Positions 1 through 64,000 of a stretch of 64,000 nucleotides of DNA are shown here, piece by piece. A program made the translations under genes and the position numbers. The notes beneath the pieces were generated by a model. It did no database searches. It saw only the letters and a list, made by a program, of their open reading frames with translations, and was not told the origin of the DNA. Numbering within the stretch: the first letter of the stretch is position 1; the number at the start of each line of letters is the position of its first letter. The stretch lies in the IMG/VR virus record IMGVR_UViG_3300023184_000026, positions 186,001 through 250,000 of that record. One strand, given 5' to 3'.

Positions 1-88
1 TGAGCATGATGAACCTGCTGATGCATCTATTATTTCAGAAAATACATCTGATGCGCCAGCAACTGGCAGCATTGAATATAGCAAGTAA
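1..88 (+). CDS. 3' end of an upstream gene (partial)
   Basis: Open frame from base 2 (EHDEPADASIISENTSDAPATGSIEYSK) to TAA at 86-88. Confidence 0.5.
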   Translation, partial: EHDEPADASIISENTSDAPATGSIEYSK

Positions 89-395
89 AATATATAATAT
101 TTAAAATTTAGGTAGCCAGTATAATAGCATAAATTATGATAGCGTTTTATATCATAATTTATGCTTTTTTTGTGCTCAAAACATACTAGGATAATTTAGG
201 TACCCCCACCTAGCATATATACAGATATGCTATATACAACAGCAACAAAACAAAGTAATATTTAACAGTAATACAAAGTAAAATATTTAGGTACCCCCCC
301 CCCACTTCTTATATGCTTGACAAACAGCATATAGTGTATATAACTGATAGCGACAAACCAAATATAGGCTAGTCAAACAACTAAACAAAAACAAT

Positions 396-794
396 ATGCT
401 AAACGTAGTAACAATGGTAGGTAATGTGGTGGCTGATCCATCCAACAGAAGCACAGGAACAGGTAAAAGTGTCAGTACACTTCGCCTTGCGGTTAATAAC
501 CCACTCAATGATAAAGAAGTACTATTTATCAATGTAGATACATGGGAAAAACAAGCTGAATTCGTTAGTAAGTTTGTGAAGAAAGGCAGCATGGTAAGTG
601 TTGTTGGACGACTCAAACAAGATGATTGGGAGAAAGATGGTGTTAAGCGTACATCATATGCCATTGTGGCTGAACGAGTCAACTTCATTGGCGGCAAAAA
701 GAAAGATGATGCTGTTAAAGTTGCTGTTGTAAGTGATCAAAGTGAAGATTTTGATGATGCTGCATTTGCATCTGCGGCTGGTATAAAGAGTTGA
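396..794 (+). CDS. ssb: single-stranded DNA-binding protein
   Basis: N-V-x-x-VGNVVADP start, LAVN, FINVDTWEKQAE, KKGSMVSVVGRL, acidic C-tail; classic SSB OB fold. Confidence 0.93.
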   Translation: MLNVVTMVGNVVADPSNRSTGTGKSVSTLRLAVNNPLNDKEVLFINVDTWEKQAEFVSKFVKKGSMVSVVGRLKQDDWEKDGVKRTSYAIVAERVNFIGGKKKDDAVKVAVVSDQSEDFDDAAFASAAGIKS

Positions 795-809
795 TTATCA
801 AAATGTTAC

Positions 810-840
810 AAAACCCCGATTTTTTCGGGGTTTTTTCTTT
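810..840 (+). terminator. intrinsic terminator after ssb
   Basis: AAAACCCCGA-TTTTT-TCGGGGTTTT plus T run. Confidence 0.85.
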
Positions 841-841
841 A

Positions 842-992
842 TAGCTATATACAGTTTTATACAAGCTATATACAAAATATTATAGCTTATATACTTTTTG
901 TTATACGCTATATACACTTTTATACAAGCTATATACTTTTTGTTATAGCGTATATACAAAACATTATAGCGTATATACAATATTATATAGCA
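842..992. repeat. imperfect tandem repeat, ~7 units of ~21 bp with GC(T/G)TATATAC-like core
   Basis: gctatatacagttttatacaa / gctatatacaaaatattata / gcttatatactttttgttatac / gctatatacacttttatacaa / gctatatactttttgttata / gcgtatatacaaaacattata / gcgtatatacaatattatata. Confidence 0.85.
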
Positions 993-1244
993 AAAATTCG
1001 TTATATAATATGCACTATATAGAGAATATATGTTGTATCAAGAACAATATAGCATATATGGTTTTGTCAAAAAAACCTATATAACAGGGCACCAATTCAA
1101 TTATATATGAAATTTAAAAAATGTCAAACACATAAAAATTTATATCAAAAATTATTTGCTCGACTTTTTATAAAAAATAGTTTATAATAACGTATGGGGA
1201 GGAACCCAAAATTTTAAAAAAATTGGAATGAATATTCACGCAAT

Positions 1245-1335
1245 TTGAGCAGCCTCCGGTCCCCCACCCATCGGCCACCCTTTCGGGACTCACCGTAGTT
1301 CGGCTTTTCGGAATCGCTCTCCTACTTCCACCGTG
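1245..1335 (-). ncRNA. putative structured RNA behind the only leftward copy of the early promoter
   Basis: Minus-strand TCGACT-ttttataaatttctgt-CATTAT at ~1368-1341, followed by ACG (no ATG) and a GC-rich segment with stems GAGC/GCTC, TTCCG/CGGAG, CCG-AACTA-CGG, CCC-GAAA-GGG. Confidence 0.45.
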
Positions 1336-1457
1336 CTTTAATAATGACAGAAATTTATAAAAAGTCGAGAACAATCAGCCATGTGTGTGCCAACCAACAT
1401 CACTTTTTTCAACGATTGTTCTCGCTTTTTCTATAAAAAGTAGTCAGTGTTGGCAGC

Positions 1458-2051
1458 ATGAATTCACGAGAAACCGCCATGCTGCACTTTGCGCAGGTCT
1501 ACACCGGACAGCCGTTCACTGGCACGCAGGTTGAACGTGAGCTTATCATGATGATGCTCACCAACAGCCAAGGCAGCGTTGGGCTTGAAGAGGCACTTTG
1601 TGGCATCTTGAACCTCCAGCAAACGGTATCAAAGCATGGGTTTGACGCCATTGACACCGCGACCAACGTGCGATATGAACTCAAGCCAACCATGCAGCAC
1701 AAGCCCACGGCACGCTACAATGACGTGACGCCAAAGAAGATTCATGAGATGAATCAATGTGAGAACATTGTGGTGTTTGAAGCTCATTGTGACGGAAGAA
1801 TGATTTTTCTTGCCAAAGTGAATGGAAAGCATGTTGCAACATTGCTGCAAGAAAAATTCATTGCTCGCCAGAAATCAATTGAAGCTAACAAAAACAAAGG
1901 CACTCGCCAAAGCCACGGCATTTATTTGAACGAGATTGTTGAACGATTTGGAAAAAATTCTGTTGATGTTGTTTACTATTTTCCAAATAACAAGTTTCAC
2001 AGAAAAACCAAGCAATTACTTGAATTGAAAGATGCAATAAACAATCTTTGA
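1458..2051 (+). CDS. putative PD-(D/E)XK restriction-endonuclease-like nuclease
   Basis: HGFDAID...RYELK motif; early promoter 35 nt upstream. Confidence 0.5.
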   Translation: MNSRETAMLHFAQVYTGQPFTGTQVERELIMMMLTNSQGSVGLEEALCGILNLQQTVSKHGFDAIDTATNVRYELKPTMQHKPTARYNDVTPKKIHEMNQCENIVVFEAHCDGRMIFLAKVNGKHVATLLQEKFIARQKSIEANKNKGTRQSHGIYLNEIVERFGKNSVDVVYYFPNNKFHRKTKQLLELKDAINNL

Positions 2052-2092
2052 GCATTGACATTTTATAAAAAATCAATCAAGCTTTAGCCAAC

Positions 2093-2365
2093 ATGAAGAC
2101 CACATACAGCACCGTGATATTTTGTTCATCTAGTTTCAAATGGGCAGACAATTCATCTGGCACTTGTAAAAAAAGTGAGTTGATTACAACTGGCTTCCCT
2201 CTTGGCAATAAGCATATGGCTGGTGAATACAAGGGCGTGTTTATCAAAAGCATCAAGACTGGTGTTGTGAAATACTTTGAACCAGTTCACGATGAAGATG
2301 GTTATGACGGTGAATTTATGATCTATAAAAATGAAGATATTTTTATCAGTATTTGGAATTATTGA
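2093..2365 (+). CDS. hypothetical early protein
   Basis: ORF behind promoter copy at 2056. Confidence 0.75.
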   Translation: MKTTYSTVIFCSSSFKWADNSSGTCKKSELITTGFPLGNKHMAGEYKGVFIKSIKTGVVKYFEPVHDEDGYDGEFMIYKNEDIFISIWNY

Positions 2366-2404
2366 CTGGACATTCTATAAAAAGTAAAATACTCTGTTTT
2401 AATT

Positions 2405-2680
2405 ATGAAATATGTAGCCAAAGACATCTATGCATTGGAGCGTGCTGACATTGAATTGTCTTACAATGGCAAGAAAATGGACACTGAACCAACTGACGGT
2501 TATACCAGTACAATGGACTGCATACTGAGTATGCAAAGGCTTGTTAAAATGCTGGACATTGATTGCGAAAAAATTACTGCCGTTTTGATCATCAATCGTG
2601 AAACTACGTTTGTAACCAATCTGAAAGAACTAAGTGCAGTTGTTGACAATTGGCTTCCAAATGATCCTTATTGTTCGTGA
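2405..2680 (+). CDS. hypothetical early protein
   Basis: ORF between near-identical promoter copies at ~2367 and ~2695. Confidence 0.75.
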   Translation: MKYVAKDIYALERADIELSYNGKKMDTEPTDGYTSTMDCILSMQRLVKMLDIDCEKITAVLIINRETTFVTNLKELSAVVDNWLPNDPYCS

Positions 2681-2722
2681 AACTGATTTTGTGCTGGACA
2701 TTCTATAAAAAGTAAACCATAC

Positions 2723-3385
2723 TCATTTCACAAACCTGCCATCTTTTCCACGGGGACATTTACTGGTTAGTCCTCTCCACCATCCAGTCGGAATTTCTTT
2801 TGATTTTTCGTATTTTTTATTAGAAATTCCATCTGTTATCCAACAGCTTCCTAATAGCCACGTGCGAGTTTTTTCTATACTTTCAGCCGACATTGTTTTA
2901 CCCAAATGCATTTTTCTATGATGTTCCTTACGTTCTTCGCTCCATATGGTGCCAGATGCATACGTGTTACCAATCAGTGAATTGGATATTTTATTTCTTG
3001 ATTTGATTGTATGATATCGCCCCTCCATCGGGCCGTTGGCTGGAATTGCTATGTTATACCCTCTCACTATTGAATTGTAAAATTCAACCCAGTGAATTTC
3101 TTTTGAAGTTAAAAGTTCTTTTATTGGCTCACACTCTTCCAAAATTACTTTATCAAAATTATCATATCCATACTTCTTCAAAGCATTATATAATTTTGTC
3201 TGTGCCTTGCACTCATGACGTTTGTATCTTCCCCATCTTGTATAAATATTATCGGCACTTTGTCCGATATACCATTTTCCGTTAGTTTTGTTTCTTAGAC
3301 CGTAGATACCGCAACATTTGGCGTTTGAGGATTTTTTCTTTATTTCGTTCGTAGTATCGTTTTGATTTTGTTCGGTTGTTTGCAT
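2723..3385 (-). CDS. GIY-YIG homing endonuclease with NUMOD3-like repeats
   Basis: GIYGLRNKTNGKWYIGQS, LYNALKKYGYDNF, GYN; C-terminal basic helical repeats and WITDG; start uncertain (nearest in-frame ATG 3385). Confidence 0.9.
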   Translation of the reverse strand: MQTTEQNQNDTTNEIKKKSSNAKCCGIYGLRNKTNGKWYIGQSADNIYTRWGRYKRHECKAQTKLYNALKKYGYDNFDKVILEECEPIKELLTSKEIHWVEFYNSIVRGYNIAIPANGPMEGRYHTIKSRNKISNSLIGNTYASGTIWSEERKEHHRKMHLGKTMSAESIEKTRTWLLGSCWITDGISNKKYEKSKEIPTGWWRGLTSKCPRGKDGRFVK

Positions 3386-3425
3386 CAATTTCTTCTTTCG
3401 TAGTGTATATTTTTTTTCTTCCCAT
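3282..3425 (-). CDS. 47-aa basic protein overlapping the GIY-YIG 5' end in another frame
   Basis: MGRKKIYTTKEEIDANNRTKSKRYYERNKEKILKRQMLRYLRSKKQN; directly after TATTTATTGAT; paralogue at 22530-22703. Confidence 0.7.
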   Translation of the reverse strand: MGRKKIYTTKEEIDANNRTKSKRYYERNKEKILKRQMLRYLRSKKQN

Positions 3426-3524
3426 ATCAATAAATATAGAGGTGAGAGAATAAAAGTGAGAGAAATCGTCATTATTTTTCGTTTTTTTCTGGACTTTTTA
3501 TAAAAACCGTTCATAGTTCTATTC

Positions 3525-4931
3525 ATGACCATTGATACCACGCAATTGATCGGCCCGCAGCCCGACCATGTAAAACGCCTCGTTGATTCTATTTACATCA
3601 ACGGGTTCGCTCTTGACATGAGCGAGACTGGGACTGGTAAGAGTTATTGTGCGGCGGCAGTTGCGAGGGAACTGGGTTGCGATGCCACTCGTCCGCTGGT
3701 GCTCATTGCACCAAAACCGATTTTACCACAATGGGCCAAGATCTTGTCCAGCTTCAATCTCAAGCCATATGTTGCCATCAACTATGAAAAGCTTGGGCGT
3801 GGCAACACCAAATATATGAAGTGGAAGAAACAGAAGTGCATATTGAAGCCATGGGTTGAAAATGCCGTCATGGATGCTCCGGAATTCAATTTGCCCAAGG
3901 ATGCATTGGTCATTCTGGACGAAGGACACAAATGCAAAGGCAATCATAGCACGAATTCATGGATGATGATCATGCTCAAGGAACAGGGCTATAAGGTGCT
4001 TGTGGCGTCTGCTACGCTTGCCACTACGCCAATGGAACTCAAGGCTGCTGGCTATTTGGCAGATCTGCACAGTCTGCATAACTTTGACCACTTTCTGCGT
4101 CAGCATGGTGCGGAGTGGGTTGGTCGGTTTGGTGCCATGTCGTGGGATGCTGCGTCTGTTGCTGCCAAACACAGCATGATGTTGCTCAATGAATATTTCT
4201 TTGACACTCGCAGATGCGCATCGCGTTTGACTGTGGACGACTTTGGTACATTGTTTCCAGAGTCTCATATTGTGGCAGAAGCTTATGACCTTGGAACTGC
4301 CACTGGTAAAATCAATGATATCTATGATGACATGGAAGCTGAAATTGCCAAGTTGGATGAACGTGCTGGCAATTATAGCGAACATATCTTTGCTATCATG
4401 ATGGAAGCTCGTCGTCGTTCTGAACTGTTGAAGGTTCCTTTCTTTGTTGATACCATGGAGGATCTTTATGATGAAGGCAAGAGTGTAGTATTGTTTGTGA
4501 ACTTTCAAGACACTGTTGATGCTATTGTAAAGCGTCTGGAGAAGATGAAGAAGTTCAAGGACACTATTGGATATATTGTTGGCGGGCAACATCATAAAAC
4601 TCGTCAGAAAGATATTGAAGACTTCAATGCTGACAAAAAACGCATCATGGTTGTGAACATCAAGGCTGGAGGCGTAGGCATCAGTCTGCATGACCTCAAC
4701 GGCAATCACGCACGTGCCAGCATCATCAGCCCCAACTTCAGTGCGTTTGAGCTGGTGCAGGCTTTGGGGCGTGTATGGCGTCAGGGTGGCAAGACCAAGT
4801 CGTTTCAGAATATTGTGTATGCAGCTGGCACAATTGAAGAAAAAGCTTGTCATCGCGTTCAGTTTAGAATGAACAACTTGAGCACGCTCAATGATGCTGA
4901 TTTGCGAGAAGGCATCAAAATGTTTGGTTAA
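3525..4931 (+). CDS. superfamily 2 (SNF2-like) helicase/ATPase
   Basis: Walker A ETGTGKS, DEGH box, SAT motif III, GGVGISL, QALGRVWRQG motif VI. Confidence 0.9.
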   Translation: MTIDTTQLIGPQPDHVKRLVDSIYINGFALDMSETGTGKSYCAAAVARELGCDATRPLVLIAPKPILPQWAKILSSFNLKPYVAINYEKLGRGNTKYMKWKKQKCILKPWVENAVMDAPEFNLPKDALVILDEGHKCKGNHSTNSWMMIMLKEQGYKVLVASATLATTPMELKAAGYLADLHSLHNFDHFLRQHGAEWVGRFGAMSWDAASVAAKHSMMLLNEYFFDTRRCASRLTVDDFGTLFPESHIVAEAYDLGTATGKINDIYDDMEAEIAKLDERAGNYSEHIFAIMMEARRRSELLKVPFFVDTMEDLYDEGKSVVLFVNFQDTVDAIVKRLEKMKKFKDTIGYIVGGQHHKTRQKDIEDFNADKKRIMVVNIKAGGVGISLHDLNGNHARASIISPNFSAFELVQALGRVWRQGGKTKSFQNIVYAAGTIEEKACHRVQFRMNNLSTLNDADLREGIKMFG

Positions 4932-4939
4932 GTGAAATT

Positions 4940-4976
4940 GAGTCGGGTTGAGTGGTATCAACCCGACTCTTTTTTT
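4940..4976 (+). terminator. intrinsic terminator
   Basis: GAGTCGGGTTGA-loop-TCAACCCGACTC plus T7. Confidence 0.85.
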
Positions 4977-5022
4977 ATTCTTTCTGCTCGACTTTTTATA
5001 AACTGCTGTCATTGTTATGAGC

Positions 5023-5241
5023 ATGACGCTACAACAAATCAAAGACGCGGTTGAGGCTGGTAAGACGGTGCATTGGGCAACCACGGCATACACGGTCCTC
5101 AAAGACCCGCTGCGTGACGGTACGTTTCAATGGCTCATCGGCTGTGACCACGGACGATACAACCCGAGCTATATCGGGCTGACTTGGATGGACGGCGTGA
5201 CCGTGAATGGTCGCCCCGAAGAATTCTTCATCGGCAAGTGA
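5023..5241 (+). CDS. hypothetical early protein
   Basis: ATG 35 nt after promoter copy at 4988. Confidence 0.75.
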   Translation: MTLQQIKDAVEAGKTVHWATTAYTVLKDPLRDGTFQWLIGCDHGRYNPSYIGLTWMDGVTVNGRPEEFFIGK

Positions 5242-5287
5242 GTTTGATCTCGACTTTTTATATTTTATAAACCATAATATCAGCACG

Positions 5288-5458
5288 ATGAAAAACTACA
5301 AAATCAACGTCACGGTTCAACTGACAGTCGCCGCTGATAATGAGGATGCTCTCAACCAGCTGCTGCATGAGATGGATTACACGTTCACCAGCATTTTGCC
5401 GCGGCGCAAGATCGTGGACGCTAAGTTCACTGATATGCTAGTTGTATCGGAATATTAA
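5288..5458 (+). CDS. small acidic protein, DpnD/PcfM-like pattern
   Basis: MKNYKINVTVQLTVAADNEDA; start re-assigned from promoter spacing. Confidence 0.6.
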   Translation: MKNYKINVTVQLTVAADNEDALNQLLHEMDYTFTSILPRRKIVDAKFTDMLVVSEY

Positions 5459-5542
5459 TAGCTTACAAGATAGGGCGATATCACATAGTATCTATCATTA
5501 TTTTCTCGACTTTTTATATTTCATCAACCATACTTCTATTAT

Positions 5543-5845
5543 ATGAACGCTACATTTACCAAACACGATGATCCTTGTCATGGCTGGCTTGAAGTTCAAG
5601 AAAGTGATATCAAGGAACTTGGCGCAACTGTTAATGATTTTTCAGGATACTCTTATCGCAAAGGCAATCGACTGTTTCTTGAAGAAGATTGCGATGCTAG
5701 CAAGTTTTTTACTCTTTACAAAAACAAGCATGGTGTTTATCCAAACTATGTATCTGAACATCATGATGGTGATTTTCCAGAAGACTATGATCTTGTTTCT
5801 ATTCACCATATTCGCTTTGTGAAAATCACACCCATTGCGGTCTGA
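5543..5845 (+). CDS. conserved-looking phage hypothetical protein
   Basis: DPCHGWLEV...SGYSY...LEEDCD pattern; own promoter. Confidence 0.75.
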   Translation: MNATFTKHDDPCHGWLEVQESDIKELGATVNDFSGYSYRKGNRLFLEEDCDASKFFTLYKNKHGVYPNYVSEHHDGDFPEDYDLVSIHHIRFVKITPIAV

Positions 5846-5886
5846 TTGTATTTGACTTTTTATAAAATCTAATCATACTCTATTTT

Positions 5887-6063
5887 ATGGCTAAATACTC
5901 TGTTACTATTCAATTTGAACGCACTCAAACTATCTTAGTCGAAGCTGACTCTAAAGACGAGGCTATTGAACTGGTGAGTTTCGGCCAGTTTGACGATGAG
6001 CAAATCACCGACACCGAAGATGAAAACGTTGAAATCCTCGGCGCAAGTCTTGACAAATCTTAA
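5887..6063 (+). CDS. 58-aa DpnD/PcfM-like protein (below ORF-track cutoff)
   Basis: MAKYSVTIQFERTQTILVEADSKDEAIELV...; promoter at 5852. Confidence 0.7.
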   Translation: MAKYSVTIQFERTQTILVEADSKDEAIELVSFGQFDDEQITDTEDENVEILGASLDKS

Positions 6064-6077
6064 TCAATATATTATTT

Positions 6078-6272
6078 ATGACTTATAAACGACTGATTGA
6101 AAAATTGCAACTGCTTCCACCTGAGCGTCTAAATGACACTGTGACGGTTTGGAACGCTTGGAATGACGAATTCACTCCTGTCTGTGGCGTTACAGAGAAC
6201 AAAGAAGGTAGTGAAATTCTTGACACAAATGTTCTTGACTATGGACATTTTGTGCTTGAACTGAAAAACTAA
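6078..6272 (+). CDS. hypothetical protein
   Basis: ORF in gene run. Confidence 0.7.
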   Translation: MTYKRLIEKLQLLPPERLNDTVTVWNAWNDEFTPVCGVTENKEGSEILDTNVLDYGHFVLELKN

Positions 6273-6282
6273 ATCTTGACTT

Positions 6283-6489
6283 ATGAATAACAACAATAAT
6301 AATAAACGCGAATTTTTTAGTGACAGCAAGGGCCGCTGGGTGGGCTCTGTTGTGAATGAAGGCAACGGCAAAAAGACATATTCTGATAGCAAGGGTGCTG
6401 TTGTTGGACGTGTGCATGACAACAAGACATTTGATTCAAAGGGTAGTTTCTTTGGCAAAGGAGATATGGGTCAAAGATTGTTCAAGTAG
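6283..6489 (+). CDS. small beta-repeat protein (3x DSKG)
   Basis: FSDSKGRWVG / YSDSKGAVVG / FDSKGSFFG. Confidence 0.65.
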   Translation: MNNNNNNKREFFSDSKGRWVGSVVNEGNGKKTYSDSKGAVVGRVHDNKTFDSKGSFFGKGDMGQRLFK

Positions 6490-6529
6490 TTCTTGCTTTT
6501 TATAAAAACTCTGCTAGATTATATATCAC

Positions 6530-6799
6530 ATGCCAAACACTGAAATTGTAAAAATTCTGATTGTGAATACTGGAGCAACTCCAGTTTCAACTGAAAAGAC
6601 TGAGTTTAGTGCAACTGATGCAACTGCACTACAACAGTTTATTCTGGACGCTATCAATCGTACAGGTAAACAAAGTCATGCATTGCTCAAATATAAAGAT
6701 AAGTTTTGGGTTGCTGATCATACTGCACGCAAGGGTCACAGCAAAGAATACCACAAGCATGCCGTCAAATATCATCCATACATGAAGGAGTTGGCATAA
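6530..6799 (+). CDS. hypothetical early protein
   Basis: Own promoter at 6493. Confidence 0.7.
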   Translation: MPNTEIVKILIVNTGATPVSTEKTEFSATDATALQQFILDAINRTGKQSHALLKYKDKFWVADHTARKGHSKEYHKHAVKYHPYMKELA

Positions 6800-6802
6800 A
6801 AT

Positions 6803-6997
6803 ATGTACACTATCTACGGCGAACGATACAAAAATTATGAACCTATTGTTGATGCAAAAACTAAAGAAGTGCTTGACAATGGTGAACCAAAAACAATAAA
6901 ATTGGGAACTTGGGATAATAAAAAAATTGCAGACAACATGGCAGAAAATATCAAAAACACCGTGCCACACAGAAGTTGGAAAATTTGGGTAGAATAA
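6803..6997 (+). CDS. hypothetical protein
   Basis: Starts 3 nt after upstream stop. Confidence 0.65.
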   Translation: MYTIYGERYKNYEPIVDAKTKEVLDNGEPKTIKLGTWDNKKIADNMAENIKNTVPHRSWKIWVE

Positions 6998-7033
6998 GCT
7001 GGACTTTTTATAAAAACTAATCATACTCCTTTT

Positions 7034-7231
7034 ATGCCGAAATATTCTGTTATCGTCCAATCCCTACGCACCGAAACTATTGAAATTGACGCTGAAAACA
7101 AAGCTGCGGCTGTTGCGCTTGTGAAAGAAGGTTGCGGCGAAAAACTACCTCAATCTTTGAGCGAACAAATTCACTTCGCAGAAACAGAAGGTGATTATTT
7201 TGAAATTCTTTCCGTAGTCTTGGTAAAATAA
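7034..7231 (+). CDS. DpnD/PcfM-like small protein
   Basis: MPKYSVIVQSLRTETIEIDAENKAAAVALV; paralogue of 5887-6063. Confidence 0.7.
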   Translation: MPKYSVIVQSLRTETIEIDAENKAAAVALVKEGCGEKLPQSLSEQIHFAETEGDYFEILSVVLVK

Positions 7232-7279
7232 ACAAAAATAAGCTGGACTTTTTATAAAAACTAACCATACTAACAGACG

Positions 7280-7612
7280 ATGAATATTAAACCACTAAGC
7301 AAGAAAATCTATGACAAAGCCGTTTCTCTGGGTATCATCCAGATTATACTTAAATTCTCTGGAGGCAACGACGAAGGGTATTTGACTGTGTATGTTAATA
7401 CACAAGACGGGTTTGAGAGCAACACCGAGTTTGAACAAGAAATTGAAGGTTGGGCTTGGGAAGCGTATGGTTATAGCGGTGCTGGCGACGGCAACGACTA
7501 TGGCGACGACATTGTGTATGACCTATTGAACAAAACCGCAACGGCTAGTTCATGGTCTATGCAACGCACCGAAGGATACTCTGAGGATGCTGCGTTGGAA
7601 ATTGCTGAATAA
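7280..7612 (+). CDS. DUF6878-like acidic protein
   Basis: FSGGNDEG motif, GAGDGNDYG. Confidence 0.65.
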   Translation: MNIKPLSKKIYDKAVSLGIIQIILKFSGGNDEGYLTVYVNTQDGFESNTEFEQEIEGWAWEAYGYSGAGDGNDYGDDIVYDLLNKTATASSWSMQRTEGYSEDAALEIAE

Positions 7613-7620
7613 AACTCAAA

Positions 7621-8013
7621 ATGACACCACTCAAACACGCCGAGTCCACTGCACGCAAATGGGGCGGGCATTGGCAAGACTATATTGCTATTCACGACTG
7701 GTTTGATGCGACGAAAGTATATACTGGCGATTGGACTCATAGAGCACTTCGCCATCATAGCGCGGGTATCCAGTGGGCAGTTGAAGAGTTTGGTCATGCA
7801 ATCGTCAATTCGAGTAATCAAACCATCGCCGTCAAGTTGATCGCAGAGCAGCATTTGATGGAAGATTGTGGGTTCATTCCTACGCCAAAGGACTGGTTGA
7901 AGTGTTTGGGTGCTCATCCCGAGCCGTGGATGCTCAAGGTAGGAAAGGTTTATCAGACTCAAAGTCTTTCAATCACACCAACCATCGACGGTCTGAAAGT
8001 TGCAGTGCGATAA
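7621..8013 (+). CDS. DUF6915-like His-rich protein
   Basis: HAESTARKWGG...IHDWFD...HRALRHH...EQHLMEDCGFIP. Confidence 0.7.
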   Translation: MTPLKHAESTARKWGGHWQDYIAIHDWFDATKVYTGDWTHRALRHHSAGIQWAVEEFGHAIVNSSNQTIAVKLIAEQHLMEDCGFIPTPKDWLKCLGAHPEPWMLKVGKVYQTQSLSITPTIDGLKVAVR

Positions 8014-8328
8014 AAAAGATTATGTTTTCTGTTGGCAGCAGAATATATATGTGTATAGTGATGGTAGTTCTTTAACAATAATATACAGATAAAAAAGTGG
8101 CTCCTACGATGAACCCACGGTGCGCCTTTCGCGCCGCCAGAATAATGCAAGCAACGCAAGAAGCAGCTAAGATAATGGTGGAATGATGATGAGCAGAAAA
8201 AAATGTAAAAAATAAAGCACGCTTGTGAAAATAGTGGGCTGTGAGCCGAATGGAAAATCAGCACATATGTAAGAAAGTTATTGACAAAATTAATAAAATC
8301 TGTATAGTTATTTCAAATCAATTTATAT

Positions 8329-8402
8329 TGCAGGATGGTGTAAAAGTAGCACGCCACGCTCATAATGTGGAGACAATCGCGCGATTCGGTTTCCTGCAAC
8401 CA
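8329..8402 (+). tRNA. tRNA-Met(CAT), atypical T-loop
   Basis: TGCAGGA/TCCTGCA acceptor, CCACG-CTCATAA-TGTGG anticodon arm, T-loop CGCGATT, ACCA end. Confidence 0.75.
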
Positions 8403-8473
8403 ATTTAAAAAGAGACGATCAAAAGGTCGTCTTTTTTGTTGACTTTTATAAAAAGTAGTTCATACTTTATATA

Positions 8474-8641
8474 ATGAAACGCTACACAAGTAAGAAACAA
8501 GGATATGTTATTGTGAATGGTGAATATGTGCCTGTCAAGCAAGTGAAATTTCTTGACATTGAAGAAGACATTCAAGGCATTGATGTGATGACCTTTGAAT
8601 ATAAAGGTGAAACTCGCAAGTCGTATGTTGTGATTCGCTAA
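8474..8641 (+). CDS. 55-aa hypothetical early protein
   Basis: MKRYTSKKQGYVIVNGEYVPV...; promoter at 8439. Confidence 0.7.
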   Translation: MKRYTSKKQGYVIVNGEYVPVKQVKFLDIEEDIQGIDVMTFEYKGETRKSYVVIR

Positions 8642-8705
8642 AACTATGAACTATTCTATTCAAAATAACTTGACTTTTTATAAAATCTAATCATACTGAT
8701 ACACG

Positions 8706-9095
8706 ATGAAACTCATTACCAAAGAAATTGATTCTAAACTGACTGCTGCTGGCGACACTGGCACCAAGGTCATCTGCAAGTTCTTTAACCCCTGTGGTGC
8801 GGGCACGTGGCTCATCACAGGTCGTGACCCAGAAGAGCCAGACATTCTGTGGGGTGCTGCTGACATTGGCTTTGGTTGCGTGGAGTTTGGCACCATCAGC
8901 CTAAGCGAACTGGAGAATGTGAAGCTCAGGTTTGGGCTCAAGATTGAGCGTGATCTGCATTGCAGCGTTGAAGGTGCAGACGTGAACACGTTTCTTGACC
9001 GCGACAGTCTGTGCGGCTTGCAGGAAACCGAAGATCGCGGTGCGCACGAGGCCGTGAACACGTTTCTTGACCGCGACAGTCTGTGCGGCGTCTAA
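8706..9095 (+). CDS. DUF2958-like protein with duplicated C-terminus
   Basis: KFFNPCGAGTWLIT...GAADIGFGCVEFGTISLSELE...IERDLH. Confidence 0.8.
   Translation: MKLITKEIDSKLTAAGDTGTKVICKFFNPCGAGTWLITGRDPEEPDILWGAADIGFGCVEFGTISLSELENVKLRFGLKIERDLHCSVEGADVNTFLDRDSLCGLQETEDRGAHEAVNTFLDRDSLCGV
8981..9089 (+). repeat. perfect 37-bp direct repeat x2 with 35-bp spacer
   Basis: CGTGAACACGTTTCTTGACCGCGACAGTCTGTGCGGC at 8981-9017 and 9053-9089. Confidence 0.95.
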
Positions 9096-9096
9096 A

Positions 9097-9258
9097 ATGA
9101 ACGACAAAATTCATGCCGCTATTGGCAACTGTCCGAAATGCGGAAAACAGTTTTGGTTAAATGATGTTCCCCTCAAGGGGTTCTGTTGGGGCACCGAAGA
9201 AAAACCACACGTCCAAGTTGTAAAAAAAATTCCATCCAGCGTTCAACCTTACAAATAA
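9097..9258 (+). CDS. small zinc-ribbon protein
   Basis: CPKCG...CWG...H. Confidence 0.55.
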   Translation: MNDKIHAAIGNCPKCGKQFWLNDVPLKGFCWGTEEKPHVQVVKKIPSSVQPYK

Positions 9259-9259
9259 A

Positions 9260-9487
9260 ATGGCTAAAAAACTATATCGTATTCCTGTTGAGTGGGCTGT
9301 AACAGGCACGTTGCTTGTTGAAGCAGAAAGTCTAGAAGAAGCATTGCTTGAAGCAGAAGATGCTCCTTTGCCAGAACCCGAGGATTATATTGAAGGTACA
9401 TTTGAGATCAATCGTCAAATGATTTCGTTTGTCAACAAGAAATTGACAAAAGAAGAAAAAGATTTTTGTGAAAGAGAAATAATTTAA
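9260..9487 (+). CDS. DpnD/PcfM-like acidic protein
   Basis: KLYRIPVEWAVTGTLLVEAESLEEA. Confidence 0.7.
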   Translation: MAKKLYRIPVEWAVTGTLLVEAESLEEALLEAEDAPLPEPEDYIEGTFEINRQMISFVNKKLTKEEKDFCEREII

Positions 9488-9781
9488 AAATCTTTAACGA
9501 TTTTTTAGTTTTGTTTTGACTTAATAAAAAAAGTTGCTATTTATTATGAGTAGCAACTTTATTTTTTCCCATGAAACTCTCAAATTCATCTGGGTTTTCG
9601 TTCATATACAATCACCCTGCTCTCACCGTCGTTAAATCGACTCCTGCTTACGTCAAGATAAATCCAGAAAACAAAACAAAACTTGTGTTAGAAAAAAGAG
9701 AAGAAAACAAGAAAAAGAATTGACAATTTTATAATCGGTGACATGCTAATATATGTTAGATAATAACATTATGGGTTTGTT

Positions 9782-10843
9782 CTATTGAAATCTACCATTG
9801 GGTGCTTTATTACACCCAATTGATTCTATGGATTTTGCTCGTCTGTAACTGTTGTTGGGAACTATTATTCCCATCAGCATGCATCTCTTTTTTAATCCAA
9901 CATCACTCAACCCAAATTGAGGACCAAGTTTTGATAAAGGAGTATTATTGACCATTTCTTGCAATTGTTCTTTTTCCGGCAGTTGAATTTTTCTGGATGC
10001 ATGGTTATGAATATTGGCACATTTTTTACAACGAATTGAACGTTGTGCAATATTTTTATCACAATCTTTACACTTTTTTTGTTCTTTTTTCTTGTTTATT
10101 GGTATGTATACATCATACTGAAAATTACTTACGGGTCTATGGTGAAACTGGATATCATCTCGTGCTTCTACCGCGAAGTTCTCAATTCGAATTTGAGTAG
10201 ACCCACCACTCTTCCAAACATCATAATCAAAATCATTGAGTAGTGGTACATTGACAATTGTGTCCAGAAGCGAAGAAATATATTCGCTTTTGAAGCATAA
10301 TGAATAATGTATTTCTATTATTTTCCACCCAGCAGCAGTAATCAAATCATGTTTTTCTTGATAATATGGTTTTAATTTTCCTATAGCGTCATAGTGCTGA
10401 TTTCCATTAATTTCTAAACATACCATTTTTTCCGGAAATGCAATATCCACAGCAAATGATCTATCTATTAATGGGGTAAATTCTGGCAAAAATTTTATAT
10501 TCTTTGACAAAATAAACTCTTTTAGTTTCTCACACGGAACTGATTTAAACTTTGAATGACGTTTCCAAACGTGCTTATCTGGATTTTCTTTTAGCCACAC
10601 TTTTCTTTTGTCAGATATTATCTTCTTGGCTTCTGATGTATGCTTACGAAAACCTCCACAATCTTTACAATAGAGTGAACGTGGCTTGGCATCTTTATCG
10701 CATTTTTCACATTTTTTAACTTTTCTTCGTTTTCTGCTTGGATTTTTTTCACACCATCTAATGTGATTTGCTTTTTTGTGGGGAGATAAGTCAAATTCTA
10801 AATCACAGTGTTGACAGGTCCATTTACTCGGTGTATTTTCCAT
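9782..10843 (-). CDS. putative homing endonuclease: Zn fingers plus DUF559/Vsr-like PD-(D/E)XK domain
   Basis: CQHC...HIRWC, CEKC/CKDC; FAVDIAFPEKMVCLEINGNQHY...GWKIIEIH; C-terminal CKDC...CKKC and HTH-like tail. Confidence 0.8.
   Translation of the reverse strand: MENTPSKWTCQHCDLEFDLSPHKKANHIRWCEKNPSRKRRKVKKCEKCDKDAKPRSLYCKDCGGFRKHTSEAKKIISDKRKVWLKENPDKHVWKRHSKFKSVPCEKLKEFILSKNIKFLPEFTPLIDRSFAVDIAFPEKMVCLEINGNQHYDAIGKLKPYYQEKHDLITAAGWKIIEIHYSLCFKSEYISSLLDTIVNVPLLNDFDYDVWKSGGSTQIRIENFAVEARDDIQFHHRPVSNFQYDVYIPINKKKEQKKCKDCDKNIAQRSIRCKKCANIHNHASRKIQLPEKEQLQEMVNNTPLSKLGPQFGLSDVGLKKRCMLMGIIVPNNSYRRAKSIESIGCNKAPNGRFQ
10133..10208 (+). tRNA. tRNA-Arg(TCT), nested antisense inside the nuclease ORF
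   Basis: GGGTCTA/TAGACCC, D stem GTGA/TCAT, TCGTG-CTTCTAC-CGCGA, CTCAA-TTCGAAT-TTGAG, ACCA; 76 nt. Confidence 0.9.
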
Positions 10844-10975
10844 ATCAATATATATCCGAAATCAAACCCAAAACGCAACATTATTTAAAAATTTTATTTT
10901 CATAGTTCAAGTCACCAATTTTTGTTTGACTTTCATAAAAACTCCGCTAGAGTAAAGTGAATGTTCTTTTTTACT

Positions 10976-11047
10976 CCTCCTATAGCTCAACGGTAGAGCG
11001 AAGAACTCATAATTCTTGGGTTACAGGTTCGAATCCTGTTGGGAGGA
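10976..11047 (+). tRNA. tRNA with CAT anticodon (Met or lysidine-Ile2); no encoded CCA
   Basis: CCTCCTA/TGGGAGG, AAGAA-CTCATAA-TTCTT, GGTTCGAATCC. Confidence 0.88.
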
Positions 11048-11095
11048 CTATTTTGTTCTTTACTTTTTATAAAAATCTGCTAGAATATCTAAACA

Positions 11096-11311
11096 ATGAA
11101 AAATATCTCATTTCGCTCTCTTGTTATTGATTTGCTTGATTCGCCTGATGGCATTCCAGAACCTACTTATGTAAAGTTGGTTGAATTTGCTGAAACAAAC
11201 CATCCAGATACATATGCTGACATTTGGGATGCCACAGAAGGTGGTGATGGGAACAATGGTTATTGTGTGTATCTTGATGAAGATACTGCACAAGAATTGC
11301 GCAAAAAGTAA
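11096..11311 (+). CDS. hypothetical early protein
   Basis: Own promoter at ~11060. Confidence 0.7.
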   Translation: MKNISFRSLVIDLLDSPDGIPEPTYVKLVEFAETNHPDTYADIWDATEGGDGNNGYCVYLDEDTAQELRKK

Positions 11312-11320
11312 TTTACACGT

Positions 11321-11394
11321 GGGAGGTTAGTTTAATGGTAAAACTGGTGCTTTATAGGCGCTTGTTGGGGGTTCGAATCCCTCACCTCCTACCA
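11321..11394 (+). tRNA. tRNA-Ile(TAT)
   Basis: GGGAGGT/ACCTCCT, GGTGC-TTTATAG-GCGCT, GGTTCGAATCC, ACCA. Confidence 0.85.
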
Positions 11395-11463
11395 CTTTTT
11401 TATTGACATTTATAAAAACTCTGCTAGAGTAGATAAAGTTAAGTAGAGGTTCTTTCATATTTT

Positions 11464-11538
11464 GGTCTTGTAGCTCAATGGTAGAGCAGTTGACTTTTAA
11501 TCAATTGGTTGTGGGTTCAAATCCCACCGAGACCACCA
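11464..11538 (+). tRNA. tRNA-Lys(TTT)
   Basis: GGTCTTG/CGAGACC, GTTGA-CTTTTAA-TCAAT, GGTTCAAATCC, ACCA. Confidence 0.93.
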
Positions 11539-11541
11539 TTT

Positions 11542-11638
11542 TCAAGTAGATACCCGTTTAATGAAAATAATCGCCCAATATGTCTGAGGCTGATTACTAC
11601 GGTGCGGAAATTGACAAATACACCGAACATCTACTTGA
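11542..11638 (+). ncRNA. putative closed-stem structured RNA
   Basis: Terminal TCAAGTAGAT/ATCTACTTGA perfect 10-bp stem; inner AATCGCC/GGCTGATT and CGGTG/CACCG stems. Confidence 0.5.
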
Positions 11639-11823
11639 TTCAATTTATCCTTACTCAAAGAAGGAGGTAACTTACTCTTTGAAGGAGGATATCAGCGATG
11701 AACCCAAAAACAAGGAGGGAGTGGGCTCGGTTCCCATAATAGTGCGTGAAAGCTCGCACCATCGCACAATTTTAGTTTGACAAAATATAAAATACGTTCA
11801 TAGTTATGTATGTTCTTTTTCAG

Positions 11824-11909
11824 GCCAACTTCGCATAATCTGGCATTGCAGCACTTTTGTAAAGTGCCGTCGAAAGACATTATCGGTTCAAATCCGTTAG
11901 TTGGCTCCA
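11824..11909 (+). tRNA. tRNA-Thr(TGT) with long variable arm
   Basis: GCCAACT/AGTTGGC, GCACT-TTTGTAA-AGTGC, variable arm GTC-GAAA-GAC, GGTTCAAATCC, TCCA. Confidence 0.8.
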
Positions 11910-11963
11910 CTTTATTTATCTCATATCGCGATACTTATGTTTGTTCTTTTTACATTTTTATTT

Positions 11964-12076
11964 GAGGCGGCGGCGTGGAAGGACACGCAGCCTTTCGAGT
12001 CTATGACAACAAGAGACCCCGCTAAGTTGCGGTTAATTGGCGTTGTCAGTTGGTATCAATTCCAACCCGTCCTCTA
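11964..12076 (+). ncRNA. tRNA-like RNA with D and T arms but an expanded central region
   Basis: GAGGCGG/CCGTCCTC, GCGT-GGAAGGAC-ACGC, GTTGG-TATCAATT-CCAAC; centre TGACAAC/GTTGTCA and CCGC-TAAGTT-GCGG. Confidence 0.55.
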
Positions 12077-12081
12077 TTTTT

Positions 12082-12156
12082 GGCCCTATAGTTTATCGGT
12101 TAGAACATTCGGTTTTCATCCGGAAGGGCGGGATTCGATTTCCCGTAGGGCTACCA
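12082..12156 (+). tRNA. tRNA-Glu(TTC)
   Basis: GGCCCTA/TAGGGCT, TTCGG-TTTTCAT-CCGGA, CGGGA-TTCGATT-TCCCG, ACCA. Confidence 0.9.
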
Positions 12157-12159
12157 ATT

Positions 12160-12261
12160 TCAGACAGAGGTGCAAGTAAGTATTCTACATCCTCTGGAGT
12201 ATTGCATAAGGTGCTTGACAGCAATAAATAACAGGACTAATTATCCTGCCTCTGTATCTGA
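12160..12261 (+). ncRNA. putative closed-stem structured RNA
   Basis: TCAGA-CAGAGG / CCTCTG-TA-TCTGA terminal stem; inner CAGGA/TCCTG and TGCAA/TTGCA. Confidence 0.45.
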
Positions 12262-12440
12262 TTTAATTTTTCGTAACGCTAAAAATCGGAAGCATGAGTG
12301 ATCAATCTTCAAAAGATTCGCTGTTGCTGTAAATATTTTCACAGGTCGCTCTGTTGAAACTCTAAAGGTTATGTCGAGCGCTAGTGACCCTTGCCGGTAT
12401 CACACAGGTTGACCTCTAATCTTTAGAGAATTCTTTTTAC

Positions 12441-12582
12441 GCAGTGTTAGTGTAACTGAACTATATGAAACAAATTGGTAGGCTGAGGCGTGCTGAACGT
12501 CGCTGGAACCAGCCAAAATGAATCATTTGCACGTTGGCTTTCCAGCCAAAAGTGGGCCGCGTGTTCGGCTCACACTGCTCCA
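12441..12582 (+). ncRNA. tRNA-Gly(TCC)-like RNA with ~70-nt insertion in the D-loop
   Basis: GCAGTGT/ACACTGC-TCCA acceptor, GTGT/GCAC D stem, TTGGC-TTTCCA-GCCAA (6-nt loop), non-canonical T arm. Confidence 0.6.
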
Positions 12583-12624
12583 ATTTTTCTTGACTTTTTA
12601 TAAATTTAGTTCACTATTACTGAT

Positions 12625-12810
12625 ATGAAACTTAACCCTGGCAATTGTTACATTCAAAAGTTCTTCAATTACGATTATGAAAAATGGGATGATGAGATTA
12701 TCAAGAACAATCCATCTTGCATCTTTCATCTGATCGAGGTTGTGAAGAACAACCCAGATGACGAAAACAACTTGTTACGAAAATTTAATCTTAATCCTGA
12801 CTTTTTTTAA
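12625..12810 (+). CDS. hypothetical early protein
   Basis: Promoter at 12590, ATG at +35. Confidence 0.65.
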   Translation: MKLNPGNCYIQKFFNYDYEKWDDEIIKNNPSCIFHLIEVVKNNPDDENNLLRKFNLNPDFF

Positions 12811-12830
12811 TTTAGTTCATTCTCTGAGTT

Positions 12831-13043
12831 ATGCACTTTTATTACTTTACCACTTATACGTCAACGGAATCCACGCAAACAGGTTTTGCTTGGAAAGTTA
12901 ATTCAGCTTTGGATAAACGCGAAGTTATAAATTTTATTTCTGCCAAGTATCACGACAACAAGCCGCCTTTTGTTTCAGAAATGAAACCGAGTAACTGGAA
13001 ATTTTGCGGTAAAATGCGCAAAGAATTGTTAAAACTTTCTTGA
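12831..13043 (+). CDS. hypothetical early protein
   Basis: Promoter at ~12797; TGA stop lies inside next TTGACT. Confidence 0.65.
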   Translation: MHFYYFTTYTSTESTQTGFAWKVNSALDKREVINFISAKYHDNKPPFVSEMKPSNWKFCGKMRKELLKLS

Positions 13044-13074
13044 CTTTCTATAAAAAACAATCAATCTATTCTAT

Positions 13075-13674
13075 ATGGGCTACACACATTATTTTAAAAA
13101 CAAACCTGCTTTCACTGATAGTCAGTGGGCTGCATTGACTGAGGACGTAAAGAAACTGATTAAAAATTCAAATGTGCCGTTGGGTGATGCCAATGGTGAA
13201 ATTGGCAGCAAGCCAGTTTTTAATAGTCGGCACATCATGTTCAATGGTATCGGTGACCCATCGTCCGCAGTGACTCCGGCGCCGATCGCGCCGGGTGCGC
13301 CGACGGGAATTAGTGCGACCGGCGGCAACGGCAGCGCGACGGTGAGTTTTACGGCGCCAAGTGACGGCGGTTCCGCGATCACCGGCTACACGGTGACGGC
13401 GACGCCAGCGGGCGGAGGCACGCCGATTACAGCGACGGGTACGTCTTCGCCGATCACGGTGACTGGGCTGACCAACGGCACGAGCTACACCTTCACGGCC
13501 ACGGCGACCAACGCCATTGGCACGGGTACAGAAACAAATATATTTGCTGATAATAACACGGTTCTCAGAGACATTGAAACAATTTTGTTTGATAAGTATC
13601 GCTTGCGATCTGATGATGCGTCTGCTGCAAGTTTGGAAATTATAGAGATTGTTTGCAAGCATCTTTCTAAATAA
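13075..13674 (+). CDS. chimeric protein: phage MGYTHY-type N-terminus, fibronectin type III domain, unrelated tail
   Basis: PGAPTGISAT...ATVSFTAPSDGGSAITGYTV...TVTGLTNGTSYTFTATATNAIGTG is a textbook FN3; encoded by GC-rich DNA 13258-13527. Confidence 0.85.
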   Translation: MGYTHYFKNKPAFTDSQWAALTEDVKKLIKNSNVPLGDANGEIGSKPVFNSRHIMFNGIGDPSSAVTPAPIAPGAPTGISATGGNGSATVSFTAPSDGGSAITGYTVTATPAGGGTPITATGTSSPITVTGLTNGTSYTFTATATNAIGTGTETNIFADNNTVLRDIETILFDKYRLRSDDASAASLEIIEIVCKHLSK

Positions 13675-13694
13675 GTTTGATATTTATTAGTATT

Positions 13695-14300
13695 ATGATA
13701 AATAACATTTTTGAAAACATCGGCGGAAATAAATTCAAAGTTGTGAATGAAACAACACTGAGTCGTGTATGGCAACACATCACCAACAGCGAAAGTTTTG
13801 CTGTTATTTCTCCATTCAGAAATGAAAATACTTTAGAAAAGAACATGCAGTTGTTTGCACAATTAAAAGCAGATGTGCGTGCTTTGAAGCATGGATATAT
13901 TGAGCAAAAGTCTGGATATACATATGATGATGGCACTCCTGCTGAAGAAAGATCATTGTTTATTCCAGAAATTTCATTTGATGATGCAGTAAAGTTGGGT
14001 AAAAAATATGTTCAAGAAACCATCATTTATAAAGATGCACAACAGTTTGTTCTTTATAATCCAACGTCAAAACAAATTGTGATGAACTTTTCCAAAAAGG
14101 ATGCTGTTACATTCAATCCAGATGTTCTGAAATATGCTTATTCTCAATTCTTAAACAGCAGAACCAAAAACTCTATGAAGCCGTTTGCATTTGTTGCAAC
14201 AGAAGAATATCATATACCCAGTCGCACAGATTCATATGCAGCAATGAAAGAAAACAAAGGTTTGGCTGTTGGTCAATGGAAAATTTTGTTTAGTTATTGA
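13695..14300 (+). CDS. conserved-looking phage protein with late-type upstream motif
   Basis: TLSRVWQH...FAVISPFR...EERSLFIP...GKKYVQETI; preceded by ATATTTATT rather than the early repeat. Confidence 0.75.
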   Translation: MINNIFENIGGNKFKVVNETTLSRVWQHITNSESFAVISPFRNENTLEKNMQLFAQLKADVRALKHGYIEQKSGYTYDDGTPAEERSLFIPEISFDDAVKLGKKYVQETIIYKDAQQFVLYNPTSKQIVMNFSKKDAVTFNPDVLKYAYSQFLNSRTKNSMKPFAFVATEEYHIPSRTDSYAAMKENKGLAVGQWKILFSY

Positions 14301-14331
14301 CTTTTATAAAAACATTGTTAGTGTTGGGATA

Positions 14332-14426
14332 GTCAATCAACAGAAGCCGTAGCCTAGCGGACGCGCGGTGGGATACTGCCAGCGAAGCATTGCAGAATGA
14401 ATTAGGTCATGATGCAGTTGATTGAC
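14332..14426 (+). ncRNA. putative promoter-driven structured RNA
   Basis: Begins at the +35 position of promoter 14297 where an ATG normally sits; GTCAATCAAC/GTTGATTGAC perfect terminal stem. Confidence 0.6.
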
Positions 14427-14696
14427 AGGTTCTTTATTCAAATAATTTCCGAGGATTGATCTCCTTGGACTCTCATAATACCAACAGACTTCACGAACCT
14501 ATTGATGTTTTGGTTGCCGACAGGTATAAATCTTGATAATAATGAAATAGGCATTGGTCAAGACTGTGCGGCAACGTTAGGTGTTATGAGAGAAATTTTT
14601 ACCGTAGCGAGTTGGTCTCGTAAGTGGGTGGCGCATACTTTACAAACACGCCAGATTTGTCTCGACTTTTTATAAAATTTAGGTCTTAATATATAT

Positions 14697-15296
14697 ATGC
14701 CTCGTAAATCAATTGCTCGCATTGTTCGACCCTCTGGTATTGAAACCAGCGGCAACGGAAAATATTTTTATTGGAAATGCATTGTTTCTGGTCAAGAAAC
14801 ATTTGCTCCAGAACCACGCTTCAAGGATGTTGTCAAGAAATATGGCACTGAAGAAAAGCTGTTCAAGAATTATGTGCTGCGACCTGTTCAGAAATATGTG
14901 GATGCTGGATGGGATTCTGACAGCATCCTAGCCATTCTGAAAGCAAATGATGGCAAGCTGCCAGCATTGGACAATAAGACTGCAAAGGCTGTTAAAAAAT
15001 CCAAAGCATCCAAGAATCTATCTGTGTGTGAGGTTGAGCTAGTCAAACAGCCAGAACAGCCCAAGGTGTTGATTTTTCCTTGGAGCGGCAATCCCGACTA
15101 CTTCAAGAGTCCGCACATGCCTCTCAATTTTGAGAATGAAACTAAAAATAGTTGCGTGTATCCCAATCGCAATCTCAATGATCGTTGCTTTGGCTGTTCT
15201 GTTTATGATGTATGCCAATCGTCTGTCAAGTATTCTCTTGACGACATGAAAAAAACAACCAGTTCAGCAAAAGTCACCAAGTTGAAGTCATTTTAA
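14697..15296 (+). CDS. hypothetical protein with Cys cluster
   Basis: WKCIVSG; C-terminal CVYP...CFGCSVYDVC. Confidence 0.75.
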   Translation: MPRKSIARIVRPSGIETSGNGKYFYWKCIVSGQETFAPEPRFKDVVKKYGTEEKLFKNYVLRPVQKYVDAGWDSDSILAILKANDGKLPALDNKTAKAVKKSKASKNLSVCEVELVKQPEQPKVLIFPWSGNPDYFKSPHMPLNFENETKNSCVYPNRNLNDRCFGCSVYDVCQSSVKYSLDDMKKTTSSAKVTKLKSF

Positions 15297-15341
15297 AAAA
15301 TAAGTCTTGCTTTTTATAAAAACTCTGTCATTGTTTTATTT

Positions 15342-15680
15342 ATGGATCTTTTAACTCTTCGCCAAACCGACCTTATTGTTTCAAGCATTCGCAAAGTATT
15401 TGAAACAAATGACATCAATTATTTAAGCAGCTCTGCTTACAAGTTTCTTAATTTGTCAAGCGGATTCATTGCTCACTATAATCTTTATGGATTTCGTGCT
15501 GCTTATGACAATGTGAATGATCTCAAGGCTCAATTGGCTCAAAGTTATGCAGCAAATCAATGGAGCAATTTTCGGCCAGGTGAGCGTGATTATGATTATA
15601 TGATGCAAAAGAAAGAAATTTACAATCGAATCTGCTCATTGTTTCAGAATGAAGGATACCAATTGAATAGGAGTTGGTAA
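15342..15680 (+). CDS. hypothetical early protein
   Basis: GFIAHYNLYGF; promoter 15307. Confidence 0.75.
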   Translation: MDLLTLRQTDLIVSSIRKVFETNDINYLSSSAYKFLNLSSGFIAHYNLYGFRAAYDNVNDLKAQLAQSYAANQWSNFRPGERDYDYMMQKKEIYNRICSLFQNEGYQLNRSW

Positions 15681-15723
15681 AAATAGAGTTGCTTTTTATA
15701 AAAACTCTGACACTATCTTAAAT

Positions 15724-15888
15724 ATGAATTACAACTATCCTTACCTCGCTGGTTATTTGGAAGGTGCTTTAAAAATGCTTGCAACAGATTATGATTTTCT
15801 TGCTCTCAAAGACAGTGAATCTCGTCAAAATTATGTGCACGCTCGTATCAAAGAAGCATATGAAAGTATGCTCAAAAACCCAAACTAA
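15724..15888 (+). CDS. 54-aa hypothetical early protein
   Basis: MNYNYPYLAGYLEGALK...; promoter 15689. Confidence 0.7.
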   Translation: MNYNYPYLAGYLEGALKMLATDYDFLALKDSESRQNYVHARIKEAYESMLKNPN

Positions 15889-15935
15889 AAAATAGGTCTT
15901 GCTTTTTATAAAAACTCTGCTAGAGTGTATACCAC

Positions 15936-16163
15936 ATGAAAAACACCGCTGATGACACGATCTATCGCACGAAGGATGGAACCCGAGTGCGAATTGTTAA
16001 AGAAAAGGAATTTCCTCCAGATCCAAGCGACCCAGTGTGGCTTAGAGAAATTAAATCAAAACCTCCCGAAACACTCACCGTCGCGGAAGTCAAAAACGGT
16101 AAACGCTGGTATGGTTACAAACGCGAAGACTTGATATCCGAACCCGTATTTTCCAAAAAATAG
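15936..16163 (+). CDS. hypothetical early protein
   Basis: Promoter 15899. Confidence 0.7.
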   Translation: MKNTADDTIYRTKDGTRVRIVKEKEFPPDPSDPVWLREIKSKPPETLTVAEVKNGKRWYGYKREDLISEPVFSKK

Positions 16164-16220
16164 TCTCGCTTTTTATAAAATCTCTGCTAGAGTATTACAG
16201 TAATCAACAACACCAATAAT

Positions 16221-16523
16221 ATGTCCAATACAACTGTCACTGCCACTGAGTCCAAGCGCATCAAGTATAACTTCACGCTCAACTTTCCTAACAAGCCTTT
16301 CACGGTCAAGAGCCTGACCTCCACTGGCAATCATCCCAAGTATATCACTGCTTATATGCGCGTGAAGAAGGCTCTGGCGGCTGGCACCATCACGGTGGTT
16401 GGCGCAAAGACGCCTGCCAAGGCTCGGCGAGGCGCGCTTGAGGTGCTTTATGCGCGAGCTGATGCCAAGACTGCTGTGCCGCTGACATCTGCGGTTGAGG
16501 CAGTGACCTCTGACCTTTGCTGA
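16221..16523 (+). CDS. basic hypothetical protein, possibly DNA-binding
   Basis: Lys/Arg/Ala-rich; promoter 16166. Confidence 0.7.
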   Translation: MSNTTVTATESKRIKYNFTLNFPNKPFTVKSLTSTGNHPKYITAYMRVKKALAAGTITVVGAKTPAKARRGALEVLYARADAKTAVPLTSAVEAVTSDLC

Positions 16524-16565
16524 CTGAACATGGTCCACCAGAAAACGGTGGACCATTCATTTTTC

Positions 16566-16955
16566 ATGACGCAAAAACAAATCATAAAATCACTCAATTC
16601 TGCAACATTGTTGTTTGAGAACAACATAAATGTGGCCGGATTTAAAAAAGTAAAGTCAGCATATCGCGTCATTGATGCGTATTATCATCGTGGGCTGGGC
16701 ATCGTCGTGAAGCGACCTGCGCTCATCCTAGAACCCCGAACGCCGTCGTTTCTGTGCGTTCCTACGACCAAATTACAGCGGGGGTGGGTTGTGCAGCCAA
16801 TTGTGAAGAAAACCCGCTTAAAAGAGGCTGTAGGGGTGCTGGCGAGGCAACTAGAACCATACATTGCCAAGGGTTATGATCCTGACCTGCACGCTCAAAA
16901 CGTAGGTTGGCTACGTGAGAATGGAAAAATGGTTCCCAAACTGTTTGATTGGTGA
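16566..16955 (+). CDS. minimal protein-kinase-like protein
   Basis: SAYR, IVVKRP, DLHAQNVG catalytic loop, KLFDW metal-binding motif. Confidence 0.55.
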   Translation: MTQKQIIKSLNSATLLFENNINVAGFKKVKSAYRVIDAYYHRGLGIVVKRPALILEPRTPSFLCVPTTKLQRGWVVQPIVKKTRLKEAVGVLARQLEPYIAKGYDPDLHAQNVGWLRENGKMVPKLFDW

Positions 16956-16990
16956 TTGACTTTTATAAAAACTCTGACATAGTTCTAAAC

Positions 16991-17353
16991 ATGAACAAGA
17001 CCGACAATATTGATGCTCTGAAAAATGATATGCCGCTCACGGATTTTATTCGTGGCGTGAACAAGAAAATCAGTGATTATTGGCAACGCAACAACTTCAC
17101 GCACAATGATGCTCCCGTGGTCATGGTTGACAGCGTGGGCAAGCGTTATGCCAAACTTGCTAAGTGTGAGCGCGTGCCGCATCGCACTGGTCCGCTCAAA
17201 GCCACTGGCGTTTATTGCTTCTATGACGTAGCCACTGGCGATTTGCTCAAAGGCACTTGGAAGGCTCCTGTTGCCAAAGGCGTGCGCGGCAACGTCAAAG
17301 ATGCCAACGTGCTGACCAAGTTCACTGAACATGGTCCTGCGTATCTTCGCTAA
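16991..17353 (+). CDS. conserved-looking phage hypothetical protein
   Basis: GKRYAKL...VYCFYD...GDLLKGTWKAPVAKGVRGN. Confidence 0.75.
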   Translation: MNKTDNIDALKNDMPLTDFIRGVNKKISDYWQRNNFTHNDAPVVMVDSVGKRYAKLAKCERVPHRTGPLKATGVYCFYDVATGDLLKGTWKAPVAKGVRGNVKDANVLTKFTEHGPAYLR

Positions 17354-17422
17354 AAATAGAGTTGCTTTTTTATAAAAAATCATACATTATTATTATTTCA
17401 GTCAAACAACAACACAATACAT

Positions 17423-17719
17423 ATGATGGCCAATCCTCCCAACAACACTATCTTTCAGTATGTTCGCAACCGGCGACGGCAAAAAGTCGGCGTGGTTGTA
17501 GCTGTGAAGCGGCACGACAATACAATTGGCTTTGGTTACAGCCTGTGCGCTGTTAATCTTGGCGACAAGTTCAACCCAGAACTGGCGTTGAACATTGCAC
17601 TTGGTCGTGCCGAAGCGTTTCCGCACTTTGCTGATGAAATTCCAAGCAGCGTAGAAAATGATTGGAGTGAAATTCTGCATCGTTCTGAGCGTTATTTCAA
17701 GGACGTTGAGATTGTGTAA
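17423..17719 (+). CDS. hypothetical protein
   Basis: GYSLC...DKFNPELALNIALGRA pattern. Confidence 0.7.
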   Translation: MMANPPNNTIFQYVRNRRRQKVGVVVAVKRHDNTIGFGYSLCAVNLGDKFNPELALNIALGRAEAFPHFADEIPSSVENDWSEILHRSERYFKDVEIV

Positions 17720-17812
17720 ATAAATTTCAATGATGGGGTGCGCATATCAACTCACGCACACTTATTTTATTTTCATCTTGACTTTTATAAAAACTCTGTC
17801 ATTGTTCATATC

Positions 17813-18058
17813 ATGAAAGCATCCATTCTTCCCAACGACATTTCTGTTGTTTACTCATATCGTCCAGATGTTGCTCGTGAATATCTAACCATTGATGTTC
17901 CAAATGGTTGGGACGATGTCAAGAAGATCAGCAAAAAAGTGTTGAGCTATGATGGTCGCAAATTTACTTTTACTGGTTGGAACAGCGACAGCAATCAATG
18001 CTATTTTGCTCGCAGCTTGCATGAAACAATTGCGCCAATCGCAACTTTTGTGAAATAA
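17813..18058 (+). CDS. hypothetical early protein
   Basis: Start from promoter 17778 spacing. Confidence 0.7.
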   Translation: MKASILPNDISVVYSYRPDVAREYLTIDVPNGWDDVKKISKKVLSYDGRKFTFTGWNSDSNQCYFARSLHETIAPIATFVK

Positions 18059-18096
18059 GTGTTGCTTTTTATAAAAATTCTGTCACTGTTTTAAGT

Positions 18097-18291
18097 ATGA
18101 ACTCCTCCATCACCTTCACCGAAAAGGGTCTGTTTCTGCTCGCCGTCACTGCTCTGGAGCTTGACAGCACGCCCCAATACAGTGTTGATTATGACAATAT
18201 GACAATCAACACCGATGATGTTGATTATCTCGTGGATCTGCTGCATGAGCAGGGTGTTTTTGAGTTTATCTGTATATCGCGGCGATGCTGA
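18097..18291 (+). CDS. hypothetical early protein
   Basis: Promoter 18062. Confidence 0.65.
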   Translation: MNSSITFTEKGLFLLAVTALELDSTPQYSVDYDNMTINTDDVDYLVDLLHEQGVFEFICISRRC

Positions 18292-18406
18292 TGGCGATCA
18301 TGACCAGTTTCGCACGGATGCTGAGGCTGATGCCGACGCTCTTGCGTCTGCGGGTATGGGAGATGACGAAAGCTATGGTTATTACGGCGGCGGGGAGGAC
18401 GAGTAA
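18272..18406 (+). pseudogene. orphan 3' fragment of an acidic phage gene
   Basis: GDADGDHDQFRTDAEADADALASAGMGDDESYGYYGG, out of frame with the upstream ORF and lacking an ATG/promoter. Confidence 0.45.
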
Positions 18407-18407
18407 C

Positions 18408-18599
18408 ATGTATCTTGTAGGCGACAGATTATCATTTCCTCATAACTGTGCAACAAGCACAGGCACTGTTGCAGTTATTCATGAAAATCAAAATATGTCA
18501 TTGACATATTGGATTGATGAAGACAATGGTGAAAATGTGCTGCTTTTTGATGATGCTATAAATGTGTCACTCATTGAGCCAGAATTTCTTGACTTTTGA
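18408..18599 (+). CDS. hypothetical protein
   Basis: ATG 1 nt after stop of preceding fragment. Confidence 0.6.
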   Translation: MYLVGDRLSFPHNCATSTGTVAVIHENQNMSLTYWIDEDNGENVLLFDDAINVSLIEPEFLDF

Positions 18600-18688
18600 T
18601 TTTTCGTTGGGTTCATAAGAAAAGAGGAGGCATAAAAAACCTCCCCTTTTAGCTTGCTTTTTATAAAAACTCTGTCATTGTTTTAAGT

Positions 18689-18913
18689 ATGAACTTCAAC
18701 ACCGCATATCTCCTCGCCAACCAAGTTGCCCGAAAAGAAAAAGTGTCAATGATAGTTGTGCTGGAAGGCATTCATCGCGACGAACGCGCGCCAGAAGACA
18801 GCCACGGCTTTTGCCCAGCAAGCGCAGTTTCTATGCTGTATCGCTTCGGCAAGGTTGTTGCTATGATTCCGGCAGGAGGCACGCGGGTATCCGCCGCCAA
18901 ACTAAATAAATAA
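18689..18913 (+). CDS. hypothetical early protein
   Basis: Promoter 18654. Confidence 0.7.
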   Translation: MNFNTAYLLANQVARKEKVSMIVVLEGIHRDERAPEDSHGFCPASAVSMLYRFGKVVAMIPAGGTRVSAAKLNK

Positions 18914-18956
18914 AATAAGAGTTGCTTTTTATAAAAATTCTGATATTGTTTTAAGT

Positions 18957-19190
18957 ATGAACTTCAGCACTCACCAAATAGAAATCCTCAACGCTGCTGG
19001 CTACAACTTTCGTTGGAACAAATACACATCGGAATTTGTTTGCAACAAAAACGCAGAGGTTGGAATTTACAGTCACACTAGCGACAGTTTTGTTGCCAGA
19101 ATTCTTGACTGGGATCGTGAGACTGGCAACGAATTTTTTGTTTATCATTATTTCAAGACGTTTCAAGAAATGAAATCATTTCTGACATAA
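18957..19190 (+). CDS. hypothetical early protein
   Basis: Promoter 18922. Confidence 0.7.
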   Translation: MNFSTHQIEILNAAGYNFRWNKYTSEFVCNKNAEVGIYSHTSDSFVARILDWDRETGNEFFVYHYFKTFQEMKSFLT

Positions 19191-19194
19191 TTTT

Positions 19195-19413
19195 ATGAAT
19201 AATAATTTTACACGAATTTATTCAGCATCTGGCAAAGAAATTTTTCCCAGAGCTGGTCTTTGTTTGAACGCTGGAACCATTGTTCAAAAAAATAGTGGTT
19301 TTGTTACATTGGTCAAGTCTGCCACAATTCAAGCAAATAAAGTTACTGTGCTTGGAGATGGTCAGGGCAGAGACAAAAAAGAAATCTCTTTCTCACTGGT
19401 TGAATCAGTTTGA
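19195..19413 (+). CDS. hypothetical protein
   Basis: Stop TGA inside next TTGACT. Confidence 0.65.
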   Translation: MNNNFTRIYSASGKEIFPRAGLCLNAGTIVQKNSGFVTLVKSATIQANKVTVLGDGQGRDKKEISFSLVESV

Positions 19414-19444
19414 CTTTTATAAAAAGTCCGATATTGTTTTAAGC

Positions 19445-19627
19445 ATGATATCACCAAAAGTTGATGTAAAACCAATTGACTTCCACGGGGAAGCATATTA
19501 CACCGTCTTCATTGACGGCGAAGAGATGACCGGAGCCTATTGTGGTCTCCTGCCCGTCAAGCATCGTAACGATGCTTGGGAGGTTTCCGAAGAAATTCTG
19601 AGCGACATGAACGTTGTTGATGATTGA
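19445..19627 (+). CDS. hypothetical early protein flanked by identical promoter copies
   Basis: AGTTTGACTTTTATAAAAAGTCCGATATTGTTTTAAG on both sides. Confidence 0.7.
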   Translation: MISPKVDVKPIDFHGEAYYTVFIDGEEMTGAYCGLLPVKHRNDAWEVSEEILSDMNVVDD

Positions 19628-19664
19628 GTTTGACTTTTATAAAAAGTCCGATATTGTTTTAAGT

Positions 19665-19928
19665 ATGAACCTCACCAAAGCAGATTTTCAAAACGACTTG
19701 AACAAAGCAACTGCTATGGGTGCAGCCGCTTTTAAACGTGGCATCTTGTGTGCTTGTGCATCTGATGTTGAGTTTAGTTATTTCATCAAGAAATACAGCA
19801 CAGCTGATTGGAAATTTACCAAGCAACTGTTGAAGCTCATGGATGCTTGGCAGCGTGGTTATACGGTTGAATTCAATTCAATTATTGCCACTTGGGAAGC
19901 TGAACTATCATCTAAAAATTTAAAATAA
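19665..19928 (+). CDS. hypothetical early protein
   Basis: Promoter 19630. Confidence 0.7.
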   Translation: MNLTKADFQNDLNKATAMGAAAFKRGILCACASDVEFSYFIKKYSTADWKFTKQLLKLMDAWQRGYTVEFNSIIATWEAELSSKNLK

Positions 19929-19966
19929 GTCTCGCTTTTTATAAAAATTCTGTCACTATCTTATTT

Positions 19967-20125
19967 ATGAACTCTAAATCAATTATCACTGGCGTTGAAA
20001 TCGGCAACATTGTGTTTGAGCTGGACGAAGCTTGTGCTGCTACGAGACTAACCGAAGACGAGCATAAGTTCGCAGTTGATGCAGTTGTTGCTGCTTGGAA
20101 AGCTCAACTATCATCCAAAAAATAA
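19967..20125 (+). CDS. 52-aa hypothetical early protein
   Basis: MNSKSIITGVEIG...AAWKAQLSSKK; promoter 19932. Confidence 0.65.
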   Translation: MNSKSIITGVEIGNIVFELDEACAATRLTEDEHKFAVDAVVAAWKAQLSSKK

Positions 20126-20169
20126 AAATAAGTCTCGACATTCATAAAAACTCTGGCATTATCTATAAT

Positions 20170-20391
20170 ATGAACTCTTGGAAAACTGAAGTTTGCACAA
20201 TGTATCAAGGCAGCGAATCTTGGGCGACCAATTCTTTGCGATTTGCTTCAAAGATTGAAGCTGAAAAAGCTGGGCATGAATTGCTTTCTCGTTGGTATGT
20301 TCCAATCAAAAGTCGTGCTGCACAATCAGAAGATGCAGTGAATTATGTTTTTGATGACGCCACTGGCCGTCCAGCACCAATATCTGTTTGA
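20170..20391 (+). CDS. hypothetical early protein
   Basis: WATNSLRFA...ELLSRW; promoter 20134. Confidence 0.7.
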   Translation: MNSWKTEVCTMYQGSESWATNSLRFASKIEAEKAGHELLSRWYVPIKSRAAQSEDAVNYVFDDATGRPAPISV

Positions 20392-20418
20392 CATTTATAA
20401 AACAATTAATATAATCTT

Positions 20419-20616
20419 ATGTCATATATATCTTTAATCACCGCATTTTTTATTATCTGGAGTTTGTTTGGACTGTGTGTGCTATTCAATCTTGAAGCTG
20501 GCAGCAAACCGTCACTTCGTTTGGCTATTGTGATTGGTCCAATCATCATGATTTTTGGACTTGTTATTATTGGCTGTTTGTTGCTGATTGAAAAAACAAC
20601 AGAATGGACAAAATAG
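20419..20616 (+). CDS. small two-TM membrane protein
   Basis: Two hydrophobic stretches. Confidence 0.65.
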   Translation: MSYISLITAFFIIWSLFGLCVLFNLEAGSKPSLRLAIVIGPIIMIFGLVIIGCLLLIEKTTEWTK

Positions 20617-20653
20617 TCTTGATTTTTATAAAAACTCTGGCATAGTTAGTGTC

Positions 20654-20785
20654 ATGAAGATCAACAACACAATCAAACTTCGCAGCGTGTTCAGCTCTGG
20701 CATGAATCTGGGCAATCAGATTCACAAGACCCGCAAGGGCAAAGGCAGTTATTCTCGCAAAAATCGCAACAACAAGTGGCAGTAA
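20654..20785 (+). CDS. ArfA-like small basic protein
   Basis: HKTRKGKGSYSRK matches the KGKGSY-RK signature of alternative ribosome-rescue factor A; promoter 20619. Confidence 0.55.
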   Translation: MKINNTIKLRSVFSSGMNLGNQIHKTRKGKGSYSRKNRNNKWQ

Positions 20786-20828
20786 AAATAGAGTTGCTTT
20801 TTATAAAAAAATAGTCAGTATCTATAAT

Positions 20829-21116
20829 ATGAAAACCGTAGATGATCGCAATGAATCTCAGAAAATCACCCACAAGTGGGCAATCGTTGCCAAGGACAAG
20901 TATATGAGCGGCTGGGGTGGAGCAACAGGTGGAGCCAGCCGTGTGGCGTGGGCTGTGGAATCATATGCTAGTGTTGACAAGCTATTGAGCTGGGTCAAGT
21001 CGCGAAATGAAATGAAATATGTTAATGTCGTAAATTTGAATGATTATCGTGCTCCACGCAGCACAGCACACTTTCATGTTTATGTTGCAAATGCCAGTCA
21101 TCCTGCGTTTGACTAA
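20829..21116 (+). CDS. conserved-looking phage hypothetical protein
   Basis: DKYMSGWGGA...RNEMKYV. Confidence 0.75.
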   Translation: MKTVDDRNESQKITHKWAIVAKDKYMSGWGGATGGASRVAWAVESYASVDKLLSWVKSRNEMKYVNVVNLNDYRAPRSTAHFHVYVANASHPAFD

Positions 21117-21160
21117 AAAATAGAGTTGCTTTTTATAAAAACTCTGTCAGTATTCTAAAC

Positions 21161-21577
21161 ATGAAGATCACCAAGCACACCACAATTGCTCTGACAATCA
21201 GCGAGATCAAGCAAAGTCTGTCTGACTATCAATCCGAGATCATGCATGAAATGCTGCTTGAGTATTTCAATCTTCCATATAATTCTGACAAATTTTGTGG
21301 ATTGTCATATGACGAAAAACAAAAACTTATGGAATGGTCCAATTTGCTTGTGAAAGGCACTCATAGTGAGGAGTTTAATAAACTCAGCAATGGTCGTTGG
21401 ATTCATACGCCATCATTTAACAGCGGATTTGTTGAATTGGTTGAATCTTTTCCACATATGTTCTTGACAGTGGATTTGTTTGATGGTCTAGATGCCAAGG
21501 ATTTTAGCGTTAAAATTGTGCATAACAATGGCGATGAGACATTCGTCAACAGTGAAAATATTCTCAGCAACATTTGA
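21161..21577 (+). CDS. hypothetical early protein
   Basis: Promoter 21126. Confidence 0.7.
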   Translation: MKITKHTTIALTISEIKQSLSDYQSEIMHEMLLEYFNLPYNSDKFCGLSYDEKQKLMEWSNLLVKGTHSEEFNKLSNGRWIHTPSFNSGFVELVESFPHMFLTVDLFDGLDAKDFSVKIVHNNGDETFVNSENILSNI

Positions 21578-21620
21578 TTATTATCTCGACTTTTTATAAA
21601 AACCAGTCATAGTTTACAAC

Positions 21621-21974
21621 ATGAACTCTATCTTTTCTCCTGATCTGGTAAACAAGCCCACGGTGGTATATGGTCCACAGGTTGGCGACATATTGGTCAG
21701 CATATCTGGCTATGAGGCCAGCATTGCTAGTTGGGCCAAGGTTGTGGGTGTGACTGGCAAGAGCGTCAAGATTGTGCGCTTGCCCGCCGACAACAAATAC
21801 ACTGGCGGCGGTGGCATGGAATGGATCAGCACGCCTGCCACGGACCGCATCAAGGGCGAGACCGAAACGAAACGTTTTACTGCTGATGGCGACGGCTATA
21901 GGGTCAAGAACAACAGCTACAGCAACTATTATGTTTGGAGTGGCAAGCCAATTGAGTGCTACAACTGGCATTGA
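21621..21974 (+). CDS. hypothetical early protein
   Basis: VGDILVSISGYE...VVGVTGKSV; promoter 21586. Confidence 0.75.
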   Translation: MNSIFSPDLVNKPTVVYGPQVGDILVSISGYEASIASWAKVVGVTGKSVKIVRLPADNKYTGGGGMEWISTPATDRIKGETETKRFTADGDGYRVKNNSYSNYYVWSGKPIECYNWH

Positions 21975-22663
21975 TCTTTCAAGAAATGGCGTTTCATTGC
22001 CTCTGAGAGAGCAACCCTGTTGCTCTCATCAGAGTAATGTTTGAACAGTGCGTCGGATATTTTCTTGTTGCGTTCCTTACTGAATGTGCGACCTTTCATC
22101 CTTTCTGACATTTTTAGTCTTTCTTCTTCGGCAATGACCCTTCCACATTTTTTATTCTGCTCAGGGGTTCTTCGCTTCCGTGCATCGCTTAGTGCTTTTC
22201 TGTGAGCATCACTAAATTTTTTTCCTTTTTTTGCCGCACTTATATTTTTTCGATGTTCCGGACTGTTAGTGGCTCCTGATCTAAGGTCTCCACCATAACC
22301 GCCATCCGTTAGATTATATCCATTGTTCTTTGAGTCATAATACTTTATCCACACTATTTCTTTATTGCTGAGTTCATCTTTGTCGCATTCTTCCAGTATT
22401 ACTTTGTTGAAATTGTTTATTCCATATTTTTTGAGGGCTCGATAGATTTTAGGCTGAGTTTTACAACTTACATTATCGTATGCAGTTTTCCACCTATCGT
22501 GGATATCAACACTCAGTCCGATATACCATTTATGTGGTTTGAGTTTGTTCTGTAGTCCGTATATTCCTATCTTTTTTGACATGGTATCGGTTACGAGCAT
22601 TTTCTCTTTCTCTGTTGACATTTTTCCAGTAACTTCGCATTCTGTAAATTCTGTTGAGTTCAT
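21959..22663 (-). CDS. GIY-YIG homing endonuclease with NUMOD3-like repeats
   Basis: GIYGLQNK...WYIGLS, RALKKYG, GYNLTDGG, SPEHRKNISAAKKG; likely start ATG 22582 (MSKKIGIY). Confidence 0.9.
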   Translation of the reverse strand: MNSTEFTECEVTGKMSTEKEKMLVTDTMSKKIGIYGLQNKLKPHKWYIGLSVDIHDRWKTAYDNVSCKTQPKIYRALKKYGINNFNKVILEECDKDELSNKEIVWIKYYDSKNNGYNLTDGGYGGDLRSGATNSPEHRKNISAAKKGKKFSDAHRKALSDARKRRTPEQNKKCGRVIAEEERLKMSERMKGRTFSKERNKKISDALFKHYSDESNRVALSEAMKRHFLKDQCQL

Positions 22664-22703
22664 CGAGGTGTTCCTTTGTTCGGTTTAGTTTTTTTCTTCC
22701 CAT
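22530..22703 (-). CDS. 57-aa basic protein overlapping the GIY-YIG 5' end in another frame
   Basis: MGRKKLNRTKEHLDELNRIYRMRSYWKNVNRERENARNRYHVKK...; after TATTTATTGAT. Confidence 0.7.
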   Translation of the reverse strand: MGRKKLNRTKEHLDELNRIYRMRSYWKNVNRERENARNRYHVKKDRNIRTTEQTQTT

Positions 22704-22775
22704 ATCAATAAATAGTATTTACTTACAAAAAACCTTACAAAATTAGTTTTTATTTTAGGTTGAGTGTTCATAGTT

Positions 22776-22810
22776 GAGGGAGCAGCGTGGTGGCTGCTCC
22801 CTCTTTTTTT
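22776..22810 (+). terminator. intrinsic terminator
   Basis: GAGGGAGCAGC-loop-GCTGCTCCCTC plus T7. Confidence 0.85.
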
Positions 22811-22855
22811 ACTTTGCCGCTTGACTTTTATAATAAATAAATCATTATCTTAAAT

Positions 22856-23074
22856 ATGAAATTTGTTATCTTCTGCAATGCCGCCAATTTGAAAACCTAC
22901 AACAACACTTGGATTGTTGTAGCTGCCAACACATCATATAAAGTGTTGAACATTCAATTTGATGAATATGGCATCATACGTTCAATTGTTTTTTCTGTGA
23001 GCAATGACATTGTTGCTTTTGAACGCAGCAATATTACTGGAAAATTTGGCAGCAATTTTGCTTTGAGTGCTTGA
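22856..23074 (+). CDS. hypothetical early protein
   Basis: Promoter 22821. Confidence 0.65.
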   Translation: MKFVIFCNAANLKTYNNTWIVVAANTSYKVLNIQFDEYGIIRSIVFSVSNDIVAFERSNITGKFGSNFALSA

Positions 23075-23106
23075 CATTTTATAATAAGTAAGTCAGTATT
23101 TATAAC

Positions 23107-23322
23107 ATGAAATCCAAGAAACTTACCAAGACATACTTTGAACTCTACACGATTGGTGCCACAAGTGGTTGGGGAGAATATGACGATGAAACCTTGGACA
23201 CCACACTCAAAACACTCAAATCTGCTATGAAAGAAGCAAAAATTCTGGCAGATGAAGGTCAAACTGTCAAGATCAAGCAGGTCAAAGAATTGCTGTTTAT
23301 CAAAGGTGAAAAGGCTGCTTGA
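23107..23322 (+). CDS. hypothetical early protein
   Basis: Promoter 23071. Confidence 0.7.
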   Translation: MKSKKLTKTYFELYTIGATSGWGEYDDETLDTTLKTLKSAMKEAKILADEGQTVKIKQVKELLFIKGEKAA

Positions 23323-23353
23323 CTTTTATAAAAACTCTGACACTATCTATAAC

Positions 23354-23677
23354 ATGAACCTCGTTAATAACAAAGAAATCAAGTTCAAGAACGGTCTGGT
23401 TATTCCTGTTGGCACAAACCTAAATGTAAATTTTAAGATTGGTGGCACTGTGTGCGAACTGTCTGGTGGCAGTGCTGGCGGCGTTCCTGTGACCATGAAG
23501 CTGCGTTGCTCTAGTCTGCCACGCTACTTCACCAAGTTCAAGGCTCCTTCGCTCAAGACCATGGAAAAGTGGAGCAACGATGGTGTTGCCAAGTCAATGC
23601 TTGGTCAGGTAGTTGAGCCAGACGGCTATGACAGCGAAGGCAGTCCAAGTTGGATGCTGGTCGCGGGCATTATCTAA
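23354..23677 (+). CDS. hypothetical early protein
   Basis: PSLKTMEKW...VEPDG...PSWML; promoter 23319. Confidence 0.75.
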   Translation: MNLVNNKEIKFKNGLVIPVGTNLNVNFKIGGTVCELSGGSAGGVPVTMKLRCSSLPRYFTKFKAPSLKTMEKWSNDGVAKSMLGQVVEPDGYDSEGSPSWMLVAGII

Positions 23678-23686
23678 ATAAAAAAC

Positions 23687-23827
23687 ATGAAAATCACCTA
23701 CACTTACAGAGGCTGGTATGTATTTTACTATAACAGCAAATATGTTGCACAACATGCATATGCAACATCATATGAAGCAGACACACAAGAACAGTTGCTG
23801 AACACCATCGACGAGTTCATGAAATAA
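23687..23827 (+). CDS. 46-aa hypothetical protein
   Basis: MKITYTYRGWYVFY...; followed by terminator-like hairpin 23831-23858. Confidence 0.55.
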   Translation: MKITYTYRGWYVFYYNSKYVAQHAYATSYEADTQEQLLNTIDEFMK

Positions 23828-23893
23828 AACAAAAGGAGGAAATAACCTCCTTTTTTTTATTGCAATTTATAATAAATGTGCTAGAGTATCTGA

Positions 23894-24166
23894 ATGATGA
23901 ACACCACTGCCTCGTTCGCCGCTCGTGTCGCCGCCTTTCACGCCGCCAATGCGGTCGCAGCCGCCAATGCCAAGTACGCCGACTATCGTGTGTACCGCAC
24001 AGAGGGCGACCGCCGTGTCCTCACGGTTGAGGTGTCGTTTCCCAACGACGTTCGCAATGCCAACTTCGGCGACGTATGCTTCTACGACGCTGCCACCGAC
24101 ACCTTTCGTGACAGCACGGAGGTTGATGTGGCTGGTACCACGTTCTATGTTGAGCGGGTGGCGTGA
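23894..24166 (+). CDS. hypothetical early protein, GC-rich
   Basis: Promoter ~23859; last gene of the array. Confidence 0.7.
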   Translation: MMNTTASFAARVAAFHAANAVAAANAKYADYRVYRTEGDRRVLTVEVSFPNDVRNANFGDVCFYDAATDTFRDSTEVDVAGTTFYVERVA

Positions 24167-24294
24167 TCCACGCCACCCCCGCACGGGTGGCGGGGGGGGG
24201 GGGACGGTGGCTTTAACCCCCCACCCCTCCCCCCTATAGGTGGGGGGTTTGGTGCCTTCTAGGTGGGGTAACCCCCCCCCCCCCACGGGGGTCC
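24167..24294. other. GC-rich hairpin plus poly-G/poly-C tracts marking the end of the early module
   Basis: CGCCACCC/GGGTGGCG stem, runs of ~12 G and ~13 C, two TAGGTGGGG motifs. Confidence 0.8.
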
Positions 24295-24638
24295 ATATTC
24301 ATTCTCTATTTGGTCTCAATTTTTCTTATATACTTTTCATATATACAAAAAGCATATGTTGTGCATATATTTATCATATAGTTAAAATATCATATATCCT
24401 ATACACACTTTTATGATATTATACTCTAATTTTTGAATTTAGAATTTTTCCAATTTTTTTATATATACTTTTCATATATATCAAAAGTACCTTTTTCCAT
24501 ACCTACTTTTTCACATCATGCCCTTTGTTTTTTGAAAAAAACACGGGGCAATTTTTCATACCCAACTTTTTGTATATATCATGCATTGTTTATGTTTATA
24601 TGTACATAAATGTTTTGAGCATATACTTATTGATATAT

Positions 24639-24833
24639 ATGAAACCTAATATCTCTGAAATTGGAAAAATTGTAAAAGACATGACCAAAGATGTCACATC
24701 TGCACCAAACTATAATGCTGCTGCTGCTGAAATTGTTAAACAAGGTATTGTTGACAAAACCAATGCTCGCATGGGTTATCAAACAATTTTGACCAAGCCA
24801 CTTGCTAGAGTAACACCACCAAAGACTATATAA
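24639..24833 (+). CDS. hypothetical protein
   Basis: ATG after ATACTTATTGAT late-type motif. Confidence 0.6.
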   Translation: MKPNISEIGKIVKDMTKDVTSAPNYNAAAAEIVKQGIVDKTNARMGYQTILTKPLARVTPPKTI

Positions 24834-24869
24834 TGTCAATAGTTTCGTATATTTATATACATAAAATAT

Positions 24870-26603
24870 ATGAAAAAGCCTAGATTGCCATTTGATATAG
24901 AATTTTTGTTGGAAAGTATATTATATGAATCTCCTGACAGAATTGATTTGTCGGGAGATTCAAATCGTGCAAAAGAATCTGATGCAGCAAGACTAAACAG
25001 TCTTGGCGCAGCTGTACCAAAAACTGGTGCAACATTCAGATATTTATCTGATGATGCTTATGCGTTTTTCTTTGATGTTGAAACTGGCATAATAATGTAT
25101 TCTGAAAAAAACACTCATGGTAGCATGGAACAAATGTTGCAAACAGCTTCACATAAAGCCACCTTATATGCCGCCACGTTCAAAAACATGTATAACATCA
25201 AGCGTGATATGTTTGGTAATATATCTGCATATTCATACGCAGAAAAAGAAGATGATATTTATGGTGCCGCAACTGTGGGTTTTATTGGATTAAAGCAACA
25301 AGGTGATGATGTTGAAACAATCAGAAATTATTTACACAACAACAGAATACGTTTTCGTCAATTAGATATTAGAGGAAACGCGGATAGTTCAGCCACTGTT
25401 CCGGCTGGTAGAATTTGGGTCAAAAAAAATGCAATTAGTTTTTGGAACAGCAAAGATGAAATTGTAAATGAAAATTTTCAACTTGTTGAAAAGTTGATGA
25501 GTGCAATGAAACTTGATAAAACAAAGTTTGCTTATGAATTTATAGACACTCTAGGATTGTTTGCATATTCAGAACTTGTGGGCAATTCAAACAAAGAAAA
25601 ATTGAGTCCTGAAGAAATAAAAAAACTATTGGCGGCTCAACATCTGGATTCAAAAGCAAAGAAAAAATTGGCCGGATCAACTTATAAAGCAGATCGCTTG
25701 AAAAAAGCTGCCAAAGGATTTGATTATGCTGCTAGAGCAGATGCTGCCATTCCTGCACTTGAAGGTCATATAAAACTAAAAGATTTGATAAATGAAGATC
25801 CTGACGCTGTGGTTGGTTTGTCGGGAAAAGAAATTTCTGACTGGACAGATGCAGATGCTGTTGCTTTTATTATCACACAAAAATGCGGCATATCATATGC
25901 AGGCGGAGTTCACGGTGACATCATGGATGCAATGGAAACTTTGTATAAATATTTACGGGACAGCCCTGATGCCAGAAATTTGCAAAGAAGACTTGAACAG
26001 CATGGCATGGCTACCGATAACATAGTTGCGTTAAGAGAACTGTTGACGCAACCAAGTGCATTTCATGATTTTTTAGAAAATGGTGGCATGCGCGGAAGCA
26101 TAAATAAAAATATTAATTTTAGAAACATACAAGGAACAATTTTTGGTCGTTTGTGGAACAGAAAGAAACTAATAAGTTTTTGGAATAATACACAAAAAGT
26201 TGTGAAAAATTGGAATTGGGTAAAGAACTTTTTCAACAACATGCAAAAATTAACTGGCGACTTGAATGATTATGAAGTTGATTGGTTGGAAAGAAGTCGT
26301 AATAGATCAATGACACCATTGACCAAAGCAAGTGATGTTGATGCCAACACCGGCAAGCCAGATGCAAATCAACAAGATTTTATTTCTACACTGTTTGGTG
26401 ATGTGAAAAAAATCAAATCATTGTCACCAGAAGAAATTGAAAAATTAAATAAAAAAATTCATCTATTACCACCAGCAAAAAAGCGTGAAGCATTGTTGGC
26501 AATGGGATACAAAAATATAAAAGCAATTGAAATTGCAGATGCACTTGGCATGACTGTGGCAGAGTTTAATAACATCATGAATGTGAATGAGTCTGGTCAA
26601 TAA
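24870..26603 (+). CDS. hypothetical protein with internal domain duplication, possibly virion-internal
   Basis: ESPD...GRIWVKKNAISFWN and IKLKDLINEDPD...GRLWNRKKLISFWN. Confidence 0.8.
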   Translation: MKKPRLPFDIEFLLESILYESPDRIDLSGDSNRAKESDAARLNSLGAAVPKTGATFRYLSDDAYAFFFDVETGIIMYSEKNTHGSMEQMLQTASHKATLYAATFKNMYNIKRDMFGNISAYSYAEKEDDIYGAATVGFIGLKQQGDDVETIRNYLHNNRIRFRQLDIRGNADSSATVPAGRIWVKKNAISFWNSKDEIVNENFQLVEKLMSAMKLDKTKFAYEFIDTLGLFAYSELVGNSNKEKLSPEEIKKLLAAQHLDSKAKKKLAGSTYKADRLKKAAKGFDYAARADAAIPALEGHIKLKDLINEDPDAVVGLSGKEISDWTDADAVAFIITQKCGISYAGGVHGDIMDAMETLYKYLRDSPDARNLQRRLEQHGMATDNIVALRELLTQPSAFHDFLENGGMRGSINKNINFRNIQGTIFGRLWNRKKLISFWNNTQKVVKNWNWVKNFFNNMQKLTGDLNDYEVDWLERSRNRSMTPLTKASDVDANTGKPDANQQDFISTLFGDVKKIKSLSPEEIEKLNKKIHLLPPAKKREALLAMGYKNIKAIEIADALGMTVAEFNNIMNVNESGQ

Positions 26604-26818
26604 TTTATAGTAAATAATGTACGGCATAATCCTTTGATATAAAACATAGGATTTCTCTTTAAATATATACATTTTATTATGCACAAACAATGCATACCAG
26701 CATGCCTCATTCTATCAAAAAATGTGTATATGCTATTTTTCATGAGGGGTTATTATAAATAGTATATTTACGAAAAAAGTGGTTGACTTTTATTAAATGT
26801 GCAGCCAGTATATACAAG

Positions 26819-27007
26819 ATGAATAAAACATCCAATACAACTAAACAAACTCGCGGCGTCGGTCGTCCCAAGAACAGTGTTTCTGTGGACACACAACAGC
26901 CTGTTAAGATGGTTGGGCTACCAGCCATGATTGAGCCCACAATTCATGACATCACAGACGAACTGTCTATGCTCGACAGTTATGCCTATTCTCAGTATAA
27001 CGAATAA
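26819..27007 (+). CDS. small protein with AT-hook-like GRPK
   Basis: RGVGRPK; promoter-like TTGACTTTTATTAAA at 26783. Confidence 0.6.
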   Translation: MNKTSNTTKQTRGVGRPKNSVSVDTQQPVKMVGLPAMIEPTIHDITDELSMLDSYAYSQYNE

Positions 27008-27020
27008 AAAAACAAAAAGT

Positions 27021-27215
27021 ATGCAAAATAACACAGTTGACAATCAAACTGAAACTGCAATGTATGCCATTTTTCGGAACGGCATCCGCGTAAGCGATTC
27101 GGAGTATGACTCCAAGCTAGATGCCCAAAGGGAGTATGAGTATTGGGCGGGTATTATCAAGCGCAATCCAGATGGTAGCAAGCTTGATATTCGTCAACTC
27201 AACTATCGTCGTTAA
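27021..27215 (+). CDS. hypothetical protein
   Basis: ORF in run. Confidence 0.65.
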   Translation: MQNNTVDNQTETAMYAIFRNGIRVSDSEYDSKLDAQREYEYWAGIIKRNPDGSKLDIRQLNYRR

Positions 27216-27218
27216 TTT

Positions 27219-27422
27219 ATGAATGGACTAAAGCAAAAAATCCTGCTGGCAACCTCCGAGGACGAGGTAAAAAGTCTGCTGGCAGAAGGTAAAACATACG
27301 AGTTTGCCAGTCGCAAGACACGCAACTCGTGGGTAAATGCAGCACGCAGAAAGTCTGCTGGTGAGAAGTATGTTGCCACCAAGACCGAGAGGCCCAAGAA
27401 AAAGGCTCGCCGTAGCCGATAA
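27219..27422 (+). CDS. basic hypothetical protein
   Basis: ORF followed by hairpin 27428-27452. Confidence 0.65.
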   Translation: MNGLKQKILLATSEDEVKSLLAEGKTYEFASRKTRNSWVNAARRKSAGEKYVATKTERPKKKARRSR

Positions 27423-27456
27423 AATATAGGGGAGCATATGCTCCCCTTTTTTATTT

Positions 27457-27915
27457 ATGAAAAAATTGAACAAGAAAGATTTTGGTTGGTTGTCAATGCA
27501 ACTTTTGCGCGTAAATCCATTGTTTGATGGTATGTGGAGAACATTTGAACATATGGTATTTAACAAAGATGCTGAAAGTGTTGAGTTAGAAATACACAAC
27601 AATAATTTTAGAATTGTTGCCAATCCAAATTTTTGGAAAAAATGCGATGATACAAAAAAAGTATTTATTATCTGCCATGAAATGTGTCATGTGATGTTTG
27701 GTCATTGGCTAATCAATCCAAAGCATGACAGAGAATGGGCAAACATAGCACAAGATATTGTGGTGAATGAATATCTGTCAACTATGTTTGATACAGAAAA
27801 AATTGGAGACGATTTTGTTACTATAAAAAGCGTGTTTAAACATAAATCCGACATCATTGAACGCAGAATGGATTATACTTATTATTATAAACTGTTGCAA
27901 AAATGTCTGAGGTAA
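27457..27915 (+). CDS. putative metallopeptidase (DUF2201 N-terminal-like)
   Basis: NPNFW...CHEMCHV...ANIAQDIVVNE. Confidence 0.7.
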   Translation: MKKLNKKDFGWLSMQLLRVNPLFDGMWRTFEHMVFNKDAESVELEIHNNNFRIVANPNFWKKCDDTKKVFIICHEMCHVMFGHWLINPKHDREWANIAQDIVVNEYLSTMFDTEKIGDDFVTIKSVFKHKSDIIERRMDYTYYYKLLQKCLR

Positions 27916-28112
27916 TAATCATAACCAAACAAGAGCTTGATATATTGAAGAGTAATGGCTCAGTTTATGTATGCCAGTCATGTCGAGACTTTAAAAATAA
28001 AATAGTATTGTTGGCATATAAGCCAAACAAGATACACCAAATATTTGATGGATTTTGCGACGAATGCTCCGCCACATTGAAAAAATGCAGTAAATGCAAA
28101 TTTAATAATTAG
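27903..28112 (+). CDS. small Cys-rich protein
   Basis: CQSC, CDEC, CSKC. Confidence 0.5.
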   Translation: MSEVIIITKQELDILKSNGSVYVCQSCRDFKNKIVLLAYKPNKIHQIFDGFCDECSATLKKCSKCKFNN

Positions 28113-28458
28113 AACCCGTCGGCTGGCTTCTTGTCACCACCAAGGATGGTTTTTTTTCTAAATAAATTGAATTTCCTTGTGGATCGGTAGAAGTTATTGA
28201 ATTCCATTTTGGAGTTGGTAGTGGGCATGATGCGCTCGGAATATATAATTTTGCTGCCGAACATCCGCATATATTGCATTTTCCCATATATCCAAATGCT
28301 TCTTTATCCCAATGTTCACAAGAATTACATATATTTTTCCTAAATTCAAGTAGTTGTGGCGAAACTCTGTGAAGTCCATCTTTTGCTGCCCAATTATATA
28401 CAGCAGTTCCTAAACTTCTTGCTTTATCAACTAAATTAGGTTCTTTTCTATTTTCCAT
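28102..28458 (-). CDS. Cys-rich protein (DUF6171-like)
   Basis: RKNICNSC...KCNICGC..AK...SCP...KW. Confidence 0.7.
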   Translation of the reverse strand: MENRKEPNLVDKARSLGTAVYNWAAKDGLHRVSPQLLEFRKNICNSCEHWDKEAFGYMGKCNICGCSAAKLYIPSASCPLPTPKWNSITSTDPQGNSIYLEKKPSLVVTRSQPTGSNY

Positions 28459-28472
28459 GATACTTATATGTA

Positions 28473-28850
28473 GTGCTGAATCCAAATAAAAAAATCAATA
28501 TTCCGAAAGAATTTACACTACTTGGTCACAAATATACAGTTGTTATAAAAAAAGATTTGTTTGAAACCGAGGATTGTTATGGAAACGCGGACGAAGATTT
28601 GAAGTTGATTCAAATTCAAGATTTGGGAGAAGTAACAAAACGATATAAAGAAGACGGAAAAATGGTGGAACGAAAGTTGATCATTACAGAAGAAACAATG
28701 ATAGAAACATTCTTTCATGAAGTTGTACATATTATATTAGATTCTACAGGAGAACTAAAACTTTCTCAGAACGAAAAATTTGTGAATATGATGGGTAAAG
28801 CATGGCTAGAGATATATTTGTCTTCAGTATATGAAAAAGACTCCGCGTAA
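28473..28850 (+). CDS. HEXXH metallopeptidase-like protein
   Basis: TFFHEVVHII...NEKFV; GTG start. Confidence 0.7.
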   Translation: MLNPNKKINIPKEFTLLGHKYTVVIKKDLFETEDCYGNADEDLKLIQIQDLGEVTKRYKEDGKMVERKLIITEETMIETFFHEVVHIILDSTGELKLSQNEKFVNMMGKAWLEIYLSSVYEKDSA

Positions 28851-29202
28851 GAAGAAGTCTAATAAAGTTTTAAATTCAGAATATGAAGTTGTTGAACTTC
28901 CCAGCGACAATTCCGATATGGAAAAGTATGTGCAGGAAAACAGAAAAGAAATAAACAACAAGATTGTAAATACAATAGAGTATGCAATAACCAACAAACT
29001 TGGCGGAATAGAATTATTCTGTTTTAAAAATTCAAGTTTTGTGGTGGTCTTGCAAAGAAAAGATTTCAAGGAAAGTTTAGAAACTGTCTTTGAGTTCAGT
29101 ATGGACCATCAACAGTTTCAAATTTGTGCAAGAATTAAAAAAATTATAAGTAAATTGGATAAATTGAGTACTATATTCACATACAAAAAAATAAAAAAAT
29201 AA
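28831..29202 (+). CDS. hypothetical protein
   Basis: ORF in operon-like run. Confidence 0.75.
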   Translation: MKKTPRKKKSNKVLNSEYEVVELPSDNSDMEKYVQENRKEINNKIVNTIEYAITNKLGGIELFCFKNSSFVVVLQRKDFKESLETVFEFSMDHQQFQICARIKKIISKLDKLSTIFTYKKIKK

Positions 29203-29203
29203 T

Positions 29204-29986
29204 ATGTCAAAACAAAAACGACTGAACAACAACAAGAAAAAAAATAATGCACCAAGCCAAACATTATCTTTGTCTCAACAAACTACCAAAGATAAAAGTC
29301 CGGTTGTTCATCAAAGAAATAAAATAGATCATTATTTAACCATATTGCATAGAGAACTAACTCCGAAGCAGAAAGCTTTCATTGAGTTGGCAATGGATCG
29401 TAAAGTAAAACTGTTGCTCATATCTGGTCCGGCAGGTTCTACAAAAACATATTTGTCTGTACTAGCATCATTGATGCTCATGAATGAGAAAAAGGTCAGT
29501 GACATACTTTATGTACGAAGCATTGTTGAAAGTGCGGATGTTAAAATGGGCACATTACCCGGTGAAGCCGAAGACAAATTATCTCCATTCAAACGACCAC
29601 TGATAGACAAAATGGATGAACTTCTGCCAAAAGAAGATATTCAATATTTGATAAAAGAAAACAGAGTAGAAGGATTGCCAATTGGATATTTGAGAGGATT
29701 GAACTGGAATGCAAAAGCTGTGGTTGGAGATGAATTGCAGAATTGCACACAGAAAGAATTGATCACCATGATGACAAGAACCGGAGAATTTTGTAAAGTA
29801 TTTATGTGCGGAGATCCACAGCAATCTGACATTGGAACACGATCTGGTTTCAGAGATATATTCAATTTATTCAATGATGATGACAGCAAAGAAAATGGCA
29901 TATATACATTTGAATTTACAGATGATGACATTCTTCGCAGTGCATTGACCAAGTTTATTGTAAAAAAGATAAAAAGACTTGGGTAA
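29204..29986 (+). CDS. phoH: PhoH-family ATPase
   Basis: GPAGSTKT, MGTLPG, YLRG, DELQN, GDPQQSD, DILRS. Confidence 0.92.
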   Translation: MSKQKRLNNNKKKNNAPSQTLSLSQQTTKDKSPVVHQRNKIDHYLTILHRELTPKQKAFIELAMDRKVKLLLISGPAGSTKTYLSVLASLMLMNEKKVSDILYVRSIVESADVKMGTLPGEAEDKLSPFKRPLIDKMDELLPKEDIQYLIKENRVEGLPIGYLRGLNWNAKAVVGDELQNCTQKELITMMTRTGEFCKVFMCGDPQQSDIGTRSGFRDIFNLFNDDDSKENGIYTFEFTDDDILRSALTKFIVKKIKRLG

Positions 29987-30062
29987 TATAATAACTCTCA
30001 TTGAAAAAATGATATATATTTTGGTTGGTTATTGATATTTATAATCAAAAGATATCATTTTT

Positions 30063-32525
30063 ATGTCAAATCAGAAGACAACTGAATTACGCACGATTAG
30101 CGCAACCGATGTATCCAGAGGAGACTGGATTCCAATTGTGGATGTTAGTGAACTGACGAGTCCGACCGGAGAAACAAAAAAAATCTCAGCATCGGATTTG
30201 TCTGAGTATATTGTGTCCGGTGGCTTTGTAAATTACACCGTTCCGCAACATGGATATCAAAATTCAAATGGATTGTCTTTTGCACCGAATTTTGCTCCGT
30301 TGGATGAATTAAATATGCACTGTTATGGAAATGCTAATAATCTTGGAAACAATTTCTCTATCAACGTTCGTGCATTTATTCCATCCGATTCGTTGTTGAA
30401 TGATACTGGAAGTAGAGTATTATTCGGCGTAGGTTCGCAGGTTATAGGAATGGCAGATTATGGCACTCGTGCATATATCGGAGTTCAATCCAGCAGTTTG
30501 ATTGGATATGTGCACGATGGTGTGGTTGAAAAAATAATCGAATATCCGGATTTTATCAGAAAGTTTCCAAACAGGGCATTTGATGCAACTATAACAAAAG
30601 ATTATATTGGCAATTTCAAATTTTATGTAAATGCGGAATTGGTTGGAACATTGACCGGCATACCAAATGCCATAAATAGCTCGTATATAACAATGGGCAA
30701 TGGTCAGTCCGGAAGTCATTGGAATATCAACTGTGTAATTTATGAAGCTCATGTTTTTAATTCTGGATTGACAGGGGCGCAAGTTGCACAAAATTATTAT
30801 GGCGGAACAAGAAACAACGAAGCAACTCTTGTTTCATCATATCGTCCAGAGAATTTAAATCCCGGTCCAACGCAATGGTTGGATTCCGTGGGTGACAACC
30901 ACTTGCTTTTACCAAGAGCCGGTGCGGAGGCAACAAGTCCAAACAAGCAATTTGGATTGATATTTTTCAGCGACGGTACTTCCGGATATCTCGGAAATGG
31001 AACTCAACGAGATGTACTGCCAGACAATTATGTATTAACAGACTGCTTTGTGTATTCACCCGGTGCTCCACTGTTGTCGATAGGATCTACCGACGATGTT
31101 GCCTATGAAAATGCAAGTGGAATAGATTCATTCAATAACAACAGAGTTCCATTAGTAAGCGCGTCATACAGCAGAAATGTATTGCCGTTACTTGAACTTG
31201 GAGTTGTTCATAAGGACAAGAGCTTATATGTATTTTATAGTGCAAGTGCGGCACCATGCACTTTTAGTTTTCAAGGATACACGTCCAAATATGGAGCAAT
31301 CAATTACATTCCACCATCTCCGACGCCTACTCCTACTCCTACAATTACAATTACACCGTCGCCAATGCCGCCTACGCCGACGCCTACTATGACGGGCACG
31401 CCGACACCAACACCTCCACTTCCACCAGGAATATACTTAAGTGCAAACAGTTTCAGACTGGACGATGGTCCGTTCGTGTTTACCACGAATACAGCAATTA
31501 CATCACTCACTCGTTGGAAATTGAGAGCAAAGGTGGTCGAGTTGATTGGTGTAGATCCGCACTTGGCAAGAGAGCACATAGCAACCCGAACAGATGCTGG
31601 ATTTAATCAAAATTATTCTCCACTGAGTGTTCCACCGGTCGGAATATACAACACAGAACTATATTATGTGGAGTATGGAAATACACCAGATATATACGGA
31701 AATTATCCCGGTATTTCGGTAAACGGAGGCGCTCCATTTACACTTGTTACTATGAGTGTCGCAACTGCATCAACGTTTGTTGCTCCACTTTTTCCAGGAA
31801 CAAGTAATGTGTATTTGTCCGCATTAACATACTCACTCAACAATCCTCCATATGTTTACACGGGAAACACTTCTGTATTAAGTTATAATAGATACAAACT
31901 TCGTTGCAAAATTTCAGGCCAAAGTGGAGATGGTCTTTATTCTATCGCGAGCCCGGCGGCTGTTCACAGAACTGTTGCGTATAATAATAACTATTCCCAA
32001 ATAATACCACCCGCAGTTGGCGTCGTACCCGCTGAATTGTATTGGATCACATACGACAATGCTGGTAACGGAGCGGCACAGACATCGTCATGGAATTTTG
32101 TAACAATGTCATGCACAACGGCGTCTGGATTTTTGCCGGTTGCTCCACCGGCATATACTTCATCGGGACATCCCAATGTATATTTAAGTTATACAACGGG
32201 TAGTACAACAACGTTTAAAGGAAATAATCCTCCTTATATTTATACCACCGACCCAACTGTTCTTGCAGCATCCGCTACAGGATCTTACAGATTGCGATGC
32301 AAGATTTGGAAATGGCTTCCGGCAACTTCCGAATGGTCTCACTCCGGAGATCACTCAGCCGTTGCATGGAATAATCAATACGAGACAATACATCCACCAC
32401 TCGATTCCAGTTATGCATACAGATTTGAATTGTATTGGATAAAGTATTCAGATGGATTGTTTGGAAGCGCGGCCACAGTTTACAGCGGAACTCCATATTA
32501 TGTGTATCCAACAATCACTCCATAA
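30063..32525 (+). CDS. putative virion/tail-associated protein with LamG-like domain, Pro/Thr linker and three C-terminal repeats
   Basis: FYVNAELVG...IYEAHVFNSGLT; PTPTPTPT linker; 3x YLS...PY/FV...KLR-K...ELYW/Y. Confidence 0.7.
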   Translation: MSNQKTTELRTISATDVSRGDWIPIVDVSELTSPTGETKKISASDLSEYIVSGGFVNYTVPQHGYQNSNGLSFAPNFAPLDELNMHCYGNANNLGNNFSINVRAFIPSDSLLNDTGSRVLFGVGSQVIGMADYGTRAYIGVQSSSLIGYVHDGVVEKIIEYPDFIRKFPNRAFDATITKDYIGNFKFYVNAELVGTLTGIPNAINSSYITMGNGQSGSHWNINCVIYEAHVFNSGLTGAQVAQNYYGGTRNNEATLVSSYRPENLNPGPTQWLDSVGDNHLLLPRAGAEATSPNKQFGLIFFSDGTSGYLGNGTQRDVLPDNYVLTDCFVYSPGAPLLSIGSTDDVAYENASGIDSFNNNRVPLVSASYSRNVLPLLELGVVHKDKSLYVFYSASAAPCTFSFQGYTSKYGAINYIPPSPTPTPTPTITITPSPMPPTPTPTMTGTPTPTPPLPPGIYLSANSFRLDDGPFVFTTNTAITSLTRWKLRAKVVELIGVDPHLAREHIATRTDAGFNQNYSPLSVPPVGIYNTELYYVEYGNTPDIYGNYPGISVNGGAPFTLVTMSVATASTFVAPLFPGTSNVYLSALTYSLNNPPYVYTGNTSVLSYNRYKLRCKISGQSGDGLYSIASPAAVHRTVAYNNNYSQIIPPAVGVVPAELYWITYDNAGNGAAQTSSWNFVTMSCTTASGFLPVAPPAYTSSGHPNVYLSYTTGSTTTFKGNNPPYIYTTDPTVLAASATGSYRLRCKIWKWLPATSEWSHSGDHSAVAWNNQYETIHPPLDSSYAYRFELYWIKYSDGLFGSAATVYSGTPYYVYPTITP

Positions 32526-32530
32526 AGTGT

Positions 32531-32872
32531 ATGAAACGGCACATACATCCAAGAGGAAATCCAGAAAATTCCGTATTTGGAGTAGTTGGTAAATTTCTCG
32601 GGTCGGATAATGGTAATTATTATTCGAAAAGACGAGAGGACACTCGCAACAGTGGTTGGGATTTGTATGGAGACGACAATTCAACACAGACGCCCACTCC
32701 AACGCCAACACCAACACCAACACCGTCATATACACCACCCGTGACCAGAACTCCGACGTTGACTCCAACCACAACTACCACCAGAACTTTTACCCCGACG
32801 CTAACAGTGACGAGAACAAAAACTCCAACTCCAACCGCAACTCCAACCAAAACTATACCTTACTCTGTATAA
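32531..32872 (+). CDS. small Pro/Thr-rich protein
   Basis: GNPENSVFG...GW followed by long TP repeats. Confidence 0.7.
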   Translation: MKRHIHPRGNPENSVFGVVGKFLGSDNGNYYSKRREDTRNSGWDLYGDDNSTQTPTPTPTPTPTPSYTPPVTRTPTLTPTTTTTRTFTPTLTVTRTKTPTPTATPTKTIPYSV

Positions 32873-32875
32873 TTT

Positions 32876-33652
32876 ATGAACGAGAAATTGACAGTACATG
32901 GAAATCCCGAAAAATCAGTATTTGGACTGATTGGGTTGGATATTATTACGGACGAGGAAAAGCTCTATATAAAAGTTGAGAATGATAGTAAAAACACGGG
33001 TTGGAAAGAAATTCCACCAACACCATCACCCACACCAACCGTAACAGTAACTCCCACTAAAACTCCGATTGTTACAAAGTCGGTGCAAACTCCAACACCA
33101 ACCCCAACTATAACGAGGACACCCACGCAGACTCCTTCTGTGAGCCAAACTAGTCCACTAACGTCGCCGTCGCCTAGCAGTACCAGCAATAAAACATATT
33201 ACAATTATAATATAGTATCAAGTGGAGGCGGACAGGCAAACAGAATAGATGGACCAAATAGTGGCACGGTAAATGTTGGGTCGGGTTCAATGCAATTGAA
33301 GGCTGAAACCGATACTGGGTTTATATTCAGTGTGTGGACTGCTCCCGAAGGTGTAGTATTGTCAGATCCTTATTCGTTGAACCCGATTGCATATGGCTTT
33401 TATGTTTCCAGCAATTTTACAATCACTGCCAATTTTATATCAGACACTCCATCGCTTCCAACGTATAATATATACGCAACTGCCAATTGGCAGGGATATT
33501 TAGCCTATGAATATGTTGATAGTTTTGGCTCAGTACAGCAATCTTTCCAATATGGTTTTAGTCCCGGTCAAGTGATATCAAATGCTGGCTGTGCTAATCA
33601 AATAACAAGTGTGACATATGGTAGTGCGGAATTAACTGACCAATCGTGTTAA
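32876..33652 (+). CDS. Pro/Thr-rich protein, N-terminus paralogous to preceding gene
   Basis: GNPEKSVFG...LYIK...TGW, TP repeats, beta-rich C-terminus (GFIFSVWT...TITANF). Confidence 0.75.
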   Translation: MNEKLTVHGNPEKSVFGLIGLDIITDEEKLYIKVENDSKNTGWKEIPPTPSPTPTVTVTPTKTPIVTKSVQTPTPTPTITRTPTQTPSVSQTSPLTSPSPSSTSNKTYYNYNIVSSGGGQANRIDGPNSGTVNVGSGSMQLKAETDTGFIFSVWTAPEGVVLSDPYSLNPIAYGFYVSSNFTITANFISDTPSLPTYNIYATANWQGYLAYEYVDSFGSVQQSFQYGFSPGQVISNAGCANQITSVTYGSAELTDQSC

Positions 33653-33705
33653 AATTATTTATTATAGCTTGTATATATACAAGAACGTAGTAAACTAAAT
33701 GTTAT

Positions 33706-35010
33706 ATGAATTTTAATAAAAAAATATTTATTCAAATCGCGTCATATCGCGATCCGCAACTGGTGCCAACTATAAAGGATTGTATCGCAAATGCAAAATG
33801 GCCAGAAAATCTTGTGTTTTGCATTGCATGGCAACACTCACACGATGAAAAAATAGATGATATTAAAGATTTACCCAATGTAAAAATAATTGATATTCCA
33901 TACATGCAAAGCAAGGGAGCGTGTTGGGCGAGAAATCAAATTCAACAACAATATGATGGTGAAGAATATACTCTACAACTTGATTCACATCACAGGTTTG
34001 TAAAAGATTGGGATGAGGTCGTAATTGGCATGTATAAACAGCTTAAAAATATGGGCTACAATAAGCCATTGCTTACTGGATACATTCCGTCGTTTGATCC
34101 GGACAACGACCCAGATTCCAGAATACAAACTCCGTGGAGAATGGACTTTGATAGATTTATTCCAGAGGGTGCTGTTTTTTTTCTACCAGCGTCAATTGAC
34201 AATTGGAAGGATCTGTCGTCGCCCACACCCGCCAGATTTTACTCCGCACATTTTTGTTTCACGGGTGGAAAATTCTGCAAGGAAGTTCAGCACGATCCCG
34301 AATATTATTTTCACGGAGAAGAAATCAGCATTGCAGTTCGCGCATTTACTCATGGGTATGATCTTTTTCATCCACACCGTCTTGTGGCTTGGCATGAATA
34401 TACTCGCAAAGGTCGCGCCAAACATTGGGACGATCACTCGGCTTCTAATACAAGCAAAATTCCGGACAAAAAAGATTGGGGTGAAAGAAACCACCTATGC
34501 CATCGACGCAATCGCATATTGTTTTCAATGGATGGTGAAAAGCATGAAACAATTAATTGGGGAGTATATGGATTTGGAACTGAGAGAACGCTGCAAGATT
34601 ATGAAAAATACTCCGGTCTACATTTTGGAAAGCGTGCTGTTCAACAAGAAACTCTAGACAAGGCGTATCCACCAAATAAGAGTAGCAAATACAAAACCGA
34701 TGCTGAATGGGAGGATTCATTTCTTAAAATTTTTAAACATTGCATAGACCTTCCCATCAATCAATTTAAATTAAATGACTATGATTTTTGGTGCGTTGCA
34801 TTTGAGCGAGAAGATAACACAGTATTGTATCGGCAGGATGCTGATAAAGCAGAAATACAACGGTTGCTGGCGGAAGCCAGAGATCCATCTGGCGACAAGT
34901 ACATTAAACTTTGGAGAACATTCAATGCACCCGAGCAACCGCATCATTGGGTTGCATGGTCACACAGCGAATCAACTGGCTGGGGAGATAGAATTGTAGG
35001 AAATTTATGA
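33706..35010 (+). CDS. GT60-like (polypeptide/Skp1 GlcNAc-transferase family) glycosyltransferase
   Basis: IFIQIASYRD, SKGACWAR, LQLDSHHRF...WD, SAHFCF, FHGEE, R-FTHGYD, WHEY. Confidence 0.85.
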   Translation: MNFNKKIFIQIASYRDPQLVPTIKDCIANAKWPENLVFCIAWQHSHDEKIDDIKDLPNVKIIDIPYMQSKGACWARNQIQQQYDGEEYTLQLDSHHRFVKDWDEVVIGMYKQLKNMGYNKPLLTGYIPSFDPDNDPDSRIQTPWRMDFDRFIPEGAVFFLPASIDNWKDLSSPTPARFYSAHFCFTGGKFCKEVQHDPEYYFHGEEISIAVRAFTHGYDLFHPHRLVAWHEYTRKGRAKHWDDHSASNTSKIPDKKDWGERNHLCHRRNRILFSMDGEKHETINWGVYGFGTERTLQDYEKYSGLHFGKRAVQQETLDKAYPPNKSSKYKTDAEWEDSFLKIFKHCIDLPINQFKLNDYDFWCVAFEREDNTVLYRQDADKAEIQRLLAEARDPSGDKYIKLWRTFNAPEQPHHWVAWSHSESTGWGDRIVGNL

Positions 35011-35681
35011 TTGCGTTTTATAACAGAAAAGTCGCAGATGGGGGATTTTATATCAACATGGATCACCGAACTGATCGTAAAAAGCAGTGCGAAGACCAAT
35101 TTGCCAAGTTTGATATTTCTGGTATGGAAAGAATGGCTGGAATTGTTAAGGGGGAATACGCCGGTTGTGGAGAAGCACATAAAGAGATTATCAGGATTGC
35201 AATATCGCGCGGATGGAAATCTGTTCTAATTTGCGAAGATGATTTTTATGTGATGGACCCTCCGTCAACTGGGATTGGAGATTATTCATTACCATATAAA
35301 GAAACGATGTTCAAGTTTCTCGACCAAGCCGATAAGATAAATTGGGATGCTATGTTTTTTGGAACAATACTGCATTCTCCGTTAGTTAAGCTGGATGATA
35401 ATGTTGGAAAAATTCAATCTGCAAAATCCGCACATGCACTTGTTGTAAAAGAAAGTATGTATCAGGATATTCTTGATTGGTCATATGAAAAATATGATCA
35501 GCTTGATCATTATTATTATACAACTCTCCAGAAAACTCGCAACTTTATATCATCATATCCTATTCTAATCAATCACGGTTGGCCGCAGGAAGATATGTCG
35601 GATTTATTGAAACGTAAAACAACATATCATTATTATACTACGTCAACATACGCGGAATTTGCTGGAGAATTTAGAAAATGA
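35007..35681 (+). CDS. glycosyltransferase family 25-like
   Basis: YINMDHRTDR, GC...H, VLICEDD, SAHA. Confidence 0.8.
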   Translation: MIAFYNRKVADGGFYINMDHRTDRKKQCEDQFAKFDISGMERMAGIVKGEYAGCGEAHKEIIRIAISRGWKSVLICEDDFYVMDPPSTGIGDYSLPYKETMFKFLDQADKINWDAMFFGTILHSPLVKLDDNVGKIQSAKSAHALVVKESMYQDILDWSYEKYDQLDHYYYTTLQKTRNFISSYPILINHGWPQEDMSDLLKRKTTYHYYTTSTYAEFAGEFRK

Positions 35682-37279
35682 ACATTATTTCAATGCACGG
35701 TTCGCACAATGGATCTGTTGCATTTAATGTTGGTGACAAAATATATGTAGTTGAAATGGAACGCTTCAATGGCTATAAGAATTCCGGTATAAGCCAATAC
35801 AAGTCTATTCCAAACGCAGATATTCAACTTAAGAATATCTGTGAAATGATAAAACGCAGATATGGTATAGATAAATTTGATGTATGTGTTACCAGCTATT
35901 CGCACTCAATAAATATCATCAATGGCGAAAGCATATATGTGAAATATGAAGATAATATTCCACACGCAACGCCGCTGCATGATTTGACGCACCAATATCT
36001 TCATGCAATAGGTGCATATTATCAGTCTCCATATGAAAAGATGCTAATAATTTCTTTTGATGGTGGTGGGAATGATGGATTTTTCAATGGTTATGTTTGT
36101 GAAAGCAAGAAAGAAGCTCCAAAGCTGCTGTTCTCGGCGAAATATGATATGGGTGCATATATGACGTTTGGTCATTATTTAAAACCAATAATGCAAGAAA
36201 GTGGATTTGATGATGGCAATCTTGTATATAGTGGCAAGCTGATGGGGCTGTGTGGATACGGAAATGTGCGAGAAGAATGGTTGGAAGCATTTCGCCAATT
36301 TTACAGAACTGAAGTTTATAGTAAGAATATTCAAGAAAAACTTGCAGAACTGGGTCCAAAGGTTGGATTAAAGTTTAATTCAAATGATAGATTTGATGGT
36401 GACATTGCATATGACATCGCAGCAACTTCTCAAAAGGCATTTGAGGATGTATTCTTTGAAGTTACAGACCAGTATTTTGATAAGTATAAAGATTATGCTA
36501 TAGGCATGACCGGTGGATGTGCATTGAATGTATTGTTGAATACAGAAATCAAAAAAAGATATAACCGTCCAATGTTTGTTCCACCAAATCCAAGTGATTG
36601 TGGATTGGCGGTTGGAGGATTGTTGCATGTAATGAAGCCGGAAAAACCAATTGAAGTTATGTATTCCGGTATGCCATTATTGGACATTGACTCGGTTGGA
36701 TATTACATCTATGAGCATTCATATAATTGCGATATCAAACACAATACGCCGGTCGATGAACTGGCGAGATATATTTGTAATGGTAAGATAGTCGGCGTTG
36801 CTCGTGGAAATGCCGAGCACGGTCCAAGAGCACTTGGCAACAGAAGCATTTTTTGCGATCCAAGTTTTCCACATATGAAAGATGTGCTCAATGCTAAAGT
36901 AAAAAATAGAGAATGGTACAGACCATTTGCACCGGTTGTAAGAATTGAGGACGCCGTTAAATATTTCGAGGCATGTCAGGAATCTCCATATATGAGCTTT
37001 GCTTTCAAGGTTCTCCAAGAATATGCAGAAAAGTTGAAATCAATAACACACATTGATGGCACGGCGAGAGTACAAACATTGAAGAGAGAAATAAATCCTT
37101 GGCTATATGATCTGATAGGAGAGGTTGAAAAGATAAATGGTATAGGCGTATTGTTAAATACCAGCTTTAATGTGAATGGCAAGCCGATACTATCTACGGT
37201 CAAAGAAGCATTTAATGTATTTGATAATACACAGATGGACGGGCTGATAATCGAAGACACTTTTATTAAAAAACGTTGA
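35678..37279 (+). CDS. carbamoyltransferase (NodU/CmcH family)
   Basis: HNGS, ERF, DGGG, GKLMGL, GGCALN, D-GLA-G, EHGPRALGNRS, REWYRPFAP, HIDGTARVQ, LNTSFN. Confidence 0.93.
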   Translation: MNIISMHGSHNGSVAFNVGDKIYVVEMERFNGYKNSGISQYKSIPNADIQLKNICEMIKRRYGIDKFDVCVTSYSHSINIINGESIYVKYEDNIPHATPLHDLTHQYLHAIGAYYQSPYEKMLIISFDGGGNDGFFNGYVCESKKEAPKLLFSAKYDMGAYMTFGHYLKPIMQESGFDDGNLVYSGKLMGLCGYGNVREEWLEAFRQFYRTEVYSKNIQEKLAELGPKVGLKFNSNDRFDGDIAYDIAATSQKAFEDVFFEVTDQYFDKYKDYAIGMTGGCALNVLLNTEIKKRYNRPMFVPPNPSDCGLAVGGLLHVMKPEKPIEVMYSGMPLLDIDSVGYYIYEHSYNCDIKHNTPVDELARYICNGKIVGVARGNAEHGPRALGNRSIFCDPSFPHMKDVLNAKVKNREWYRPFAPVVRIEDAVKYFEACQESPYMSFAFKVLQEYAEKLKSITHIDGTARVQTLKREINPWLYDLIGEVEKINGIGVLLNTSFNVNGKPILSTVKEAFNVFDNTQMDGLIIEDTFIKKR

Positions 37280-37280
37280 T

Positions 37281-38978
37281 ATGAACTTTAATACAACACT
37301 AGTTACTGGATTATTTGATTTAAAGCGAGGTGAATTGGATACTGGATTTAAGCGTCCATTTAGCCAATACCTACAGCATTTTGATAAGTTGCTCAGGGCA
37401 TGTAAAAATGTTCCAATGGTAGTTTATGTAGATCCTGCACATGTAGATTTTATAAATATCGCCAGACAAGGATCTGTTGGTACAGATATAAGAACAAAAA
37501 GTGCCGATGATTTTCGTAAATGGTTTTCATTTTATGAAAAAGTAAATACTATAAGACAAGATCCAAATTGGTATAATCAGGTTGGATGGCTCGCCGAATC
37601 AACTCAAGCAAAACTAGATTTATACAATCCTTTAGTCATGAGCAAAATGTTCATGCTCAATGACGCGGCTATATTTAACCCATTTGATTCAGAAAACTAT
37701 TGCTGGATAGATGCCGGACTTACACAAACCGTGCATCCCGGTTATTTCAGTCACGATAATGTAATAGAAAAAATTGAACCATTGCTCAATAAATTTTTGT
37801 ATGTATGTTTTCCATATGAAACCGAGACAGAAGTTCATGGCTTTAAAATTGATGGTATGAATAAATATGCTAACGCCAAAGTCAATCGAGTTGCTAGAGG
37901 AGGATTTTTTGGAGGCAACAAGAAAATTTTGAGTCAAATGAACGGAATATATTACAATCTTCTGAATGATTCTTTGAGTGACGGATATATGGGAACTGAA
38001 GAAAGTATATTTACACTCATCACATATACAAATCCGGAATTGGTAAATGTTGAAATGATCAATAATGATGGACTCATGTCTACATTTTTTGAAAAAGTAA
38101 AAAAACTTCCAATTCCCAAACGCGAAGTTAGTATATCAACCGTTGATGTTCCAGAAGGAGTTGAATATTTTCAAAGCGAAAAAGAAGTTGATATGAACAA
38201 GTCTGGAAAGGGGACCAATCTTTATATCACTTGCTTCAATATTCCACAGCAGCTTCAATTGCTATTGGACAGTATTGAAAAATATAATCCAGAACTATTA
38301 ACATCTACAAACAAGTATCTGATTGATAATAGCATTGACGAAAGTACTAGACCCGCGTTTAATGAAATTGTAAAAAAATATAAATTTGAATTAATACGCA
38401 AGGGAAATATGGGTGTGTGTGGTGCAAGACAGTGGGCAGCTCAACATTTTCATGATAGCAAAGCTAAATATATCGTGTGGTTTGAAGATGATATGCTCAT
38501 GGAAAACAAAAATATTCTTTGTAAAAATGGATTGAATATGCATTGTGACAACTGGCTCGACAAATGTATCAAAATAATTGAAGAAGAAAAATTAGACTTT
38601 ATTAAGATTTCGTTTAGTGAATTTTTTGGAGATCATCACAAGCAATGGGCTTGGCATAATGTTCCACAAAACATTAAGAATAGATATTTTCCAGATGGCA
38701 CACATAAAATGACATGGAAAAATTCTGGCTGTATTGATGGATTAAGTTATTTAATTGGAGATGTTTACTATAGCAATTGGCCAAGCGTTATGACAAAAGC
38801 TGGTAATTATAAGATATTTTTGGAAACTGTGTATGCTTCGCCTTTTGAGCAGACAATAATGTCGCAAGCATATCAGATAATGAAGAAAGGAAGATTGAGA
38901 AGTGCAGTGTTGATGGCAAGTTTGGTGAACCACAACAGAGTTCATCATTATGCAAAAGATATAAGAAAAGAAGTTTGA
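37281..38978 (+). CDS. HtrL/YibB-like domain fused to a GT-A glycosyltransferase domain
   Basis: TLVTGLFD, SKMFML...NPFDS...WIDAG, GGFFGG, TEESI; C-half GNMGVCGARQ...WFEDD. Confidence 0.75.
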   Translation: MNFNTTLVTGLFDLKRGELDTGFKRPFSQYLQHFDKLLRACKNVPMVVYVDPAHVDFINIARQGSVGTDIRTKSADDFRKWFSFYEKVNTIRQDPNWYNQVGWLAESTQAKLDLYNPLVMSKMFMLNDAAIFNPFDSENYCWIDAGLTQTVHPGYFSHDNVIEKIEPLLNKFLYVCFPYETETEVHGFKIDGMNKYANAKVNRVARGGFFGGNKKILSQMNGIYYNLLNDSLSDGYMGTEESIFTLITYTNPELVNVEMINNDGLMSTFFEKVKKLPIPKREVSISTVDVPEGVEYFQSEKEVDMNKSGKGTNLYITCFNIPQQLQLLLDSIEKYNPELLTSTNKYLIDNSIDESTRPAFNEIVKKYKFELIRKGNMGVCGARQWAAQHFHDSKAKYIVWFEDDMLMENKNILCKNGLNMHCDNWLDKCIKIIEEEKLDFIKISFSEFFGDHHKQWAWHNVPQNIKNRYFPDGTHKMTWKNSGCIDGLSYLIGDVYYSNWPSVMTKAGNYKIFLETVYASPFEQTIMSQAYQIMKKGRLRSAVLMASLVNHNRVHHYAKDIRKEV

Positions 38979-39139
38979 TACATATAGTCTCATGTGTGTG
39001 ACAAAATGATACACATAAAATATGTATTTTTTATTAATTACGAGGTAAACGGTGTGACACAATATTTGGCACGAAACATGATAATGTGTATATGTCGGTG
39101 TTCATAATGAAGCCGATATAAATAAAGGATACAATAAAT

Positions 39140-39586
39140 ATGTCACTAACTAAATACACACGGGATGAGTTTCTCACCCCTTTTAATAGATTGTTTGATG
39201 AAGTTTTCAATAACTTCGGAGTAACACCATATATAGGTTCATATACAAAAACCAGTTTTCCAAAAGTGGATGTGGTTGAGTATATAGATAAACTTGTGCT
39301 AGAAGCAGATGTTGCTGGACTAGACAAAGAAGATGTGAGTGTTGAACTAGAAGGCGATACTCTAACCATTCGTGGTGGAAAGAAGCCAGCATCAACTGAA
39401 ACAGACAATAATGCTCGTTATGTTTATAGAGAAATAAAGCGTTCAAGTTTTGTTCGCTCTTTTGCTGTTGGCGAAGGTATTGATAAAAGTAAAATAAAGG
39501 TTGATTATCAAAATGGAGCAATCAAGATTATATTGCCCAGAATTAAAATTGAAGAACAAAAGCCACAAAAAGTCAAATTGCTATAA
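39140..39586 (+). CDS. small heat-shock protein Hsp20
   Basis: PKVDV, ADVAGLDKEDV, LTIRG, REIKRSSFVRSF, YQNGAIKIILP. Confidence 0.93.
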   Translation: MSLTKYTRDEFLTPFNRLFDEVFNNFGVTPYIGSYTKTSFPKVDVVEYIDKLVLEADVAGLDKEDVSVELEGDTLTIRGGKKPASTETDNNARYVYREIKRSSFVRSFAVGEGIDKSKIKVDYQNGAIKIILPRIKIEEQKPQKVKLL

Positions 39587-39708
39587 GATAAGTGTTGACA
39601 ATTGATAAAATTTTATACATTATATCATTTGTAAAGGTTATATAAAGTTCCAGTTCTTATGATAATTGGATGGTGGAGGGTGATATTGAGTTCAATCGCC
39701 CCTAATTA

Positions 39709-39735
39709 AGCCCCACAGAAATGTGGGGTTTTTTT
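39709..39735 (+). terminator. intrinsic terminator
   Basis: CCCCACA-GAAA-TGTGGGG plus T7. Confidence 0.8.
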
Positions 39736-39788
39736 GTCGTTTTTTGTGAGTTGTATATATTTATTGTTGTAACTTTATACAAAAATAT

Positions 39789-40397
39789 ATTAAAAAATCG
39801 GAATTAAAGCAGTTGATTAGAGAAGTTGTGCAAGAAGTATATTCTCAACAAGACGAAGGTATTATGGACTTTATAAAAAACCCGTTTGGAAAAAATACCG
39901 GCTCAACCGGCAAGAGATCTGACCCAAAAAATATTAAAGAAATTTACGAAAATAATTCCAAAGCAATTAAGGACATTGTAGCGGCCTTAGACCGCAAACG
40001 TCACGAAATTAAAAATCAATTGTATAAATTAGAGGCAAATGGTATCGATTGGTATGCAAATCGAACCAGCGACGGTGGATACGAGCAGAACAGCGGCGCT
40101 AACCAACGTATTTGGAATCCCGACAGGGCAGAACAAGGAAATGCGGCCTCTAAAACAAGATTTCAAGAAAAAACAAAACAATTAAAAGAATTGATACATT
40201 TTATAGAAGGGACGGCTGGGTTTGTGAGAGAATTTGAGCGCTTTCAAGAAGAATCTGTTATCACTAAACCCTATAGAATAAATAGTAGTGTATATGTCAA
40301 AGATCTCAATGATTATGTCGAAAAAATATCCGATAGCCTTCGTCGTTATGGTCTTGATACCGCATCGAAATTGTTAAAACAATTTCCTTCGGCATAA
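39789..40397 (+). CDS. hypothetical protein with KKSELKQLIRE leader; apparent ATT start
   Basis: ATT AAA AAA TCG GAA TTA AAG CAG TTG ATT AGA GAA parallels the ATG start of 62387. Confidence 0.7.
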   Translation: MKKSELKQLIREVVQEVYSQQDEGIMDFIKNPFGKNTGSTGKRSDPKNIKEIYENNSKAIKDIVAALDRKRHEIKNQLYKLEANGIDWYANRTSDGGYEQNSGANQRIWNPDRAEQGNAASKTRFQEKTKQLKELIHFIEGTAGFVREFERFQEESVITKPYRINSSVYVKDLNDYVEKISDSLRRYGLDTASKLLKQFPSA

Positions 40398-40442
40398 CCT
40401 GTTATCGCAGGCGTGAATAAAATATAATACATATTTTACACC

Positions 40443-40483
40443 AAAAGAACCCCAAACATAAAGTTTGGGGTTCTTTTTTTTTT
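40443..40483. terminator. bidirectional-type intrinsic terminator
   Basis: AAAAGAACCCCAAAC-loop-GTTTGGGGTTCTTTT plus T run. Confidence 0.8.
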
Positions 40484-40508
40484 ATAATATATACTATACT
40501 TATATACT

Positions 40509-42077
40509 ATGAACTTTTTAGCATTTTTAGTATTATTGAGTGCAATAGCAATATCTGCGTGTGGCGCGTATTTTAGTATCGTTGGTTTAAAGTTGTTGTT
40601 TGTTGGCGGCGGCATATCAATTATAATAATGGGAAGTGCTCTTGAAATTGGTAAAATTATCACTGCCACATTTCTCAAACAAAAATGGAATGACATAAAT
40701 ATCCTCATGAAAACATATATGGTAATTGCAACCATATTTCTCATGGGTATAACATCAGTTGGTATTTACGGATATTTAAGTGCGGGATATACGGCTACAA
40801 ACATTGCAGTGCAAGGATATGAACAGCAAATAGAATCAAATAATATAAAAGTTGCGGAGATAAACAGTGAAATAGACATCATAAAGAAGTCTGATTATAA
40901 TGCGGATGAAATTGCTGCCGCTGATGTCAATAGAAAGAAGTTTATAGAACAAAAACTTCAAGTAGTTGCACAAAAAAATCAACAAATTGAAAACATACGT
41001 AAAACAGCAAATACAAACAAGGATGCGTCTTCTGACGTAATGGCAGCAAAACAGGCACTTGAGATTTCAAAATCATCATCTGACAATGACATATCCAGAG
41101 AACTTGAACAAATCAAACTGTATAATACACGTTTGGAAATATTGGACAAAGAGATGCAGAAATGGATGGAAGAAGGAACTGGTGGATTGTTTAAAAAGAA
41201 TGGGTTGGACAAGGCCAGAACGGTTAAAGATGGACAATCTAAAGAACGCTCAGACATAGATGCTCAGATTAAATCTTCACAAGATAGAATTGAAAAATTA
41301 CGTTCTCAGTACGCTTTGCAAGTCAAAGCATACAACGACAGAGTTTCTGAAATAGAAAACAGAAGCAATTCGCAAAGAGGTGAAATAGAATCAAATATCA
41401 AAAAAATTGAAAAAGAAAACGATGAAATAATGACATCAATTGATGTATACAACAAAGAATCCGACAGTAAGGTAGTATCTTTGAATTCTAAAAAAACAGA
41501 ATTGATTGAAGATGGGAAGAAAAAAATATCGGAATATAGAAAAAGTATACAGGATCTAAAAAATGAAAACACAACAATAAAAGAAAAAATTGTTCACACG
41601 GACGTTGGTACATTCAAGTTCATCGCAAACAGTTTGGGTATTCCGTTGGATAAAGCGGTAAATTATTTCATATGGTCAATCATGGCGGTTTTTGATCCGC
41701 TTGCAATAGCGTTGGTTCTGGCCTTCAACACAATGTTGAAAAATAAAGATGATATGCAACTTGCAATTGTTCCAACACTGACGCCGGAACCTACACCCAC
41801 TCCAACACCCACTCCAACACCAAGCGTCACTCCAACACAGACAATAACTCCAACCCCAACGATAACAGAAACTCCAAGTACCACCCCAATTGAAACCGCA
41901 ACTCCAACCCCAACTCCAACGAAAACATCAGAACCAACATCAGGTTCCGAAGTCACCAAGGATAATTACGAAATGGCATTGAGAAATATGGTAGAATCGG
42001 TAATAATAAATCAATCGCCACCAGTGCCGTCTCCTATATTAAGAGAATCTGAGTATTTCAGTCGCCCACAACCATAA
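40509..42077 (+). CDS. membrane-anchored coiled-coil protein with Pro/Thr tail
   Basis: Three N-terminal TM segments (SIVGL, LEIGK, TSVGIYGYLS), long coiled coil, VFDPLAI TM, TP repeats. Confidence 0.8.
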   Translation: MNFLAFLVLLSAIAISACGAYFSIVGLKLLFVGGGISIIIMGSALEIGKIITATFLKQKWNDINILMKTYMVIATIFLMGITSVGIYGYLSAGYTATNIAVQGYEQQIESNNIKVAEINSEIDIIKKSDYNADEIAAADVNRKKFIEQKLQVVAQKNQQIENIRKTANTNKDASSDVMAAKQALEISKSSSDNDISRELEQIKLYNTRLEILDKEMQKWMEEGTGGLFKKNGLDKARTVKDGQSKERSDIDAQIKSSQDRIEKLRSQYALQVKAYNDRVSEIENRSNSQRGEIESNIKKIEKENDEIMTSIDVYNKESDSKVVSLNSKKTELIEDGKKKISEYRKSIQDLKNENTTIKEKIVHTDVGTFKFIANSLGIPLDKAVNYFIWSIMAVFDPLAIALVLAFNTMLKNKDDMQLAIVPTLTPEPTPTPTPTPTPSVTPTQTITPTPTITETPSTTPIETATPTPTPTKTSEPTSGSEVTKDNYEMALRNMVESVIINQSPPVPSPILRESEYFSRPQP

Positions 42078-42154
42078 ATTGTTTTATTATATATTGACAA
42101 AATCCGATAATTAGATATATATGTGAGTTGTATAGTAAAACTATTCACATATCA

Positions 42155-42769
42155 ATGATTTACAAAATTATTAAGGACAAAGAATTCTTACGAAAGCCAA
42201 CATCTCCAGTTAATTCTATTGAAGAGGGGCAGCAAATAGCAAATAAACTTATAGAAGCACTTGATTTCCACAAAGTGGGAATTGGATTATCCGCCAATCA
42301 AATCGGAATATCTAAAAGTGTTTCGATTGTGCGAGCAAGAAAAGATCAGCCGCCCATCATATTAATGAACCCAGTGATAACAGAGAAAAGTGATGAAAAA
42401 ATCATTTATATAGAAGGTTGTTTGAGTATTCCGGGAAAATCTGGCAGCACAATTCGAAACATGAAGGTTACAGTTAATACTCTCAACCACGCAAATTCAT
42501 TACCATTTGGACCAGATAATGAGCCAGTCACCAAAGATAGCATTTATAGTGACTATGGTGTACTGGAGAGTGTGTGTATTCAACATGAAATAGACCATTT
42601 AAACGGCAAACTTATCACAGACGATGGAGTTCGTTTTGTTAAGAATATTGAGAAAAAAATAAAACATGGAAGAAATGATAAAGTAGTAATTGAAAAAAAC
42701 GGAGAAACCCAGTATATAAAATATAAAAAAGCAATGGAATTTGTTGAACAAGGATGGAAAATACTATGA
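42155..42769 (+). CDS. def: peptide deformylase
   Basis: GIGLSANQIG, EGCLS, QHEIDHLNG. Confidence 0.93.
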   Translation: MIYKIIKDKEFLRKPTSPVNSIEEGQQIANKLIEALDFHKVGIGLSANQIGISKSVSIVRARKDQPPIILMNPVITEKSDEKIIYIEGCLSIPGKSGSTIRNMKVTVNTLNHANSLPFGPDNEPVTKDSIYSDYGVLESVCIQHEIDHLNGKLITDDGVRFVKNIEKKIKHGRNDKVVIEKNGETQYIKYKKAMEFVEQGWKIL

Positions 42770-42918
42770 ACATTAACCTAGACAATCTTGAAGAAGCAAA
42801 AGAATTGCTTGAATATGCACTGGAAAACCGCCGATGGATTGAAGTTGAAGAAGCACTCGAAATACTGAAAGAGTCTCTTGGATACGAAATCGGAGACTCG
42901 GAAGAAGAAAGTGAGTAA
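42766..42918 (+). CDS. 50-aa acidic protein
   Basis: ATGA overlap with def stop; MNINLDNLEEAKELLEY... Confidence 0.6.
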   Translation: MNINLDNLEEAKELLEYALENRRWIEVEEALEILKESLGYEIGDSEEESE

Positions 42919-42921
42919 CTT

Positions 42922-43176
42922 ATGTGGATAATAATAATATTGATGATATTATTTCTAATATCAACGTGCGCCTTATCGTATGCATGCTATAACATGATTA
43001 AGAAAATTGAAATGTATGAATCTTGGGTTTCGGAATTTAGAGACGAGGTCAACCAAATGTATAGCAGAATAAAATCGGTAGATGATAGAAATTTATTTGA
43101 AAAAGATGACGACGTGGGTGGAACTTTTTCCGATATACTAAAAATAACAAAAGAGTTCAACGATAGATTTGGTTGA
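42922..43176 (+). CDS. small membrane protein
   Basis: N-terminal TM; FEKDDDVG. Confidence 0.7.
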   Translation: MWIIIILMILFLISTCALSYACYNMIKKIEMYESWVSEFRDEVNQMYSRIKSVDDRNLFEKDDDVGGTFSDILKITKEFNDRFG

Positions 43177-43200
43177 ACAAAAATATTTAAATAAAATAAC

Positions 43201-44085
43201 ATGAATAAAAAGAAAAATTTGAAAAAGTCGAAAACATCCAAGATAAAAAAAATGGAAAAGAAACGTGTAGAAAAACCTATACGTGTGAAAAAAATAAAAA
43301 TCAATCCAACTTTTGAAAATACATCGGAAATTTTAAAAAGATCAAGAGGCAGGCCCAAGGGTACTAAAAATAAAAAATTAGAAGAAACAGTTCCGAAGAT
43401 ATCGAATGTGTATTTCACGCCTGATACCGAAGCGGCGATTGTTGCATACAATAGTACCGACGACGCAAGAGAAAAAGATAGAATATACAACGAGCATATT
43501 CAGCATGCCTTTTTAAAAATAGCAGAAAACATTTATAATACTTTCAAATTTAGCTATGCTGATGTAAGTCCTCTTGAAATCCAAAAACAAGCCATATCAC
43601 ACATGGTGGCAAACATGAGCAAATATGAAGCTGGAAAAGGCAAGGCATTCAGCTACTTCAGTATTGTTGCTAAAAATTGGTTCATATTGGACAACAACAT
43701 GACCTATAGGAGATTTAAAAAGCACGTTGAAATTTGTGAGCAAACGGGTGAGTCTGGCGAATTTGTGGTTGAACCGGAACATCGAAAGCGAGAAAGCGAA
43801 GCTAAAGAATTTATTAAGTTGATGGTTGATTATTGGGACAAGAACGTTAACAAACTTTTCAACAAAGAGAAGGATTTAAAGATAGCATATGCTGTGGTTG
43901 AAATATTCAGAAATTCGGACAGAATAGATGTATATAATAAAAAAGCACTGTATCTATATATACGAGAAATAGCCGACTGTCCGACTCAAAAGATTACCAA
44001 AGTGATCAACAAGATGAAATCTGCTCAAAAAATTATAGCCGAGGAATATCTTAACAGAGGCACAATTGGTGGAGCAACTATCTAA
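43201..44085 (+). CDS. putative phage sigma-factor-like protein
   Basis: YFT..TE.AI..YN, KIAENI, YEAGKGKAFSYFSIVAKN (region-2-like), C-terminal HTH-like; N-terminal RGRPKG. Confidence 0.55.
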   Translation: MNKKKNLKKSKTSKIKKMEKKRVEKPIRVKKIKINPTFENTSEILKRSRGRPKGTKNKKLEETVPKISNVYFTPDTEAAIVAYNSTDDAREKDRIYNEHIQHAFLKIAENIYNTFKFSYADVSPLEIQKQAISHMVANMSKYEAGKGKAFSYFSIVAKNWFILDNNMTYRRFKKHVEICEQTGESGEFVVEPEHRKRESEAKEFIKLMVDYWDKNVNKLFNKEKDLKIAYAVVEIFRNSDRIDVYNKKALYLYIREIADCPTQKITKVINKMKSAQKIIAEEYLNRGTIGGATI

Positions 44086-44107
44086 ATATATATTATAATA
44101 TCTATTT

Positions 44108-44491
44108 ATGAACATGAATAGTGACATAGAGATATACAAAGGTAAAAATTTCTCAGACCTGTGTAAAGATATAATAAAAAATAGTGAAGAAAAAAAGAAT
44201 CAAATAGATATTTTGATCACGGATCTTCGTGAAATGATTAAAACAATCAACGATGCTACAATGATTGTTCCTCTTTTAAAAGAGTATTTCGATGTTGGTG
44301 TGCGAAACGATGAGCAACTAATCAAACTTGCTGCCATTATTCAAAGATTGATGGCTGGCAAGGTTGGTGCGGACGGTGATGGTGGAGGTATGTTGCTTAC
44401 CGACGAAGAAAGAAAACAACTTATGACAACAGTCGAAGAAACGGCAAAGCAGCTAAGTACCAAGGAAGTTTCAAATAGACAATCAAAATAG
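44108..44491 (+). CDS. hypothetical protein
   Basis: IVPLLKEYFDVGVRNDEQLIKLA; head of structural gene run. Confidence 0.75.
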   Translation: MNMNSDIEIYKGKNFSDLCKDIIKNSEEKKNQIDILITDLREMIKTINDATMIVPLLKEYFDVGVRNDEQLIKLAAIIQRLMAGKVGADGDGGGMLLTDEERKQLMTTVEETAKQLSTKEVSNRQSK

Positions 44492-44494
44492 TAT

Positions 44495-45916
44495 ATGGCA
44501 CATTCAATAATAGAAAGACGCGGTGAGCAGAATGTCAAGCAGAATGACATGTTGGCATCCAAGAAGTTTGTAATTGAAAGAAAACCCGACAGCATATTTT
44601 TTTACGAACTGGAAGAAGCTGTTGTATTGGACGTAATAATGGACGAGTCGCATTATATGTTTAATAAATCAACGCTCGATCCTGAACAATGGCCACCCAA
44701 TATAGATGGAAGTGCTCCAAGTGAAAAAGATCCAGACTATTCTTGGATAGGTAAAATAAAGTTTAGATTTTTTAAAAGTGACATCAATGTTGAAACTCAA
44801 CTTTTAAATTGGGCATCTCCGATTGAAAACACCGGAATTGTAGAGTATCCATTGATAAATGAAATGGTCATTGTTGGAAAGTACATGGATCAATATTTTT
44901 ATACAAGAAAGATCAATACAAGTTACAATGTAAATTCAAACGCATTAATTTATGCAGAAAGAATTTCCGGTGGTGTTGATGAAAACCTCGATGAAGATGG
45001 AGAGAAGATAAACGGTCCAGTTTCTACAATGAATTATGCCGGAGGCTCAAACTATACCGGAGTTCTTGGCTCTTATTTCAAATTTAATCCAAAGATACGA
45101 GCATTGAGATCGTTTGAAGGAGATACAATTCTTCAATCTAGGTTTGGGTCTTCGATTAGATTTGGAGCATACGATTTTACAAGAAATAATGATAATGGGC
45201 TTGGAGAATATTCCGACAAAGGAGGAAATCCAATGATTTTGATACGAAACCGACAAGCTCCGATAAAAGGTGCTGACGGTAAAACTGCCAAAGGATTGAC
45301 GCTGGAAAATATAAACAGTGATGGTTCATCCATTCATCTCACTTCGGGTAAAACCCAATCAAATTTTACACCAAACACAACTACCGGTATGGTTAATGTA
45401 ACCAAATCAATAAAATTTCCATCAAAGTTGGACGGTGAACAGATTGTATTTAACAGTGATAGATTAATATTTTCGGCCAGATCAAATGAAATGATGTTTT
45501 TTTCCAAAAAATTTATAACTATAACTACGGATCAGGTATTAAGTTTAAATTCATATGGAAATACAACCATAACTTCTGCAAATGGAATAATGACTTTGAA
45601 TGCGGCGAAGATATATTTAAATTTCAACAAAGATGCTCCAAATGAGCAACCGGTATTGAAGGGACGAGATACTGTGCTTTGGATGTATACCTTGTGCGAT
45701 TGGATGCTTTTAAGTGTAAATACTCAAATACAAATGCTATCTGCATTGATCTCACATTTTCACATAACAAAGGTTGGGCCGACCACACCGGCTCTGCCTC
45801 CAGCGGCGATCTTGTGGATTGAACAATTGCAATCACTTTTTGCATCACAGACAAGCTTGATTGCCCTTCGCTCTCAATTGAGTTCATTGATGAGCAGCCG
45901 AGTATTTATTGGATGA
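44495..45916 (+). CDS. putative baseplate hub/spike (gp5-like) protein
   Basis: YPLINEMV OB-like region, EGDTILQSRFGSSIRFG, GEQIVFNSDRLIF, QPVLKG; upstream of gp25-like gene. Confidence 0.6.
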   Translation: MAHSIIERRGEQNVKQNDMLASKKFVIERKPDSIFFYELEEAVVLDVIMDESHYMFNKSTLDPEQWPPNIDGSAPSEKDPDYSWIGKIKFRFFKSDINVETQLLNWASPIENTGIVEYPLINEMVIVGKYMDQYFYTRKINTSYNVNSNALIYAERISGGVDENLDEDGEKINGPVSTMNYAGGSNYTGVLGSYFKFNPKIRALRSFEGDTILQSRFGSSIRFGAYDFTRNNDNGLGEYSDKGGNPMILIRNRQAPIKGADGKTAKGLTLENINSDGSSIHLTSGKTQSNFTPNTTTGMVNVTKSIKFPSKLDGEQIVFNSDRLIFSARSNEMMFFSKKFITITTDQVLSLNSYGNTTITSANGIMTLNAAKIYLNFNKDAPNEQPVLKGRDTVLWMYTLCDWMLLSVNTQIQMLSALISHFHITKVGPTTPALPPAAILWIEQLQSLFASQTSLIALRSQLSSLMSSRVFIG

Positions 45917-45920
45917 TAAT

Positions 45921-46988
45921 ATGAGTATATTAAGCATAAGCACCGCGCCTCCAACACGAAGAACACTCAGTAATACTACTGTTAATAAACCTCGCTATAT
46001 TGCATTTTCAGTTGAAACAGCACCTGGTAATTATGCTAGATCAACTCCCGGTGGAGTTAATATATCAAATTTATTGAGTCAACAGCGTGCACCATCGCTT
46101 GGAATTCCAAGACTGAGACTGACTCCAAATTTTAATGTTTTTGGATCTTATCGTAGAGGTGGAGTCAGTACATCAACCGGTGGATTGAATTTGAGTGCGA
46201 CAATAAATGGTAGAAAAATTGGAATACCAACCAATGCTCGCGGAGTGGTTGGAGCTATTGCATCCGCATATGGAGCACCAACAACTATGGGTGGTGCAAT
46301 TGCTTTCGCAACGAGAAAATTGGATAATGCACTACCGCCGCTCAATGAGGCATTGGCAACCTTTGGCATACCAACAAATATAAGAGTCATAGTTGGCGAC
46401 CTTGGATTGGAATTTCCAAAAATTCCAGATTTTCCAGGATTGGACAAAATAGGACTATATCTTGGTGCTGGAAAAAAGTGGATAGCCGAGCAACTCGCGA
46501 AATATACTACGATATGTCCCCCGTTTATTCCAGGTTTGAAAATTAATATGGGTATGGCGTTGGCAGCACTATCCATTATCAGGGCACTTATGAAAAACAG
46601 TCCAAGCGAAATATTGAAACATCTCTTGAGCCAAATTGCAGACGATATTGTTGGTCAAGTAATGGATCAAGTAAATGATGCTGTGGATAAAACTGGAATA
46701 AATGAAAAGATAGGAGACTTAAAAGACCAAATTGGCGGGGTTCTGGGAGCCGCACAGGGGCAATTTGAATTGAACTTTAAAATATCAAACCCACCCAGAA
46801 CTGAAACTGATGAAGAAGGTAACGTGACAGAAATTGCGCCCGAAGTACCAAAATCCGGTATACCCACGTTAGGAGATGCATTTCCGTCCATAACATCTGA
46901 ACTTCAGGCAAAAGTGGAGATAAATCAATCGGAATTTATAAGTCAAAATTCTCAACAAAAGACATATACCTTTCCACCAACCGGATAA
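45921..46988 (+). CDS. hypothetical structural-region protein
   Basis: Long ORF in baseplate cluster. Confidence 0.7.
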   Translation: MSILSISTAPPTRRTLSNTTVNKPRYIAFSVETAPGNYARSTPGGVNISNLLSQQRAPSLGIPRLRLTPNFNVFGSYRRGGVSTSTGGLNLSATINGRKIGIPTNARGVVGAIASAYGAPTTMGGAIAFATRKLDNALPPLNEALATFGIPTNIRVIVGDLGLEFPKIPDFPGLDKIGLYLGAGKKWIAEQLAKYTTICPPFIPGLKINMGMALAALSIIRALMKNSPSEILKHLLSQIADDIVGQVMDQVNDAVDKTGINEKIGDLKDQIGGVLGAAQGQFELNFKISNPPRTETDEEGNVTEIAPEVPKSGIPTLGDAFPSITSELQAKVEINQSEFISQNSQQKTYTFPPTG

Positions 46989-47028
46989 TAATTAAAAATA
47001 TTGTATATTTATATAAGGAACCATATAT

Positions 47029-47481
47029 ATGAAAAAGAACGAACTAGTAGATATTATAAGAACTATCGTAAAAGAAGAAGTTAATAATGCACTTCCACAA
47101 CTTCTGATGGAAGTATTGGCTGAAAAAATAACTCAGAATTCAGACGCCATATTAGAGTCCAAAAGGCCGATGGCTTCGATACCAACAAAAACTACAAATT
47201 TCAATGTAAAGTTTGATGGTCCGGCAAAGCAACAAACTCCACAGCCTATGAAGATGTTTGCAAAAAATCCAATCCTCAATCAGATTCTGAATGAAACTGT
47301 CGGTGGAGTTCCATATGAAGAAGAATCCGCACCATCGGCAATGGATGTCATCAAAACTCTTCCAATTGAAACATTGAATGAAAATAAAGAAATGGCGGCA
47401 GTTGCGAATGCACTGTCGCGCGATTATTCCAAATTACTAAAGGCTGTTGACGCCAAGGCAACAGCAAAACGTCAGGTATAA
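47029..47481 (+). CDS. hypothetical protein with MKKNELVDIIR leader
   Basis: NPILNQILNET, RDYSKLLKA. Confidence 0.75.
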   Translation: MKKNELVDIIRTIVKEEVNNALPQLLMEVLAEKITQNSDAILESKRPMASIPTKTTNFNVKFDGPAKQQTPQPMKMFAKNPILNQILNETVGGVPYEEESAPSAMDVIKTLPIETLNENKEMAAVANALSRDYSKLLKAVDAKATAKRQV

Positions 47482-47483
47482 AA

Positions 47484-47894
47484 ATGGTAACTCCGTCACA
47501 GACATATGGAATATTATTGCCTATAACTCATGGGCCGCAGGGATTTTTTAATTCAAGCTATGACATTCTCGAACAGATAAAAAGCAACCTTAATGTACTT
47601 TTGAGAACGAGAAAAGGCGAGCGTAGAATGAATCCGGAATTTGGATCTGGTTTGTGGAACATCTTGTTTGAAAATTATACAGATGATATTACCCCTATGG
47701 TAAAAAATTCCATACAAAGAGATATTGCAAAATGGATGAGTTATGTAAAAATTCAAGACATTCAAATTTATACCAGTAGCGCGGAATACAAAGACAAAAA
47801 CAAAGTTGGAGTAAAAGTATTATTCACGGTACCAAGTGCGGGTATCAACAAAACACAAACCATCGAAGTTGCCGTAAATTCTGGAAATATATGA
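47484..47894 (+). CDS. baseplate wedge protein, gp25/GPW family
   Basis: QIKSNL..LL.T.KGER.M.PEFGSGL...LFE. Confidence 0.88.
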   Translation: MVTPSQTYGILLPITHGPQGFFNSSYDILEQIKSNLNVLLRTRKGERRMNPEFGSGLWNILFENYTDDITPMVKNSIQRDIAKWMSYVKIQDIQIYTSSAEYKDKNKVGVKVLFTVPSAGINKTQTIEVAVNSGNI

Positions 47895-49846
47895 TACTAG
47901 ATACACCAAAATCATTTCAGCCGGATAAAAAAGATGTAAAATATCTCAATAAAGATTTCACTCAGTTGAAACAATCGTTGATGGATTTTGCTAAAACATA
48001 CTATCCAAACACATACAAGGATTTTAGCGATGCTTCTGCGGGCATGATGTTTATTGAAATGGCTGCATATGTTGGAGATGTGTTGTCGTATTATATAGAT
48101 TATCAATTTAAAGAATCTATGTTGGTTAATTCGGAAGAACGTAAGAACATAATCGATGCCGCTAGATCGATGGGATATAAGATGAAGCCAATATCACCAT
48201 CAGTCACAAAGTTGGATGTATATCAACTTGTGCCATCGAAGATGAACACAGGCGGTCAAATGGTTCCCGACCTAAACTATTCTCAAATCATAAAAGCTGG
48301 TATGTCAACTACCAGTGATAGCGGAATATCATTTTTAACAAATTCTCCTGTAGATTTTACAGTGGATACAAAAAACGATCCACTGGAGGTATCCGTGTTT
48401 CAACGCAATGCAGCCGGTCAACCCGATTTTTTTGTGTTAAAAAAGACGGTTGATGCATTTTCTGGTAGAATTGTTACAAAAACGGTGTCTATTGGAAATC
48501 CGTCTCCATTCTTAAAAGTATATTTGGACGAACCAAATGTAATTGAGGTAATGGATATATACGATTCCGATGGAAATCGCTGGCATGAAACGGATTATCT
48601 CGCACAAGATCTTGTACCGGTCAACTACGAGAACATTTATAAAAACGATAATACTCTATCGGTATACAGAGATACTTCTCCGTTTTTGTTGAGATACTTG
48701 CGCACAGCAAAAAGATTCGTGACAGGAGTTGGTGCCGACAATACCACATTTTTGGAATTTGGGTCTGGCACAAGTATCAAAGAAGACGAACTCATTGTTC
48801 CAAACGCATTCACCGTTAGTAAGCCTACCACATTCAGAGCTGAAAATATTGCATATGATCCATCTAACTTTCTGTCGTCAAAGTCATTCGGCCAGGCTCC
48901 ATCAAACACCACCCTGACAATTAGATATGTTGTTGGTGGAGGAATAACTAGCAATATAAATTCCAACTCCATAAAAAATATTAGCTCGGTGGAATTTTTC
49001 GGAGATTTGACCGAGATAGGAAAGCTTGAATTGGATCTTACAAATCTCGTGCGCCGTTCCGTCAAAGTAAATAATCCCATTTCCGCGTCGGGTGGAAGAA
49101 GCGCCGAAACAAACGATGAAATAAGAAATAACGCACTTGCTTATTTCGCCGCACAAAACAGAGTTGTTACTCAGGGAGATTACGAGGTAAGAACATTTGC
49201 AATGCCATCAAAATATGGATCTATAGCAAAAGTTTATGCAGTAACTGATACGCAACTTGATATGGCAAACATACAAGCGACTCCGACGGAAACTCAATCG
49301 GGCCGTTTTTCTCCGGGCACAATTAACAAAGTCAACCCAAATAAAAATAATCAGTTCGCTATAAATCTTTATATATTATGTTATGACAACAACCAGCGGT
49401 TAATCACATCAAACGAAGCTATTCGCCAAAATTTGAAAAATTATCTAAATCAATATAGAATGTTGACAGACAGTGTAAATATGATTGATGGATATATCAT
49501 AAATATAGGAATAGATTTTACGGTAATTGTATACAAGAATTATAATAAACGAGAAGTTCTGGCAAATTGTTTAACATTGGTTCAACAATTTTTTGATATT
49601 AATAACATTAAATTCTGTCAACCTATTAATTTAAGTCGCCTTCAATTGGAAATCGCAAAAGTGGATGGAGTACAATCTGTGACATATTTGAATGTCAAGA
49701 ATTTAACCTTAAAAGATGGGGATTATTCTCCGCATGAGTATAATATAGGAAAAGCTACTGTCGATGGAGTTATATATCCATCAATTGATCCAAGTGTATT
49801 TGAAGTCCGCTTTCCATCAAAAGATATAGTGGGGCGTGTAGCGTAA
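47891..49846 (+). CDS. baseplate wedge protein (T4 gp6/baseplate-J-like)
   Basis: KDF..LK..L..FAK.YYP..Y.DF, AYVGDVLSYY.D, ASGG...ET.DEIR, QNRVVT..DY. Confidence 0.85.
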   Translation: MILDTPKSFQPDKKDVKYLNKDFTQLKQSLMDFAKTYYPNTYKDFSDASAGMMFIEMAAYVGDVLSYYIDYQFKESMLVNSEERKNIIDAARSMGYKMKPISPSVTKLDVYQLVPSKMNTGGQMVPDLNYSQIIKAGMSTTSDSGISFLTNSPVDFTVDTKNDPLEVSVFQRNAAGQPDFFVLKKTVDAFSGRIVTKTVSIGNPSPFLKVYLDEPNVIEVMDIYDSDGNRWHETDYLAQDLVPVNYENIYKNDNTLSVYRDTSPFLLRYLRTAKRFVTGVGADNTTFLEFGSGTSIKEDELIVPNAFTVSKPTTFRAENIAYDPSNFLSSKSFGQAPSNTTLTIRYVVGGGITSNINSNSIKNISSVEFFGDLTEIGKLELDLTNLVRRSVKVNNPISASGGRSAETNDEIRNNALAYFAAQNRVVTQGDYEVRTFAMPSKYGSIAKVYAVTDTQLDMANIQATPTETQSGRFSPGTINKVNPNKNNQFAINLYILCYDNNQRLITSNEAIRQNLKNYLNQYRMLTDSVNMIDGYIINIGIDFTVIVYKNYNKREVLANCLTLVQQFFDINNIKFCQPINLSRLQLEIAKVDGVQSVTYLNVKNLTLKDGDYSPHEYNIGKATVDGVIYPSIDPSVFEVRFPSKDIVGRVA

Positions 49847-49902
49847 ATATAGCTCAAATTTATTTGAGGCGGCGTATATTTATAATGTGAATAATATAGC
49901 AC

Positions 49903-51189
49903 ATGCACTACTTTTTATATCCAACTAAAGACGCATACATAAGCAATCTTCCAGCCTATATGTATAAAAATACAGGATTGGACGAACTGCTTGAAGTGGA
50001 AAAGCGAATATCTACCAACGGATGCTCCAGCGTAGTTCAATATACGGAACTGGTCGGATACACGGCATCAAGTTGCGAATTGTTGAGTGGTTCATTTTCG
50101 GGATCATTTAATCCGGAGTCAACCAGTTCTGTTGTCATTTCCAGTTCATACGAACCAAGATACACCAACACAATGAGTTCGGTTGTTTCAAGAGCACTAC
50201 TTCGTTTTGATTTGGACGATGTTGCAACCGCAATAACAAATAACGAAATAATAAACCCTAAATTTTACCTCAATCTGAAAATATGTGAGTCCGTTGAAGT
50301 TCCAACAAAATACACATTATTTGCTTATCCAATTTCTCAATCTTGGGATATGGGCACCGGTTATAAATATGACGGATCAACCTCACCGGATGGTGTAAAT
50401 TGGAAATTCAGTAGAGCGGATCAGATTGAAAAGTGGTGGAGTACAGGATCATTCACGGATTGTGGTGGCGGCGGTGTGTGGTGGATAGACAGCAATACCA
50501 AAAAATCCGGTTCAGCCATTGACACACATATATATATTTCTGGAAGCTATAGTGCCAAACAGGACTTTGATTATCAAACAAGCGATGTTAAAATGGAAGT
50601 AACTAGCATGGTGCTTGGGTGGTTAAATGAAGAAATTCAAAATAATGGTTTAATTTTGATGCACAGCGATGAATCAAGTTCTGTTGAATATGGAACTTTG
50701 AAATTCTTCAGCAAAGAAACAAATACTATATATTCACCATATCTGGATGTTGCGTGGGATGACTCTGTTTTAAGTTGGGAGTCACCAGGATTTGATACAG
50801 GAAGTGCCAGCCCAATTCAAATTCGAGATGCCGTAGTTGGCATAAAAAACATGGCCACGGAATATAAGTTTGGATCAATCATCAGACTGGATGTTAGTCC
50901 CAGAAAAAGATATCCTCAAAAGACATTTACGAACAAACTTTCCGATTATTTATCACAGTACTATCTACCATCATCTAGTTTTTATCAAATAAAGGACGCC
51001 GAGAGCGAGGAAAATATATTGCCATATGATAATTTTACTCGTTTGAGCTTTGATTCAAATGGAAATTATTTCATGCTAGACACAACTGGTCTACCGTCAG
51101 AAAGATACTACAAGGTTCAAATAAGAACAGAGCAAAGCGGGTCTATAATGACATTTGATATCCCAACACCATTTAAGATTTCAAGATGA
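49903..51189 (+). CDS. putative virion structural protein
   Basis: KDAYI...NTGLDE.LE, SRALLRFD, NNGLIL, FFSKETNTIY.PYL...WDD. Confidence 0.7.
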   Translation: MHYFLYPTKDAYISNLPAYMYKNTGLDELLEVEKRISTNGCSSVVQYTELVGYTASSCELLSGSFSGSFNPESTSSVVISSSYEPRYTNTMSSVVSRALLRFDLDDVATAITNNEIINPKFYLNLKICESVEVPTKYTLFAYPISQSWDMGTGYKYDGSTSPDGVNWKFSRADQIEKWWSTGSFTDCGGGGVWWIDSNTKKSGSAIDTHIYISGSYSAKQDFDYQTSDVKMEVTSMVLGWLNEEIQNNGLILMHSDESSSVEYGTLKFFSKETNTIYSPYLDVAWDDSVLSWESPGFDTGSASPIQIRDAVVGIKNMATEYKFGSIIRLDVSPRKRYPQKTFTNKLSDYLSQYYLPSSSFYQIKDAESEENILPYDNFTRLSFDSNGNYFMLDTTGLPSERYYKVQIRTEQSGSIMTFDIPTPFKISR

Positions 51190-51407
51190 ATCCAAACCCA
51201 ACTTTGCAAGGATACAATCAAACCGACATAGAAAAAATAACTCGCAGCGGTTCGATCATTCCAAATATTGATAGTAGTGGAAATTTGATAATACAGAATG
51301 CTCCTGATCAGATATATAGTTCATCTATTACAATAGAGTTGATAAATGCTGTGTATATTCCAACTAAAGTAGAAACGAAGATTGATCCTACATTTTACGA
51401 ATTATAA
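51186..51407 (+). CDS. hypothetical protein
   Basis: ATGA overlap with upstream gene. Confidence 0.65.
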   Translation: MNPNPTLQGYNQTDIEKITRSGSIIPNIDSSGNLIIQNAPDQIYSSSITIELINAVYIPTKVETKIDPTFYEL

Positions 51408-51412
51408 GTTAT

Positions 51413-54400
51413 ATGGAAAATTTGAATAATAGTTTGCAATTCATATCATATCCCTCGAAATCTTTGGGTCATGGATCTACATTGTCTCGGTCGGACATTA
51501 TTTTTTACACAGAAAATCAAACTTCCAGTAATTTTCCGTTCGGTAAATCGGAAAAAGACATCATAAATGTTGGCGTATATGAGCTAAGTGGTGAATTTGT
51601 TGCTTCCACAACCATTTATTCCAGTGGTTCTTACACAAAACACACCGCGTCATATTATGATTCTTTTAATCAGTATAATCAATACTCATACAAGAAATAT
51701 AATAGTGATTTTTTCATTGTTGGTAGCGACCAAAAGTCACTGCTATTTGATGTAAGCAGATGCTTGAATTCTATTGGAGTGCAGGATGGAAACTACAAGC
51801 TATATGTTGAATTAAATAGAAATATTGTTGGAAATGAAAAACAAAACGGCGAGAGACTTATCATCAATACTATTTCTACCGGAAGACAAGAAATAACATT
51901 GATACCTCAAACGCTGAGAGGTACCGATTCGGAAATAAATCGAGAATATGATATATTTTCCAACAGTCGACTTCAATTGAAAGATGTTGTTGAAGAAATA
52001 TCAACGAATATTTCCAATCCCCAAATATACAACATTTATAATCTAGTGATGGAATCCAATCCAAGTGGATCGGCTGCTCTGAAGTATAATTATGGACTCA
52101 AAACGGACGTTGACGTAATAAACTTTTTGACCGACATATATTACGGAGTATCAACCGGAAATTACAAATCAAATAGACAAATTGCCAACAATAATATTCT
52201 TGGAATATATAATCAGTTCAATAATTGGATGTATCAGAATTATGAAGCTGGAGTTACATTCCAAATTATACAGGATTATTATTACAGTTTGTTTTTGTTT
52301 ATTGTTGATAGAGAACTCAACAATATCACAAACAAACGTCCAGATAGTTTTCCCCAAATTGTTGAATTTTTACAAACTATATTTTACAACGAAATATTTT
52401 ATCCCGCGATTTATGAGGCAGAACTCAAGCGAAATATAGATTTATCCGGGTATTTTAAGTATTACTTAAATTTTACAAATGGTCAAAAAATATCGATAAT
52501 CAATCAAAAATTGATTCCAACTCAAGATCCAAGGTTCTATGATTATTTAGCACTTAAAATAATAGATCCATTGCCACAAAATTTTGACTTGGGTGCAGAG
52601 GCGTGGATCACATGTGATTTTGGATTCTTGCCAATTGTACAGAATTTATTTTATTTTTCAAAGACGGAAATTAAAACAATACCGTTGAGAGGACCAAATT
52701 TTCTTGTAAAAATAGAAAATGAGGGAAATTCCACGCAAGCTTTGTCGATGGATGAGCTAATTTCTGTCACCGGAAGTGCATACAATGAATTGGCAAAGAA
52801 GATAAGTTCGCGTGAAAACCAACTGATTGATACTACGAATTACAGAAACTTTGAAAATTTTGTAAATTTTTCTTCGGCGGATATTAGACTTCAAGCATTT
52901 GGTGGTAAAAGAAAGCAAATCGATTCTTTGTATTATGAAATAGACACCGTTAACGCCAAACTTGTTTCGAATCCAAATGATGCATTTTATTTAAAAGAAA
53001 AATCCGATGCAAATTCTCAAATAGATGAGTTGGAGGCTGGAATGGATGGATATGAAAGATTTTTGTATGAAAATCCCGGTTGGTATATAAAACATGGAGA
53101 GGGAGTTGATGGATACACGTCGGCATCATTCTATGATAAAAATAATGGAGGTTCATTGATAAATAATTTGCCACAGTTCATTATAGAGGATGCAAGCAAC
53201 AATGCCGATTATATAAAGTTTGTGGCCATGGTTGGTCATTTTTTTGATAATATTTCATTGACTATAAAACAGTTAACTGAAAAAAATAATTATTCAAGTT
53301 CTCCAAATTTTGGAATATCCTTGGATATTGTTGGAGATATGCTTCGTTCACTTGGGTGGGATGCGGAAATATCAAAAGATAACCTTCCGCTTATTCTGGC
53401 GTCATTCTCAAAAAACGATTTTGACCCAGAATCTGAATTTTATTCTCAAGCCAGAAATCTTTCCGAAGAACAAAGAAACCAAATAATATGGAAAAGATTA
53501 TTGAATAGTCTTCCTTTCATATACAAAGCAAAGGGGACGGAAGCATCATTGAATGCATTAATTTCATGCTTTGGCGTTCCAAAGAATATCATTAAAATAA
53601 AAGAATATGGCGGAATATTAAATACGAGCAATCTTACCGATACTACAGAACATATCGTGGAAGAAGTAAAATACGAGCCATATTTCAGCGGAAGTTTTGA
53701 GTATTTCGTTCTTAATTGGACCGGTAGTGCAAAGACAATTGAATTCAATTTCAGATTTGATCCAGCAAAAACAAGTGAATCTGGTACGGTTTTTAGATTG
53801 GCAAATTGTTCTGATAATTGGGTGGTTGGTGCTGTTCGCGACAGAGGAAATGATTGGGGGAAATTATTTTTCAGTATAGATGATGGGTATGGAAATGTTA
53901 AGACCGCAGTTACATCACGCGCCCCAATATTTGATGGAAATTCTTACCACGCAATGGTAAAGAGAAACGATGTTGATGTTCATTTCAATGCAACTATAAA
54001 TTTGGATGAATATCCAACCAGATATGACCTACTTCTTCAAAAATCGGAAGATGATAGAATAACTTACAGTGTAACTTCCAGTATGTTCGTGAGTGGAAGT
54101 TTCAATAATTCTTTTGGTACTGGTGAGTATCTGTATATAGGAAATTACAATCAAAGTACTGCGTCTTTAAATATCGACCCAGAGGCTTTTTTTGGAAATA
54201 TTGACGATATACGAGTATGGGAAACTCCATTATCGACCGCACGTTTTGAGGCACACACACTTCATAGAAATGCATATGACCTCGAAGATCCTATGGAAAT
54301 GATTTCTGATAATTTGTATAGAATATCATTTGAGCGACCAGTCGATCTTTATAGTACCGAATCATACGCGGTGAACTTGAATAATTTATCATTTAGAAAA

Positions 54401-56143
54401 GATTTTCCAACATTTGGAGCCGCAAACTTTCCAGAATCTTTTGGTAAATTGGAGAGATTGTCATATTGCGACCCATCCGAAGGCCCGTCGTTTCCATATC
54501 AGTTTTCTCGCAAGGACGTGCGAATGATAATGAAAATTCCCGATTATGGGTCCAGTAAATTCAGAAGTAATAAAATTAATTATGTAGAACAAGAACTTTC
54601 CACAAATCTTTCTCCAGATACACGAGCGTCATATATGACGAGTGAACTGATAAGTACAGATTCAAACAAGCTCGGAATATTTTTCTCTCCGTCGGAAATG
54701 CAAAATACGGAAATCATTAAGTTCTTTGGTGAATTTCCATTGGGAGATTTGATTGGAGATCCAGCATCCGTTTACAAAAATTCTTACGATAAATTTGAAA
54801 GATTTAGACAGATATATTATGACCAAGGATTTGGAAATATTGATTTCACATTCTTCATGAATATTGTTCGATTCTATTTTGACAAGGCAATGTTCAAATA
54901 TATAAAGGGGATAATTCCGGCCAGAGCAAAATTGGTGGACGGTATATTGATTGAACCGAGCATACTGGAAAGACCAAAGTTACAATTGAAGCCGCTGGTG
55001 AAAGAGAACATAGATCAAAAAACTGGCGAAACTTATTCAAAAAGTAAAATTAGCGTTGTAAAAGATCCGGATAGAGTTGGAATATTGAGACAGGAATACA
55101 GAGGAATTGCAACATATTCGGATGTAAATCAAGTATTTTTTCCGGCGGAACAAGATCAATATGGTTTTGAAATTTATGGAAATAACGGATTGACATATTA
55201 TAATGGAAATTATTATAGGGCGGATGTAATACCATACACGAAAAAATATCAAGTGTCGCAAAAATACGTTGCTCCATATTCTCAATTGAATGAAAACCAG
55301 ATAGTGAATGATTTTTCGGGAAAAACGGAAACAATCACAAACACTTATTATAAGGTTAATATTGCAAAATTGCCGGTTGTGGACAGATATCCAATGACTG
55401 CATCGGTTTCTCCAAGAGGCCAAGCTATACCAAAAACATATTTCAGCGGAAGTTTATATTTTGATGCCGGTATGCGCGGTTGGCAAGATTATGCTACAAC
55501 CAATTCTCACAAGCTTATGGGAATAATATCCGGTTCGGTAAATGGATTGGATGTAGTGCAGTATCCTTACATAGATCCAATATACGGTGCAATTACGAAT
55601 GGTACGATTGTAAATCCAGGAATTATTATATCGGGAAGTATGTTCCAAAATGGATGTCCAGTTACATATTCTGGATATTTTGATGTTGATGGTGGTGTTC
55701 AATCGTTTGAAGGCTATATATACGGGCATTTCAGTGGAAGTTTTTTTGCTGGGAATTATTCAAGTTCAATATATGAACGAACGGTGTATAATATTCAATT
55801 TATATCAGAAGCTCCCACATCGTCGATATTTAATATATTTTCCACACATGGTTCGGGCGATTTATTTGCGCCGCTGGCTTCTGGTCTAAATTATCGCAAG
55901 ATTTACTCCATGGAATACTATCCAACAAGCTCCAAATTATTGAATGGTTACATGGAAACTCATCACAAATATAGCAAATTGCAGTTTTCTCAAAAAGAAA
56001 TTAACGCATATCAAACAAATCCAATAACCAAAGTCCAAACCAATTATAAATGGAAACGTAGTAGTCAAAATAAAAAAACTACTGTAGATCCAAAGACTGG
56101 ATTGACCGACAATACTGATGCGGTTATTGTGAAAACTATATAA
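51413..56143 (+). CDS. large baseplate/tail protein with LamG-like domain
   Basis: MVGHFFD, LPFIYKAKGT..SL.ALI.CFG (tail protein I-like), FFGNIDDIRVW, IEPSILER. Confidence 0.75.
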   Translation: MENLNNSLQFISYPSKSLGHGSTLSRSDIIFYTENQTSSNFPFGKSEKDIINVGVYELSGEFVASTTIYSSGSYTKHTASYYDSFNQYNQYSYKKYNSDFFIVGSDQKSLLFDVSRCLNSIGVQDGNYKLYVELNRNIVGNEKQNGERLIINTISTGRQEITLIPQTLRGTDSEINREYDIFSNSRLQLKDVVEEISTNISNPQIYNIYNLVMESNPSGSAALKYNYGLKTDVDVINFLTDIYYGVSTGNYKSNRQIANNNILGIYNQFNNWMYQNYEAGVTFQIIQDYYYSLFLFIVDRELNNITNKRPDSFPQIVEFLQTIFYNEIFYPAIYEAELKRNIDLSGYFKYYLNFTNGQKISIINQKLIPTQDPRFYDYLALKIIDPLPQNFDLGAEAWITCDFGFLPIVQNLFYFSKTEIKTIPLRGPNFLVKIENEGNSTQALSMDELISVTGSAYNELAKKISSRENQLIDTTNYRNFENFVNFSSADIRLQAFGGKRKQIDSLYYEIDTVNAKLVSNPNDAFYLKEKSDANSQIDELEAGMDGYERFLYENPGWYIKHGEGVDGYTSASFYDKNNGGSLINNLPQFIIEDASNNADYIKFVAMVGHFFDNISLTIKQLTEKNNYSSSPNFGISLDIVGDMLRSLGWDAEISKDNLPLILASFSKNDFDPESEFYSQARNLSEEQRNQIIWKRLLNSLPFIYKAKGTEASLNALISCFGVPKNIIKIKEYGGILNTSNLTDTTEHIVEEVKYEPYFSGSFEYFVLNWTGSAKTIEFNFRFDPAKTSESGTVFRLANCSDNWVVGAVRDRGNDWGKLFFSIDDGYGNVKTAVTSRAPIFDGNSYHAMVKRNDVDVHFNATINLDEYPTRYDLLLQKSEDDRITYSVTSSMFVSGSFNNSFGTGEYLYIGNYNQSTASLNIDPEAFFGNIDDIRVWETPLSTARFEAHTLHRNAYDLEDPMEMISDNLYRISFERPVDLYSTESYAVNLNNLSFRKDFPTFGAANFPESFGKLERLSYCDPSEGPSFPYQFSRKDVRMIMKIPDYGSSKFRSNKINYVEQELSTNLSPDTRASYMTSELISTDSNKLGIFFSPSEMQNTEIIKFFGEFPLGDLIGDPASVYKNSYDKFERFRQIYYDQGFGNIDFTFFMNIVRFYFDKAMFKYIKGIIPARAKLVDGILIEPSILERPKLQLKPLVKENIDQKTGETYSKSKISVVKDPDRVGILRQEYRGIATYSDVNQVFFPAEQDQYGFEIYGNNGLTYYNGNYYRADVIPYTKKYQVSQKYVAPYSQLNENQIVNDFSGKTETITNTYYKVNIAKLPVVDRYPMTASVSPRGQAIPKTYFSGSLYFDAGMRGWQDYATTNSHKLMGIISGSVNGLDVVQYPYIDPIYGAITNGTIVNPGIIISGSMFQNGCPVTYSGYFDVDGGVQSFEGYIYGHFSGSFFAGNYSSSIYERTVYNIQFISEAPTSSIFNIFSTHGSGDLFAPLASGLNYRKIYSMEYYPTSSKLLNGYMETHHKYSKLQFSQKEINAYQTNPITKVQTNYKWKRSSQNKKTTVDPKTGLTDNTDAVIVKTI

Positions 56144-56196
56144 AAAAATAAGAAAAAAGAGAATGGCGTATATATTTATTAGGAAAGTAACACTAT

Positions 56197-56826
56197 ATGG
56201 CGTATATCAATAATCAGACAATCACTGTGGATGCGGTTCTCACAAAAAAGGGCAGAGAATTGCTGGCGGCAAAAGGCGGTCTTAATATCACATCGTATGC
56301 TCTTTCGGATGATGAAATTGATTATAGTTTGTATCAACCAAATCACCCACAGGGATCGGCATATTATGACCTCGCCGTTCGTAATACTCCGGTGTTTGAA
56401 GCATTCACAGATGAAACTCAAGCTTTAAAATATAAGCTAGTAACATTGCCTTCTGGACAGACTTCAATCCCAGTTATCAGTCTTGGTCAAAGTTCCATCA
56501 ACGTTGACAATGATTACAAAGGAGAGGTTGTTGTTGTTCCAAGCACAAATCCAGCGTACAACACCACACTTGGATACACTGCAATTTTAGCTAATAAAAC
56601 CGTTGGCACTATTGTTGGAGAGCAGCTTCAGACCGCAACAACTGCAACAATTCCAACATTCATTGGGGATGTTTCGTCCACAACTGCACAAGTAGCACTT
56701 GGATTAAGATTTAGATTTGTACCAAATATGTCATTGACCACTACAACTGGAACTACTCTAACAATCATTGGCAACGAGAGTGGTGGGTCAATTTCGATCC
56801 CAGTCACTGTTAACGTAAGAAATTAA
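56197..56826 (+). CDS. putative virion structural protein
   Basis: VDAVLTKKGRELLA...LSDDEIDY.LY. Confidence 0.75.
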   Translation: MAYINNQTITVDAVLTKKGRELLAAKGGLNITSYALSDDEIDYSLYQPNHPQGSAYYDLAVRNTPVFEAFTDETQALKYKLVTLPSGQTSIPVISLGQSSINVDNDYKGEVVVVPSTNPAYNTTLGYTAILANKTVGTIVGEQLQTATTATIPTFIGDVSSTTAQVALGLRFRFVPNMSLTTTTGTTLTIIGNESGGSISIPVTVNVRN

Positions 56827-56836
56827 TTAAAATCAT

Positions 56837-57946
56837 ATGATCTTCAAGCAATTTGATCAAACGGACATAGTGGCGGGAAGATCCCAGCCAGTGTCCACCG
56901 GAATGTGGAGCGACGGCGAAACGAACTGGTCTCAGTTTTATACCAGCAGTATTCAAACGACGCAGTCATCATCGCTGTATGAACCGTTAAATGGACTGTA
57001 TTATACCAACGTTTATGATTATCCAGTAGCGTCCGCCAGTTCCGACGTATATTTTTCGATTACGTATGGTCACTCCGCAGGATCGGGTTCTTCAACATTC
57101 GACAAAAACGCGTCACAGGGAAGTTTGATATATCCAACAAAGGCAATATACAATCAATACCGAAATTTACTGTTGGCACCCGGTGATTCTAAATTTACAT
57201 TTGTTAAATCGGATAATAACGGAAACCAGACACAGATTGATTCTGATGATATTTACGCAATTTCATTTAGAGGCACAAAATACAAAGATCGTTTAGATCC
57301 CGGCCAATTTGAATTTACACTAAGTGGGTCCAGTGGAGCAAATGGAAAAATTACACTGATAGATGATTCCAGAATTAATCCGGAAACTGGTGTGCAGACT
57401 GGTGGAAAGCGTTATAATCTTATACGAGGTTCGATTGAAAGCGGATCTTTGTCCACGACAAAAAATTACGAAGCAATTGGATCTATATACCCAGACTTGG
57501 GAATAATCATATTGAACCCGACAGTTCTTCAGTCGTTGGTTGGAAATGTTGGTGGAATATCCTTGAACGATTATACTTCAAACTATTGGGGTGATGGATT
57601 TGCACGAATGCAGAATGTTCTCTTCGCATCTATAAAACAGGGTGCGGCTGCGTTGCCAATGAAAGCGAGAGTAACTGAATATGTTCCCGCTCGTCATTAT
57701 TTTGTGAGAGTAAAGAACCAAGAGTATAATTACAGCAACAATCCAACATTTATTATATCTGACAAATCTAGTTCGGAGTATGGTAAATTGAGATTCACCG
57801 ATTTTTATACCAATCCAAAAGTATATGTAACCTCGGTTGGTCTATATAATGAAACAAACGACTTGGTTGCTGTTGCAAAACTGAGTCAGCCGTTATTAAA
57901 AGACTTTACCAACGAGTGTCTTATAAAAATTAAGATAGATGTTTAA
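56837..57946 (+). CDS. putative tail/baseplate structural protein
   Basis: C-terminal EYNYSNNPT...YVTSVGLYN...LVAVAKLSQP. Confidence 0.75.
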   Translation: MIFKQFDQTDIVAGRSQPVSTGMWSDGETNWSQFYTSSIQTTQSSSLYEPLNGLYYTNVYDYPVASASSDVYFSITYGHSAGSGSSTFDKNASQGSLIYPTKAIYNQYRNLLLAPGDSKFTFVKSDNNGNQTQIDSDDIYAISFRGTKYKDRLDPGQFEFTLSGSSGANGKITLIDDSRINPETGVQTGGKRYNLIRGSIESGSLSTTKNYEAIGSIYPDLGIIILNPTVLQSLVGNVGGISLNDYTSNYWGDGFARMQNVLFASIKQGAAALPMKARVTEYVPARHYFVRVKNQEYNYSNNPTFIISDKSSSEYGKLRFTDFYTNPKVYVTSVGLYNETNDLVAVAKLSQPLLKDFTNECLIKIKIDV

Positions 57947-58076
57947 CTAATAAAAGTTAAATTTTACATTGTTTAAGTAGTGTGTTTTGGGATGGGTTAT
58001 AAAGAAATGTTGTCAATTGTAAAAACTCGCTCTATCGGCAAGTGAATACTCAAACATTGATTATATTTATCTATAT

Positions 58077-61000
58077 ATGATAAAGCAGTTCTCCGCAGGA
58101 GATATCACAGTAAGACCATTTAAGACTTTCAAACACTGGAGCGTTCAGAGTGTACATCTTGGTCATAAGGATGCATATGGATTTAATACTTATTATGATA
58201 ATCTGTGTGAAGTTAATGAGGGAATAAAAAATACTTCCATATTTTATCCATCTGGGAGTTCATATTATACAGCGTCAGTTGAATTGATTAATCCATCTGG
58301 AAAATATGCCAGAAATATATACAGCCTCACAGACTCCATGTTTTATCGCAACAAGAAAAATTTTATGGAGTTGTTTGGTGTTGAAAGTATTGTAACGGAC
58401 ACGGCAACTGGAAAAAAGGAAGTAAGAAATATACACGATAGAGTTGTTACTTTGGCACTAAATCAAACAAATTTTGGTGAAAAAATAAGACCGGAAACCG
58501 TTGAAATAGTGGACAATTCCAATCCACATGCCACATATATCATCAAAGATGATGGATATACCAATCTTTATATCACGGGATCACATTTTTCTGAATACAC
58601 ATATTTGAGTGCAATGAGGAACATATATCCTCGACCGTATTGGAACACTTCAAGTGGGGAATTTCATTTGAATTTATTAGACGGAGAATCCAAGCATATA
58701 GATGTTGATACCGCAAAAGAATATCTTAAACTTGGCATGAATGTTTCGTATACCGGTACATCCGATTATTTATACGATTCAAGTTCGTTGGTTGATACAT
58801 TTCAATCGGATAATGAACATTTTGGAGAAGCAGTTAGCTCGTGGTATAAATATGTTGTGGCCGGTTCATCTATAGACAAATATAATTTGAATACGGGAAG
58901 TCAAGGCTATGCGGCCATATTCAAATATGATGATAATTTGGGAATTCACAGACCAATAAAGAAATTTACATCGCCGTTGAGAGACGTTGGATTCTTGCAA
59001 GACTTTGATATAGACAAGACATTTCCATACACTGTGGAGAATTTGCAAAATAGTGGTTCGTATTTTACTGACACATTTGGACAGTCTGTGTCTGTCCGTG
59101 ATAACTTTTTGGCAGTTGGGTCATCGTCCGGTTCAATATGTTTTCCAACCGGTTCATATCCAGGATATGTGTTTGTGTATGATAAATACAAAGGCGGAAC
59201 CGATAATTGGGGGTTGATAAATATTATACAAGGAAATTCAAATGGAGATAATTTTGGTAAATCGGTTTCATTGGACAGAGATACCCTCGCCATAGGCGCA
59301 CCGGGAGTCAGCGGTTCGGGTGCCGTGTATATCTTCAGACGAAAACAATACATGAGCGGTGGATGCGATGCAATTGAAACAAGTTCGTTTTGGCAAACAT
59401 TATCTCCGGAAACGGACTTGTGCGACGAAATTATATCAGAATCCGGTTCTTTGATTATATACAGCGAAAGACCAATTCCTTGGACATACTCGTCGATGGC
59501 ATATACAAGTTCAAGCATCGAACTTTTAAGCGGATCAATGTCGGCATCTTATGATCCAAATTCTACGGATACAAGAAGAGTATCAAGTTCATATTATCGA
59601 GTCGAAAATGGCGCTTGGTCTGGAAGTTATAGTTGGGAATATGAAGCCATCCTCACTTCCAGTGTTTTATCACTGGGAGACAACTTTGGATGGTGCGTTG
59701 CACTTGATTCTGGCAGCTTGTTTGTTGGAACAAACAAGACCGGAAATGGATATGCAACATTGTTTACATGCTCTTATTACTCATCTTCCGTCGGCGATTG
59801 TCCAACGGCTTCTTGGGGAGAAGCAAAAACATTCAGAAGAGATGGTACATATGGTGACTTGGATATGTCTTCTCAATTCTATTCAATTGACGTGACGGGT
59901 GTATCAATATCGGACGATGGATTTGGTACGTCGGTTGCGATTGGTGGAAAAAACCTTGTAATTGGATGTCTTCGCGACAAGGCATTTATTCCATATGCGT
60001 CATATACAGGATCACCGACCAGTCTGGGTTCTGCGTATTTTTATAGAAATGACTATCGCTGCGGTTCTCTGGGATATTGGCAAGTGTTGAAAACATTTGG
60101 CGATAGAAAATATCAGTATAATAATAATTTTGGGAAATCCGTGTCTCTGGGAGGATTATATAGCGCGATCACTTCTTGGTCCGACAAAGTTGGAAGAAAT
60201 GTTGATTACTTCAATGGTGAATATATCATAGACGATTTATTATACCAAGCAAGTTCATCGGATGATCCAAATGGAGTGCTGGGTAGAGTTGCCATATACA
60301 AATACAGTGATGTAAATGAAACATGGCAATTGACAGAAACCATACGACGCAACAAAGAAGCAAATAAGCCATCAAATATTTATGGATATTCAGTTTGCTT
60401 ATGCTCAGATTTCATGGTTGTGGGTGCGCCGGTTGTTCATTTTGCAACTGCGAGTGCCACGGCTTCGGTGTACGATCCAAACAACCTTGTTGATTTTCCG
60501 GCAAATTGCTCCGGTTCTGTGTATGTTTACAACGTCACAAATCTTGAGGACAATCCGCTTATAGGAAATGTATTTTACAAAAATGGATATTTTGCACTTA
60601 CTCACACGGGATCAAATTATCGCGATATATTTACAAAAACCGGATCGGGTGGGTTTGACCTAACGTATCAAGGATCACATACAATCTATGAACACGAATA
60701 TCTGACATCTATTCGACCGGGCGAATTTAATTATAGTACAAATCCAACATCATTGGTAAAAACTCCATTAATGTTTGACGTAAACCAAGATGGTGTGTTT
60801 GATTTTCTTGACGTTGATTTGATAATGAGATTTTTTCAAAAAAGAAAATTCTTTGAAGAATTTATTTTCGACGATAATGGTGTAGTACTTGAACAAAGTT
60901 CAAACGCTGATAATAGTTGGTGGGGAGATGATATTCTACAACTTGAATCCGAAGACGTACTGCTTCAGGAACAAACAGGCAGTGCAGCTTATATTGCAAG

Positions 61001-61439
61001 TTCTTCATTCAATGCTTTCACAAAAACTGCATATGACTATATTCAGAGCAATCTTATTGACACGGAATTGCTTGATATAGATGGTGACGGTAAAATCAAC
61101 ATGAATGATGCGAACATACTTGCATTATATTATTTAGAACGACTTGTTCCACAAAATCTGATACCTTTATTATCACCGGCCTCAACAAGAAAATATGTAA
61201 GGGATATAAATGATTATCTCAATCCATATTGCCATACTGATATTCACAAGGTCAATCCACATTTCTTGGAATATGAATATAGTTCATCATATGATCCCAC
61301 CGGTTCATATCTGGCACCATTTATAACAACTGTTGGATTATATGATGGAAATGAGCTTGTGGCGGTTGGAAAATTGGGCAGACCTGTTAAAAATTTAATA
61401 GATTGGCCCGTTAATATCATTGTTCGTTTTGATACATGA
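58077..61439 (+). CDS. tail-associated protein with FG-GAP-like propeller repeats and two EF-hand/dockerin-like loops
   Basis: FGQSV, FGKSV...LAIGAP, FGWCV, FGTSV, YGYSV...VVGAP; DVNQDGVFDFLD, DIDGDGKINMND; same C-terminal domain as upstream gene. Confidence 0.8.
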   Translation: MIKQFSAGDITVRPFKTFKHWSVQSVHLGHKDAYGFNTYYDNLCEVNEGIKNTSIFYPSGSSYYTASVELINPSGKYARNIYSLTDSMFYRNKKNFMELFGVESIVTDTATGKKEVRNIHDRVVTLALNQTNFGEKIRPETVEIVDNSNPHATYIIKDDGYTNLYITGSHFSEYTYLSAMRNIYPRPYWNTSSGEFHLNLLDGESKHIDVDTAKEYLKLGMNVSYTGTSDYLYDSSSLVDTFQSDNEHFGEAVSSWYKYVVAGSSIDKYNLNTGSQGYAAIFKYDDNLGIHRPIKKFTSPLRDVGFLQDFDIDKTFPYTVENLQNSGSYFTDTFGQSVSVRDNFLAVGSSSGSICFPTGSYPGYVFVYDKYKGGTDNWGLINIIQGNSNGDNFGKSVSLDRDTLAIGAPGVSGSGAVYIFRRKQYMSGGCDAIETSSFWQTLSPETDLCDEIISESGSLIIYSERPIPWTYSSMAYTSSSIELLSGSMSASYDPNSTDTRRVSSSYYRVENGAWSGSYSWEYEAILTSSVLSLGDNFGWCVALDSGSLFVGTNKTGNGYATLFTCSYYSSSVGDCPTASWGEAKTFRRDGTYGDLDMSSQFYSIDVTGVSISDDGFGTSVAIGGKNLVIGCLRDKAFIPYASYTGSPTSLGSAYFYRNDYRCGSLGYWQVLKTFGDRKYQYNNNFGKSVSLGGLYSAITSWSDKVGRNVDYFNGEYIIDDLLYQASSSDDPNGVLGRVAIYKYSDVNETWQLTETIRRNKEANKPSNIYGYSVCLCSDFMVVGAPVVHFATASATASVYDPNNLVDFPANCSGSVYVYNVTNLEDNPLIGNVFYKNGYFALTHTGSNYRDIFTKTGSGGFDLTYQGSHTIYEHEYLTSIRPGEFNYSTNPTSLVKTPLMFDVNQDGVFDFLDVDLIMRFFQKRKFFEEFIFDDNGVVLEQSSNADNSWWGDDILQLESEDVLLQEQTGSAAYIASSSFNAFTKTAYDYIQSNLIDTELLDIDGDGKINMNDANILALYYLERLVPQNLIPLLSPASTRKYVRDINDYLNPYCHTDIHKVNPHFLEYEYSSSYDPTGSYLAPFITTVGLYDGNELVAVGKLGRPVKNLIDWPVNIIVRFDT

Positions 61440-61476
61440 CATTATATTTATAATAAACAAATAGGAGAATATCATT

Positions 61477-61803
61477 ATGCCAGAAATACTAGGACCAACG
61501 CCAAGACCATCATCAACAGAATCGCTGCTTGATCTATATAAAAATATTCGCACCAGTCAACCATTTGGTATACGCTCACATCTTACACGAAATACTATAA
61601 ACAGTATGGCTTGGGGTCTGGGCAAACAGGCAGGTGCTCCAAATTATATGACAACACGTCGTAATGCAGATACGCAGTATGAACGCACATTCCAGCCAAG
61701 TCAATTTTTAGTATATGCTCCACTAAGAGTCACATCATTCAATGGATATTCACTGAAATATGCTCAAAATGCATACAATCACGATAATCGTAATTATTAT
61801 TAA
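61477..61803 (+). CDS. hypothetical protein
   Basis: Late-type motif and AGGAG upstream. Confidence 0.7.
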   Translation: MPEILGPTPRPSSTESLLDLYKNIRTSQPFGIRSHLTRNTINSMAWGLGKQAGAPNYMTTRRNADTQYERTFQPSQFLVYAPLRVTSFNGYSLKYAQNAYNHDNRNYY

Positions 61804-61823
61804 TTAAAATAAAAAAAGGTTAT

Positions 61824-62315
61824 ATGAAAGTATTGGGATTGGATTTATCCACCACAACTTGTGGTTGGGCTGTAGCAGAAAATAAGATTATTATTGGTGC
61901 TGGATTTGTTGATATTTCTGATGTGATTGAGTATGCTGCCAAAGCAGAACTTATTATAACTGCTTTAAAAGGTCAAACTTTTGAGAAAATAATGATTGAA
62001 GAAAGCTTGTTTGGATTTGCTGGCGGAGGCACTTCGCAGCAAGTTATAATCAAACTTGTGAAAAACAAGGCAGTTGTTGGTTATATCTTAGAAAACCATT
62101 ATAAATTGAAAGTAGAAAGCATACATGCTCAAACAGCACGAAAGAAAGCATTTGGAATTGCAAGAATCAAAGGAATAAAGTCAAAAGTGTTTGTAAAAGA
62201 GCAAGTTGAGAAACTATATGACATGAAGCCTTGGACTATTCTTAATAAAAAGGGCAATGAAGAAAAAAGAATGGAGGACGTAAGAGACGCTATAGTATTA
62301 AGTTTAGCGGGTTGA
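61824..62315 (+). CDS. RuvC-like Holliday junction resolvase
   Basis: VLGLDLSTTTCGW, IMIEE, K..VK..V, D..DAI. Confidence 0.85.
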   Translation: MKVLGLDLSTTTCGWAVAENKIIIGAGFVDISDVIEYAAKAELIITALKGQTFEKIMIEESLFGFAGGGTSQQVIIKLVKNKAVVGYILENHYKLKVESIHAQTARKKAFGIARIKGIKSKVFVKEQVEKLYDMKPWTILNKKGNEEKRMEDVRDAIVLSLAG

Positions 62316-62386
62316 TATATATTTCGTTTTTTTTTGATATTATCATATACTTATTGATATAAGATTTAACAGATAAACATAATATT

Positions 62387-62953
62387 ATGAAAAGAAGCGA
62401 ACTAAAACAATTGATCAGAGAAACGATTGAAGAGCAAATGATCCAAGAATCAGAAGCCGTTGACAACTTGATAAAACATATCCAAGCATTGTCAAAAGAA
62501 GAACAGGGAATTCTTCAAAATAAATTGACCAACTTGTTCAAAACATCAAAGTCTGGTTCCTTGCAGGACGCATATAATGAGCTTGCAAAAAATGGTAAGA
62601 TAGTTATCATGCGCAGCGAAAAAAATAGAAATCAATTGATGGGATTTTTACAGTATAAAGATCAATTTTTGAACGACGAAAAATGCATAACCAGTAAAGA
62701 ATACGTAAAATATAATGCAAACGCATTTGCAGAAGAATATCCAAACCTTGCGTTTGCGTTTAAAAATAATCCAGAATTGATGATTCCGTCGGTAGGTCTT
62801 GATGACGAAAGAGTTCCCAGCCCGCTCAGAGGACATGGCACTTCTATGAAAGACCAAATAAGGGGTATCACGGGGTCTTGGAAAAAAAGACTTGGTGGGG
62901 CAGACATAAAAGTGGAACTTGATAAAAATCTTGAGCGCGACATGCCGAAGTAA
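62387..62953 (+). CDS. hypothetical protein with MKRSELKQLIRE leader
   Basis: After ATACTTATTGAT; terminator-like hairpin 62996-63023. Confidence 0.75.
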   Translation: MKRSELKQLIRETIEEQMIQESEAVDNLIKHIQALSKEEQGILQNKLTNLFKTSKSGSLQDAYNELAKNGKIVIMRSEKNRNQLMGFLQYKDQFLNDEKCITSKEYVKYNANAFAEEYPNLAFAFKNNPELMIPSVGLDDERVPSPLRGHGTSMKDQIRGITGSWKKRLGGADIKVELDKNLERDMPK

Positions 62954-63066
62954 AAGCGCCGATATTATAACTTCTTAACAGCATTATCGGTTCATAAACC
63001 CGCCAAAATACGGCGGGTTTTTTATTGGTTGACTGATTGAATGTTTTGTGTATAGTGACTATGTAA

Positions 63067-64000
63067 ATGTCGTCGCTAAAAACATCAGAACTCACAATTT
63101 TAGTAAATAATGTTCTAAAAGACACAGGACGACTGCGTAAAGGAAATAATTTACAATATCATTGTCCAAAATGTCATCATCGCAAGCGAAAATTGGAAGT
63201 GTGTCTTGATGCTCCAAATGCTTGGCATTGTTGGACATGTAATATAAAAGGCAGAGGATTATATTGGTTGTTGAAACTTGCACAAGCCACGCAAGAACAG
63301 TTCAACAAGTTGGAATCTCTTGTAGGAGCACATGTTTCTAAAAATAGTTTATCAGAGTTTGATAAAAAAATTGCGTCACTAACTTCAAATAAAGTATATG
63401 AAGATTATAGTGAAATATTATGTTTGCCAGATGAGTTTAAAAGTTTGGCGGAAAATGATGCTAGTATAGAATATCGCATTGCATTGAACTATGCAAAAAA
63501 ACGCAAACTATCATTTTGTGATATTATAAAATACAACATTGGATATTGCAGCAAAGGACCATTTGCCAATCGTATTGTATTTCCGTCATATGATAAAAAC
63601 AATAACTTAAACTTTTATAGTTGTCGCAGTTATTATGATGATGGTTACAAATACAAAAACAGCGAGTTTAGTAAAAATATTGTAGGATTTGAAAACCTTG
63701 TTGATTTTGATTTTCCAATTTATTTATGCGAGGGTGCTTTGGATGCCATCTCAATAAAAAGAAATGCAATTCCACTTTTTGGAAAAACTTTGAGCGCAAA
63801 ACTAAAAGCAACAATTGTACAAAGCAAATGTCCAGAAGTGAATATTGTGTTGGATGATGATGCATTGAATAATGCAATTCGCATCGCAGAATATATAAAC
63901 TCTATTGGTAAAGTATCCAAGTTGATACAACTGCAAGGCAAAGATCCAAATGTTTTGGGTTTTGCTGCAACAATGGAAAAGATTAGAAAAACAGATGTGC
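63067..64000 (+). CDS. DNA primase (partial, runs off window; absent from ORF track)
   Basis: CPKCHH...WHCWTC zinc finger, YNIGYC, RIVFPSYD, TOPRIM LCEGALDA and VLDDDA. Confidence 0.9.
   Translation, partial: MSSLKTSELTILVNNVLKDTGRLRKGNNLQYHCPKCHHRKRKLEVCLDAPNAWHCWTCNIKGRGLYWLLKLAQATQEQFNKLESLVGAHVSKNSLSEFDKKIASLTSNKVYEDYSEILCLPDEFKSLAENDASIEYRIALNYAKKRKLSFCDIIKYNIGYCSKGPFANRIVFPSYDKNNNLNFYSCRSYYDDGYKYKNSEFSKNIVGFENLVDFDFPIYLCEGALDAISIKRNAIPLFGKTLSAKLKATIVQSKCPEVNIVLDDDALNNAIRIAEYINSIGKVSKLIQLQGKDPNVLGFAATMEKIRKTDV

What the first reader, a model, noticed from the sequence alone, without database searches (positions are those of the whole stretch)
1423..24166. Array of ~45-50 one-gene cassettes, each with its own promoter repeat and a leaderless start
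Seen: most genes in 1.4-24.2 kb are preceded by a -35-like hexamer (TTGACT/TTGCTT/TCGACT/TGGACT), a ~16-bp spacer, YAnnnT and 7 nt, placing the ATG 35 nt after the -35 (e.g. 3490/3525, 5852/5887, 15307/15342, 18654/18689, 21126/21161, 23319/23354). There is no room for a Shine-Dalgarno sequence. Inference: transcription starts at the ATG, so the whole early programme is leaderless, and each [promoter+ORF] unit is autonomous and order-independent. Leaderless initiation on 70S ribosomes could escape or exploit host translation shut-off. The spacing also corrects many ORF-track starts and reveals sub-60-aa genes.
Basis: partly seen in the sequence, partly recalled or inferred. Interest (0 to 1): 0.8.

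Follow-up and report, generated by a model that had tools for sequence, protein, structure and literature searches.

The report
Leaderless promoter-gene cassettes, jumbo phage
A 23-kb stretch of an uncultured freshwater giant phage holds about 46 copies of one bacterial-type promoter, 36 of them placed so that transcription should begin at the ATG of a small gene, and related phages gain, lose and swap genes at these promoter copies.

Summary
Between 1160 and 23860 the + strand carries 46 copies of one promoter-like repeat: -35 TTGACT/TTGCTT/TCGACT/TGGACT, a 16-bp (sometimes 17-bp) spacer with a palindromic TTTATAAAA box and often TGn, then a CAnnnT or TAGAGT -10. In 36 copies an ATG opening an ORF of at least 43 codons lies 6-9 nt after the -10, and exactly 7 nt after it in 25. 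The strict pattern occurs 27 times against 1.05 expected. Other copies precede tRNA genes, two CA-rich leaders and one structured non-coding RNA, so the repeats are promoters, not translation signals.

The spacing is kept in ~50% GC relatives that carry mostly unrelated genes (17 of 17). That makes leaderless mRNAs the best reading, but no transcription start was mapped. The metatranscriptome contigs break inside the repeats.

"Autonomous" is only partly right. There are almost no terminators, gene order is largely conserved, and about 14 genes have no promoter of their own. Cassette gain and loss does happen inside the repeats.

The closest known system is the PeSL cassettes of T4-type phages, but these repeats have no stem-loop and no Shine-Dalgarno sequence. 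Late genes also lack Shine-Dalgarno sequences, which weakens the shut-off-escape idea. The host is unknown. I rate it a new variant of a known kind.

The parts
1160..24166 (+). Whole early-type module: 46 promoter copies, about 50 small protein genes, 5 tRNA genes, one structured RNA
1333..1368 (-). Single promoter copy on the minus strand (TCGACT-16-CATTAT). It points left, converges with the 1160 copy over a GC-rich stretch, and is conserved in L025
1422..2680 (+). Three cassettes: -35 at 1422, 2055, 2367; ATG at 1458, 2093, 2405; gaps of 7, 9, 9 nt
2695..2723 (+). Orphan promoter copy. In L025 and L026 the equivalent copy drives the helicase gene directly
2723..3541 (-). GIY-YIG homing endonuclease gene inserted between two promoter copies
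3490..4931 (+). Helicase cassette (468 aa), ATG at 3525, 7 nt after CATAGT. The homologue in L025 keeps a 6-nt gap
4940..4969 (+). One of the few strong intrinsic terminators (12-pair stem followed by a T run)
4988..5845 (+). Three cassettes: -35 at 4988, 5250, 5506; ATG at 5023, 5288, 5543. The last two lack the exact TTTATAAAA box but keep the -35, the spacing and the -10
5852..8013 (+). Cassettes with -35 at 5852, 6493, 7000, 7244, plus ORFs without a full promoter at 6078, 6283, 6803, 7621
8281..8437 (+). Promoter copy (TTGACA-16-TATAGT), tRNA with CAT anticodon at 8329-8399, then a terminator at 8408-8437
8439..9487 (+). Cassettes with -35 at 8439 and 8670, plus a downstream ORF at 9260
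10926..12153 (+). tRNA block. Promoter copies at 10926, 11403 and 11777 precede tRNAs. The copy at 11059 is a leaderless cassette (ATG 11096) followed by tRNA-Ile. tRNAs supported by Rfam lie at 10976, 11321, 11464 and 12082
12590..14300 (+). Cassettes with -35 at 12590 and 13040 (Fn3-domain protein), plus ORFs at 12831 and 13695 (DUF3293, weak SAM-lyase match)
14297..14655 (+). Promoter copy followed by about 330 nt with no ORF that folds far better than shuffles
14662..15296 (+). Cassette with an atypical -10 region, ATG at 14697 (199 aa)
15307..16163 (+). Three tightly packed cassettes: -35 at 15307, 15689, 15899. The third is absent from L022, L008 and one RNA contig, with the junction inside the repeat
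16166..17719 (+). Copies at 16166 and 17362 carry 27-nt and 32-nt CA-rich leaders (ATG 16221 and 17423). A leaderless cassette lies at 16956 (ATG 16991). The ORF at 16530 has no promoter
17778..21974 (+). Densest run. Leaderless cassettes with -35 at 17778, 18062, 18654, 18922, 19410, 19630, 19932, 20135, 20619, 20794, 21126, 21586, all with a 7-nt gap. A consensus copy at 20388 has its ATG only 3 nt after the -10
21959..22663 (-). Second GIY-YIG/NUMOD3 homing endonuclease gene. L003 has a different segment at this place
22821..24166 (+). Last four cassettes: -35 at 22821, 23071, 23319, 23860. At 23071 and 23319 the upstream gene's TGA stop lies inside the -35 hexamer
24150..24300 (+). G-run and C-run hairpins that close the module
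26783..27007 (+).

Best explanation
This is the early, hyperplastic gene module of an uncultured freshwater myovirus-like jumbo phage with a 297-kb contig. Host RNA polymerase with its primary sigma factor is predicted to recognise about 46 copies of a ~45-bp promoter. The promoter has a -35 TTGACT/TTGCTT, an invariant 16-17 bp spacer holding a TTTATAAAA palindrome and often an extended -10 TGn, and a -10 CAnnnT or TAGAGT. In 36 copies the A of an ATG lies 6-9 nt (mostly 7) after the -10 and is preceded by a pyrimidine. Transcription should therefore start at or within 2 nt of the ATG and give mRNAs with no leader and no ribosome-binding site. Such mRNAs would be read from their 5'-terminal AUG. 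The previous gene's stop codon abuts or overlaps the next -35, and there are almost no terminators. Transcripts are therefore probably nested, running on through downstream genes, so each gene is 5'-terminal on only one of them. Because the same ~45 bp recurs before every gene, homologous recombination between copies deletes, inserts and replaces whole genes. That is how related phages differ. Shown here: the repeat, its geometry, its conservation, and the breakpoints. Inferred: promoter activity, the start position, the mode of translation, and early timing.
For: The geometry and its excess over chance are shown. The -35 to -10 spacing stays at 16-17 bp even where the AT box shifts by one base or is degraded (5250, 5506, 8281, 11777). 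The same repeat precedes tRNA genes and a non-coding RNA, so it is a transcription signal. The base at -1 is a pyrimidine in 31 of 38 cassettes and all starts are ATG. No Shine-Dalgarno pairing is seen upstream: 2% of early starts reach -4.5 kcal/mol. ORFs run from the ATG to within 12 nt of the next -35 in 18 of 37 junctions. In relatives with 77% protein identity, and in ~50% GC relatives (L007, L013, L019), 17 of 17 copies keep a 6-8 nt gap with different 7-mers, and only 2 of 17 ORFs are homologous to window genes. Of 144 homology breakpoints among eight relative loci, 70 fall inside promoter copies, which cover 10.5% of the region. At least six indels have their junction within the repeat. 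RNA-library contigs show joints at the same places. Promoter similarity decays with distance (rho -0.51, permutation p below 0.0005). A -10 motif directly upstream of the ORF is the accepted signature of leaderless genes (PMC3160421, PMC12340547).
Against: No transcription start site was mapped. The RNA-library contigs come from related strains, break at the repeated words, and several span promoters, which means read-through RNA or contaminating DNA. The gap is one base longer than the textbook six. Most -10 hexamers begin with C and match TATAAT at only 2-4 positions. The AT box is better conserved than either hexamer, so a factor other than sigma may be involved. About 14 genes have no promoter of their own and no Shine-Dalgarno sequence, yet they must be translated internally, so leaderless initiation cannot be the only mode. 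The host and its ability to translate leaderless mRNA are unknown. The closest cultured relatives lack such arrays.
Confidence: 0.7

Rival explanations
1. The repeats are promoters, but most protein comes from long read-through transcripts. The ATGs would then be used as internal, Shine-Dalgarno-independent start sites, and leaderless 5' ends would be a minor by-product of tight packing.
For: Terminator-like sites are not enriched and the repeats hold no hairpin. RNA-library contigs cross promoters. Promoterless early genes and all late genes also lack Shine-Dalgarno sequences, so this system initiates internally without one.
Against: This does not explain why the ATG is held at 6-9 nt from the -10 in 36 window copies and 17 of 17 distant copies while the intervening bases vary. 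It also does not explain the pyrimidine at -1.
Confidence: 0.15
2. The real -10 element is the TATAAA inside the conserved box. Transcription would then start about 20 nt before the ATG and give short leaders without a Shine-Dalgarno sequence.
For: The box is the best-conserved part of the repeat (1.2-1.5 bits per position), and TATAAA is closer to TATAAT than CATTGT is.
Against: No conserved -35 lies 17 bp upstream of the box. The adjacent TTGACT would be unexplained, as would the conserved A and T of CAnnnT, the TGn, and the fixed distance to the ATG. Copies with a degraded box keep the -35, the spacing and the -10.
Confidence: 0.07
3. The host is an archaeon and the repeat is a BRE/TATA-box promoter. 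The TTTATAAA is centred about 25-26 nt before the ATG, the usual archaeal distance, and leaderless mRNAs are common in archaea.
For: The position of the box relative to the ATG fits. Shine-Dalgarno sequences are absent from all gene classes.
Against: The hexamer next to the box matches the bacterial -35 consensus at 5 or 6 of 6 positions in 20 copies, with TGn and A/T at the sigma-contact positions. The structural proteins are 36-44% identical to phages of Microcystis and Flavobacterium. An ArfA-like protein, known from bacteria, is encoded. Four of five tRNA genes encode CCA.
Confidence: 0.04
4. The repeats are chiefly mobile or recombination elements (MITE-like, or sites for a recombinase), and their resemblance to a promoter is incidental.
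For: Breakpoints are enriched in the repeats and nearby copies are more alike.
Against: All but one copy have the same orientation. They always lie in front of a gene or tRNA. They have no terminal inverted repeats or target duplications, and no recombinase lies alongside. Their -35, TGn and -10 geometry is kept across lineages.
Confidence: 0.03

Closest known systems
PeSL (promoter-early stem-loop) cassettes of T4-type phages RB49, phi1, PST and nt-1 (PMC2839356, PMC4122927)
   Same: About 50 repeated sigma-70-like promoters are concentrated in a hyperplastic region, each just upstream of a small gene of unknown function. The upstream gene's stop codon is part of the motif. Indels and replacements between close relatives have their junctions in the motif. 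The tail proteins here are also of the T4-like kind.
   Different: There is no stable stem-loop (mean -3.2 kcal/mol, z -0.09), so no built-in terminator. There is no Shine-Dalgarno sequence, and the start codon sits at the predicted +1 instead of after a leader. A palindromic AT box in the spacer is conserved across lineages.
Leaderless genes with a -10 motif directly upstream of the ORF, in Deinococcus-Thermus and Actinobacteria (PMC3160421, PMC12340547). From my own recollection, also the mostly leaderless middle and late transcripts of Thermus phage phiYS40 (Sevostyanova et al. 2007, not readable here).
   Same: A TAnnnT-like hexamer lies a few bases before an ATG, there is no ribosome-binding site, and a -35 sits at the right distance.
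   Different: Here it is a phage's early-type module, not host genes or late phage genes. One highly conserved promoter is reused about 46 times. The hexamer mostly starts with C. The host is unknown and shows no sign of belonging to those phyla.
Lambda cI from PRM and other single leaderless phage genes (cited in PMC12340547 through Shean and Gottesman 1992)
   Same: The transcript begins at the AUG of the gene.
   Different: Those are single regulatory genes, not an array of dozens.
Multi-promoter host-takeover regions of T4, T5 and SPO1 (own knowledge; T4 early promoters summarised in PMC5780444)
   Same: There are many strong sigma-70-type promoters with AT-rich spacers. TTGCTT is also the -35 of T5 PN25, by recollection. 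They stand in front of small early genes and tRNAs.
   Different: Those genes have leaders with Shine-Dalgarno sequences.
Integron gene cassettes
   Same: One-gene units are gained and lost at a repeated boundary sequence.
   Different: There is no integrase, no attC-type folded site and no single common promoter. Here every unit carries its own promoter, and exchange looks like ordinary homologous recombination.

Membership tests
PeSL cassettes (T4-type phages) | Repeated sigma-70-like early promoter in front of small variable genes in a hyperplastic region | tested here: met
   46 copies between 1160 and 23860. Most downstream proteins have no Pfam or PHROG match.
PeSL cassettes (T4-type phages) | Stable stem-loop within or next to the promoter that acts as a terminator or attenuator | tested here: not met
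   Folding of 43 repeats gave mean dG -3.2 kcal/mol and mean z -0.09. Only a few copies have a weak AGAGTT...AACTCT hairpin.
PeSL cassettes (T4-type phages) | Shine-Dalgarno sequence and start codon at the 3' end of the motif | tested here: not met
   The start codon lies 6-9 nt after the -10, and anti-SD pairing is absent.
PeSL cassettes (T4-type phages) | Indels and replacements between close relatives have junctions in the motif | tested here: met
   70 of 144 breakpoints lie in repeats that cover 10.5% of the region, and six indels have overlapping alignment ends of 35-50 nt.
PeSL cassettes (T4-type phages) | Excised mini-circles formed by recombination between neighbouring motifs | not testable with these tools
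   This needs reads or PCR across circular junctions. Only assembled contigs were available.
Leaderless genes (promoter -10 adjacent to the ORF) | A -10-like hexamer with A at position 2 and T at position 6, a few bases upstream of the start codon | tested here: met
   36 in-region cassettes have gaps of 6-9 nt, 25 of them exactly 7.
Leaderless genes (promoter -10 adjacent to the ORF) | No ribosome-binding site, and an AUG start codon | tested here: met
   All 36 start with ATG, and 2% of early starts show anti-SD pairing of -4.5 kcal/mol or better.
Leaderless genes (promoter -10 adjacent to the ORF) | Primary 5' end of the mRNA mapped at, or within a few bases of, the start codon | tested here: inconclusive
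   Contigs from four metatranscriptome runs were laid on 15000-20999. They end in the repeated words and carry no information on 5' ends.
Leaderless genes (promoter -10 adjacent to the ORF) | Translation from the 5'-terminal AUG | not testable with these tools
   This needs toeprinting, reporter assays or ribosome profiling.
Integron cassette array | Integrase gene, attI site and attC recombination sites | tested here: not met
   No integrase was found among the early proteins, and the repeats do not fold.

The most novel reading that the evidence does not exclude
A whole clade of freshwater giant phages (37-51% GC) may have standardised its early genes as plug-and-play units: promoter, then AUG, then ORF, then a stop codon in the next promoter. 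Such units would need no leader, no ribosome-binding site and no terminator. The invariant palindromic TTTATAAAA box in the spacer would be the operator for one phage- or host-encoded protein that switches all of the roughly 46 promoters off, or on, together. Leaderless initiation, together with the encoded ArfA-like ribosome-channel protein, would be part of a take-over of the host's ribosomes.
Probability: 0.15. Interest if true: 0.75.

Novelty: new variant of a known kind. Interest (0 to 1): 0.55.

Why it matters
If the starts are confirmed, this would be, as far as I could find, the largest set of leaderless genes driven by one promoter in a phage. It would also be a natural library of about 36 promoter-AUG fusions that differ in their -10 sequences, discriminators and coding sequences. 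That makes it useful for studying start-site choice and leaderless translation. It extends the PeSL idea, in which promoters serve as the recombination handles that shuffle small phage genes, to a distant phage clade and to a simpler unit. It also has a practical consequence. Standard gene callers mis-place starts here and miss genes of 43-60 aa, whereas the promoter spacing gives exact starts.

Tried and rejected
- **Transcription start mapping.** I laid contigs from four metatranscriptome runs on 15000-20999. This gave no information. The contigs come from 90-99% identical strains, end in the repeated words and have no direction. Only one such call was allowed.
- **Nucleotide and protein searches against cultured phages.** There was no nucleotide match. 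Protein matches were limited to tail proteins of Microcystis phage Mel-JY01, Flavobacterium phage immuto and one uncultured 484-kb phage.
- **Arrays in cultured relatives.** I scanned all of Mel-JY01 and the first 50 kb of immuto for the same arrangement and found only background levels.
- **Host identification.** A genome-collection scan with the carbamoyltransferase found no relative. The protein atlas returned only viral clusters. The DUF6915 protein points mostly to actinophages, and the ArfA-like protein points to proteobacteria (my own knowledge). These hints conflict, so the host is left open.
- **Paralogy as the source of the repeat.** Only one pair of cassette proteins is related (5887 and 7034, 42% identity). 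The repeat is therefore the promoter, not duplicated genes.
- **Second-codon bias.** ATGAA is equally common in late genes, so it is not part of the promoter.
- **Rfam searches.** Nothing was found for the GC-rich stretch at 1190-1345 or for the RNA at 14326-14655. The stretch at 1190-1345 does not fold better than shuffles.
- **The phiYS40 paper.** It could not be read.


Full report
**What the window is.** The window is identical to part of IMG/VR contig 3300023184_000026 (297,258 bp). Loci L004, L005 and L027 match it at 100%, and it occurs in lake and freshwater metagenomes. It has no nucleotide match among 50,697 deposited phage genomes. Its baseplate-wedge-like proteins are 36-44% identical to those of Microcystis phage Mel-JY01, an uncultured 484-kb phage and Flavobacterium phage immuto. 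It is therefore an uncultured myovirus-like jumbo phage. From 24.8 kb onward the window holds larger genes, including glycosyl- and carbamoyl-transferases and tail or baseplate proteins.

**The observation.**
- A structural parse, with three variants added by eye, finds 46 copies of the repeat on the + strand between 1160 and 23860. One more lies at 26783 and one on the minus strand at 1368.
- The repeat has a -35-like hexamer: TTGACT in 14 copies, TTGCTT in 10, TTGACA in 6, and TCGACT, TCGCTT, TGGACT or TGGACA in the rest.
- The spacer is 16 bp in 37 copies and 17 bp in 10. It begins with a palindromic TTTATAAAA box and often ends in TGn.
- The -10-like hexamer has A at position 2 and T at position 6 (CATTGT, CATACT, CATAGT, CACTAT, TAGAGT and others).
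- In 36 in-region copies an ATG that opens an ORF of 43-468 codons follows after 6-9 nt: 7 nt in 25 copies, 6 in 2, 8 in 3 and 9 in 6.
- The fixed pattern occurs 27 times against 1.05 expected from dinucleotide shuffles, and no shuffle exceeded 5.
- With a looser pattern the density is 1.27 per kb here, against 0.05-0.15 per kb on the other strand and in the late region.
- An ATG at a given site is expected in under 2% of cases, and an ORF of 50 codons from a random ATG in a few percent. The coincidence is therefore far beyond chance.
- About 36 of roughly 50 plausible + strand protein genes have the arrangement.

**The repeats are transcription signals.**
- The same repeat stands before tRNA genes at 8329, 10976 and 11464, and probably before the doubtful one at 11824.
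- It also stands before two genes with 27-32 nt CA-rich leaders (16221, 17423).
- It also stands before a ~330-nt stretch with no ORF that folds with a z-score of -5.07.
- The -35 to -10 distance is held at 16-17 bp even where the AT box is shifted by one base, as in the TCGACT-TTTTATAAAA class. It is also held where the box is degraded, as at 5250, 5506, 8281 and 11777. This is what selection on a sigma-70-type promoter predicts.
- All but one copy point the same way, as do all the genes except three on the minus strand.

**Why leaderless is the best reading, and what is not shown.**
- The A of the ATG is the 7th to 10th base after the -10 hexamer, most often the 8th. That is inside the window in which bacterial RNA polymerase starts.
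- The base before it is a pyrimidine in 31 of 38 cassettes, which fits the known preference for pyrimidine at -1 and purine at +1 (my own knowledge).
- Even a start one or two bases earlier would leave no usable leader.
- All 36 starts are ATG. Anti-Shine-Dalgarno pairing upstream is absent (2% at -4.5 kcal/mol or better).
- A -10 motif immediately upstream of the ORF is the accepted signature of leaderless genes (PMC3160421, PMC12340547).
- The strongest support comes from comparison with relatives. In L025 and L026 (helicase 77% identical) the spacing is kept with changed sequence.
- In three ~50% GC contigs (L007, L013, L019), all 17 promoter copies have the ATG at 6-8 nt, 12 of them at 7. 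Their 7-mers are unrelated, and only 2 of the 17 ORFs are homologous to window genes. The distance is constrained, not the sequence or the cargo.
- No transcription start was mapped. Contigs of four metatranscriptome runs were laid on 15000-20999. They come from related strains and end inside the repeated words. Several span promoters, which means read-through RNA or contaminating DNA.

**How autonomous the units are.**
- The stop codon of the preceding gene lies within 12 nt of the next -35 in 18 of 37 junctions. In three cases the TGA is inside the TTGAC of the -35.
- Terminator-like sites are no more frequent than in shuffles (19 against 17.3). Only three strong ones lie on the + strand, at 4940, 8408 and 9530.
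- The repeats contain no stable hairpin (mean -3.2 kcal/mol, z -0.09).
- Transcripts from each promoter should therefore run on through downstream genes, giving nested sets. The units are self-starting but not insulated.
- About 14 genes have no full promoter of their own and no Shine-Dalgarno sequence (for example 6078, 6283, 6803, 7621, 9260, 12831, 13695, 16530, 18285 and 19195).
- Late genes show no enrichment of anti-SD pairing either (13% against 13% at random positions). Their upstream regions are A/T-rich and poor in G.
- This phage-host system therefore seems to initiate without Shine-Dalgarno pairing in general. That weakens the idea that the leaderless design exists to escape a host shut-off.

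**Cassette turnover.**
- Gene order among eight related loci (85-98% identical in shared parts) is largely collinear, but whole cassettes are present or absent.
- Of 144 alignment ends, 70 fall inside promoter copies, which occupy 10.5% of the region. The loci overlap in part, so these are not all independent events.
- At least six indels have alignment ends that overlap by 35-50 nt within one hybrid promoter. They are 15936-16163 (absent from L022 and L008), 18960-19415 (L003, L022), 18709-19635 (L008, L023), 21165-21590 (L003, L006), 7027-7237 (L025, L026), and the endonuclease insertion at 2723-3489 (absent from L025 and L026).
- L025 also has two neighbouring cassettes in the opposite order (homologues of 6078 and 5887).
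- Joints in the RNA-library contigs fall at the same repeats, although these could be assembly chimeras.
- Promoter copies are more alike the closer they lie (rho -0.51, permutation p below 0.0005). That points to local duplication or gene conversion.
- Only one pair of cassette proteins is paralogous.

**Comparison with known systems.** The closest described system is the PeSL of T4-type phages. PeSLs are about 50 sigma-70-like promoters in hyperplastic regions. Each motif includes the upstream stop codon, and recombination between motifs produces indels and replacements (PMC2839356, PMC4122927). Two defining parts of a PeSL are missing here: the stable stem-loop terminator and the Shine-Dalgarno sequence. 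I therefore describe this array as working like PeSLs in genome evolution, but I do not file it as a member. On the expression side it matches the -10-adjacent-to-ORF class of leaderless genes. Literature searches found no report of a phage whose early module is built in this way. The two jumbo phages with mapped starts, AR9 and phiKZ, have leaders of 26 nt or more and no leaderless transcripts (PMC5312081, PMC8244752). Mel-JY01 and the first 50 kb of immuto lack such arrays.

**Rival readings.**
- Read-through with internal initiation as the main route. This is not exclusive of the best explanation and does not account for the fixed spacing.
- A -10 element inside the AT box, giving 20-nt leaders. 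This leaves the TTGACT, the TGn, the CAnnnT and the spacing unexplained.
- An archaeal BRE/TATA promoter. The box is centred about 25-26 nt before the ATG, but the -35 matches the bacterial consensus, the relatives infect bacteria, and an ArfA-like protein is encoded.
- A mobile element with an incidental resemblance to a promoter.

One open point remains. The AT box is better conserved than either hexamer and is kept in the 50% GC lineage. It may be a binding site for a regulator, or simply a strength determinant maintained by gene conversion.

**Verdict.** My confidence that these are promoters is about 0.9. It is about 0.7 that they yield leaderless mRNAs, and about 0.75 that they mediate cassette exchange. 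The finding is a new variant of a known kind and of moderate interest.

Noticed in passing
window 20654-20785 (and L007 1405-1548): A 43-aa cassette protein ends in KTRKGKGSYSRK. It matches Pfam ArfA (alternative ribosome-rescue factor A) over the C-terminal tail, at 24.6 bits against a cut-off of 25.5. The only PDB hits are ArfA chains. The motif is kept in close relatives, and as RGTGSYSRK in the distant relative L007. This may be a phage protein that binds the empty mRNA channel of ribosomes.
   Followed up: partly
window 14326-14655: About 330 nt downstream of promoter copy 14297 have no ORF and fold at -108.8 kcal/mol (z -5.07), with no Rfam match. In L022 and L008 the sequence is conserved, with one compensatory change and five one-sided compatible changes. 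Those loci carry an extra 84-92 nt in a linker, and the extra piece forms two hairpins of its own. This looks like an unknown structured RNA.
   Followed up: partly
window 2723-3541 and 21959-22663, minus strand: Two free-standing GIY-YIG homing endonuclease genes lie on the opposite strand. The first sits between two promoter copies and is absent from L025 and L026. L003 has a different segment in place of the second.
   Followed up: partly
window 24870-62400, upstream of late genes: Late genes show no Shine-Dalgarno enrichment. Their upstream regions are A/T-rich, with T at -1 in 80% and A at -2 in 67%. Many have a GTATATWT(T)TAT-like motif 13-40 nt upstream (for example before 24870, 33706, 47029, 49903 and 56197). 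This may be a late promoter reminiscent of the T4 TATAAATA.
   Followed up: partly
window 840-1000 and 24300-24640: Both borders of the early module are AT-rich stretches with many copies of GCTATATAC- or CATATATAC-like words. The left one follows a terminator at 813-838. Their function is unknown; they could be late promoters, an origin or protein-binding arrays.
   Followed up: no
window 24150-24300: Runs of 10-13 G and C form very strong hairpins (-87.9 kcal/mol) right after the last cassette. This is probably the terminator of the whole module, and it may also be hard to assemble.
   Followed up: partly
window 1160-1368: A + strand promoter copy (1160, TCGACT-17-TATAAT) and the only minus-strand copy (1368) converge on a GC-rich 150-nt stretch that has no convincing ORF. 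The arrangement is conserved in L025. There is no Rfam hit and folding is not better than shuffles.
   Followed up: partly
window 16194-16220 and 17391-17422: The two promoter copies that do have leaders carry CA-rich, unstructured-looking leaders (CAACAACAC type) in place of a Shine-Dalgarno sequence.
   Followed up: no
window 8329-12153: Five tRNA genes are supported by Rfam: two with CAT anticodons, plus Ile-TAT, Lys-TTT and Glu-TTC. All read A/T-rich codons, and four of the five encode their CCA end. Two further ARAGORN calls (10133 and 11824) are not supported by Rfam. The one at 10133 overlaps a 353-aa minus-strand ORF.
   Followed up: partly
window 13695-14300 and 7621-8013: 13695 encodes a DUF3293 protein with a weak match to the SAM-lyase family, so it may be an anti-restriction function. 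7621 encodes a DUF6915 protein whose phage homologues are mostly in Streptomyces and Gordonia phages.
   Followed up: no
window 20388-20616: The copy closest to the sigma-70 consensus (TTGACA-16-TATAAT) has its ATG only 3 nt after the -10. It precedes a 65-aa predicted membrane protein, whose homologue in L003 is 21 aa longer at the N-terminus. The start of this gene is unclear.
   Followed up: no

What the first reader, a model, noticed from the sequence alone, without database searches (positions are those of the whole stretch)
2367..23110. Neighbouring promoter copies are near-identical: signature of cassette gain/loss by recombination at the repeat
Seen: variants come in adjacent pairs flanking single genes. 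CTGGACATTCTATAAAAAGTAAA occurs at ~2367 and ~2695; CTCGACTTTTT(T)ATATTT at ~5250 and ~5505; AATAAGCTGGACTTTTTATAAAAACTAA at ~6993 and ~7237; TGACTTTTT...AATTTAGTTCA at ~12591 and ~12798; an identical 37-mer AGTTTGACTTTTATAAAAAGTCCGATATTGTTTTAAG at 19407 and 19627; GCTTGACwTTTATAATAA-like at ~22819 and ~23069. Known: repeated early-promoter elements in some T4-like phages mediate excision and exchange of small gene modules. Inference: an integron-like accessory array with no integrase, in which the promoter itself is the crossover site.
Basis: partly seen in the sequence, partly recalled or inferred. Interest (0 to 1): 0.75.

Follow-up and report, generated by a model that had tools for sequence, protein, structure and literature searches.

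The report
Promoter repeats shuffle phage gene cassettes
In an uncultured 297-kb freshwater T4-like phage, about 46 copies of one early-promoter sequence separate small genes of unknown function. Related phage genomes show that single genes were gained, lost and moved by recombination inside those promoter copies, a process already described in T4-type phages.

Summary
The window carries 46 same-strand copies of a roughly 45-nt sigma-70-like promoter between 1149 and 23900, plus one more at 26772. Only about 16 further copies occur in the rest of the 297-kb genome.

Four haplotypes from other lake metagenomes are 85-98% identical and collinear, but differ by at least 17 single-cassette gains, losses or replacements and one cassette translocation. 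In the dense array, 16 of 18 breakpoints lie inside promoter copies. Junction promoters are scar-free chimeras: left part from the left copy, right part from the right copy.

Crossovers map to at least four mutually exclusive positions between the -35 box and ATGAA. That points to homologous rather than site-specific exchange. The genome has no tyrosine or serine recombinase but does encode a RecA/UvsX homologue.

This is the PeSL "modular shuffling" known from T4-type phages, in a variant form. There is no general stem-loop and no Shine-Dalgarno sequence, and the start codon sits a fixed 7 nt after the -10 box, so the mRNAs are probably leaderless. Mini-circles could not be tested. Flanking-copy similarity does not predict which cassettes vary.

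The parts
1149..23900 (+). Array of 46 same-strand promoter copies, each directly upstream of a small ORF or a tRNA. Model starts: 1149, 1411, 2044, 2356, 2684, 3479, 4977, 5239, 5495, 5841, 6482, 6989, 7233, 8428, 8659, 10915, 11048, 11392, 12579, 12786, 13029, 14286, 14651, 15296, 15678, 15888, 16155, 16945, 17351, 17767, 18051, 18643, 18911, 19399, 19619, 19921, 20124, 20374, 20608, 20783, 21115, 21575, 22810, 23060, 23308, 23846. In each copy the -35 box starts about 11 nt after the model start and the ATG about 46 nt after it.
   Evidence: PWM and nhmmer scans of the whole genome; enrichment over shuffles.
15296..23360 (+). Dense sub-array: 23 copies in 8 kb and about 25 ORFan genes of 43-141 aa. 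This is the hyperplastic core where almost every structural difference to relatives lies at a promoter copy.
   Evidence: Cassette strings; HSP chain gaps; no Pfam hits for 19 of 20 ORFs; third-codon-position excess of substitutions, 288 against 153 and 125.
2366..2716 (+).
   Evidence: family D14; mutual best matches. This cassette is present in L010 and L031.
5241..5536 (+).
   Evidence: family D13. Window 5025-5503 is absent from L010 and L031, where a single promoter sits at the junction.
6976..7271 (+). That ORF is a 41%-identical paralogue of ORF 5887-6063, which has a similar promoter of its own.
   Evidence: The cassette is absent from L010 and L031, with a 34-nt HSP overlap at the junction.
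12579..12840 (+).
   Evidence: The cassette is absent from G003 and G002.
19399..19668 (+).
   Evidence: 92% identity over 48 nt. Present in G001/G003, absent from G002/G004.
22810..23110 (+).
   Evidence: Present in all relatives, so this similar pair shows no polymorphism.
18911..19447 (+). Two-gene cassette (ORFs 18957-19190 and 19195-19413) unique to the window. In G001/G003 one chimeric promoter replaces it, with the crossover inside the shared 11-nt AT core.
   Evidence: 91 of 94 positions explained by one switch.
21115..21623 (+). Cassette with ORF 21161-21577 (138 aa). Present in the window and G002/G004, absent from G003/G001 and from G005. The two absences have different crossover positions.
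   Evidence: (interval 18..20 against 23..31 relative to the core), so these are independent events or a later conversion.
15888..16203 (+). Cassette with ORF 15936-16163 (75 aa), unique to the window.
1411..2092 (+). Cassette with ORF 1458-2051 (197 aa), absent from L010 and L031.
17767..18099 (+). Two promoter copies (17767, 18051) that are insertion slots in relatives. One extra cassette sits at the first slot in G003. One (G003) or two (G002) extra cassettes sit at the second slot, including the translocated 74-aa ORF.
23308..23360 (+). Last copy of the dense array. Relatives carry 1.2-1.4 kb of four extra cassettes at exactly this promoter.
   Evidence: HSP overlaps of 17-33 nt.
3525..4931 (+). 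Helicase gene (468 aa) whose ATG sits at the standard offset from promoter copy 3479. This shows that the element also drives a larger gene.
   Evidence: paralogue elsewhere in the genome.
10133..12156 (+). Six tRNA genes inside the array. Copies 10915 and 11392 precede tRNAs rather than ORFs.
   Evidence: The order of neighbouring cassettes differs in G003.
2723..3541 (-). GIY-YIG homing-endonuclease-like gene on the opposite strand: a second, independent mobile element in the array.
   Evidence: Not at this place in L010 and L031, where homologues sit at other positions.
21959..22663 (-). Second GIY-YIG/NUMOD3 endonuclease-like gene, replaced by other sequence in all relatives.
   Evidence: skipped in contigs of runs X8 and X15.
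9782..10843 (-). Opposite-strand 353-aa ORF (weak RAP and zinc-ribbon hits), absent from G003.
26772..26822 (+). Outlying weaker promoter copy downstream of the array.

Best explanation
The repeat is the early promoter of a distant T4-superfamily phage: a TTGACT or TTGCTT -35 box, an AT-palindromic spacer, a TG-extended -10 box, and the start codon 7 nt further on. Almost every small accessory gene in this region has its own copy, so the region is a string of cassettes made of one promoter plus one ORF. Because the copies share 20-45 nt of near-identity, the phage's own homologous-recombination machinery (a UvsX/RecA homologue is encoded) or template switching can cross over between any two copies, within one genome or between co-infecting genomes. 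Each crossover recreates one intact promoter, so genes are deleted, inserted, replaced or moved without scars and stay expressed. Shown: the repeat family, its clustering, the fixed ATG offset, cassette polymorphism, chimeric junctions, varied crossover points and the absence of a site-specific recombinase. Inferred: promoter activity, early timing, leaderless transcripts, the enzymes involved and circular intermediates.
For: - Repeat family and clustering.
- ORF-opening ATG 25-28 nt after the core in 91 of 111 distinct copies, 61 of them at exactly 26 nt.
- ORFs are coding, shown by a third-position substitution excess with p = 3e-18.
- Relatives are 85-98% identical and collinear but differ by whole cassettes.
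- In W against G003 across the dense array, 16 of 18 window-side breakpoints fall in promoter windows that cover about 18% of that stretch (binomial p of about 1e-10 by my arithmetic).
- Twelve clean junctions are explained at 85-94 of 94 positions by a single left-to-right switch inside the promoter.
- The switch intervals are mutually exclusive (-7..-6, 12..13, 18..20, 23..31).
- A 74-aa ORF cassette about 95% identical sits at two different slots, and its homology ends inside the flanking promoters.
- Per-cassette identity changes between 85% and 98% at promoter borders.
- Each of two haplotype structures was recovered 100% identical from two different samples.
- No Phage_integrase or Resolvase match; RecA/UvsX is present.
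- The same mechanism is published for T4-type phages (PMC2839356, PMC4122927).
Against: - In this array the intergenic space is almost nothing but promoter, so selection for intact genes alone would also place surviving breakpoints there. Only 3-5 promoter-less gene junctions exist as an internal control.
- Outside the dense array (7.4-14.5 kb and beyond 23.4 kb) most indels are not at these promoters.
- Flanking-copy similarity does not predict polymorphism.
- No circles, raw reads or transcripts could be examined. Only assembled contigs were available, and most of their joints have short sides.
- Promoter activity is inferred from sequence only.
Confidence: 0.85

Rival explanations
1. The promoters are alike only because promoter function is under selection. 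On this view the indels arose by illegitimate recombination anywhere, and only those at gene borders survived.
For: Intergenic space is essentially the promoter itself. Outside the dense array, indels occur at other short AT-rich motifs or at homing endonuclease genes.
Against: Junctions are exactly in register and recreate one intact promoter with no lost or added bases. Switch points lie in stretches shared by both parental copies. The homology of the translocated cassette ends inside the promoters on both sides. No event was seen at the promoter-less gene junctions (16523/16530, 18291/18285, 19190/19195).
Confidence: 0.07
2. An unrecognised site-specific recombinase or nuclease acts on the palindromic TTTTTATAAAAA core, as an integrase acts on attC sites.
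For: The core is a perfect AT palindrome conserved in nearly all copies. Four or five crossover intervals include it.
Against: At least seven clean crossover intervals lie wholly outside the core, and several exclude each other. No tyrosine or serine recombinase was found in the genome.
Confidence: 0.03
3. Neighbouring copies are alike because promoter-plus-gene units were tandemly duplicated and the genes then diverged.
For: One paralogous pair exists (5887-6063 and 7034-7231, 41% aa), each member with a matching promoter. The 3' coding ends at 19861-19975 and 20064-20178 are 76% alike (family D15).
Against: All-against-all blastp finds no other paralogy among the array's ORFs. The genes enclosed by the near-identical pairs are unrelated to their neighbours.
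Confidence: 0.03
4. The cassette differences are artefacts of short-read metagenome assembly across repeats or across mixed strains.
For: Relatives' contigs end inside the array. Logan contigs break at promoter copies and give short-sided promoter-to-promoter joints.
Against: Exact shared stretches are 37 nt or shorter, below read length. G001 equals G003 and G002 equals G004 at 100% over 10-15.6 kb from different samples. The window's structure is held at 0.99-1.00 of sampled words in three runs. Unique cassettes are real coding sequence, not collapsed repeats.
Confidence: 0.02

Closest known systems
PeSL (promoter-early stem-loop) elements of T4-type phages RB49 and phi1 (Arbiol et al. 2010, PMC2839356)
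   Same: Repeated sigma-70-like early promoters with an AT-rich upstream part that holds the stop codon of the upstream gene. They are concentrated in a hyperplastic region, each upstream of an ORFan. Indels and replacements between close relatives lie at the elements. A single chimeric element is left after a deletion. The host phage belongs to the T4 superfamily.
   Different: Here there is no general stem-loop or terminator and no Shine-Dalgarno sequence. The ATG is fused at a fixed 7 nt after the -10 box. The spacer is an AT palindrome rather than G/C-rich stems. Density is higher, with 23 copies in 8 kb. Promoter and terminator activity and mini-circles were shown experimentally for RB49 and phi1, not here.
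PeSL and PmSL elements of nt-1/KVP40 and PST/T4 (Comeau et al. 2014, PMC4122927)
   Same: A -35 consensus of TTGYVH in nt-1/KVP40 covers both the TTGACT and TTGCTT forms seen here. Uninterrupted runs of ORFs are each separated by an element, with insertions, replacements, deletions and an ORF displacement between close relatives. A TGCTT-containing subclass exists in both.
   Different: Those elements carry stem-loops just upstream of the promoter and a Shine-Dalgarno sequence. No MotA or AsiA homologue was detected here, so a middle-mode reading of the TTGCTT class is unsupported (inconclusive).
Integron gene-cassette arrays
   Same: A one-directional array of small accessory gene cassettes bounded by repeats, with cassette gain, loss and reordering.
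   Different: No integrase and no attI or attC sites. Crossover positions vary. Every cassette has its own promoter instead of sharing Pc.
Free-standing homing endonucleases (Seg-like GIY-YIG) of T4-type phages
   Same: Two GIY-YIG genes on the opposite strand lie between array genes and are present, absent or relocated among relatives.
   Different: They are a separate source of variation. Their borders are mostly not at the promoter repeats.

Membership tests
PeSL elements of T4-type phages | Sigma-70-like early promoter (-35 and -10 boxes at about 17-nt spacing) with an AT-rich upstream region that holds the upstream gene's stop codon | tested here: met
   TTGACT or TTGCTT, then 16 nt containing TG, then CAnnnT or TAGAGT. 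An AAAATAA or AAAATAG stop context lies just upstream. This is sequence evidence only; activity was not measured.
PeSL elements of T4-type phages | Stable stem-loop within or next to the promoter that acts as a terminator or attenuator | tested here: not met
   Folding of 43 copies gives a mean z of about 0 against shuffles, and most MFEs are between 0 and -5 kcal/mol. Only about four copies are preceded by a terminator-like hairpin (8408-8437, about 18610-18640, 22776-22803, 23831-23854).
PeSL elements of T4-type phages | Shine-Dalgarno sequence and start codon at the 3' end of the element | tested here: not met
   The start codon is present at a fixed offset, but there is no SD sequence. Only 7 nt separate the -10 box from the ATG. 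Genome-wide, only 12 of 154 long ORFs have an SD-like motif.
PeSL elements of T4-type phages | Concentrated in hyperplastic regions, mostly upstream of ORFans | tested here: met
   47 of 59 + strand hits lie in 26 kb of a 297-kb genome. 19 of 20 array ORFs have no Pfam match.
PeSL elements of T4-type phages | Indels and replacements between close relatives bounded by the elements, leaving a chimeric element | tested here: met
PeSL elements of T4-type phages | Excised mini-circles carrying one ORF and one chimeric element | not testable with these tools
   All runs that hold the sequence are kept as assembled contigs, which drop rare forms. 'Goes back' joints were seen, but with short sides and unknown intervening letters.
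T4 superfamily of myoviruses | T4-type core genes (Gp23 capsid, family-B DNA polymerase, UvsX/RecA, rIIA, sheath, baseplate wedge) | tested here: met
   Gp23 at 258 bits; DNA polymerase phrog_262, best hit Microcystis phage Mel-JY01 at 42%, then KVP40-like phages and cyanophages at about 30%; RecA at 190 bits; rIIA and sheath; baseplate wedge.
Integrons | IntI tyrosine recombinase with attI and attC sites, and promoter-less cassettes | tested here: not met
   No Phage_integrase or Resolvase match in the genome, with positive controls. Crossover points vary. Each cassette has its own promoter.

The most novel reading that the evidence does not exclude
The mobile unit may be a distinct, minimal form of regulatory cassette: a promoter fused directly to the start codon, with no 5' UTR, no Shine-Dalgarno sequence and no terminator. 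Each gene would then be made as a leaderless mRNA. One 45-nt repeat would serve as the complete expression signal and as the recombination site, so any ORF dropped behind it is expressed. That would explain why every small gene needs its own copy and why the array is so dense.
Probability: 0.5. Interest if true: 0.6.

Novelty: new variant of a known kind. Interest (0 to 1): 0.5.

Why it matters
The result extends promoter-mediated modular shuffling from a few cultured coliphages and vibriophages to a very distant, uncultured freshwater jumbo T4-like phage. It documents the process in natural populations at nucleotide resolution: four haplotypes, at least 17 cassette events and one translocation, with crossover points mapped. 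The stem-loop and Shine-Dalgarno parts of the published element are dispensable for the shuffling, so homology in the promoter alone is enough. If the transcripts are leaderless, the array is a compact model of how phages keep a fast-turnover pool of early (probably host-takeover or anti-defence) genes always expressed. It also gives a simple sequence handle, the repeat itself, for fishing accessory genes of this phage group out of metagenomes.

Tried and rejected
- Megablast of the array against GenBank phages found nothing.
- My first regex and fuzzy scans for the motif were too strict or behaved badly. I replaced them with a PWM and then an HMM.
- A three-way L/R site labelling of junctions was too noisy in unrelated flanks. 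I replaced it with a best-single-switch score.
- Reads: only Logan contigs exist for the 23 runs found. Contigs break at the repeats and most joints have sides of 20-37 nt. They show population variants (for example, cassettes 19965-20169 and 21157-21618 skipped, and the endonuclease gene skipped), but they cannot show circles or transcript starts.
- MotA and AsiA were not found, but the controls did not ring either, so this is inconclusive.
- The nearest cultured relative by DNA polymerase, Microcystis phage Mel-JY01, has no copy of the promoter pattern, so it gives no host clue.
- I tested whether similar flanking copies mark polymorphic cassettes. The result was not significant.
- Tandem gene duplication as a general cause was rejected.
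- A general stem-loop was rejected.

Full report
**Source of the window.** The window is bases 186001-250000 of a 297,258-bp IMG/VR virus record judged complete. The record encodes a T4-type major capsid protein (Gp23, 258 bits) and a family-B DNA polymerase. The polymerase's best cultured match is Microcystis phage Mel-JY01 at 42% aa, followed by KVP40-like vibriophages and cyanophages at about 30%. It also encodes a RecA/UvsX homologue, rIIA and a tail sheath, and baseplate wedge proteins. It is therefore a very distant member of the T4 superfamily. The runs that hold it are freshwater and lake metagenomes. No GenBank phage is close at the nucleotide level.

**The observation.** The 37-mer occurs exactly at 19407 and 19627, the 28-mer at 6993 and 7237, and the 23-mer at 2366 and 2694. 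These belong to one large family. A relaxed core pattern gives 30 hits against 2.5 expected. An iterated HMM gives 64 hits in the genome, 47 of them on the + strand between window 1149 and 26772.

The consensus reads: stop codon of the upstream gene inside an A-rich stretch, then TTGACT or TTGCTT, then an AT palindrome (TTTTTATAAAAA), then CTCTG, one further base and the -10 box CAnnnT (or TAGAGT). That is a sigma-70-type promoter with a TG-extended -10 box.

Adjacent copies are more alike than random order predicts: mean identity 0.692 against 0.637, z = 3.4, 0 of 5000 permutations. The best match of 10-12 of the 47 copies is a neighbour, against about 2 expected. The excess holds at separations 1 and 2 and then fades. 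The six quoted pairs are mutual best or second-best matches, but only 19399/19619 is truly near-identical (92%). The others are 75-81%.

**Anatomy.** In 91 of 111 distinct copies from the window and three relatives, an ATG that opens an ORF of at least 30 codons lies 25-28 nt after the core. In 61 of them it lies at exactly 26 nt, which is 7 nt after the -10 hexamer. No single offset exceeds 1.2% in a random control.

These ORFs are real genes. Substitutions between orthologous cassettes fall on codon positions 1, 2 and 3 as 153, 125 and 288 (p = 3e-18). Nineteen of twenty tested have no Pfam match. There is no room for a leader and no Shine-Dalgarno motif. Genome-wide, only 12 of 154 long ORFs have an SD-like motif. 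The transcripts are therefore predicted to start at or 1 nt before the AUG; this is inference, not measurement.

The element also precedes two tRNA genes (copies 10915 and 11392) and a 468-aa helicase gene. That fits a promoter rather than a translation signal. The copies do not fold better than shuffles (mean z about 0). Only about four are preceded by a terminator-like hairpin.

**Relatives.** An exact scan of IMG/VR with the promoter pattern found contigs carrying many copies. Five contigs (handles G001-G005) and two loci (L010, L031) align to the window at 77-98% nucleotide identity. G001 and G003 are 100% identical over 9.9 kb, and G002 and G004 over 15.6 kb, although they come from different samples. 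So there are four independent haplotypes over the dense array (the window, G001/G003, G002/G004 and G005), plus L010/L031 for the left part. Each of two structures was assembled twice.

**Cassette comparison.** I cut every sequence at its promoter copies and clustered the pieces in between, which gives cassette strings. Shared cassettes keep their order, but single cassettes come and go. Over window 15.3-23.4 kb I count at least 17 gains, losses or replacements. One 74-aa ORF cassette sits after cassette 29 in G002/G004 but after cassette 58 in G001/G003. Its two copies are about 95% identical, and the homology stops inside the flanking promoters on both sides.

In the left part, window 1459-2052, 5025-5503 and 7037-7241 are missing from L010 and L031, again with a single promoter at the junction. 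Pairs 1 and 6 enclose conserved cassettes.

**Breakpoints.** In the chain of alignments between the window and G003 across the dense array, 16 of 18 window-side breakpoints lie in promoter windows, which cover about 18% of that stretch. The two aligned blocks overlap by 12-48 nt, that is by one shared promoter. By my arithmetic the binomial chance is about 1e-10.

For each junction I compared the single promoter of the shorter genome with the two flanking promoters of the longer one. Twelve clean cases are explained at 85-94 of 94 positions by a single switch from the left copy to the right copy. The clearest case is the G003 promoter between cassettes 31 and 33. It equals window copy 18911 up to the AT core and window copy 19399 from there on.

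The switch intervals, counted from the A of the core, include -7..-6, -4..7, 12..13, 14..17, 18..20 and 23..31. Several of these exclude each other. The same cassette (21161-21577) is missing from G003 and from G005 with different switch points. That implies independent events or a later conversion.

Identity between haplotypes also jumps between 85% and 98% from cassette to cassette, changing at promoter borders. This is the expected trace of allele exchange by crossovers at the repeats.

**Mechanism.** The varied crossover points, the scar-free in-register junctions, the absence of tyrosine and serine recombinases and the presence of UvsX/RecA all point one way. They indicate homology-driven exchange between promoter copies, either within a genome or between co-infecting genomes.

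Which intermediate is used (unequal crossover, double crossover with a donor genome, or an excised circle that re-integrates) cannot be told from these data. Only assembled contigs were available. They show further population variants at promoter borders and the absence of the endonuclease gene, but most joints have short sides.

The higher similarity of neighbouring copies fits short-range gene conversion or local duplication. It does not significantly mark the cassettes that vary: mean flanking identity is 0.735 against 0.704 for small cassettes, and the test over all cassettes gives p = 0.22. Tandem gene duplication explains one case at most, the paralogues 5887-6063 and 7034-7231 with matching promoters.

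**Limits.** In the dense array the intergenic space is the promoter, so selection for intact genes would by itself favour breakpoints there. The internal control is small: no event was seen at the three to five promoter-less gene junctions. Outside the dense array, many indels lie elsewhere. Some are at opposite-strand homing endonuclease genes and some at other short AT-rich repeats. Promoter activity, timing and leaderless starts are inferred from sequence.

**Comparison with what is known.** The phenomenon was described as PeSL-mediated modular shuffling in RB49 and phi1 (PMC2839356) and in PST/T4 and nt-1/KVP40 (PMC4122927). Those reports include chimeric elements after deletion, ORF displacement and PCR-detected mini-circles.

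The present array shares the promoter, the AT-rich upstream part with the stop codon, the location upstream of ORFans in a hyperplastic region, and the breakpoints. It lacks two named parts of a PeSL, the stem-loop and the Shine-Dalgarno sequence, and it fuses the start codon to the promoter. I therefore file it as working like a PeSL, as a new variant rather than a plain member. 'Integron-like' is an analogy only.

**Verdict.** The mechanism is known in kind. The variant features (a minimal, probably leaderless promoter-ATG module, very high density, and natural haplotypes from lakes) are of moderate interest.

Noticed in passing
window 832-999: Five or more tandem 21-nt units (period 21, containing GCTATATAC-like cores) lie just upstream of the array. 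A similar 22-mer is at 24393-24414. Possibly iterons, an origin or protein-binding sites.
   Followed up: no
window 2723-3541 (-), 21959-22663 (-), 9782-10843 (-): Three opposite-strand genes interrupt the one-directional array. Two are GIY-YIG endonuclease-like with similar N-termini (3371-3436 against 22649-22714, 77%). The third has weak RAP and zinc-ribbon hits. Among relatives each is absent, replaced or found at another place, so a second mobile-element type is at work.
   Followed up: partly
whole genome (G000); e.g. upstream of ORFs at G000 27320, 37482, 60369, 255536, 284485: Almost no Shine-Dalgarno motifs genome-wide (12 of 154 long ORFs). Many structural genes have a TATTTATA or ATATTTATATA-like motif only a few nt before the ATG, suggesting very short leaders for late genes too and an SD-poor host.
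   Followed up: partly
window ~24567-24579 and ~26601-26619: Larger insertions in relatives (0.7-3.1 kb in G002 and G005) are bounded by other short AT-rich repeats (TTTTTGTATATAT, and TAATTTATAGTAA-like), not by the early promoter. These may be another promoter class that also serves as a crossover site.
   Followed up: partly
window 19861-19975 vs 20064-20178: The repeat here extends about 60 nt into the 3' coding ends of two neighbouring genes (76% identity over 115 nt), so some exchanges could create chimeric C-termini.
   Followed up: no
loci L013, L016, L017, L020, L022 (IMG/VR contigs): More distant viral contigs carry 3-6 same-strand copies of the promoter family with little or no other nucleotide similarity to this genome. 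The element therefore marks a wider phage group.
   Followed up: partly
window 3525-4931 and G000 144009-145652: The array's helicase gene has a 41%-identical paralogue 42 kb upstream in the same genome.
   Followed up: no
window 13677-14300: A 207-aa ORF has weak DUF3293 and S-adenosylmethionine-lyase-family hits, below the family cut-off for the latter. It is a possible anti-restriction function among the early genes.
   Followed up: no
window 33706-38978: A cluster of sugar-modifying enzymes downstream of the array: a GlcNAc-type glycosyltransferase, a carbamoyltransferase and an HtrL/YibB-like protein.
   Followed up: no
window 10133-12156; G003 locus L032: The six-tRNA cluster lies inside the array. 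The order of the neighbouring ORF cassette (11096-11311) relative to the tRNAs differs between the window and G003, at only about 71% identity.
   Followed up: partly

Follow-up and report, generated by a model that had tools for sequence, protein, structure and literature searches.

Organisation of the two cassettes

The window analysed here, a 64,000-nucleotide stretch corresponding to bases 186001-250000 of the 297,258-base genome of an uncultivated lake-water phage (37% G+C), carries two insertions on its minus strand in which the gene for a GIY-YIG nuclease overlaps, out of frame, a short ORF for a small basic peptide. The first cassette (2724-3518, upper boundary approximate) is a mobile insertion lying between a gene that ends at 2680 and a helicase gene that starts at 3525. 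Its small ORF (3282-3425, minus strand, stop included) runs from an ATG at 3425 to a TAA at 3284-3282 and encodes a 47-residue peptide with a pI of 10.5 that begins with MGRKK, exactly as had been read in the original prediction. The nuclease ORF (2723-3385, minus strand) lies in the +1 frame and encodes 220 amino acids counted from its first internal ATG, which is base 40 of the small ORF. The nuclease frame was said to be open throughout, and indeed no stop codon interrupts it from 3592 to its own stop at 2723; it also contains an alternative TTG start at 3430-3428.

The second cassette (21966-22751, minus strand) is likewise a mobile insertion, whose boundaries are given by empty-site variants. 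Its small ORF (22530-22703, minus strand) extends from an ATG at 22703 to a TAA at 22532-22530 and encodes a 57-residue basic peptide (pI 11.0) starting with MGRKKLNRTKE, while its nuclease ORF (21959-22663, minus strand) occupies the +1 frame and encodes 234 amino acids from an ATG that is again base 40 of the small ORF; the recurrence of layout and frame offset noted earlier at 22530-22703 was thus correctly identified. The two peptides share 14 of 28 N-terminal residues and the two nuclease domains are 55% identical. A 26-base start motif, in which the ATG stands between an AT-rich box and an A-rich run (TATTTATTGAT followed by ATGGGAAGAAAAAAA), is identical at 3411-3436 and 22689-22714 on the minus strand, and its 25-base core has two exact matches, compared to none in 100 shuffles. 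The A run measures eight bases in copy 1 and seven in copy 2, where a TAA in the +1 frame (22685-22687, minus strand) follows it directly. Upstream of each ATG is a tandem direct repeat: two units of TTCTCTCAC (3456-3464 and 3442-3450, spanning 3442-3464, minus strand), 16 bases 5' of the ATG in copy 1, which form a candidate operator, and two units of TTTTGTAAG (22734-22742 and 22722-22730, spanning 22722-22742, minus strand), 18 bases 5' of the ATG in copy 2 and just within the cassette boundary. A whole-genome profile search located a third module outside the window (G000, C1; 138537-138701, plus strand). Its peptide has 54 residues and begins with MGRK, its repeats are a GTAAG pair, and its +1 ATG, at base 40, leads into a GIY-YIG body, the arrangement seen in copies 1 and 2. 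No module accompanies the fourth GIY-YIG gene (near 282174), whose start is plain.

Judging by their motifs, the nucleases are ordinary I-TevI-like members of the GIY-YIG family. Copy 1 matches PF01541 with an E-value of 2.3e-9 and copy 2 with an E-value of 5.1e-4 (20.7 bits, just below the cut-off of 22.6), and they score 77 and 90 bits, respectively, against TIGR01453 (cut-off 56). The GIY and YIG motifs and the catalytic Arg, Glu and Asn are present, and G33, I34, Y35, Y47, G49, R57, E102 and N117 are invariant in 31 of 31 aligned nucleases. In the structural model of nuclease 2, the catalytic domain (residues 33-115) is predicted with a pLDDT of 93-97 and is preceded by a disordered leader (residues 1-30, pLDDT 45-61). 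A leader predicted to be disordered is what would be expected of the younger frame in an overprinted pair.

The genome has few Shine-Dalgarno signals: the upstream regions of its long ORFs are A/T-rich and AGGAG precedes only 2 of the 269 in a genome scan. Across the whole genome, T is preferred at position -1 ahead of long ORFs and Shine-Dalgarno motifs are nearly absent, so that an ATG in an AT-rich context is an ordinary start in this phage. These features suggest a host with Shine-Dalgarno-independent initiation, for example a member of the Bacteroidota. A scan for sigma-70 promoters returned fewer matches than in shuffles and was left unused, and megablast of the cassette region against cultured phages gave no match. 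A recurrent motif, TTTTTATAAAAAGTCAAG, is found in the window at 22815-22832 and 3482-3500 (minus strand) and some 20 times elsewhere in the genome, usually on the minus strand and ahead of genes, and resembles a phage-specific promoter or regulatory site; on other contigs, an [AT]GTCAA[GC] core is enriched 5' of cassettes (29/64 loci vs 19/374 background windows). The window also contains a third endonuclease-like gene (9782-10843, minus strand; 353 amino acids, with a zinc finger and a Vsr/DUF559-like core), which has a near-identical start signal, TATATATTGATATG, yet no MGRKK ORF. A tRNA-Arg(tct) gene was detected by ARAGORN within it on the opposite strand (10133-10208), followed by five more tRNAs (Met, Ile-tat, Lys, Thr and Glu), the tRNA span extending over 10133-12156.

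Conservation of the small protein and of the +1 frame

A profile built from a 12-sequence peptide alignment retrieved loci carrying the peptide from viral contigs (20), metagenomes (76) and a genome collection (2 MAG contigs), which were reduced to 66 non-redundant loci with less than 85% peptide identity. Since the genome-collection scan gave only these two MAG contigs, the module is essentially phage-borne. A long downstream ORF in the +1 frame relative to the MGRKK ORF is present in 65 of the 66 loci, although these share descent and such statistics overstate their independence. The original prediction held chance to be unlikely because the offset recurs in the second copy; two copies with the same offset would occur by chance about one time in two, and it is the survey that bears the claim out. 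In sequence terms the layout is far beyond chance and is a shared design. Among the 54 downstream ORFs scanned for families, 32 matched GIY-YIG, 22 NUMOD3 and 2 HNH, and the remainder had no family. The earlier observation that the small ORF of copy 1 stops only after the GIY codons also proved to be general across the surveyed loci, because the R-N-I-Q-N-N-Q tail of many peptides is what frame 0 yields from the bases that encode the nuclease motif G-I-Y-K-I-I-N. We found no description of this layout in the literature searched.

The small ORF itself is conserved. A two-peptide profile run against 1.84 billion representative proteins matched 92 clusters at E < 1e-3, nearly all of them 44-60 residues long and aligned from residue 1, with the family consensus MGRKKLNRT-EEL-E-NR----RYY--N--------L-RYY--K. 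In 62 aligned loci the frame-0 codon positions have entropies of 1.05, 0.81 and 1.30, and the invariant residues G2, R3, K4, Y25 and Y40 show synonymous variation. The entropy pattern, together with the synonymous changes, is a signature of purifying selection on frame 0; by this measure the small ORF is a genuine gene, under selection for its protein product and physically linked to the gene for the nuclease. AlphaFold2, supplied with a 53-sequence alignment, predicts a helical hairpin (mean pLDDT 94.8) in which residues 1-9 form an extended arm and residues 10-27 and 29-46 two helices of 18 residues each.

Annotation has passed this gene over. Its homologues are labelled 'hypothetical protein' in their sources, there is no family for the peptide in Pfam or NCBIfam and no informative one in PHROG, and an Atlas search returned solely clusters of unnamed small proteins. 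A word-index protein search with peptide 1 gave no candidate, a tblastn search of the peptides against cultured phages gave only hits with E = 2-6 to proteins with a similar repeated motif, and Foldseek found no match to the peptide model in the PDB at E <= 0.001. Membership of the ribbon-helix-helix or AT-hook families thus has no counterpart by sequence or fold in Pfam, NCBIfam or the PDB; the modelled arm and two helices are compatible with such a binder and are non-diagnostic. An R-x-Y-Y-x-x-N-x-E-like motif resembling that of the peptide is repeated within phage zinc-finger/HNH-type proteins, and the peptide domain forms the in-frame N-terminus of one HNH protein, P0049 (5 contigs). In Agaricales fungi (Amanita, Coprinellus, Pleurotus and others), hypothetical proteins present in multiple copies also begin with MGRP-LY-T-EE---ANRAKSKRYYERNK, which is sometimes repeated (P0016, P0042, P0050, P0068, P0071, P0075 and P0082; no annotated function). 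The peptide, which matches no DNA-binding family, is probably a DNA-binding regulator, and it is a reasonable candidate for binding the direct repeats and regulating the cassette because it is strongly basic (pI 10.5-11) and has two helices and an arm like that of minor-groove binders.

Selection on the second frame was evaluated with a null model in which each peptide was resampled with synonymous codons, using the codon usage of the non-overlapping nuclease bodies. Between base 40 and the end of the overlap, 56 of 61 loci have no stop codon in the +1 frame, compared to 4.3 expected, and this avoidance of stops implies that translation of the +1 frame across the overlap is selected. Further upstream the frame is frequently closed: in 28 of the 61 loci it is interrupted between the start and base 19-40 or later, with openness beginning at base 19, 40, 58, 67, 112 or 139, depending on the locus. 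An internal +1 ATG with an open path to the nuclease is present in 28 of 28 of these closed loci (10.1 expected), bearing in mind that the commonest position, base 40, arises from the D/N-E codons of the peptide and that part of its conservation could reflect frame 0. Every surveyed locus has its own +1 ATG 5' of the nuclease body, at base 28, 31, 40, 73, 121 or 142 according to the subfamily and usually at base 28-40 in the closed loci.

A portable 5' module on mobile cassettes

The surveyed loci fall into two promoter geometries. In about half of them (among these copy 2 and, judging from the layout of its promoter, copy 1), a TATTTAT- box lies 11-15 bases before the MGRKK ATG and the nuclease ATG is at base 28-40. 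In the other half the AT-rich box is about 47-64 bases before the MGRKK ATG. The order of the start codons is swapped in 33 loci, with a +1 ATG 17-59 bases 5' of the MGRKK ATG; in many of these, the +1 ATG that opens the nuclease ORF comes a few bases after the AT-rich box, and the MGRKK ATG is inside that ORF. In both sub-types, two start codons in different frames thus lie within about 40 bases of each other, with their order reversed between the sub-types, and in about half of all loci the small ORF is wholly contained in the nuclease ORF.

Pairwise comparison of the loci revealed that this 5' region has been exchanged between nucleases. The module of L072, which precedes a zinc-finger/NUMOD3 body, is 87-100% identical to that of L050, which precedes a GIY-YIG body, from -31 to +118, and identity falls to about 35% beyond; comparable mosaic breaks occur in other pairs. 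The break coincides with the end of the peptide domain and the beginning of the nuclease body, and the module must therefore supply the upstream signals, the small gene, and the start codon and leader of the nuclease, which accounts for the constant +1 offset. On this mosaic pattern, the promoter region, small ORF and nuclease start are a portable 5' module that sits ahead of GIY-YIG, NUMOD3/zinc-finger and HNH bodies. Tandem direct repeats of 7-12 bases at about -15 to -45 are a feature of many cassettes, including most of those with the box near the MGRKK ATG. The units agree within a cassette and vary between cassettes (TTCTCTCAC in copy 1, TTTTGTAAG in copy 2 and the GTAAG pair in copy 3), and the repeat type goes with the subfamily of the peptide rather than with the type of nuclease, TTCTAATG for example being found with both GIY-YIG and zinc-finger bodies. 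The match between repeat and peptide could result from simple linkage, both being less than 100 bases apart.

Both copies in the window show the presence/absence variation of mobile, free-standing cassettes. For cassette 2, empty-site contigs from three independent lake-metagenome runs (X8, X11 and X14) skip from 21965/6 to 22752, the 785-786 missing bases being replaced by 9-10 others, and run X14 contains both forms of the site. The cassette begins 48 bases before the ATG, just outside the direct-repeat pair. For cassette 1, one contig (X18, from the RNA library of a single run) continues from 2600-2723 through 6 bases into a helicase-like start. These empty-site contigs show that both cassettes are polymorphic insertions in natural populations. 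At its end (21959-21966), cassette 2 overlaps the last codons of a plus-strand ORF (21621-21974), and since the empty-site variants have 9-10 different bases here, the insertion has rewritten the C-terminus of that gene. A second indel polymorphism lies just 5' of cassette 2 and adjoins a G+C-rich hairpin, 16 bases at 22811-22828 of the window being swapped for 360 others in an X14 contig.

Proposed expression of the two frames and comparison with known systems

Taken together, these data establish the two-frame architecture, selection on both frames, modular exchange and the mobility of the cassettes. The explanation we favour, with a probability of roughly 0.6, is that these are free-standing homing-endonuclease cassettes with a portable dual-coding 5' module containing the starts of two separately initiated, overlapping genes. 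The first ~170 bases of each locus would constitute the module, with its direct repeats, AT-rich box and two nearby starts in different frames. Frame 0 would encode a conserved protein of 45-60 residues, made up of the MGRKK arm and two 18-residue helices, and the +1 frame would provide a start codon and a disordered leader of about 30 residues, the nuclease body following on exactly from the end of the peptide domain. Both proteins would be made from one transcript by separate initiation, and ribosomes translating the small ORF would cross the nuclease ATG, which is expected to keep nuclease output low. A search for RNA runs containing the cassettes listed none. The peptide may bind DNA, most likely the direct repeats of its own cassette, and thereby regulate the cassette, and the order of the two ATGs may set the ratio of the products. 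More speculatively, the module might be a portable control unit for selfish nucleases, in which the peptide recognises the co-varying repeats of its own promoter, and perhaps the target site, and the ATG order sets the peptide-to-nuclease ratio, making this a two-part homing endonuclease system created by overprinting; we put this forward as a tentative extension only. The idea of a regulator or inhibitor peptide translationally coupled to the nuclease survives in so far as a separate peptide is encoded by the same cassette; classical coupling by termination and reinitiation fits poorly, because the small ORF stops about 100 bases 3' of the nuclease ATG.

The other mechanism originally suggested, a +1 shift at the A7-8 run, did not withstand closer inspection. 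Some observations are in keeping with a programmed +1 ribosomal frameshift or transcriptional slippage that would fuse the MGRKK start to the nuclease at a low set level: A6-A8 runs exist, the overlap stays readable in the +1 frame, bodies of unrelated nuclease types all start in +1 exactly at the end of the peptide domain, and the peptide domain is naturally in frame at the N-terminus of P0049. However, slippage on the A run would lead directly into the +1 TAA at 22687-22685 in copy 2, as it would into a +1 stop in many other loci, and the position from which the frame is open varies; we looked for a conserved shift site among the loci and saw none. A frameshift would have no need of a start codon in the second frame, yet this is retained in all 28 loci closed upstream and at base 40 in copies 1 and 2, and in three loci (L061, L109 and L022) the +1 frame opens only at base 112-139, 3-9 bases ahead of its ATG. 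In copy 1, moreover, the conserved R-Y-L of the peptide (RY(Y/L) in the family) and the G-I-Y of the nuclease are written in the same bases, and no fusion could therefore retain both. The sole GIY-YIG in-frame fusion among the matches (P0039 / L114), considered as a natural example, comes from a contig that has 2 additional bases near base 100 and whose 3' end is broken, features that suggest error or decay. With both frames open beyond expectation and a start codon in each, as in an overprinted pair, two separately initiated proteins without a frameshift are most likely, and we consider a frameshift improbable. Genuine decay or mis-assembly, whereby an ancestral in-frame fusion was broken by a homopolymer indel, could draw on the A-rich homopolymers and the in-frame relative P0049, but is hardly credible given the avoidance of stops in the +1 frame, the intact catalytic residues of all 31 aligned nucleases and the retention of the layout in 65 of 66 diverged loci. 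An assembly artefact was also considered: contigs from independent studies (X5 and X8) match both regions and show no indel in either ORF, which excludes homopolymer mis-assembly.

The remaining alternatives concern the role of the small ORF. The peptide might be a subunit or an inhibitor of the nuclease, binding to the enzyme or to its leader and aiding target recognition or holding the enzyme inactive in the manner of an antitoxin; peptide and nuclease are always co-encoded, the order of small basic protein and nuclease recalls toxin-antitoxin pairs, and the peptide resembles the repeated motif of phage HNH-type proteins. We think this unlikely, but worth keeping in mind: a single peptide subfamily precedes unrelated nuclease bodies, making a specific contact with the catalytic domain unlikely, and L022, L061 and L109 have almost no leader. 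Homing endonucleases are known for being held at low expression. The small ORF could accordingly be a purely regulatory upstream overlapping ORF, where the act of translation throttles nuclease initiation and the peptide has no function, and the position of the nuclease ATG within the small ORF has the right geometry for this. We nevertheless give this explanation little credence in view of the conservation at the amino-acid level with synonymous change, the confidently predicted fold and the homologous motifs in non-overlapping proteins, including the fungal ones. Separate initiation of a selected small protein and a nuclease remains our preferred explanation.

Free-standing homing endonucleases are regarded as single-gene parasites. 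The discovery of a second, hidden gene over the nuclease start in a large group of them, from freshwater and peat phages, is of consequence for annotation: in roughly half of the loci the nuclease ORF engulfs the small ORF, which calls for caution in gene calling, and the small gene is missed or left unnamed, no function being assigned to it in Pfam, NCBIfam or PHROG. Should the small protein regulate or guide the nuclease, this would change the view of how these elements limit their toxicity and spread, and would provide a natural case of two proteins made via alternative starts in hosts without Shine-Dalgarno initiation.

The cassettes resemble phage GIY-YIG homing endonucleases of the I-TevI and Seg-like type (TIGR01453, PF01541, NUMOD3) in the positions of the GIY, YIG, Arg, Glu and Asn signature elements, in their variable C-terminal DNA-binding part and in their insertion between genes with their own upstream signals, present or absent among near-identical phages. 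They differ in that the first ~140 bases of the nuclease gene double as coding sequence for a conserved small protein read in another frame, and in that the nuclease start lies about 30 codons 5' of the domain, inside the small ORF; L005, the nearest relative of the plain type (50% identity), lacks such an ORF and has 4 residues ahead of GIY. I-TevI represses its own synthesis, the endonuclease binding an operator over its own promoter. The notion of a cassette limiting its own expression through a DNA site in the promoter would be analogous, except that here a direct-repeat pair is the candidate operator, and a small protein distinct from the nuclease is the candidate regulator. As in Type II toxin-antitoxin systems and ribbon-helix-helix or AT-hook regulators, a small basic protein comes first, a nuclease second and repeats lie in the promoter, and the N-terminal arm and two helices of the peptide recall ribbon-helix-helix and AT-hook binders; in contrast, the overlap is long and out of frame as opposed to 1-4 bases in Type II toxin-antitoxin pairs, and the peptide has no match to the ribbon-helix-helix or AT-hook families. 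The partly overlapping, +1-offset frames with an enzyme as the second product are reminiscent of the programmed +1 frameshifts of prfB and antizyme, whereas here the second frame has its own start everywhere, there is no fixed shift site and a +1 stop follows the proposed one. The two proteins encoded by the same bases in different frames can be compared with phiX174 B/A, E/D and K, lambda Rz/Rz1 and eukaryotic upstream overlapping ORFs, where one frame is likewise older and structured and the other disordered, with translational interference between the starts. Unlike in these pairs, the overlap is part of a portable module at the 5' end, which recombination places in front of unrelated nuclease bodies, and the order of the start codons swaps between sub-types; what is new is a conserved, unannotated small gene that is overprinted on the 5' ends of nuclease genes and exchanged as a module.

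Follow-up and report, generated by a model that had tools for sequence, protein, structure and literature searches.

A putative homing nuclease gene in a giant phage carries a tRNA-Arg gene, antisense and in frame, between its two predicted domains

How can a complete tRNA gene lie inside a protein-coding gene without destroying either of them? The question is raised by a 64-kb stretch (the window, 64,000 nt) of a ~297-kb phage contig, IMGVR_UViG_3300023184_000026, in which a minus-strand ORF at 9782-10843 is open for 353 codons without an internal stop and encloses a plus-strand tRNA-Arg(UCU) at 10133-10208. ARAGORN calls this 76-nt tRNA-Arg(tct) with an encoded CCA, on the same strand as five further tRNA genes (Met, Ile, Lys, Thr and Glu) at 10976-12156. 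An Rfam scan of 4 kb missed it because of its speed filters, but 10100-10240 scanned alone scored 50.9 bits against a gathering score of 29. The observation made in the initial annotation, an intact tRNA nested antisense and in frame within a nuclease ORF, is confirmed, and the tRNA is read as residues 212-237, GGSTQIRIENFAVEARDDIQFHHRP, as stated there. The imperfect direct repeats it described on either side, at 10110-10127 and 10218-10235, match at 15 of 18 bases. The first, on the C-domain side, encodes (N)FQYDV and the second, on the nuclease-domain side, encodes DFDYDV; the corresponding peptide motifs, FQYDVY and FDYDVW, are conserved in every member of the clade, and FDY ends the nuclease domain in all homologues, nested or not.

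We first asked whether the arrangement recurs. A megablast of 9000-12300 against GenBank phages returned only short tRNA-Lys matches, so no close cultured relative exists. A protein search retrieved 248 homologues. The 18 closest clusters (54-86% identity) all keep the stretch coded by the tRNA, and the closest proteins have the same length and no stop. Homologues at about 38-44% identity keep the nuclease domain and the Zn-ribbon/HTH tail, joined directly, but lack that stretch, which is therefore an insertion between two older domains. DNA was fetched for these and other relatives, and every nested case has a 76-nt tRNA-Arg(tct) on the opposite strand and in the same codon phase. At least 12 distinct tRNA/ORF alleles were found in independent assemblies (JGI, ENA, Logan and NCBI), of which three (loci L070, L076 and L077) belong to nucleases only 38-40% identical to that of the window. 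A homologue search restricted to linker residues 205-250 returned only five proteins, but as the method needs shared 5-residue words this gives no estimate of prevalence.

Several lines of evidence indicate that the tRNA is under selection as a tRNA. Across the 12 nested alleles, 99.6% of stem positions pair and 15 of 21 pairs show changes on both sides, whereas none of 500 shuffles reaches this and slid structures pair at only 38-45%. Compensatory change occurs in all three variable stems, and the tertiary 19:56 pair is G:C in six alleles and C:G in six. Positions U8, G18 and U33, the anticodon and CCA are invariant, although about half of the nested alleles have unusual T-loops, for example A at position 54 and G at position 56. 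The tRNA segment also has a history of its own within the clade: it is identical in L150/L156 and in L002/L158, although synonymous sites in their flanks are saturated, and it is much more diverged than the flanks between the window and L146.

The domains on either side of the tRNA evolve as protein. dN/dS is 0.10 in the nuclease domain and 0.16 in the domain downstream of the tRNA, with synonymous sites there near saturation. Across the linker (10124-10213, residues 211-240) dN/dS is 0.54 and synonymous change is suppressed (pS 0.30 against 0.73 in the flanks), as expected if the RNA rather than the peptide is the constraint. The C-terminal domain has no conserved start codon of its own; the only Met between the tRNA and the Zn ribbon is in the P0002/P0003 lineage (two of the homologue clusters), and apart from that lineage translation of this domain requires reading through the tRNA. 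The frame used is the only antisense frame open in the nested tRNAs. It is open in 12 of 12 of them but in only 13 of 45 free tRNA-Arg(tct) genes from related loci, the 32 closed ones including close relatives with an in-frame TGA in the T-arm. An AlphaFold2 model built with a 61-sequence alignment has two confident domains, with pLDDT of about 95 for residues 70-210 and about 90 for residues 251-340, and a stretch with pLDDT below 50 for residues 216-246, which is consistent with the tRNA-coded part being a disordered linker.

What kind of protein is this? Residues 66-210 (10214-10648) form a predicted Vsr/DUF559-like PD-(D/E)xK nuclease domain. A PDB sequence search with a 61-sequence profile found nothing for this domain, and a fold search was needed instead. 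Foldseek ranks the catalytic domain of the homing endonuclease I-Bth0305I (3r3p) first, with probability 1.0 and a TM-score of 0.68-0.75 normalised to the target; RAP-domain proteins, AbaSI, the DUF559-like NGO0050 and Vsr come next, 3hrl and Vsr 1cw0/1vsr being among these structures. D133, N146, G147, Q149 and H150 are invariant and E144 nearly invariant in 61 homologues, and on the basis of alignment columns alone, rather than residue-by-residue superposition on I-Bth0305I, the conserved D133, E144, N146 and H150 resemble the DUF559 pattern. In Pfam, the window protein scores just below the RAP (PF08373) cutoff (22.6 against 24.2 bits) and has no DUF559 (PF04480) hit, although some homologues carry these hits. 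No GIY-YIG domain was found in Pfam or PHROGs. The predicted DNA-binding part (9785-10123, residues 241-353) contains the FQYDVY motif, a Zn ribbon with four invariant cysteines (C258, C261, C272 and C275) and an HTH-like helical bundle, for which the profile search gave only weak hits to the LrpA HTH and the L40E Zn ribbon. An N-terminal extension with two Cys/His zinc-finger-like motifs (10649-10843, residues 1-65) is present in only some members: clusters P0002-P0004 and some distant homologues have it, while P0005-P0019 start near residue 66. In eight of the nine relatives whose called genes were listed, the nuclease gene is the only one on its strand within 1 kb; in L154 a second same-strand gene follows it directly.

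The surroundings of the gene were then compared with relatives that lack it. A search with the neighbouring DUF2958-like gene found two phage contigs, L160 and L161, whose flanks are 97-98% identical to the window but which have no nuclease. At the corresponding place they carry an ordinary 77-nt tRNA-Arg(tct) (5996-6072 in L160 and 3852-3928 in L161). The window matches them, with one mismatch, through the upstream region of that gene (9715-9772, plus strand) and then through its first 8 nt, GGGTTTGT (9773-9780), before switching to the stop codon of the nuclease. The upstream region contains a TTGACA-type promoter-like site, but this call is weak: a promoter/terminator scan did not list it and found 15 promoter-like sites against 11 +/- 3.9 in shuffled sequence, and no claim on transcription rests on it. 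At the other end, 61 nt upstream of the nuclease ATG, the T-loop, 3' acceptor strand and CCA of a tRNA-Arg are nearly intact in the related locus L148, which from the T-loop onward agrees with the 3' end of the L161 tRNA-Arg at all but two bases. In the window (10905-10917, plus strand) and in L147, another relative, this tail carries a 10-nt deletion, leaving the T-loop followed by CCA-like bases. A cassette of 1124 bp (9781-10904), comprising the nuclease gene, the nested tRNA-Arg and the 5' leader of the nuclease (10844-10904, minus strand; nearly identical in L147 and L148), has thus replaced nt 9 to about 53 of a resident tRNA-Arg and brought a different tRNA-Arg allele with it. We cannot rule out the possibility that the right-hand relic travels with the cassette rather than marking this particular insertion, since an antisense T-loop relic about 40-70 nt upstream of the ATG occurs across much of the family, including members whose neighbouring tRNAs are on the nuclease's own strand. 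A second empty site was sought through the GP88-like flank of L150, but all hits were at most 57% identical and none had a nuclease or a tRNA-Arg nearby.

These junctions also explain the two short motifs that the initial annotation saw as bracketing the ORF. Both exist, GGGTTTG(T) at 9773-9780 and CAAACCCA at 10863-10870, but they are not a conserved inverted repeat: the left one, given as TGGGTTTG, is the stub of the invaded tRNA, whereas the right one lies in the conserved leader of the nuclease. In L147 the left motif is GGGTATAT, which does not pair with the unchanged CAAACCCA on the right.

The cassette shows the presence/absence polymorphism expected of a free-standing homing endonuclease gene. 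L147 has flanks 97-98.6% identical to the window, but its cassette is only 87% identical and the two nested tRNAs only 68% identical. One backbone therefore carries three alleles: none, cassette 1 and cassette 2. The tRNA-Met of the window (10976-11048, plus strand) goes with the cassette rather than with the backbone, being 83% identical over 55 aligned nt to the L161 tRNA-Met but contiguous with the cassette alignment to L147 (window 9770-11102). It is thus a co-converted flank that arrived with the cassette.

The association with tRNA-Arg extends to the family. Of 119 distinct family ORFs, 108 lie in loci with tRNA genes, and of the 100 tRNAs within 100 nt of an ORF, 47 are Arg(tct), against 9.2% of all tRNAs in those loci, a comparison not corrected for shared ancestry. 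Four layouts recur: an antisense tRNA-Arg 2-10 nt after the stop codon, a same-strand tRNA-Arg 30-60 nt before the start, a same-strand tRNA-Arg just after the stop, and the nested layout. Orphan T-loop motifs are enriched upstream of the ATG, occurring in 56 of 119 ORFs against a background of 0.5 per kb. Homologues in cultured T4-like phages (Mosigvirus, Jiaodavirus, and Acinetobacter and Klebsiella phages), annotated as hypothetical protein or as 'HNH endonuclease', are 38-45% identical over residues 9-197. They consist of the nuclease part only and lie on the same strand as a tRNA-Arg(tct), whose first ~15 nt are overlapped by the end of the ORF, without nesting. A tree of the nuclease domain places the window's 12-member nested group in one clade (support 100/97) and a second nested group elsewhere, which requires at least two changes of state. 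In the window's group the tRNA comes after the FDY motif, whereas in the other group it lies between two Zn ribbons.

Taken together, we consider it likely that this is a free-standing homing-endonuclease cassette that sits inside, and has destroyed, the phage's resident tRNA-Arg(UCU) gene, and that carries a complete tRNA-Arg(UCU) on the opposite strand, in the middle of the nuclease gene, where its antisense sequence is translated in the only open frame as a linker modelled as disordered. What the comparisons establish is the geometry, selection on the cloverleaf, on both protein domains and for an open frame through the tRNA, the presence/absence polymorphism on a near-identical backbone and the family-wide link to tRNA-Arg(UCU); nuclease activity and its target, synthesis of the full-length protein, expression, processing and charging of the tRNA, and antisense control are inferred from comparative evidence alone. 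In this view, the enzyme would cut nuclease-free tRNA-Arg alleles in or near the gene, possibly at the T-arm, and repair would copy the cassette together with its own, presumably uncut, tRNA allele and nearby markers. The tRNA would be made from a plus-strand transcript, probably starting in the retained upstream region of the old tRNA-Arg, and this transcript may damp nuclease expression. AGA makes up 54% of Arg codons in 18 long ORFs, and because the cassette holds the only tRNA-Arg(UCU) gene found in the 64 kb searched of the 297-kb contig, its loss would be costly and the phage could not lose the nuclease by simple deletion.

The interpretation offered in the initial annotation, a selfish nuclease that engulfed a useful tRNA as its interdomain linker, is therefore supported only in part. 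The tRNA is intact and under selection, the nuclease is Vsr/DUF559-like, the tRNA-coded stretch is a clade-specific insertion modelled as a disordered linker, and the proposal that retention of the nuclease is tied to the tRNA gains support from the empty-site comparison. 'Engulfed', however, is not what the junctions show, and its suggestion that tRNA transcription doubles as antisense control stays a conjecture. Its statement that homing endonucleases sit beside rather than around tRNAs holds for most of this family, in which tRNA-Arg(tct) is the usual neighbour.

Alternatively, though we regard this as unlikely, the layout is a frozen accident, a neutral by-product of very tight packing and frequent recombination in phage tRNA clusters, in which two partial nuclease copies on either side of one tRNA-Arg fused across it and the fusion persists because it still works, with no retention or regulatory benefit. 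ORFs of this family often run into neighbouring tRNAs: those of L153 and L076 end inside an antisense tRNA-Met, that of L095 overlaps one by 27 nt, and the T4-like homologues overlap the start of tRNA-Arg. Duplicated FDY or Zn-ribbon modules flanking the tRNA, and a tandem module duplication in L148, fit a fusion of copies, and nesting appears in two separate clades with different breakpoints. When we tried to derive the nested layout from the abutting one by a single rearrangement, every scheme needed two or more deletions. A frozen accident would explain the origin of the layout but not its maintenance, as the frame is kept open in all 12 alleles, the tRNA segment has been exchanged without ever breaking the ORF, and the cassette is the sole tRNA-Arg(UCU) at a locus where nuclease-free relatives have one.

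Chance read-through, in which the real gene is only the nuclease domain or two separate genes and the C-terminal part is a relic or is translated separately, is very unlikely. One antisense frame of a 76-nt tRNA is open fairly often, as the 13 of 45 free genes show, and the cultured T4-like homologues consist of the nuclease domain alone. Against this, the C-terminal domain is under purifying selection with saturated synonymous change, lacks a conserved start, keeps its four cysteines, is modelled with confidence and is joined directly to the nuclease domain in un-nested homologues. It is likewise very unlikely that the tRNA is a dead relic kept only because it now codes for part of a protein: the unusual T-loops might suggest this, but a disordered linker cannot impose base-pairing, synonymous sites are constrained and there is no other tRNA-Arg(UCU) in the window. 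An artefact or chimera of the metagenome assembly can be all but dismissed, since the same layout is found in independent assemblies from JGI, ENA, Logan and NCBI, and one homologue cluster alone (P0009) is listed in 38 index blocks, with 24 contigs carrying it read.

Free-standing homing endonucleases in phage tRNA clusters and Vsr-like homing endonucleases are both known (PMC2330249, PMC2677866, PMC3239194). Phage T4 SegB, a GIY-YIG enzyme encoded in the T4 tRNA gene cluster, is absent from close relatives, its homing carries neighbouring tRNA genes along and its recognition site includes the conserved T-psi-C stem-loop of a tRNA gene (PMC2330249), which the orphan T-loop relics at the cassette boundary recall. 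However, the nuclease fold predicted here is Vsr-like, and SegB lies between tRNA genes, whereas this cassette lies inside one, destroys it and carries a replacement within its own coding sequence on the other strand. I-Bth0305I, the EDxHD prototype (PMC3239194), is likewise phage-borne and mobile and combines a nuclease domain with a separate DNA-binding module, but sequence identity is only 13-16%, the motif here reads D...E-x-N-G-x-Q-H, and the domain order is reversed, with the nuclease (residues 66-210) preceding the Zn ribbon and HTH (residues 241-340) rather than following a NUMOD/HTH region. In 'fractured genes' (PMC2677866) the endonuclease also splits a host gene, but the damage is compensated by a split intein or an intron, here by a second copy of the destroyed gene. 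The DUF559 and RAP-domain nucleases (PF04480, PF08373; PDB 3hrl) share the fold and the core motif but are not known as tRNA-cluster mobile genes. Integrative elements that target tRNA genes also make their insertion harmless by bringing the missing tRNA sequence, and leave a displaced 3' remnant at the far end. Those elements use an integrase and an att site and rebuild the same tRNA at the junction, whereas here a whole independent tRNA gene lies in the middle of the element, antisense within a protein-coding frame, and spread is presumed to occur by double-strand-break repair. In a full-text literature search that was not exhaustive, we found no report of a tRNA gene nested antisense and in frame within such a gene, or of a homing element that replaces the gene it destroys with an internal copy; one candidate paper proved unrelated.

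Homing endonucleases usually avoid harming their host by hiding in introns or inteins or by sitting between genes. Here the damage would be repaired by a third route, in which the element brings a spare copy of the gene it breaks. As that spare copy, an RNA gene, overlaps a protein-coding frame on the opposite strand and both are under selection, the locus is a clean natural example of one DNA segment bearing two constraints at once, tRNA structure and an open reading frame. Gene callers and tRNA finders will usually report one of two such overlapping genes and discard the other. Relatives of the nuclease sit against tRNA-Arg(UCU) in cultured T4-like coliphages, so the biology can be tested in the laboratory. 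We tentatively suggest, as a possibility rather than the likelier case, that this is a new persistence strategy for a selfish gene, a kind of hostage replacement; the layout has arisen or been kept in at least two nuclease clades. The endonuclease would home into an important tRNA gene, destroy it and carry the only replacement, which would also be the cleavage-immune allele, inside its own reading frame. Neither simple deletion nor decay of the nuclease gene could then free the host from it without risking the tRNA, a possible addiction-like mechanism for selfish nucleases.

Relative to L160 and L161, the two related contigs that lack the nuclease, the DUF2958-like ORF (8706-9095) carries an extra tandem copy of about 36 nt at window positions 9018-9052 (repeated peptide VNTFLDRDSLCG), and the BLAST segments overlap by 36 nt in the relatives' coordinates. 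Within the tRNA cluster, a 71-aa ORF lies between tRNA-Met and tRNA-Ile (11096-11311). This ORF is absent from that position in L161, where a 71%-identical copy lies about 2 kb away, which is another rearrangement in the cluster. Similar promoter-like modules (TTGAC[A/T] or TTTACT, 16 nt, then TAGAGT, TAGAAT or CATAGT) precede several tRNA genes, at 10926-10953, 11059-11086, 11403-11430 and 11777-11804, and the spacer module at 11052-11102 recurs after tRNA-Ile at 11398-11431. The tRNA-Thr(tgt) at 11824-11909 is unusually long (86 nt by ARAGORN), with an Rfam match that spans 83 nt at 45.9 bits, and L161 has an 88-nt version. An insertion or a long arm is possible. Rfam searches with 'evalue' filters on 4 kb (window 9000-13000) missed a tRNA that scores 50.9 bits when scanned alone. 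Negative cmscan results on AT-rich phage DNA should be rechecked on short stretches.

Among the relatives carrying the nuclease, nested-clade ORFs end inside a further antisense tRNA-Met in the loci L153 (4866-4909) and L076 (1130-1140). The C-terminus of the homologue P0015 reads ...EGFEPP..., the antisense of a T-arm. In the locus L148 (3490-4704), which encodes the 404-aa homologue P0004, a tandem duplication of the FQY-plus-Zn-ribbon module lies downstream of the nested tRNA. The locus L010 has two Zn ribbons separated by a Lys/Glu-rich spacer and no tRNA. Directly after the nuclease stop in the locus L002 (4829-4860) lies a stub of about 26 nt (acceptor strand plus D-arm) from a different tRNA-Arg type, which shares 19 nt with the tRNA-Arg of L010. 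The left breakpoint therefore differs between lineages, being at nt 8 in the window and at about nt 27 in L002. In four further loci (L124, L129, L137 and L138), a tRNA-Arg(TCT)-like sequence with about 20 extra nt after the anticodon arm was found on the nuclease's strand, within ~130 nt upstream of the nuclease ATG; ARAGORN does not call it. In the cultured T4-like phages MK373774.1 (L239, 1492-2218) and OK499980.1 (L240, 1492-2211), the homologue is annotated as 'hypothetical protein' (elsewhere as 'HNH endonuclease', which does not fit the fold), and its CDS overlaps the annotated tRNA-Arg(tct) by about 15 nt.

The alignment of the nested tRNAs showed further variation at columns 19, 54, 56 and 58. 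Half of the nested tRNAs have the 19:56 pair flipped to C:G, and three of them (those of the loci L146, L155 and L157) also have A54 and T58 instead of T54 and A58. Such unusual T-loops might reflect escape from a nuclease that reads the canonical T-loop or, alternatively, avoidance of stop codons in the overlapping frame.
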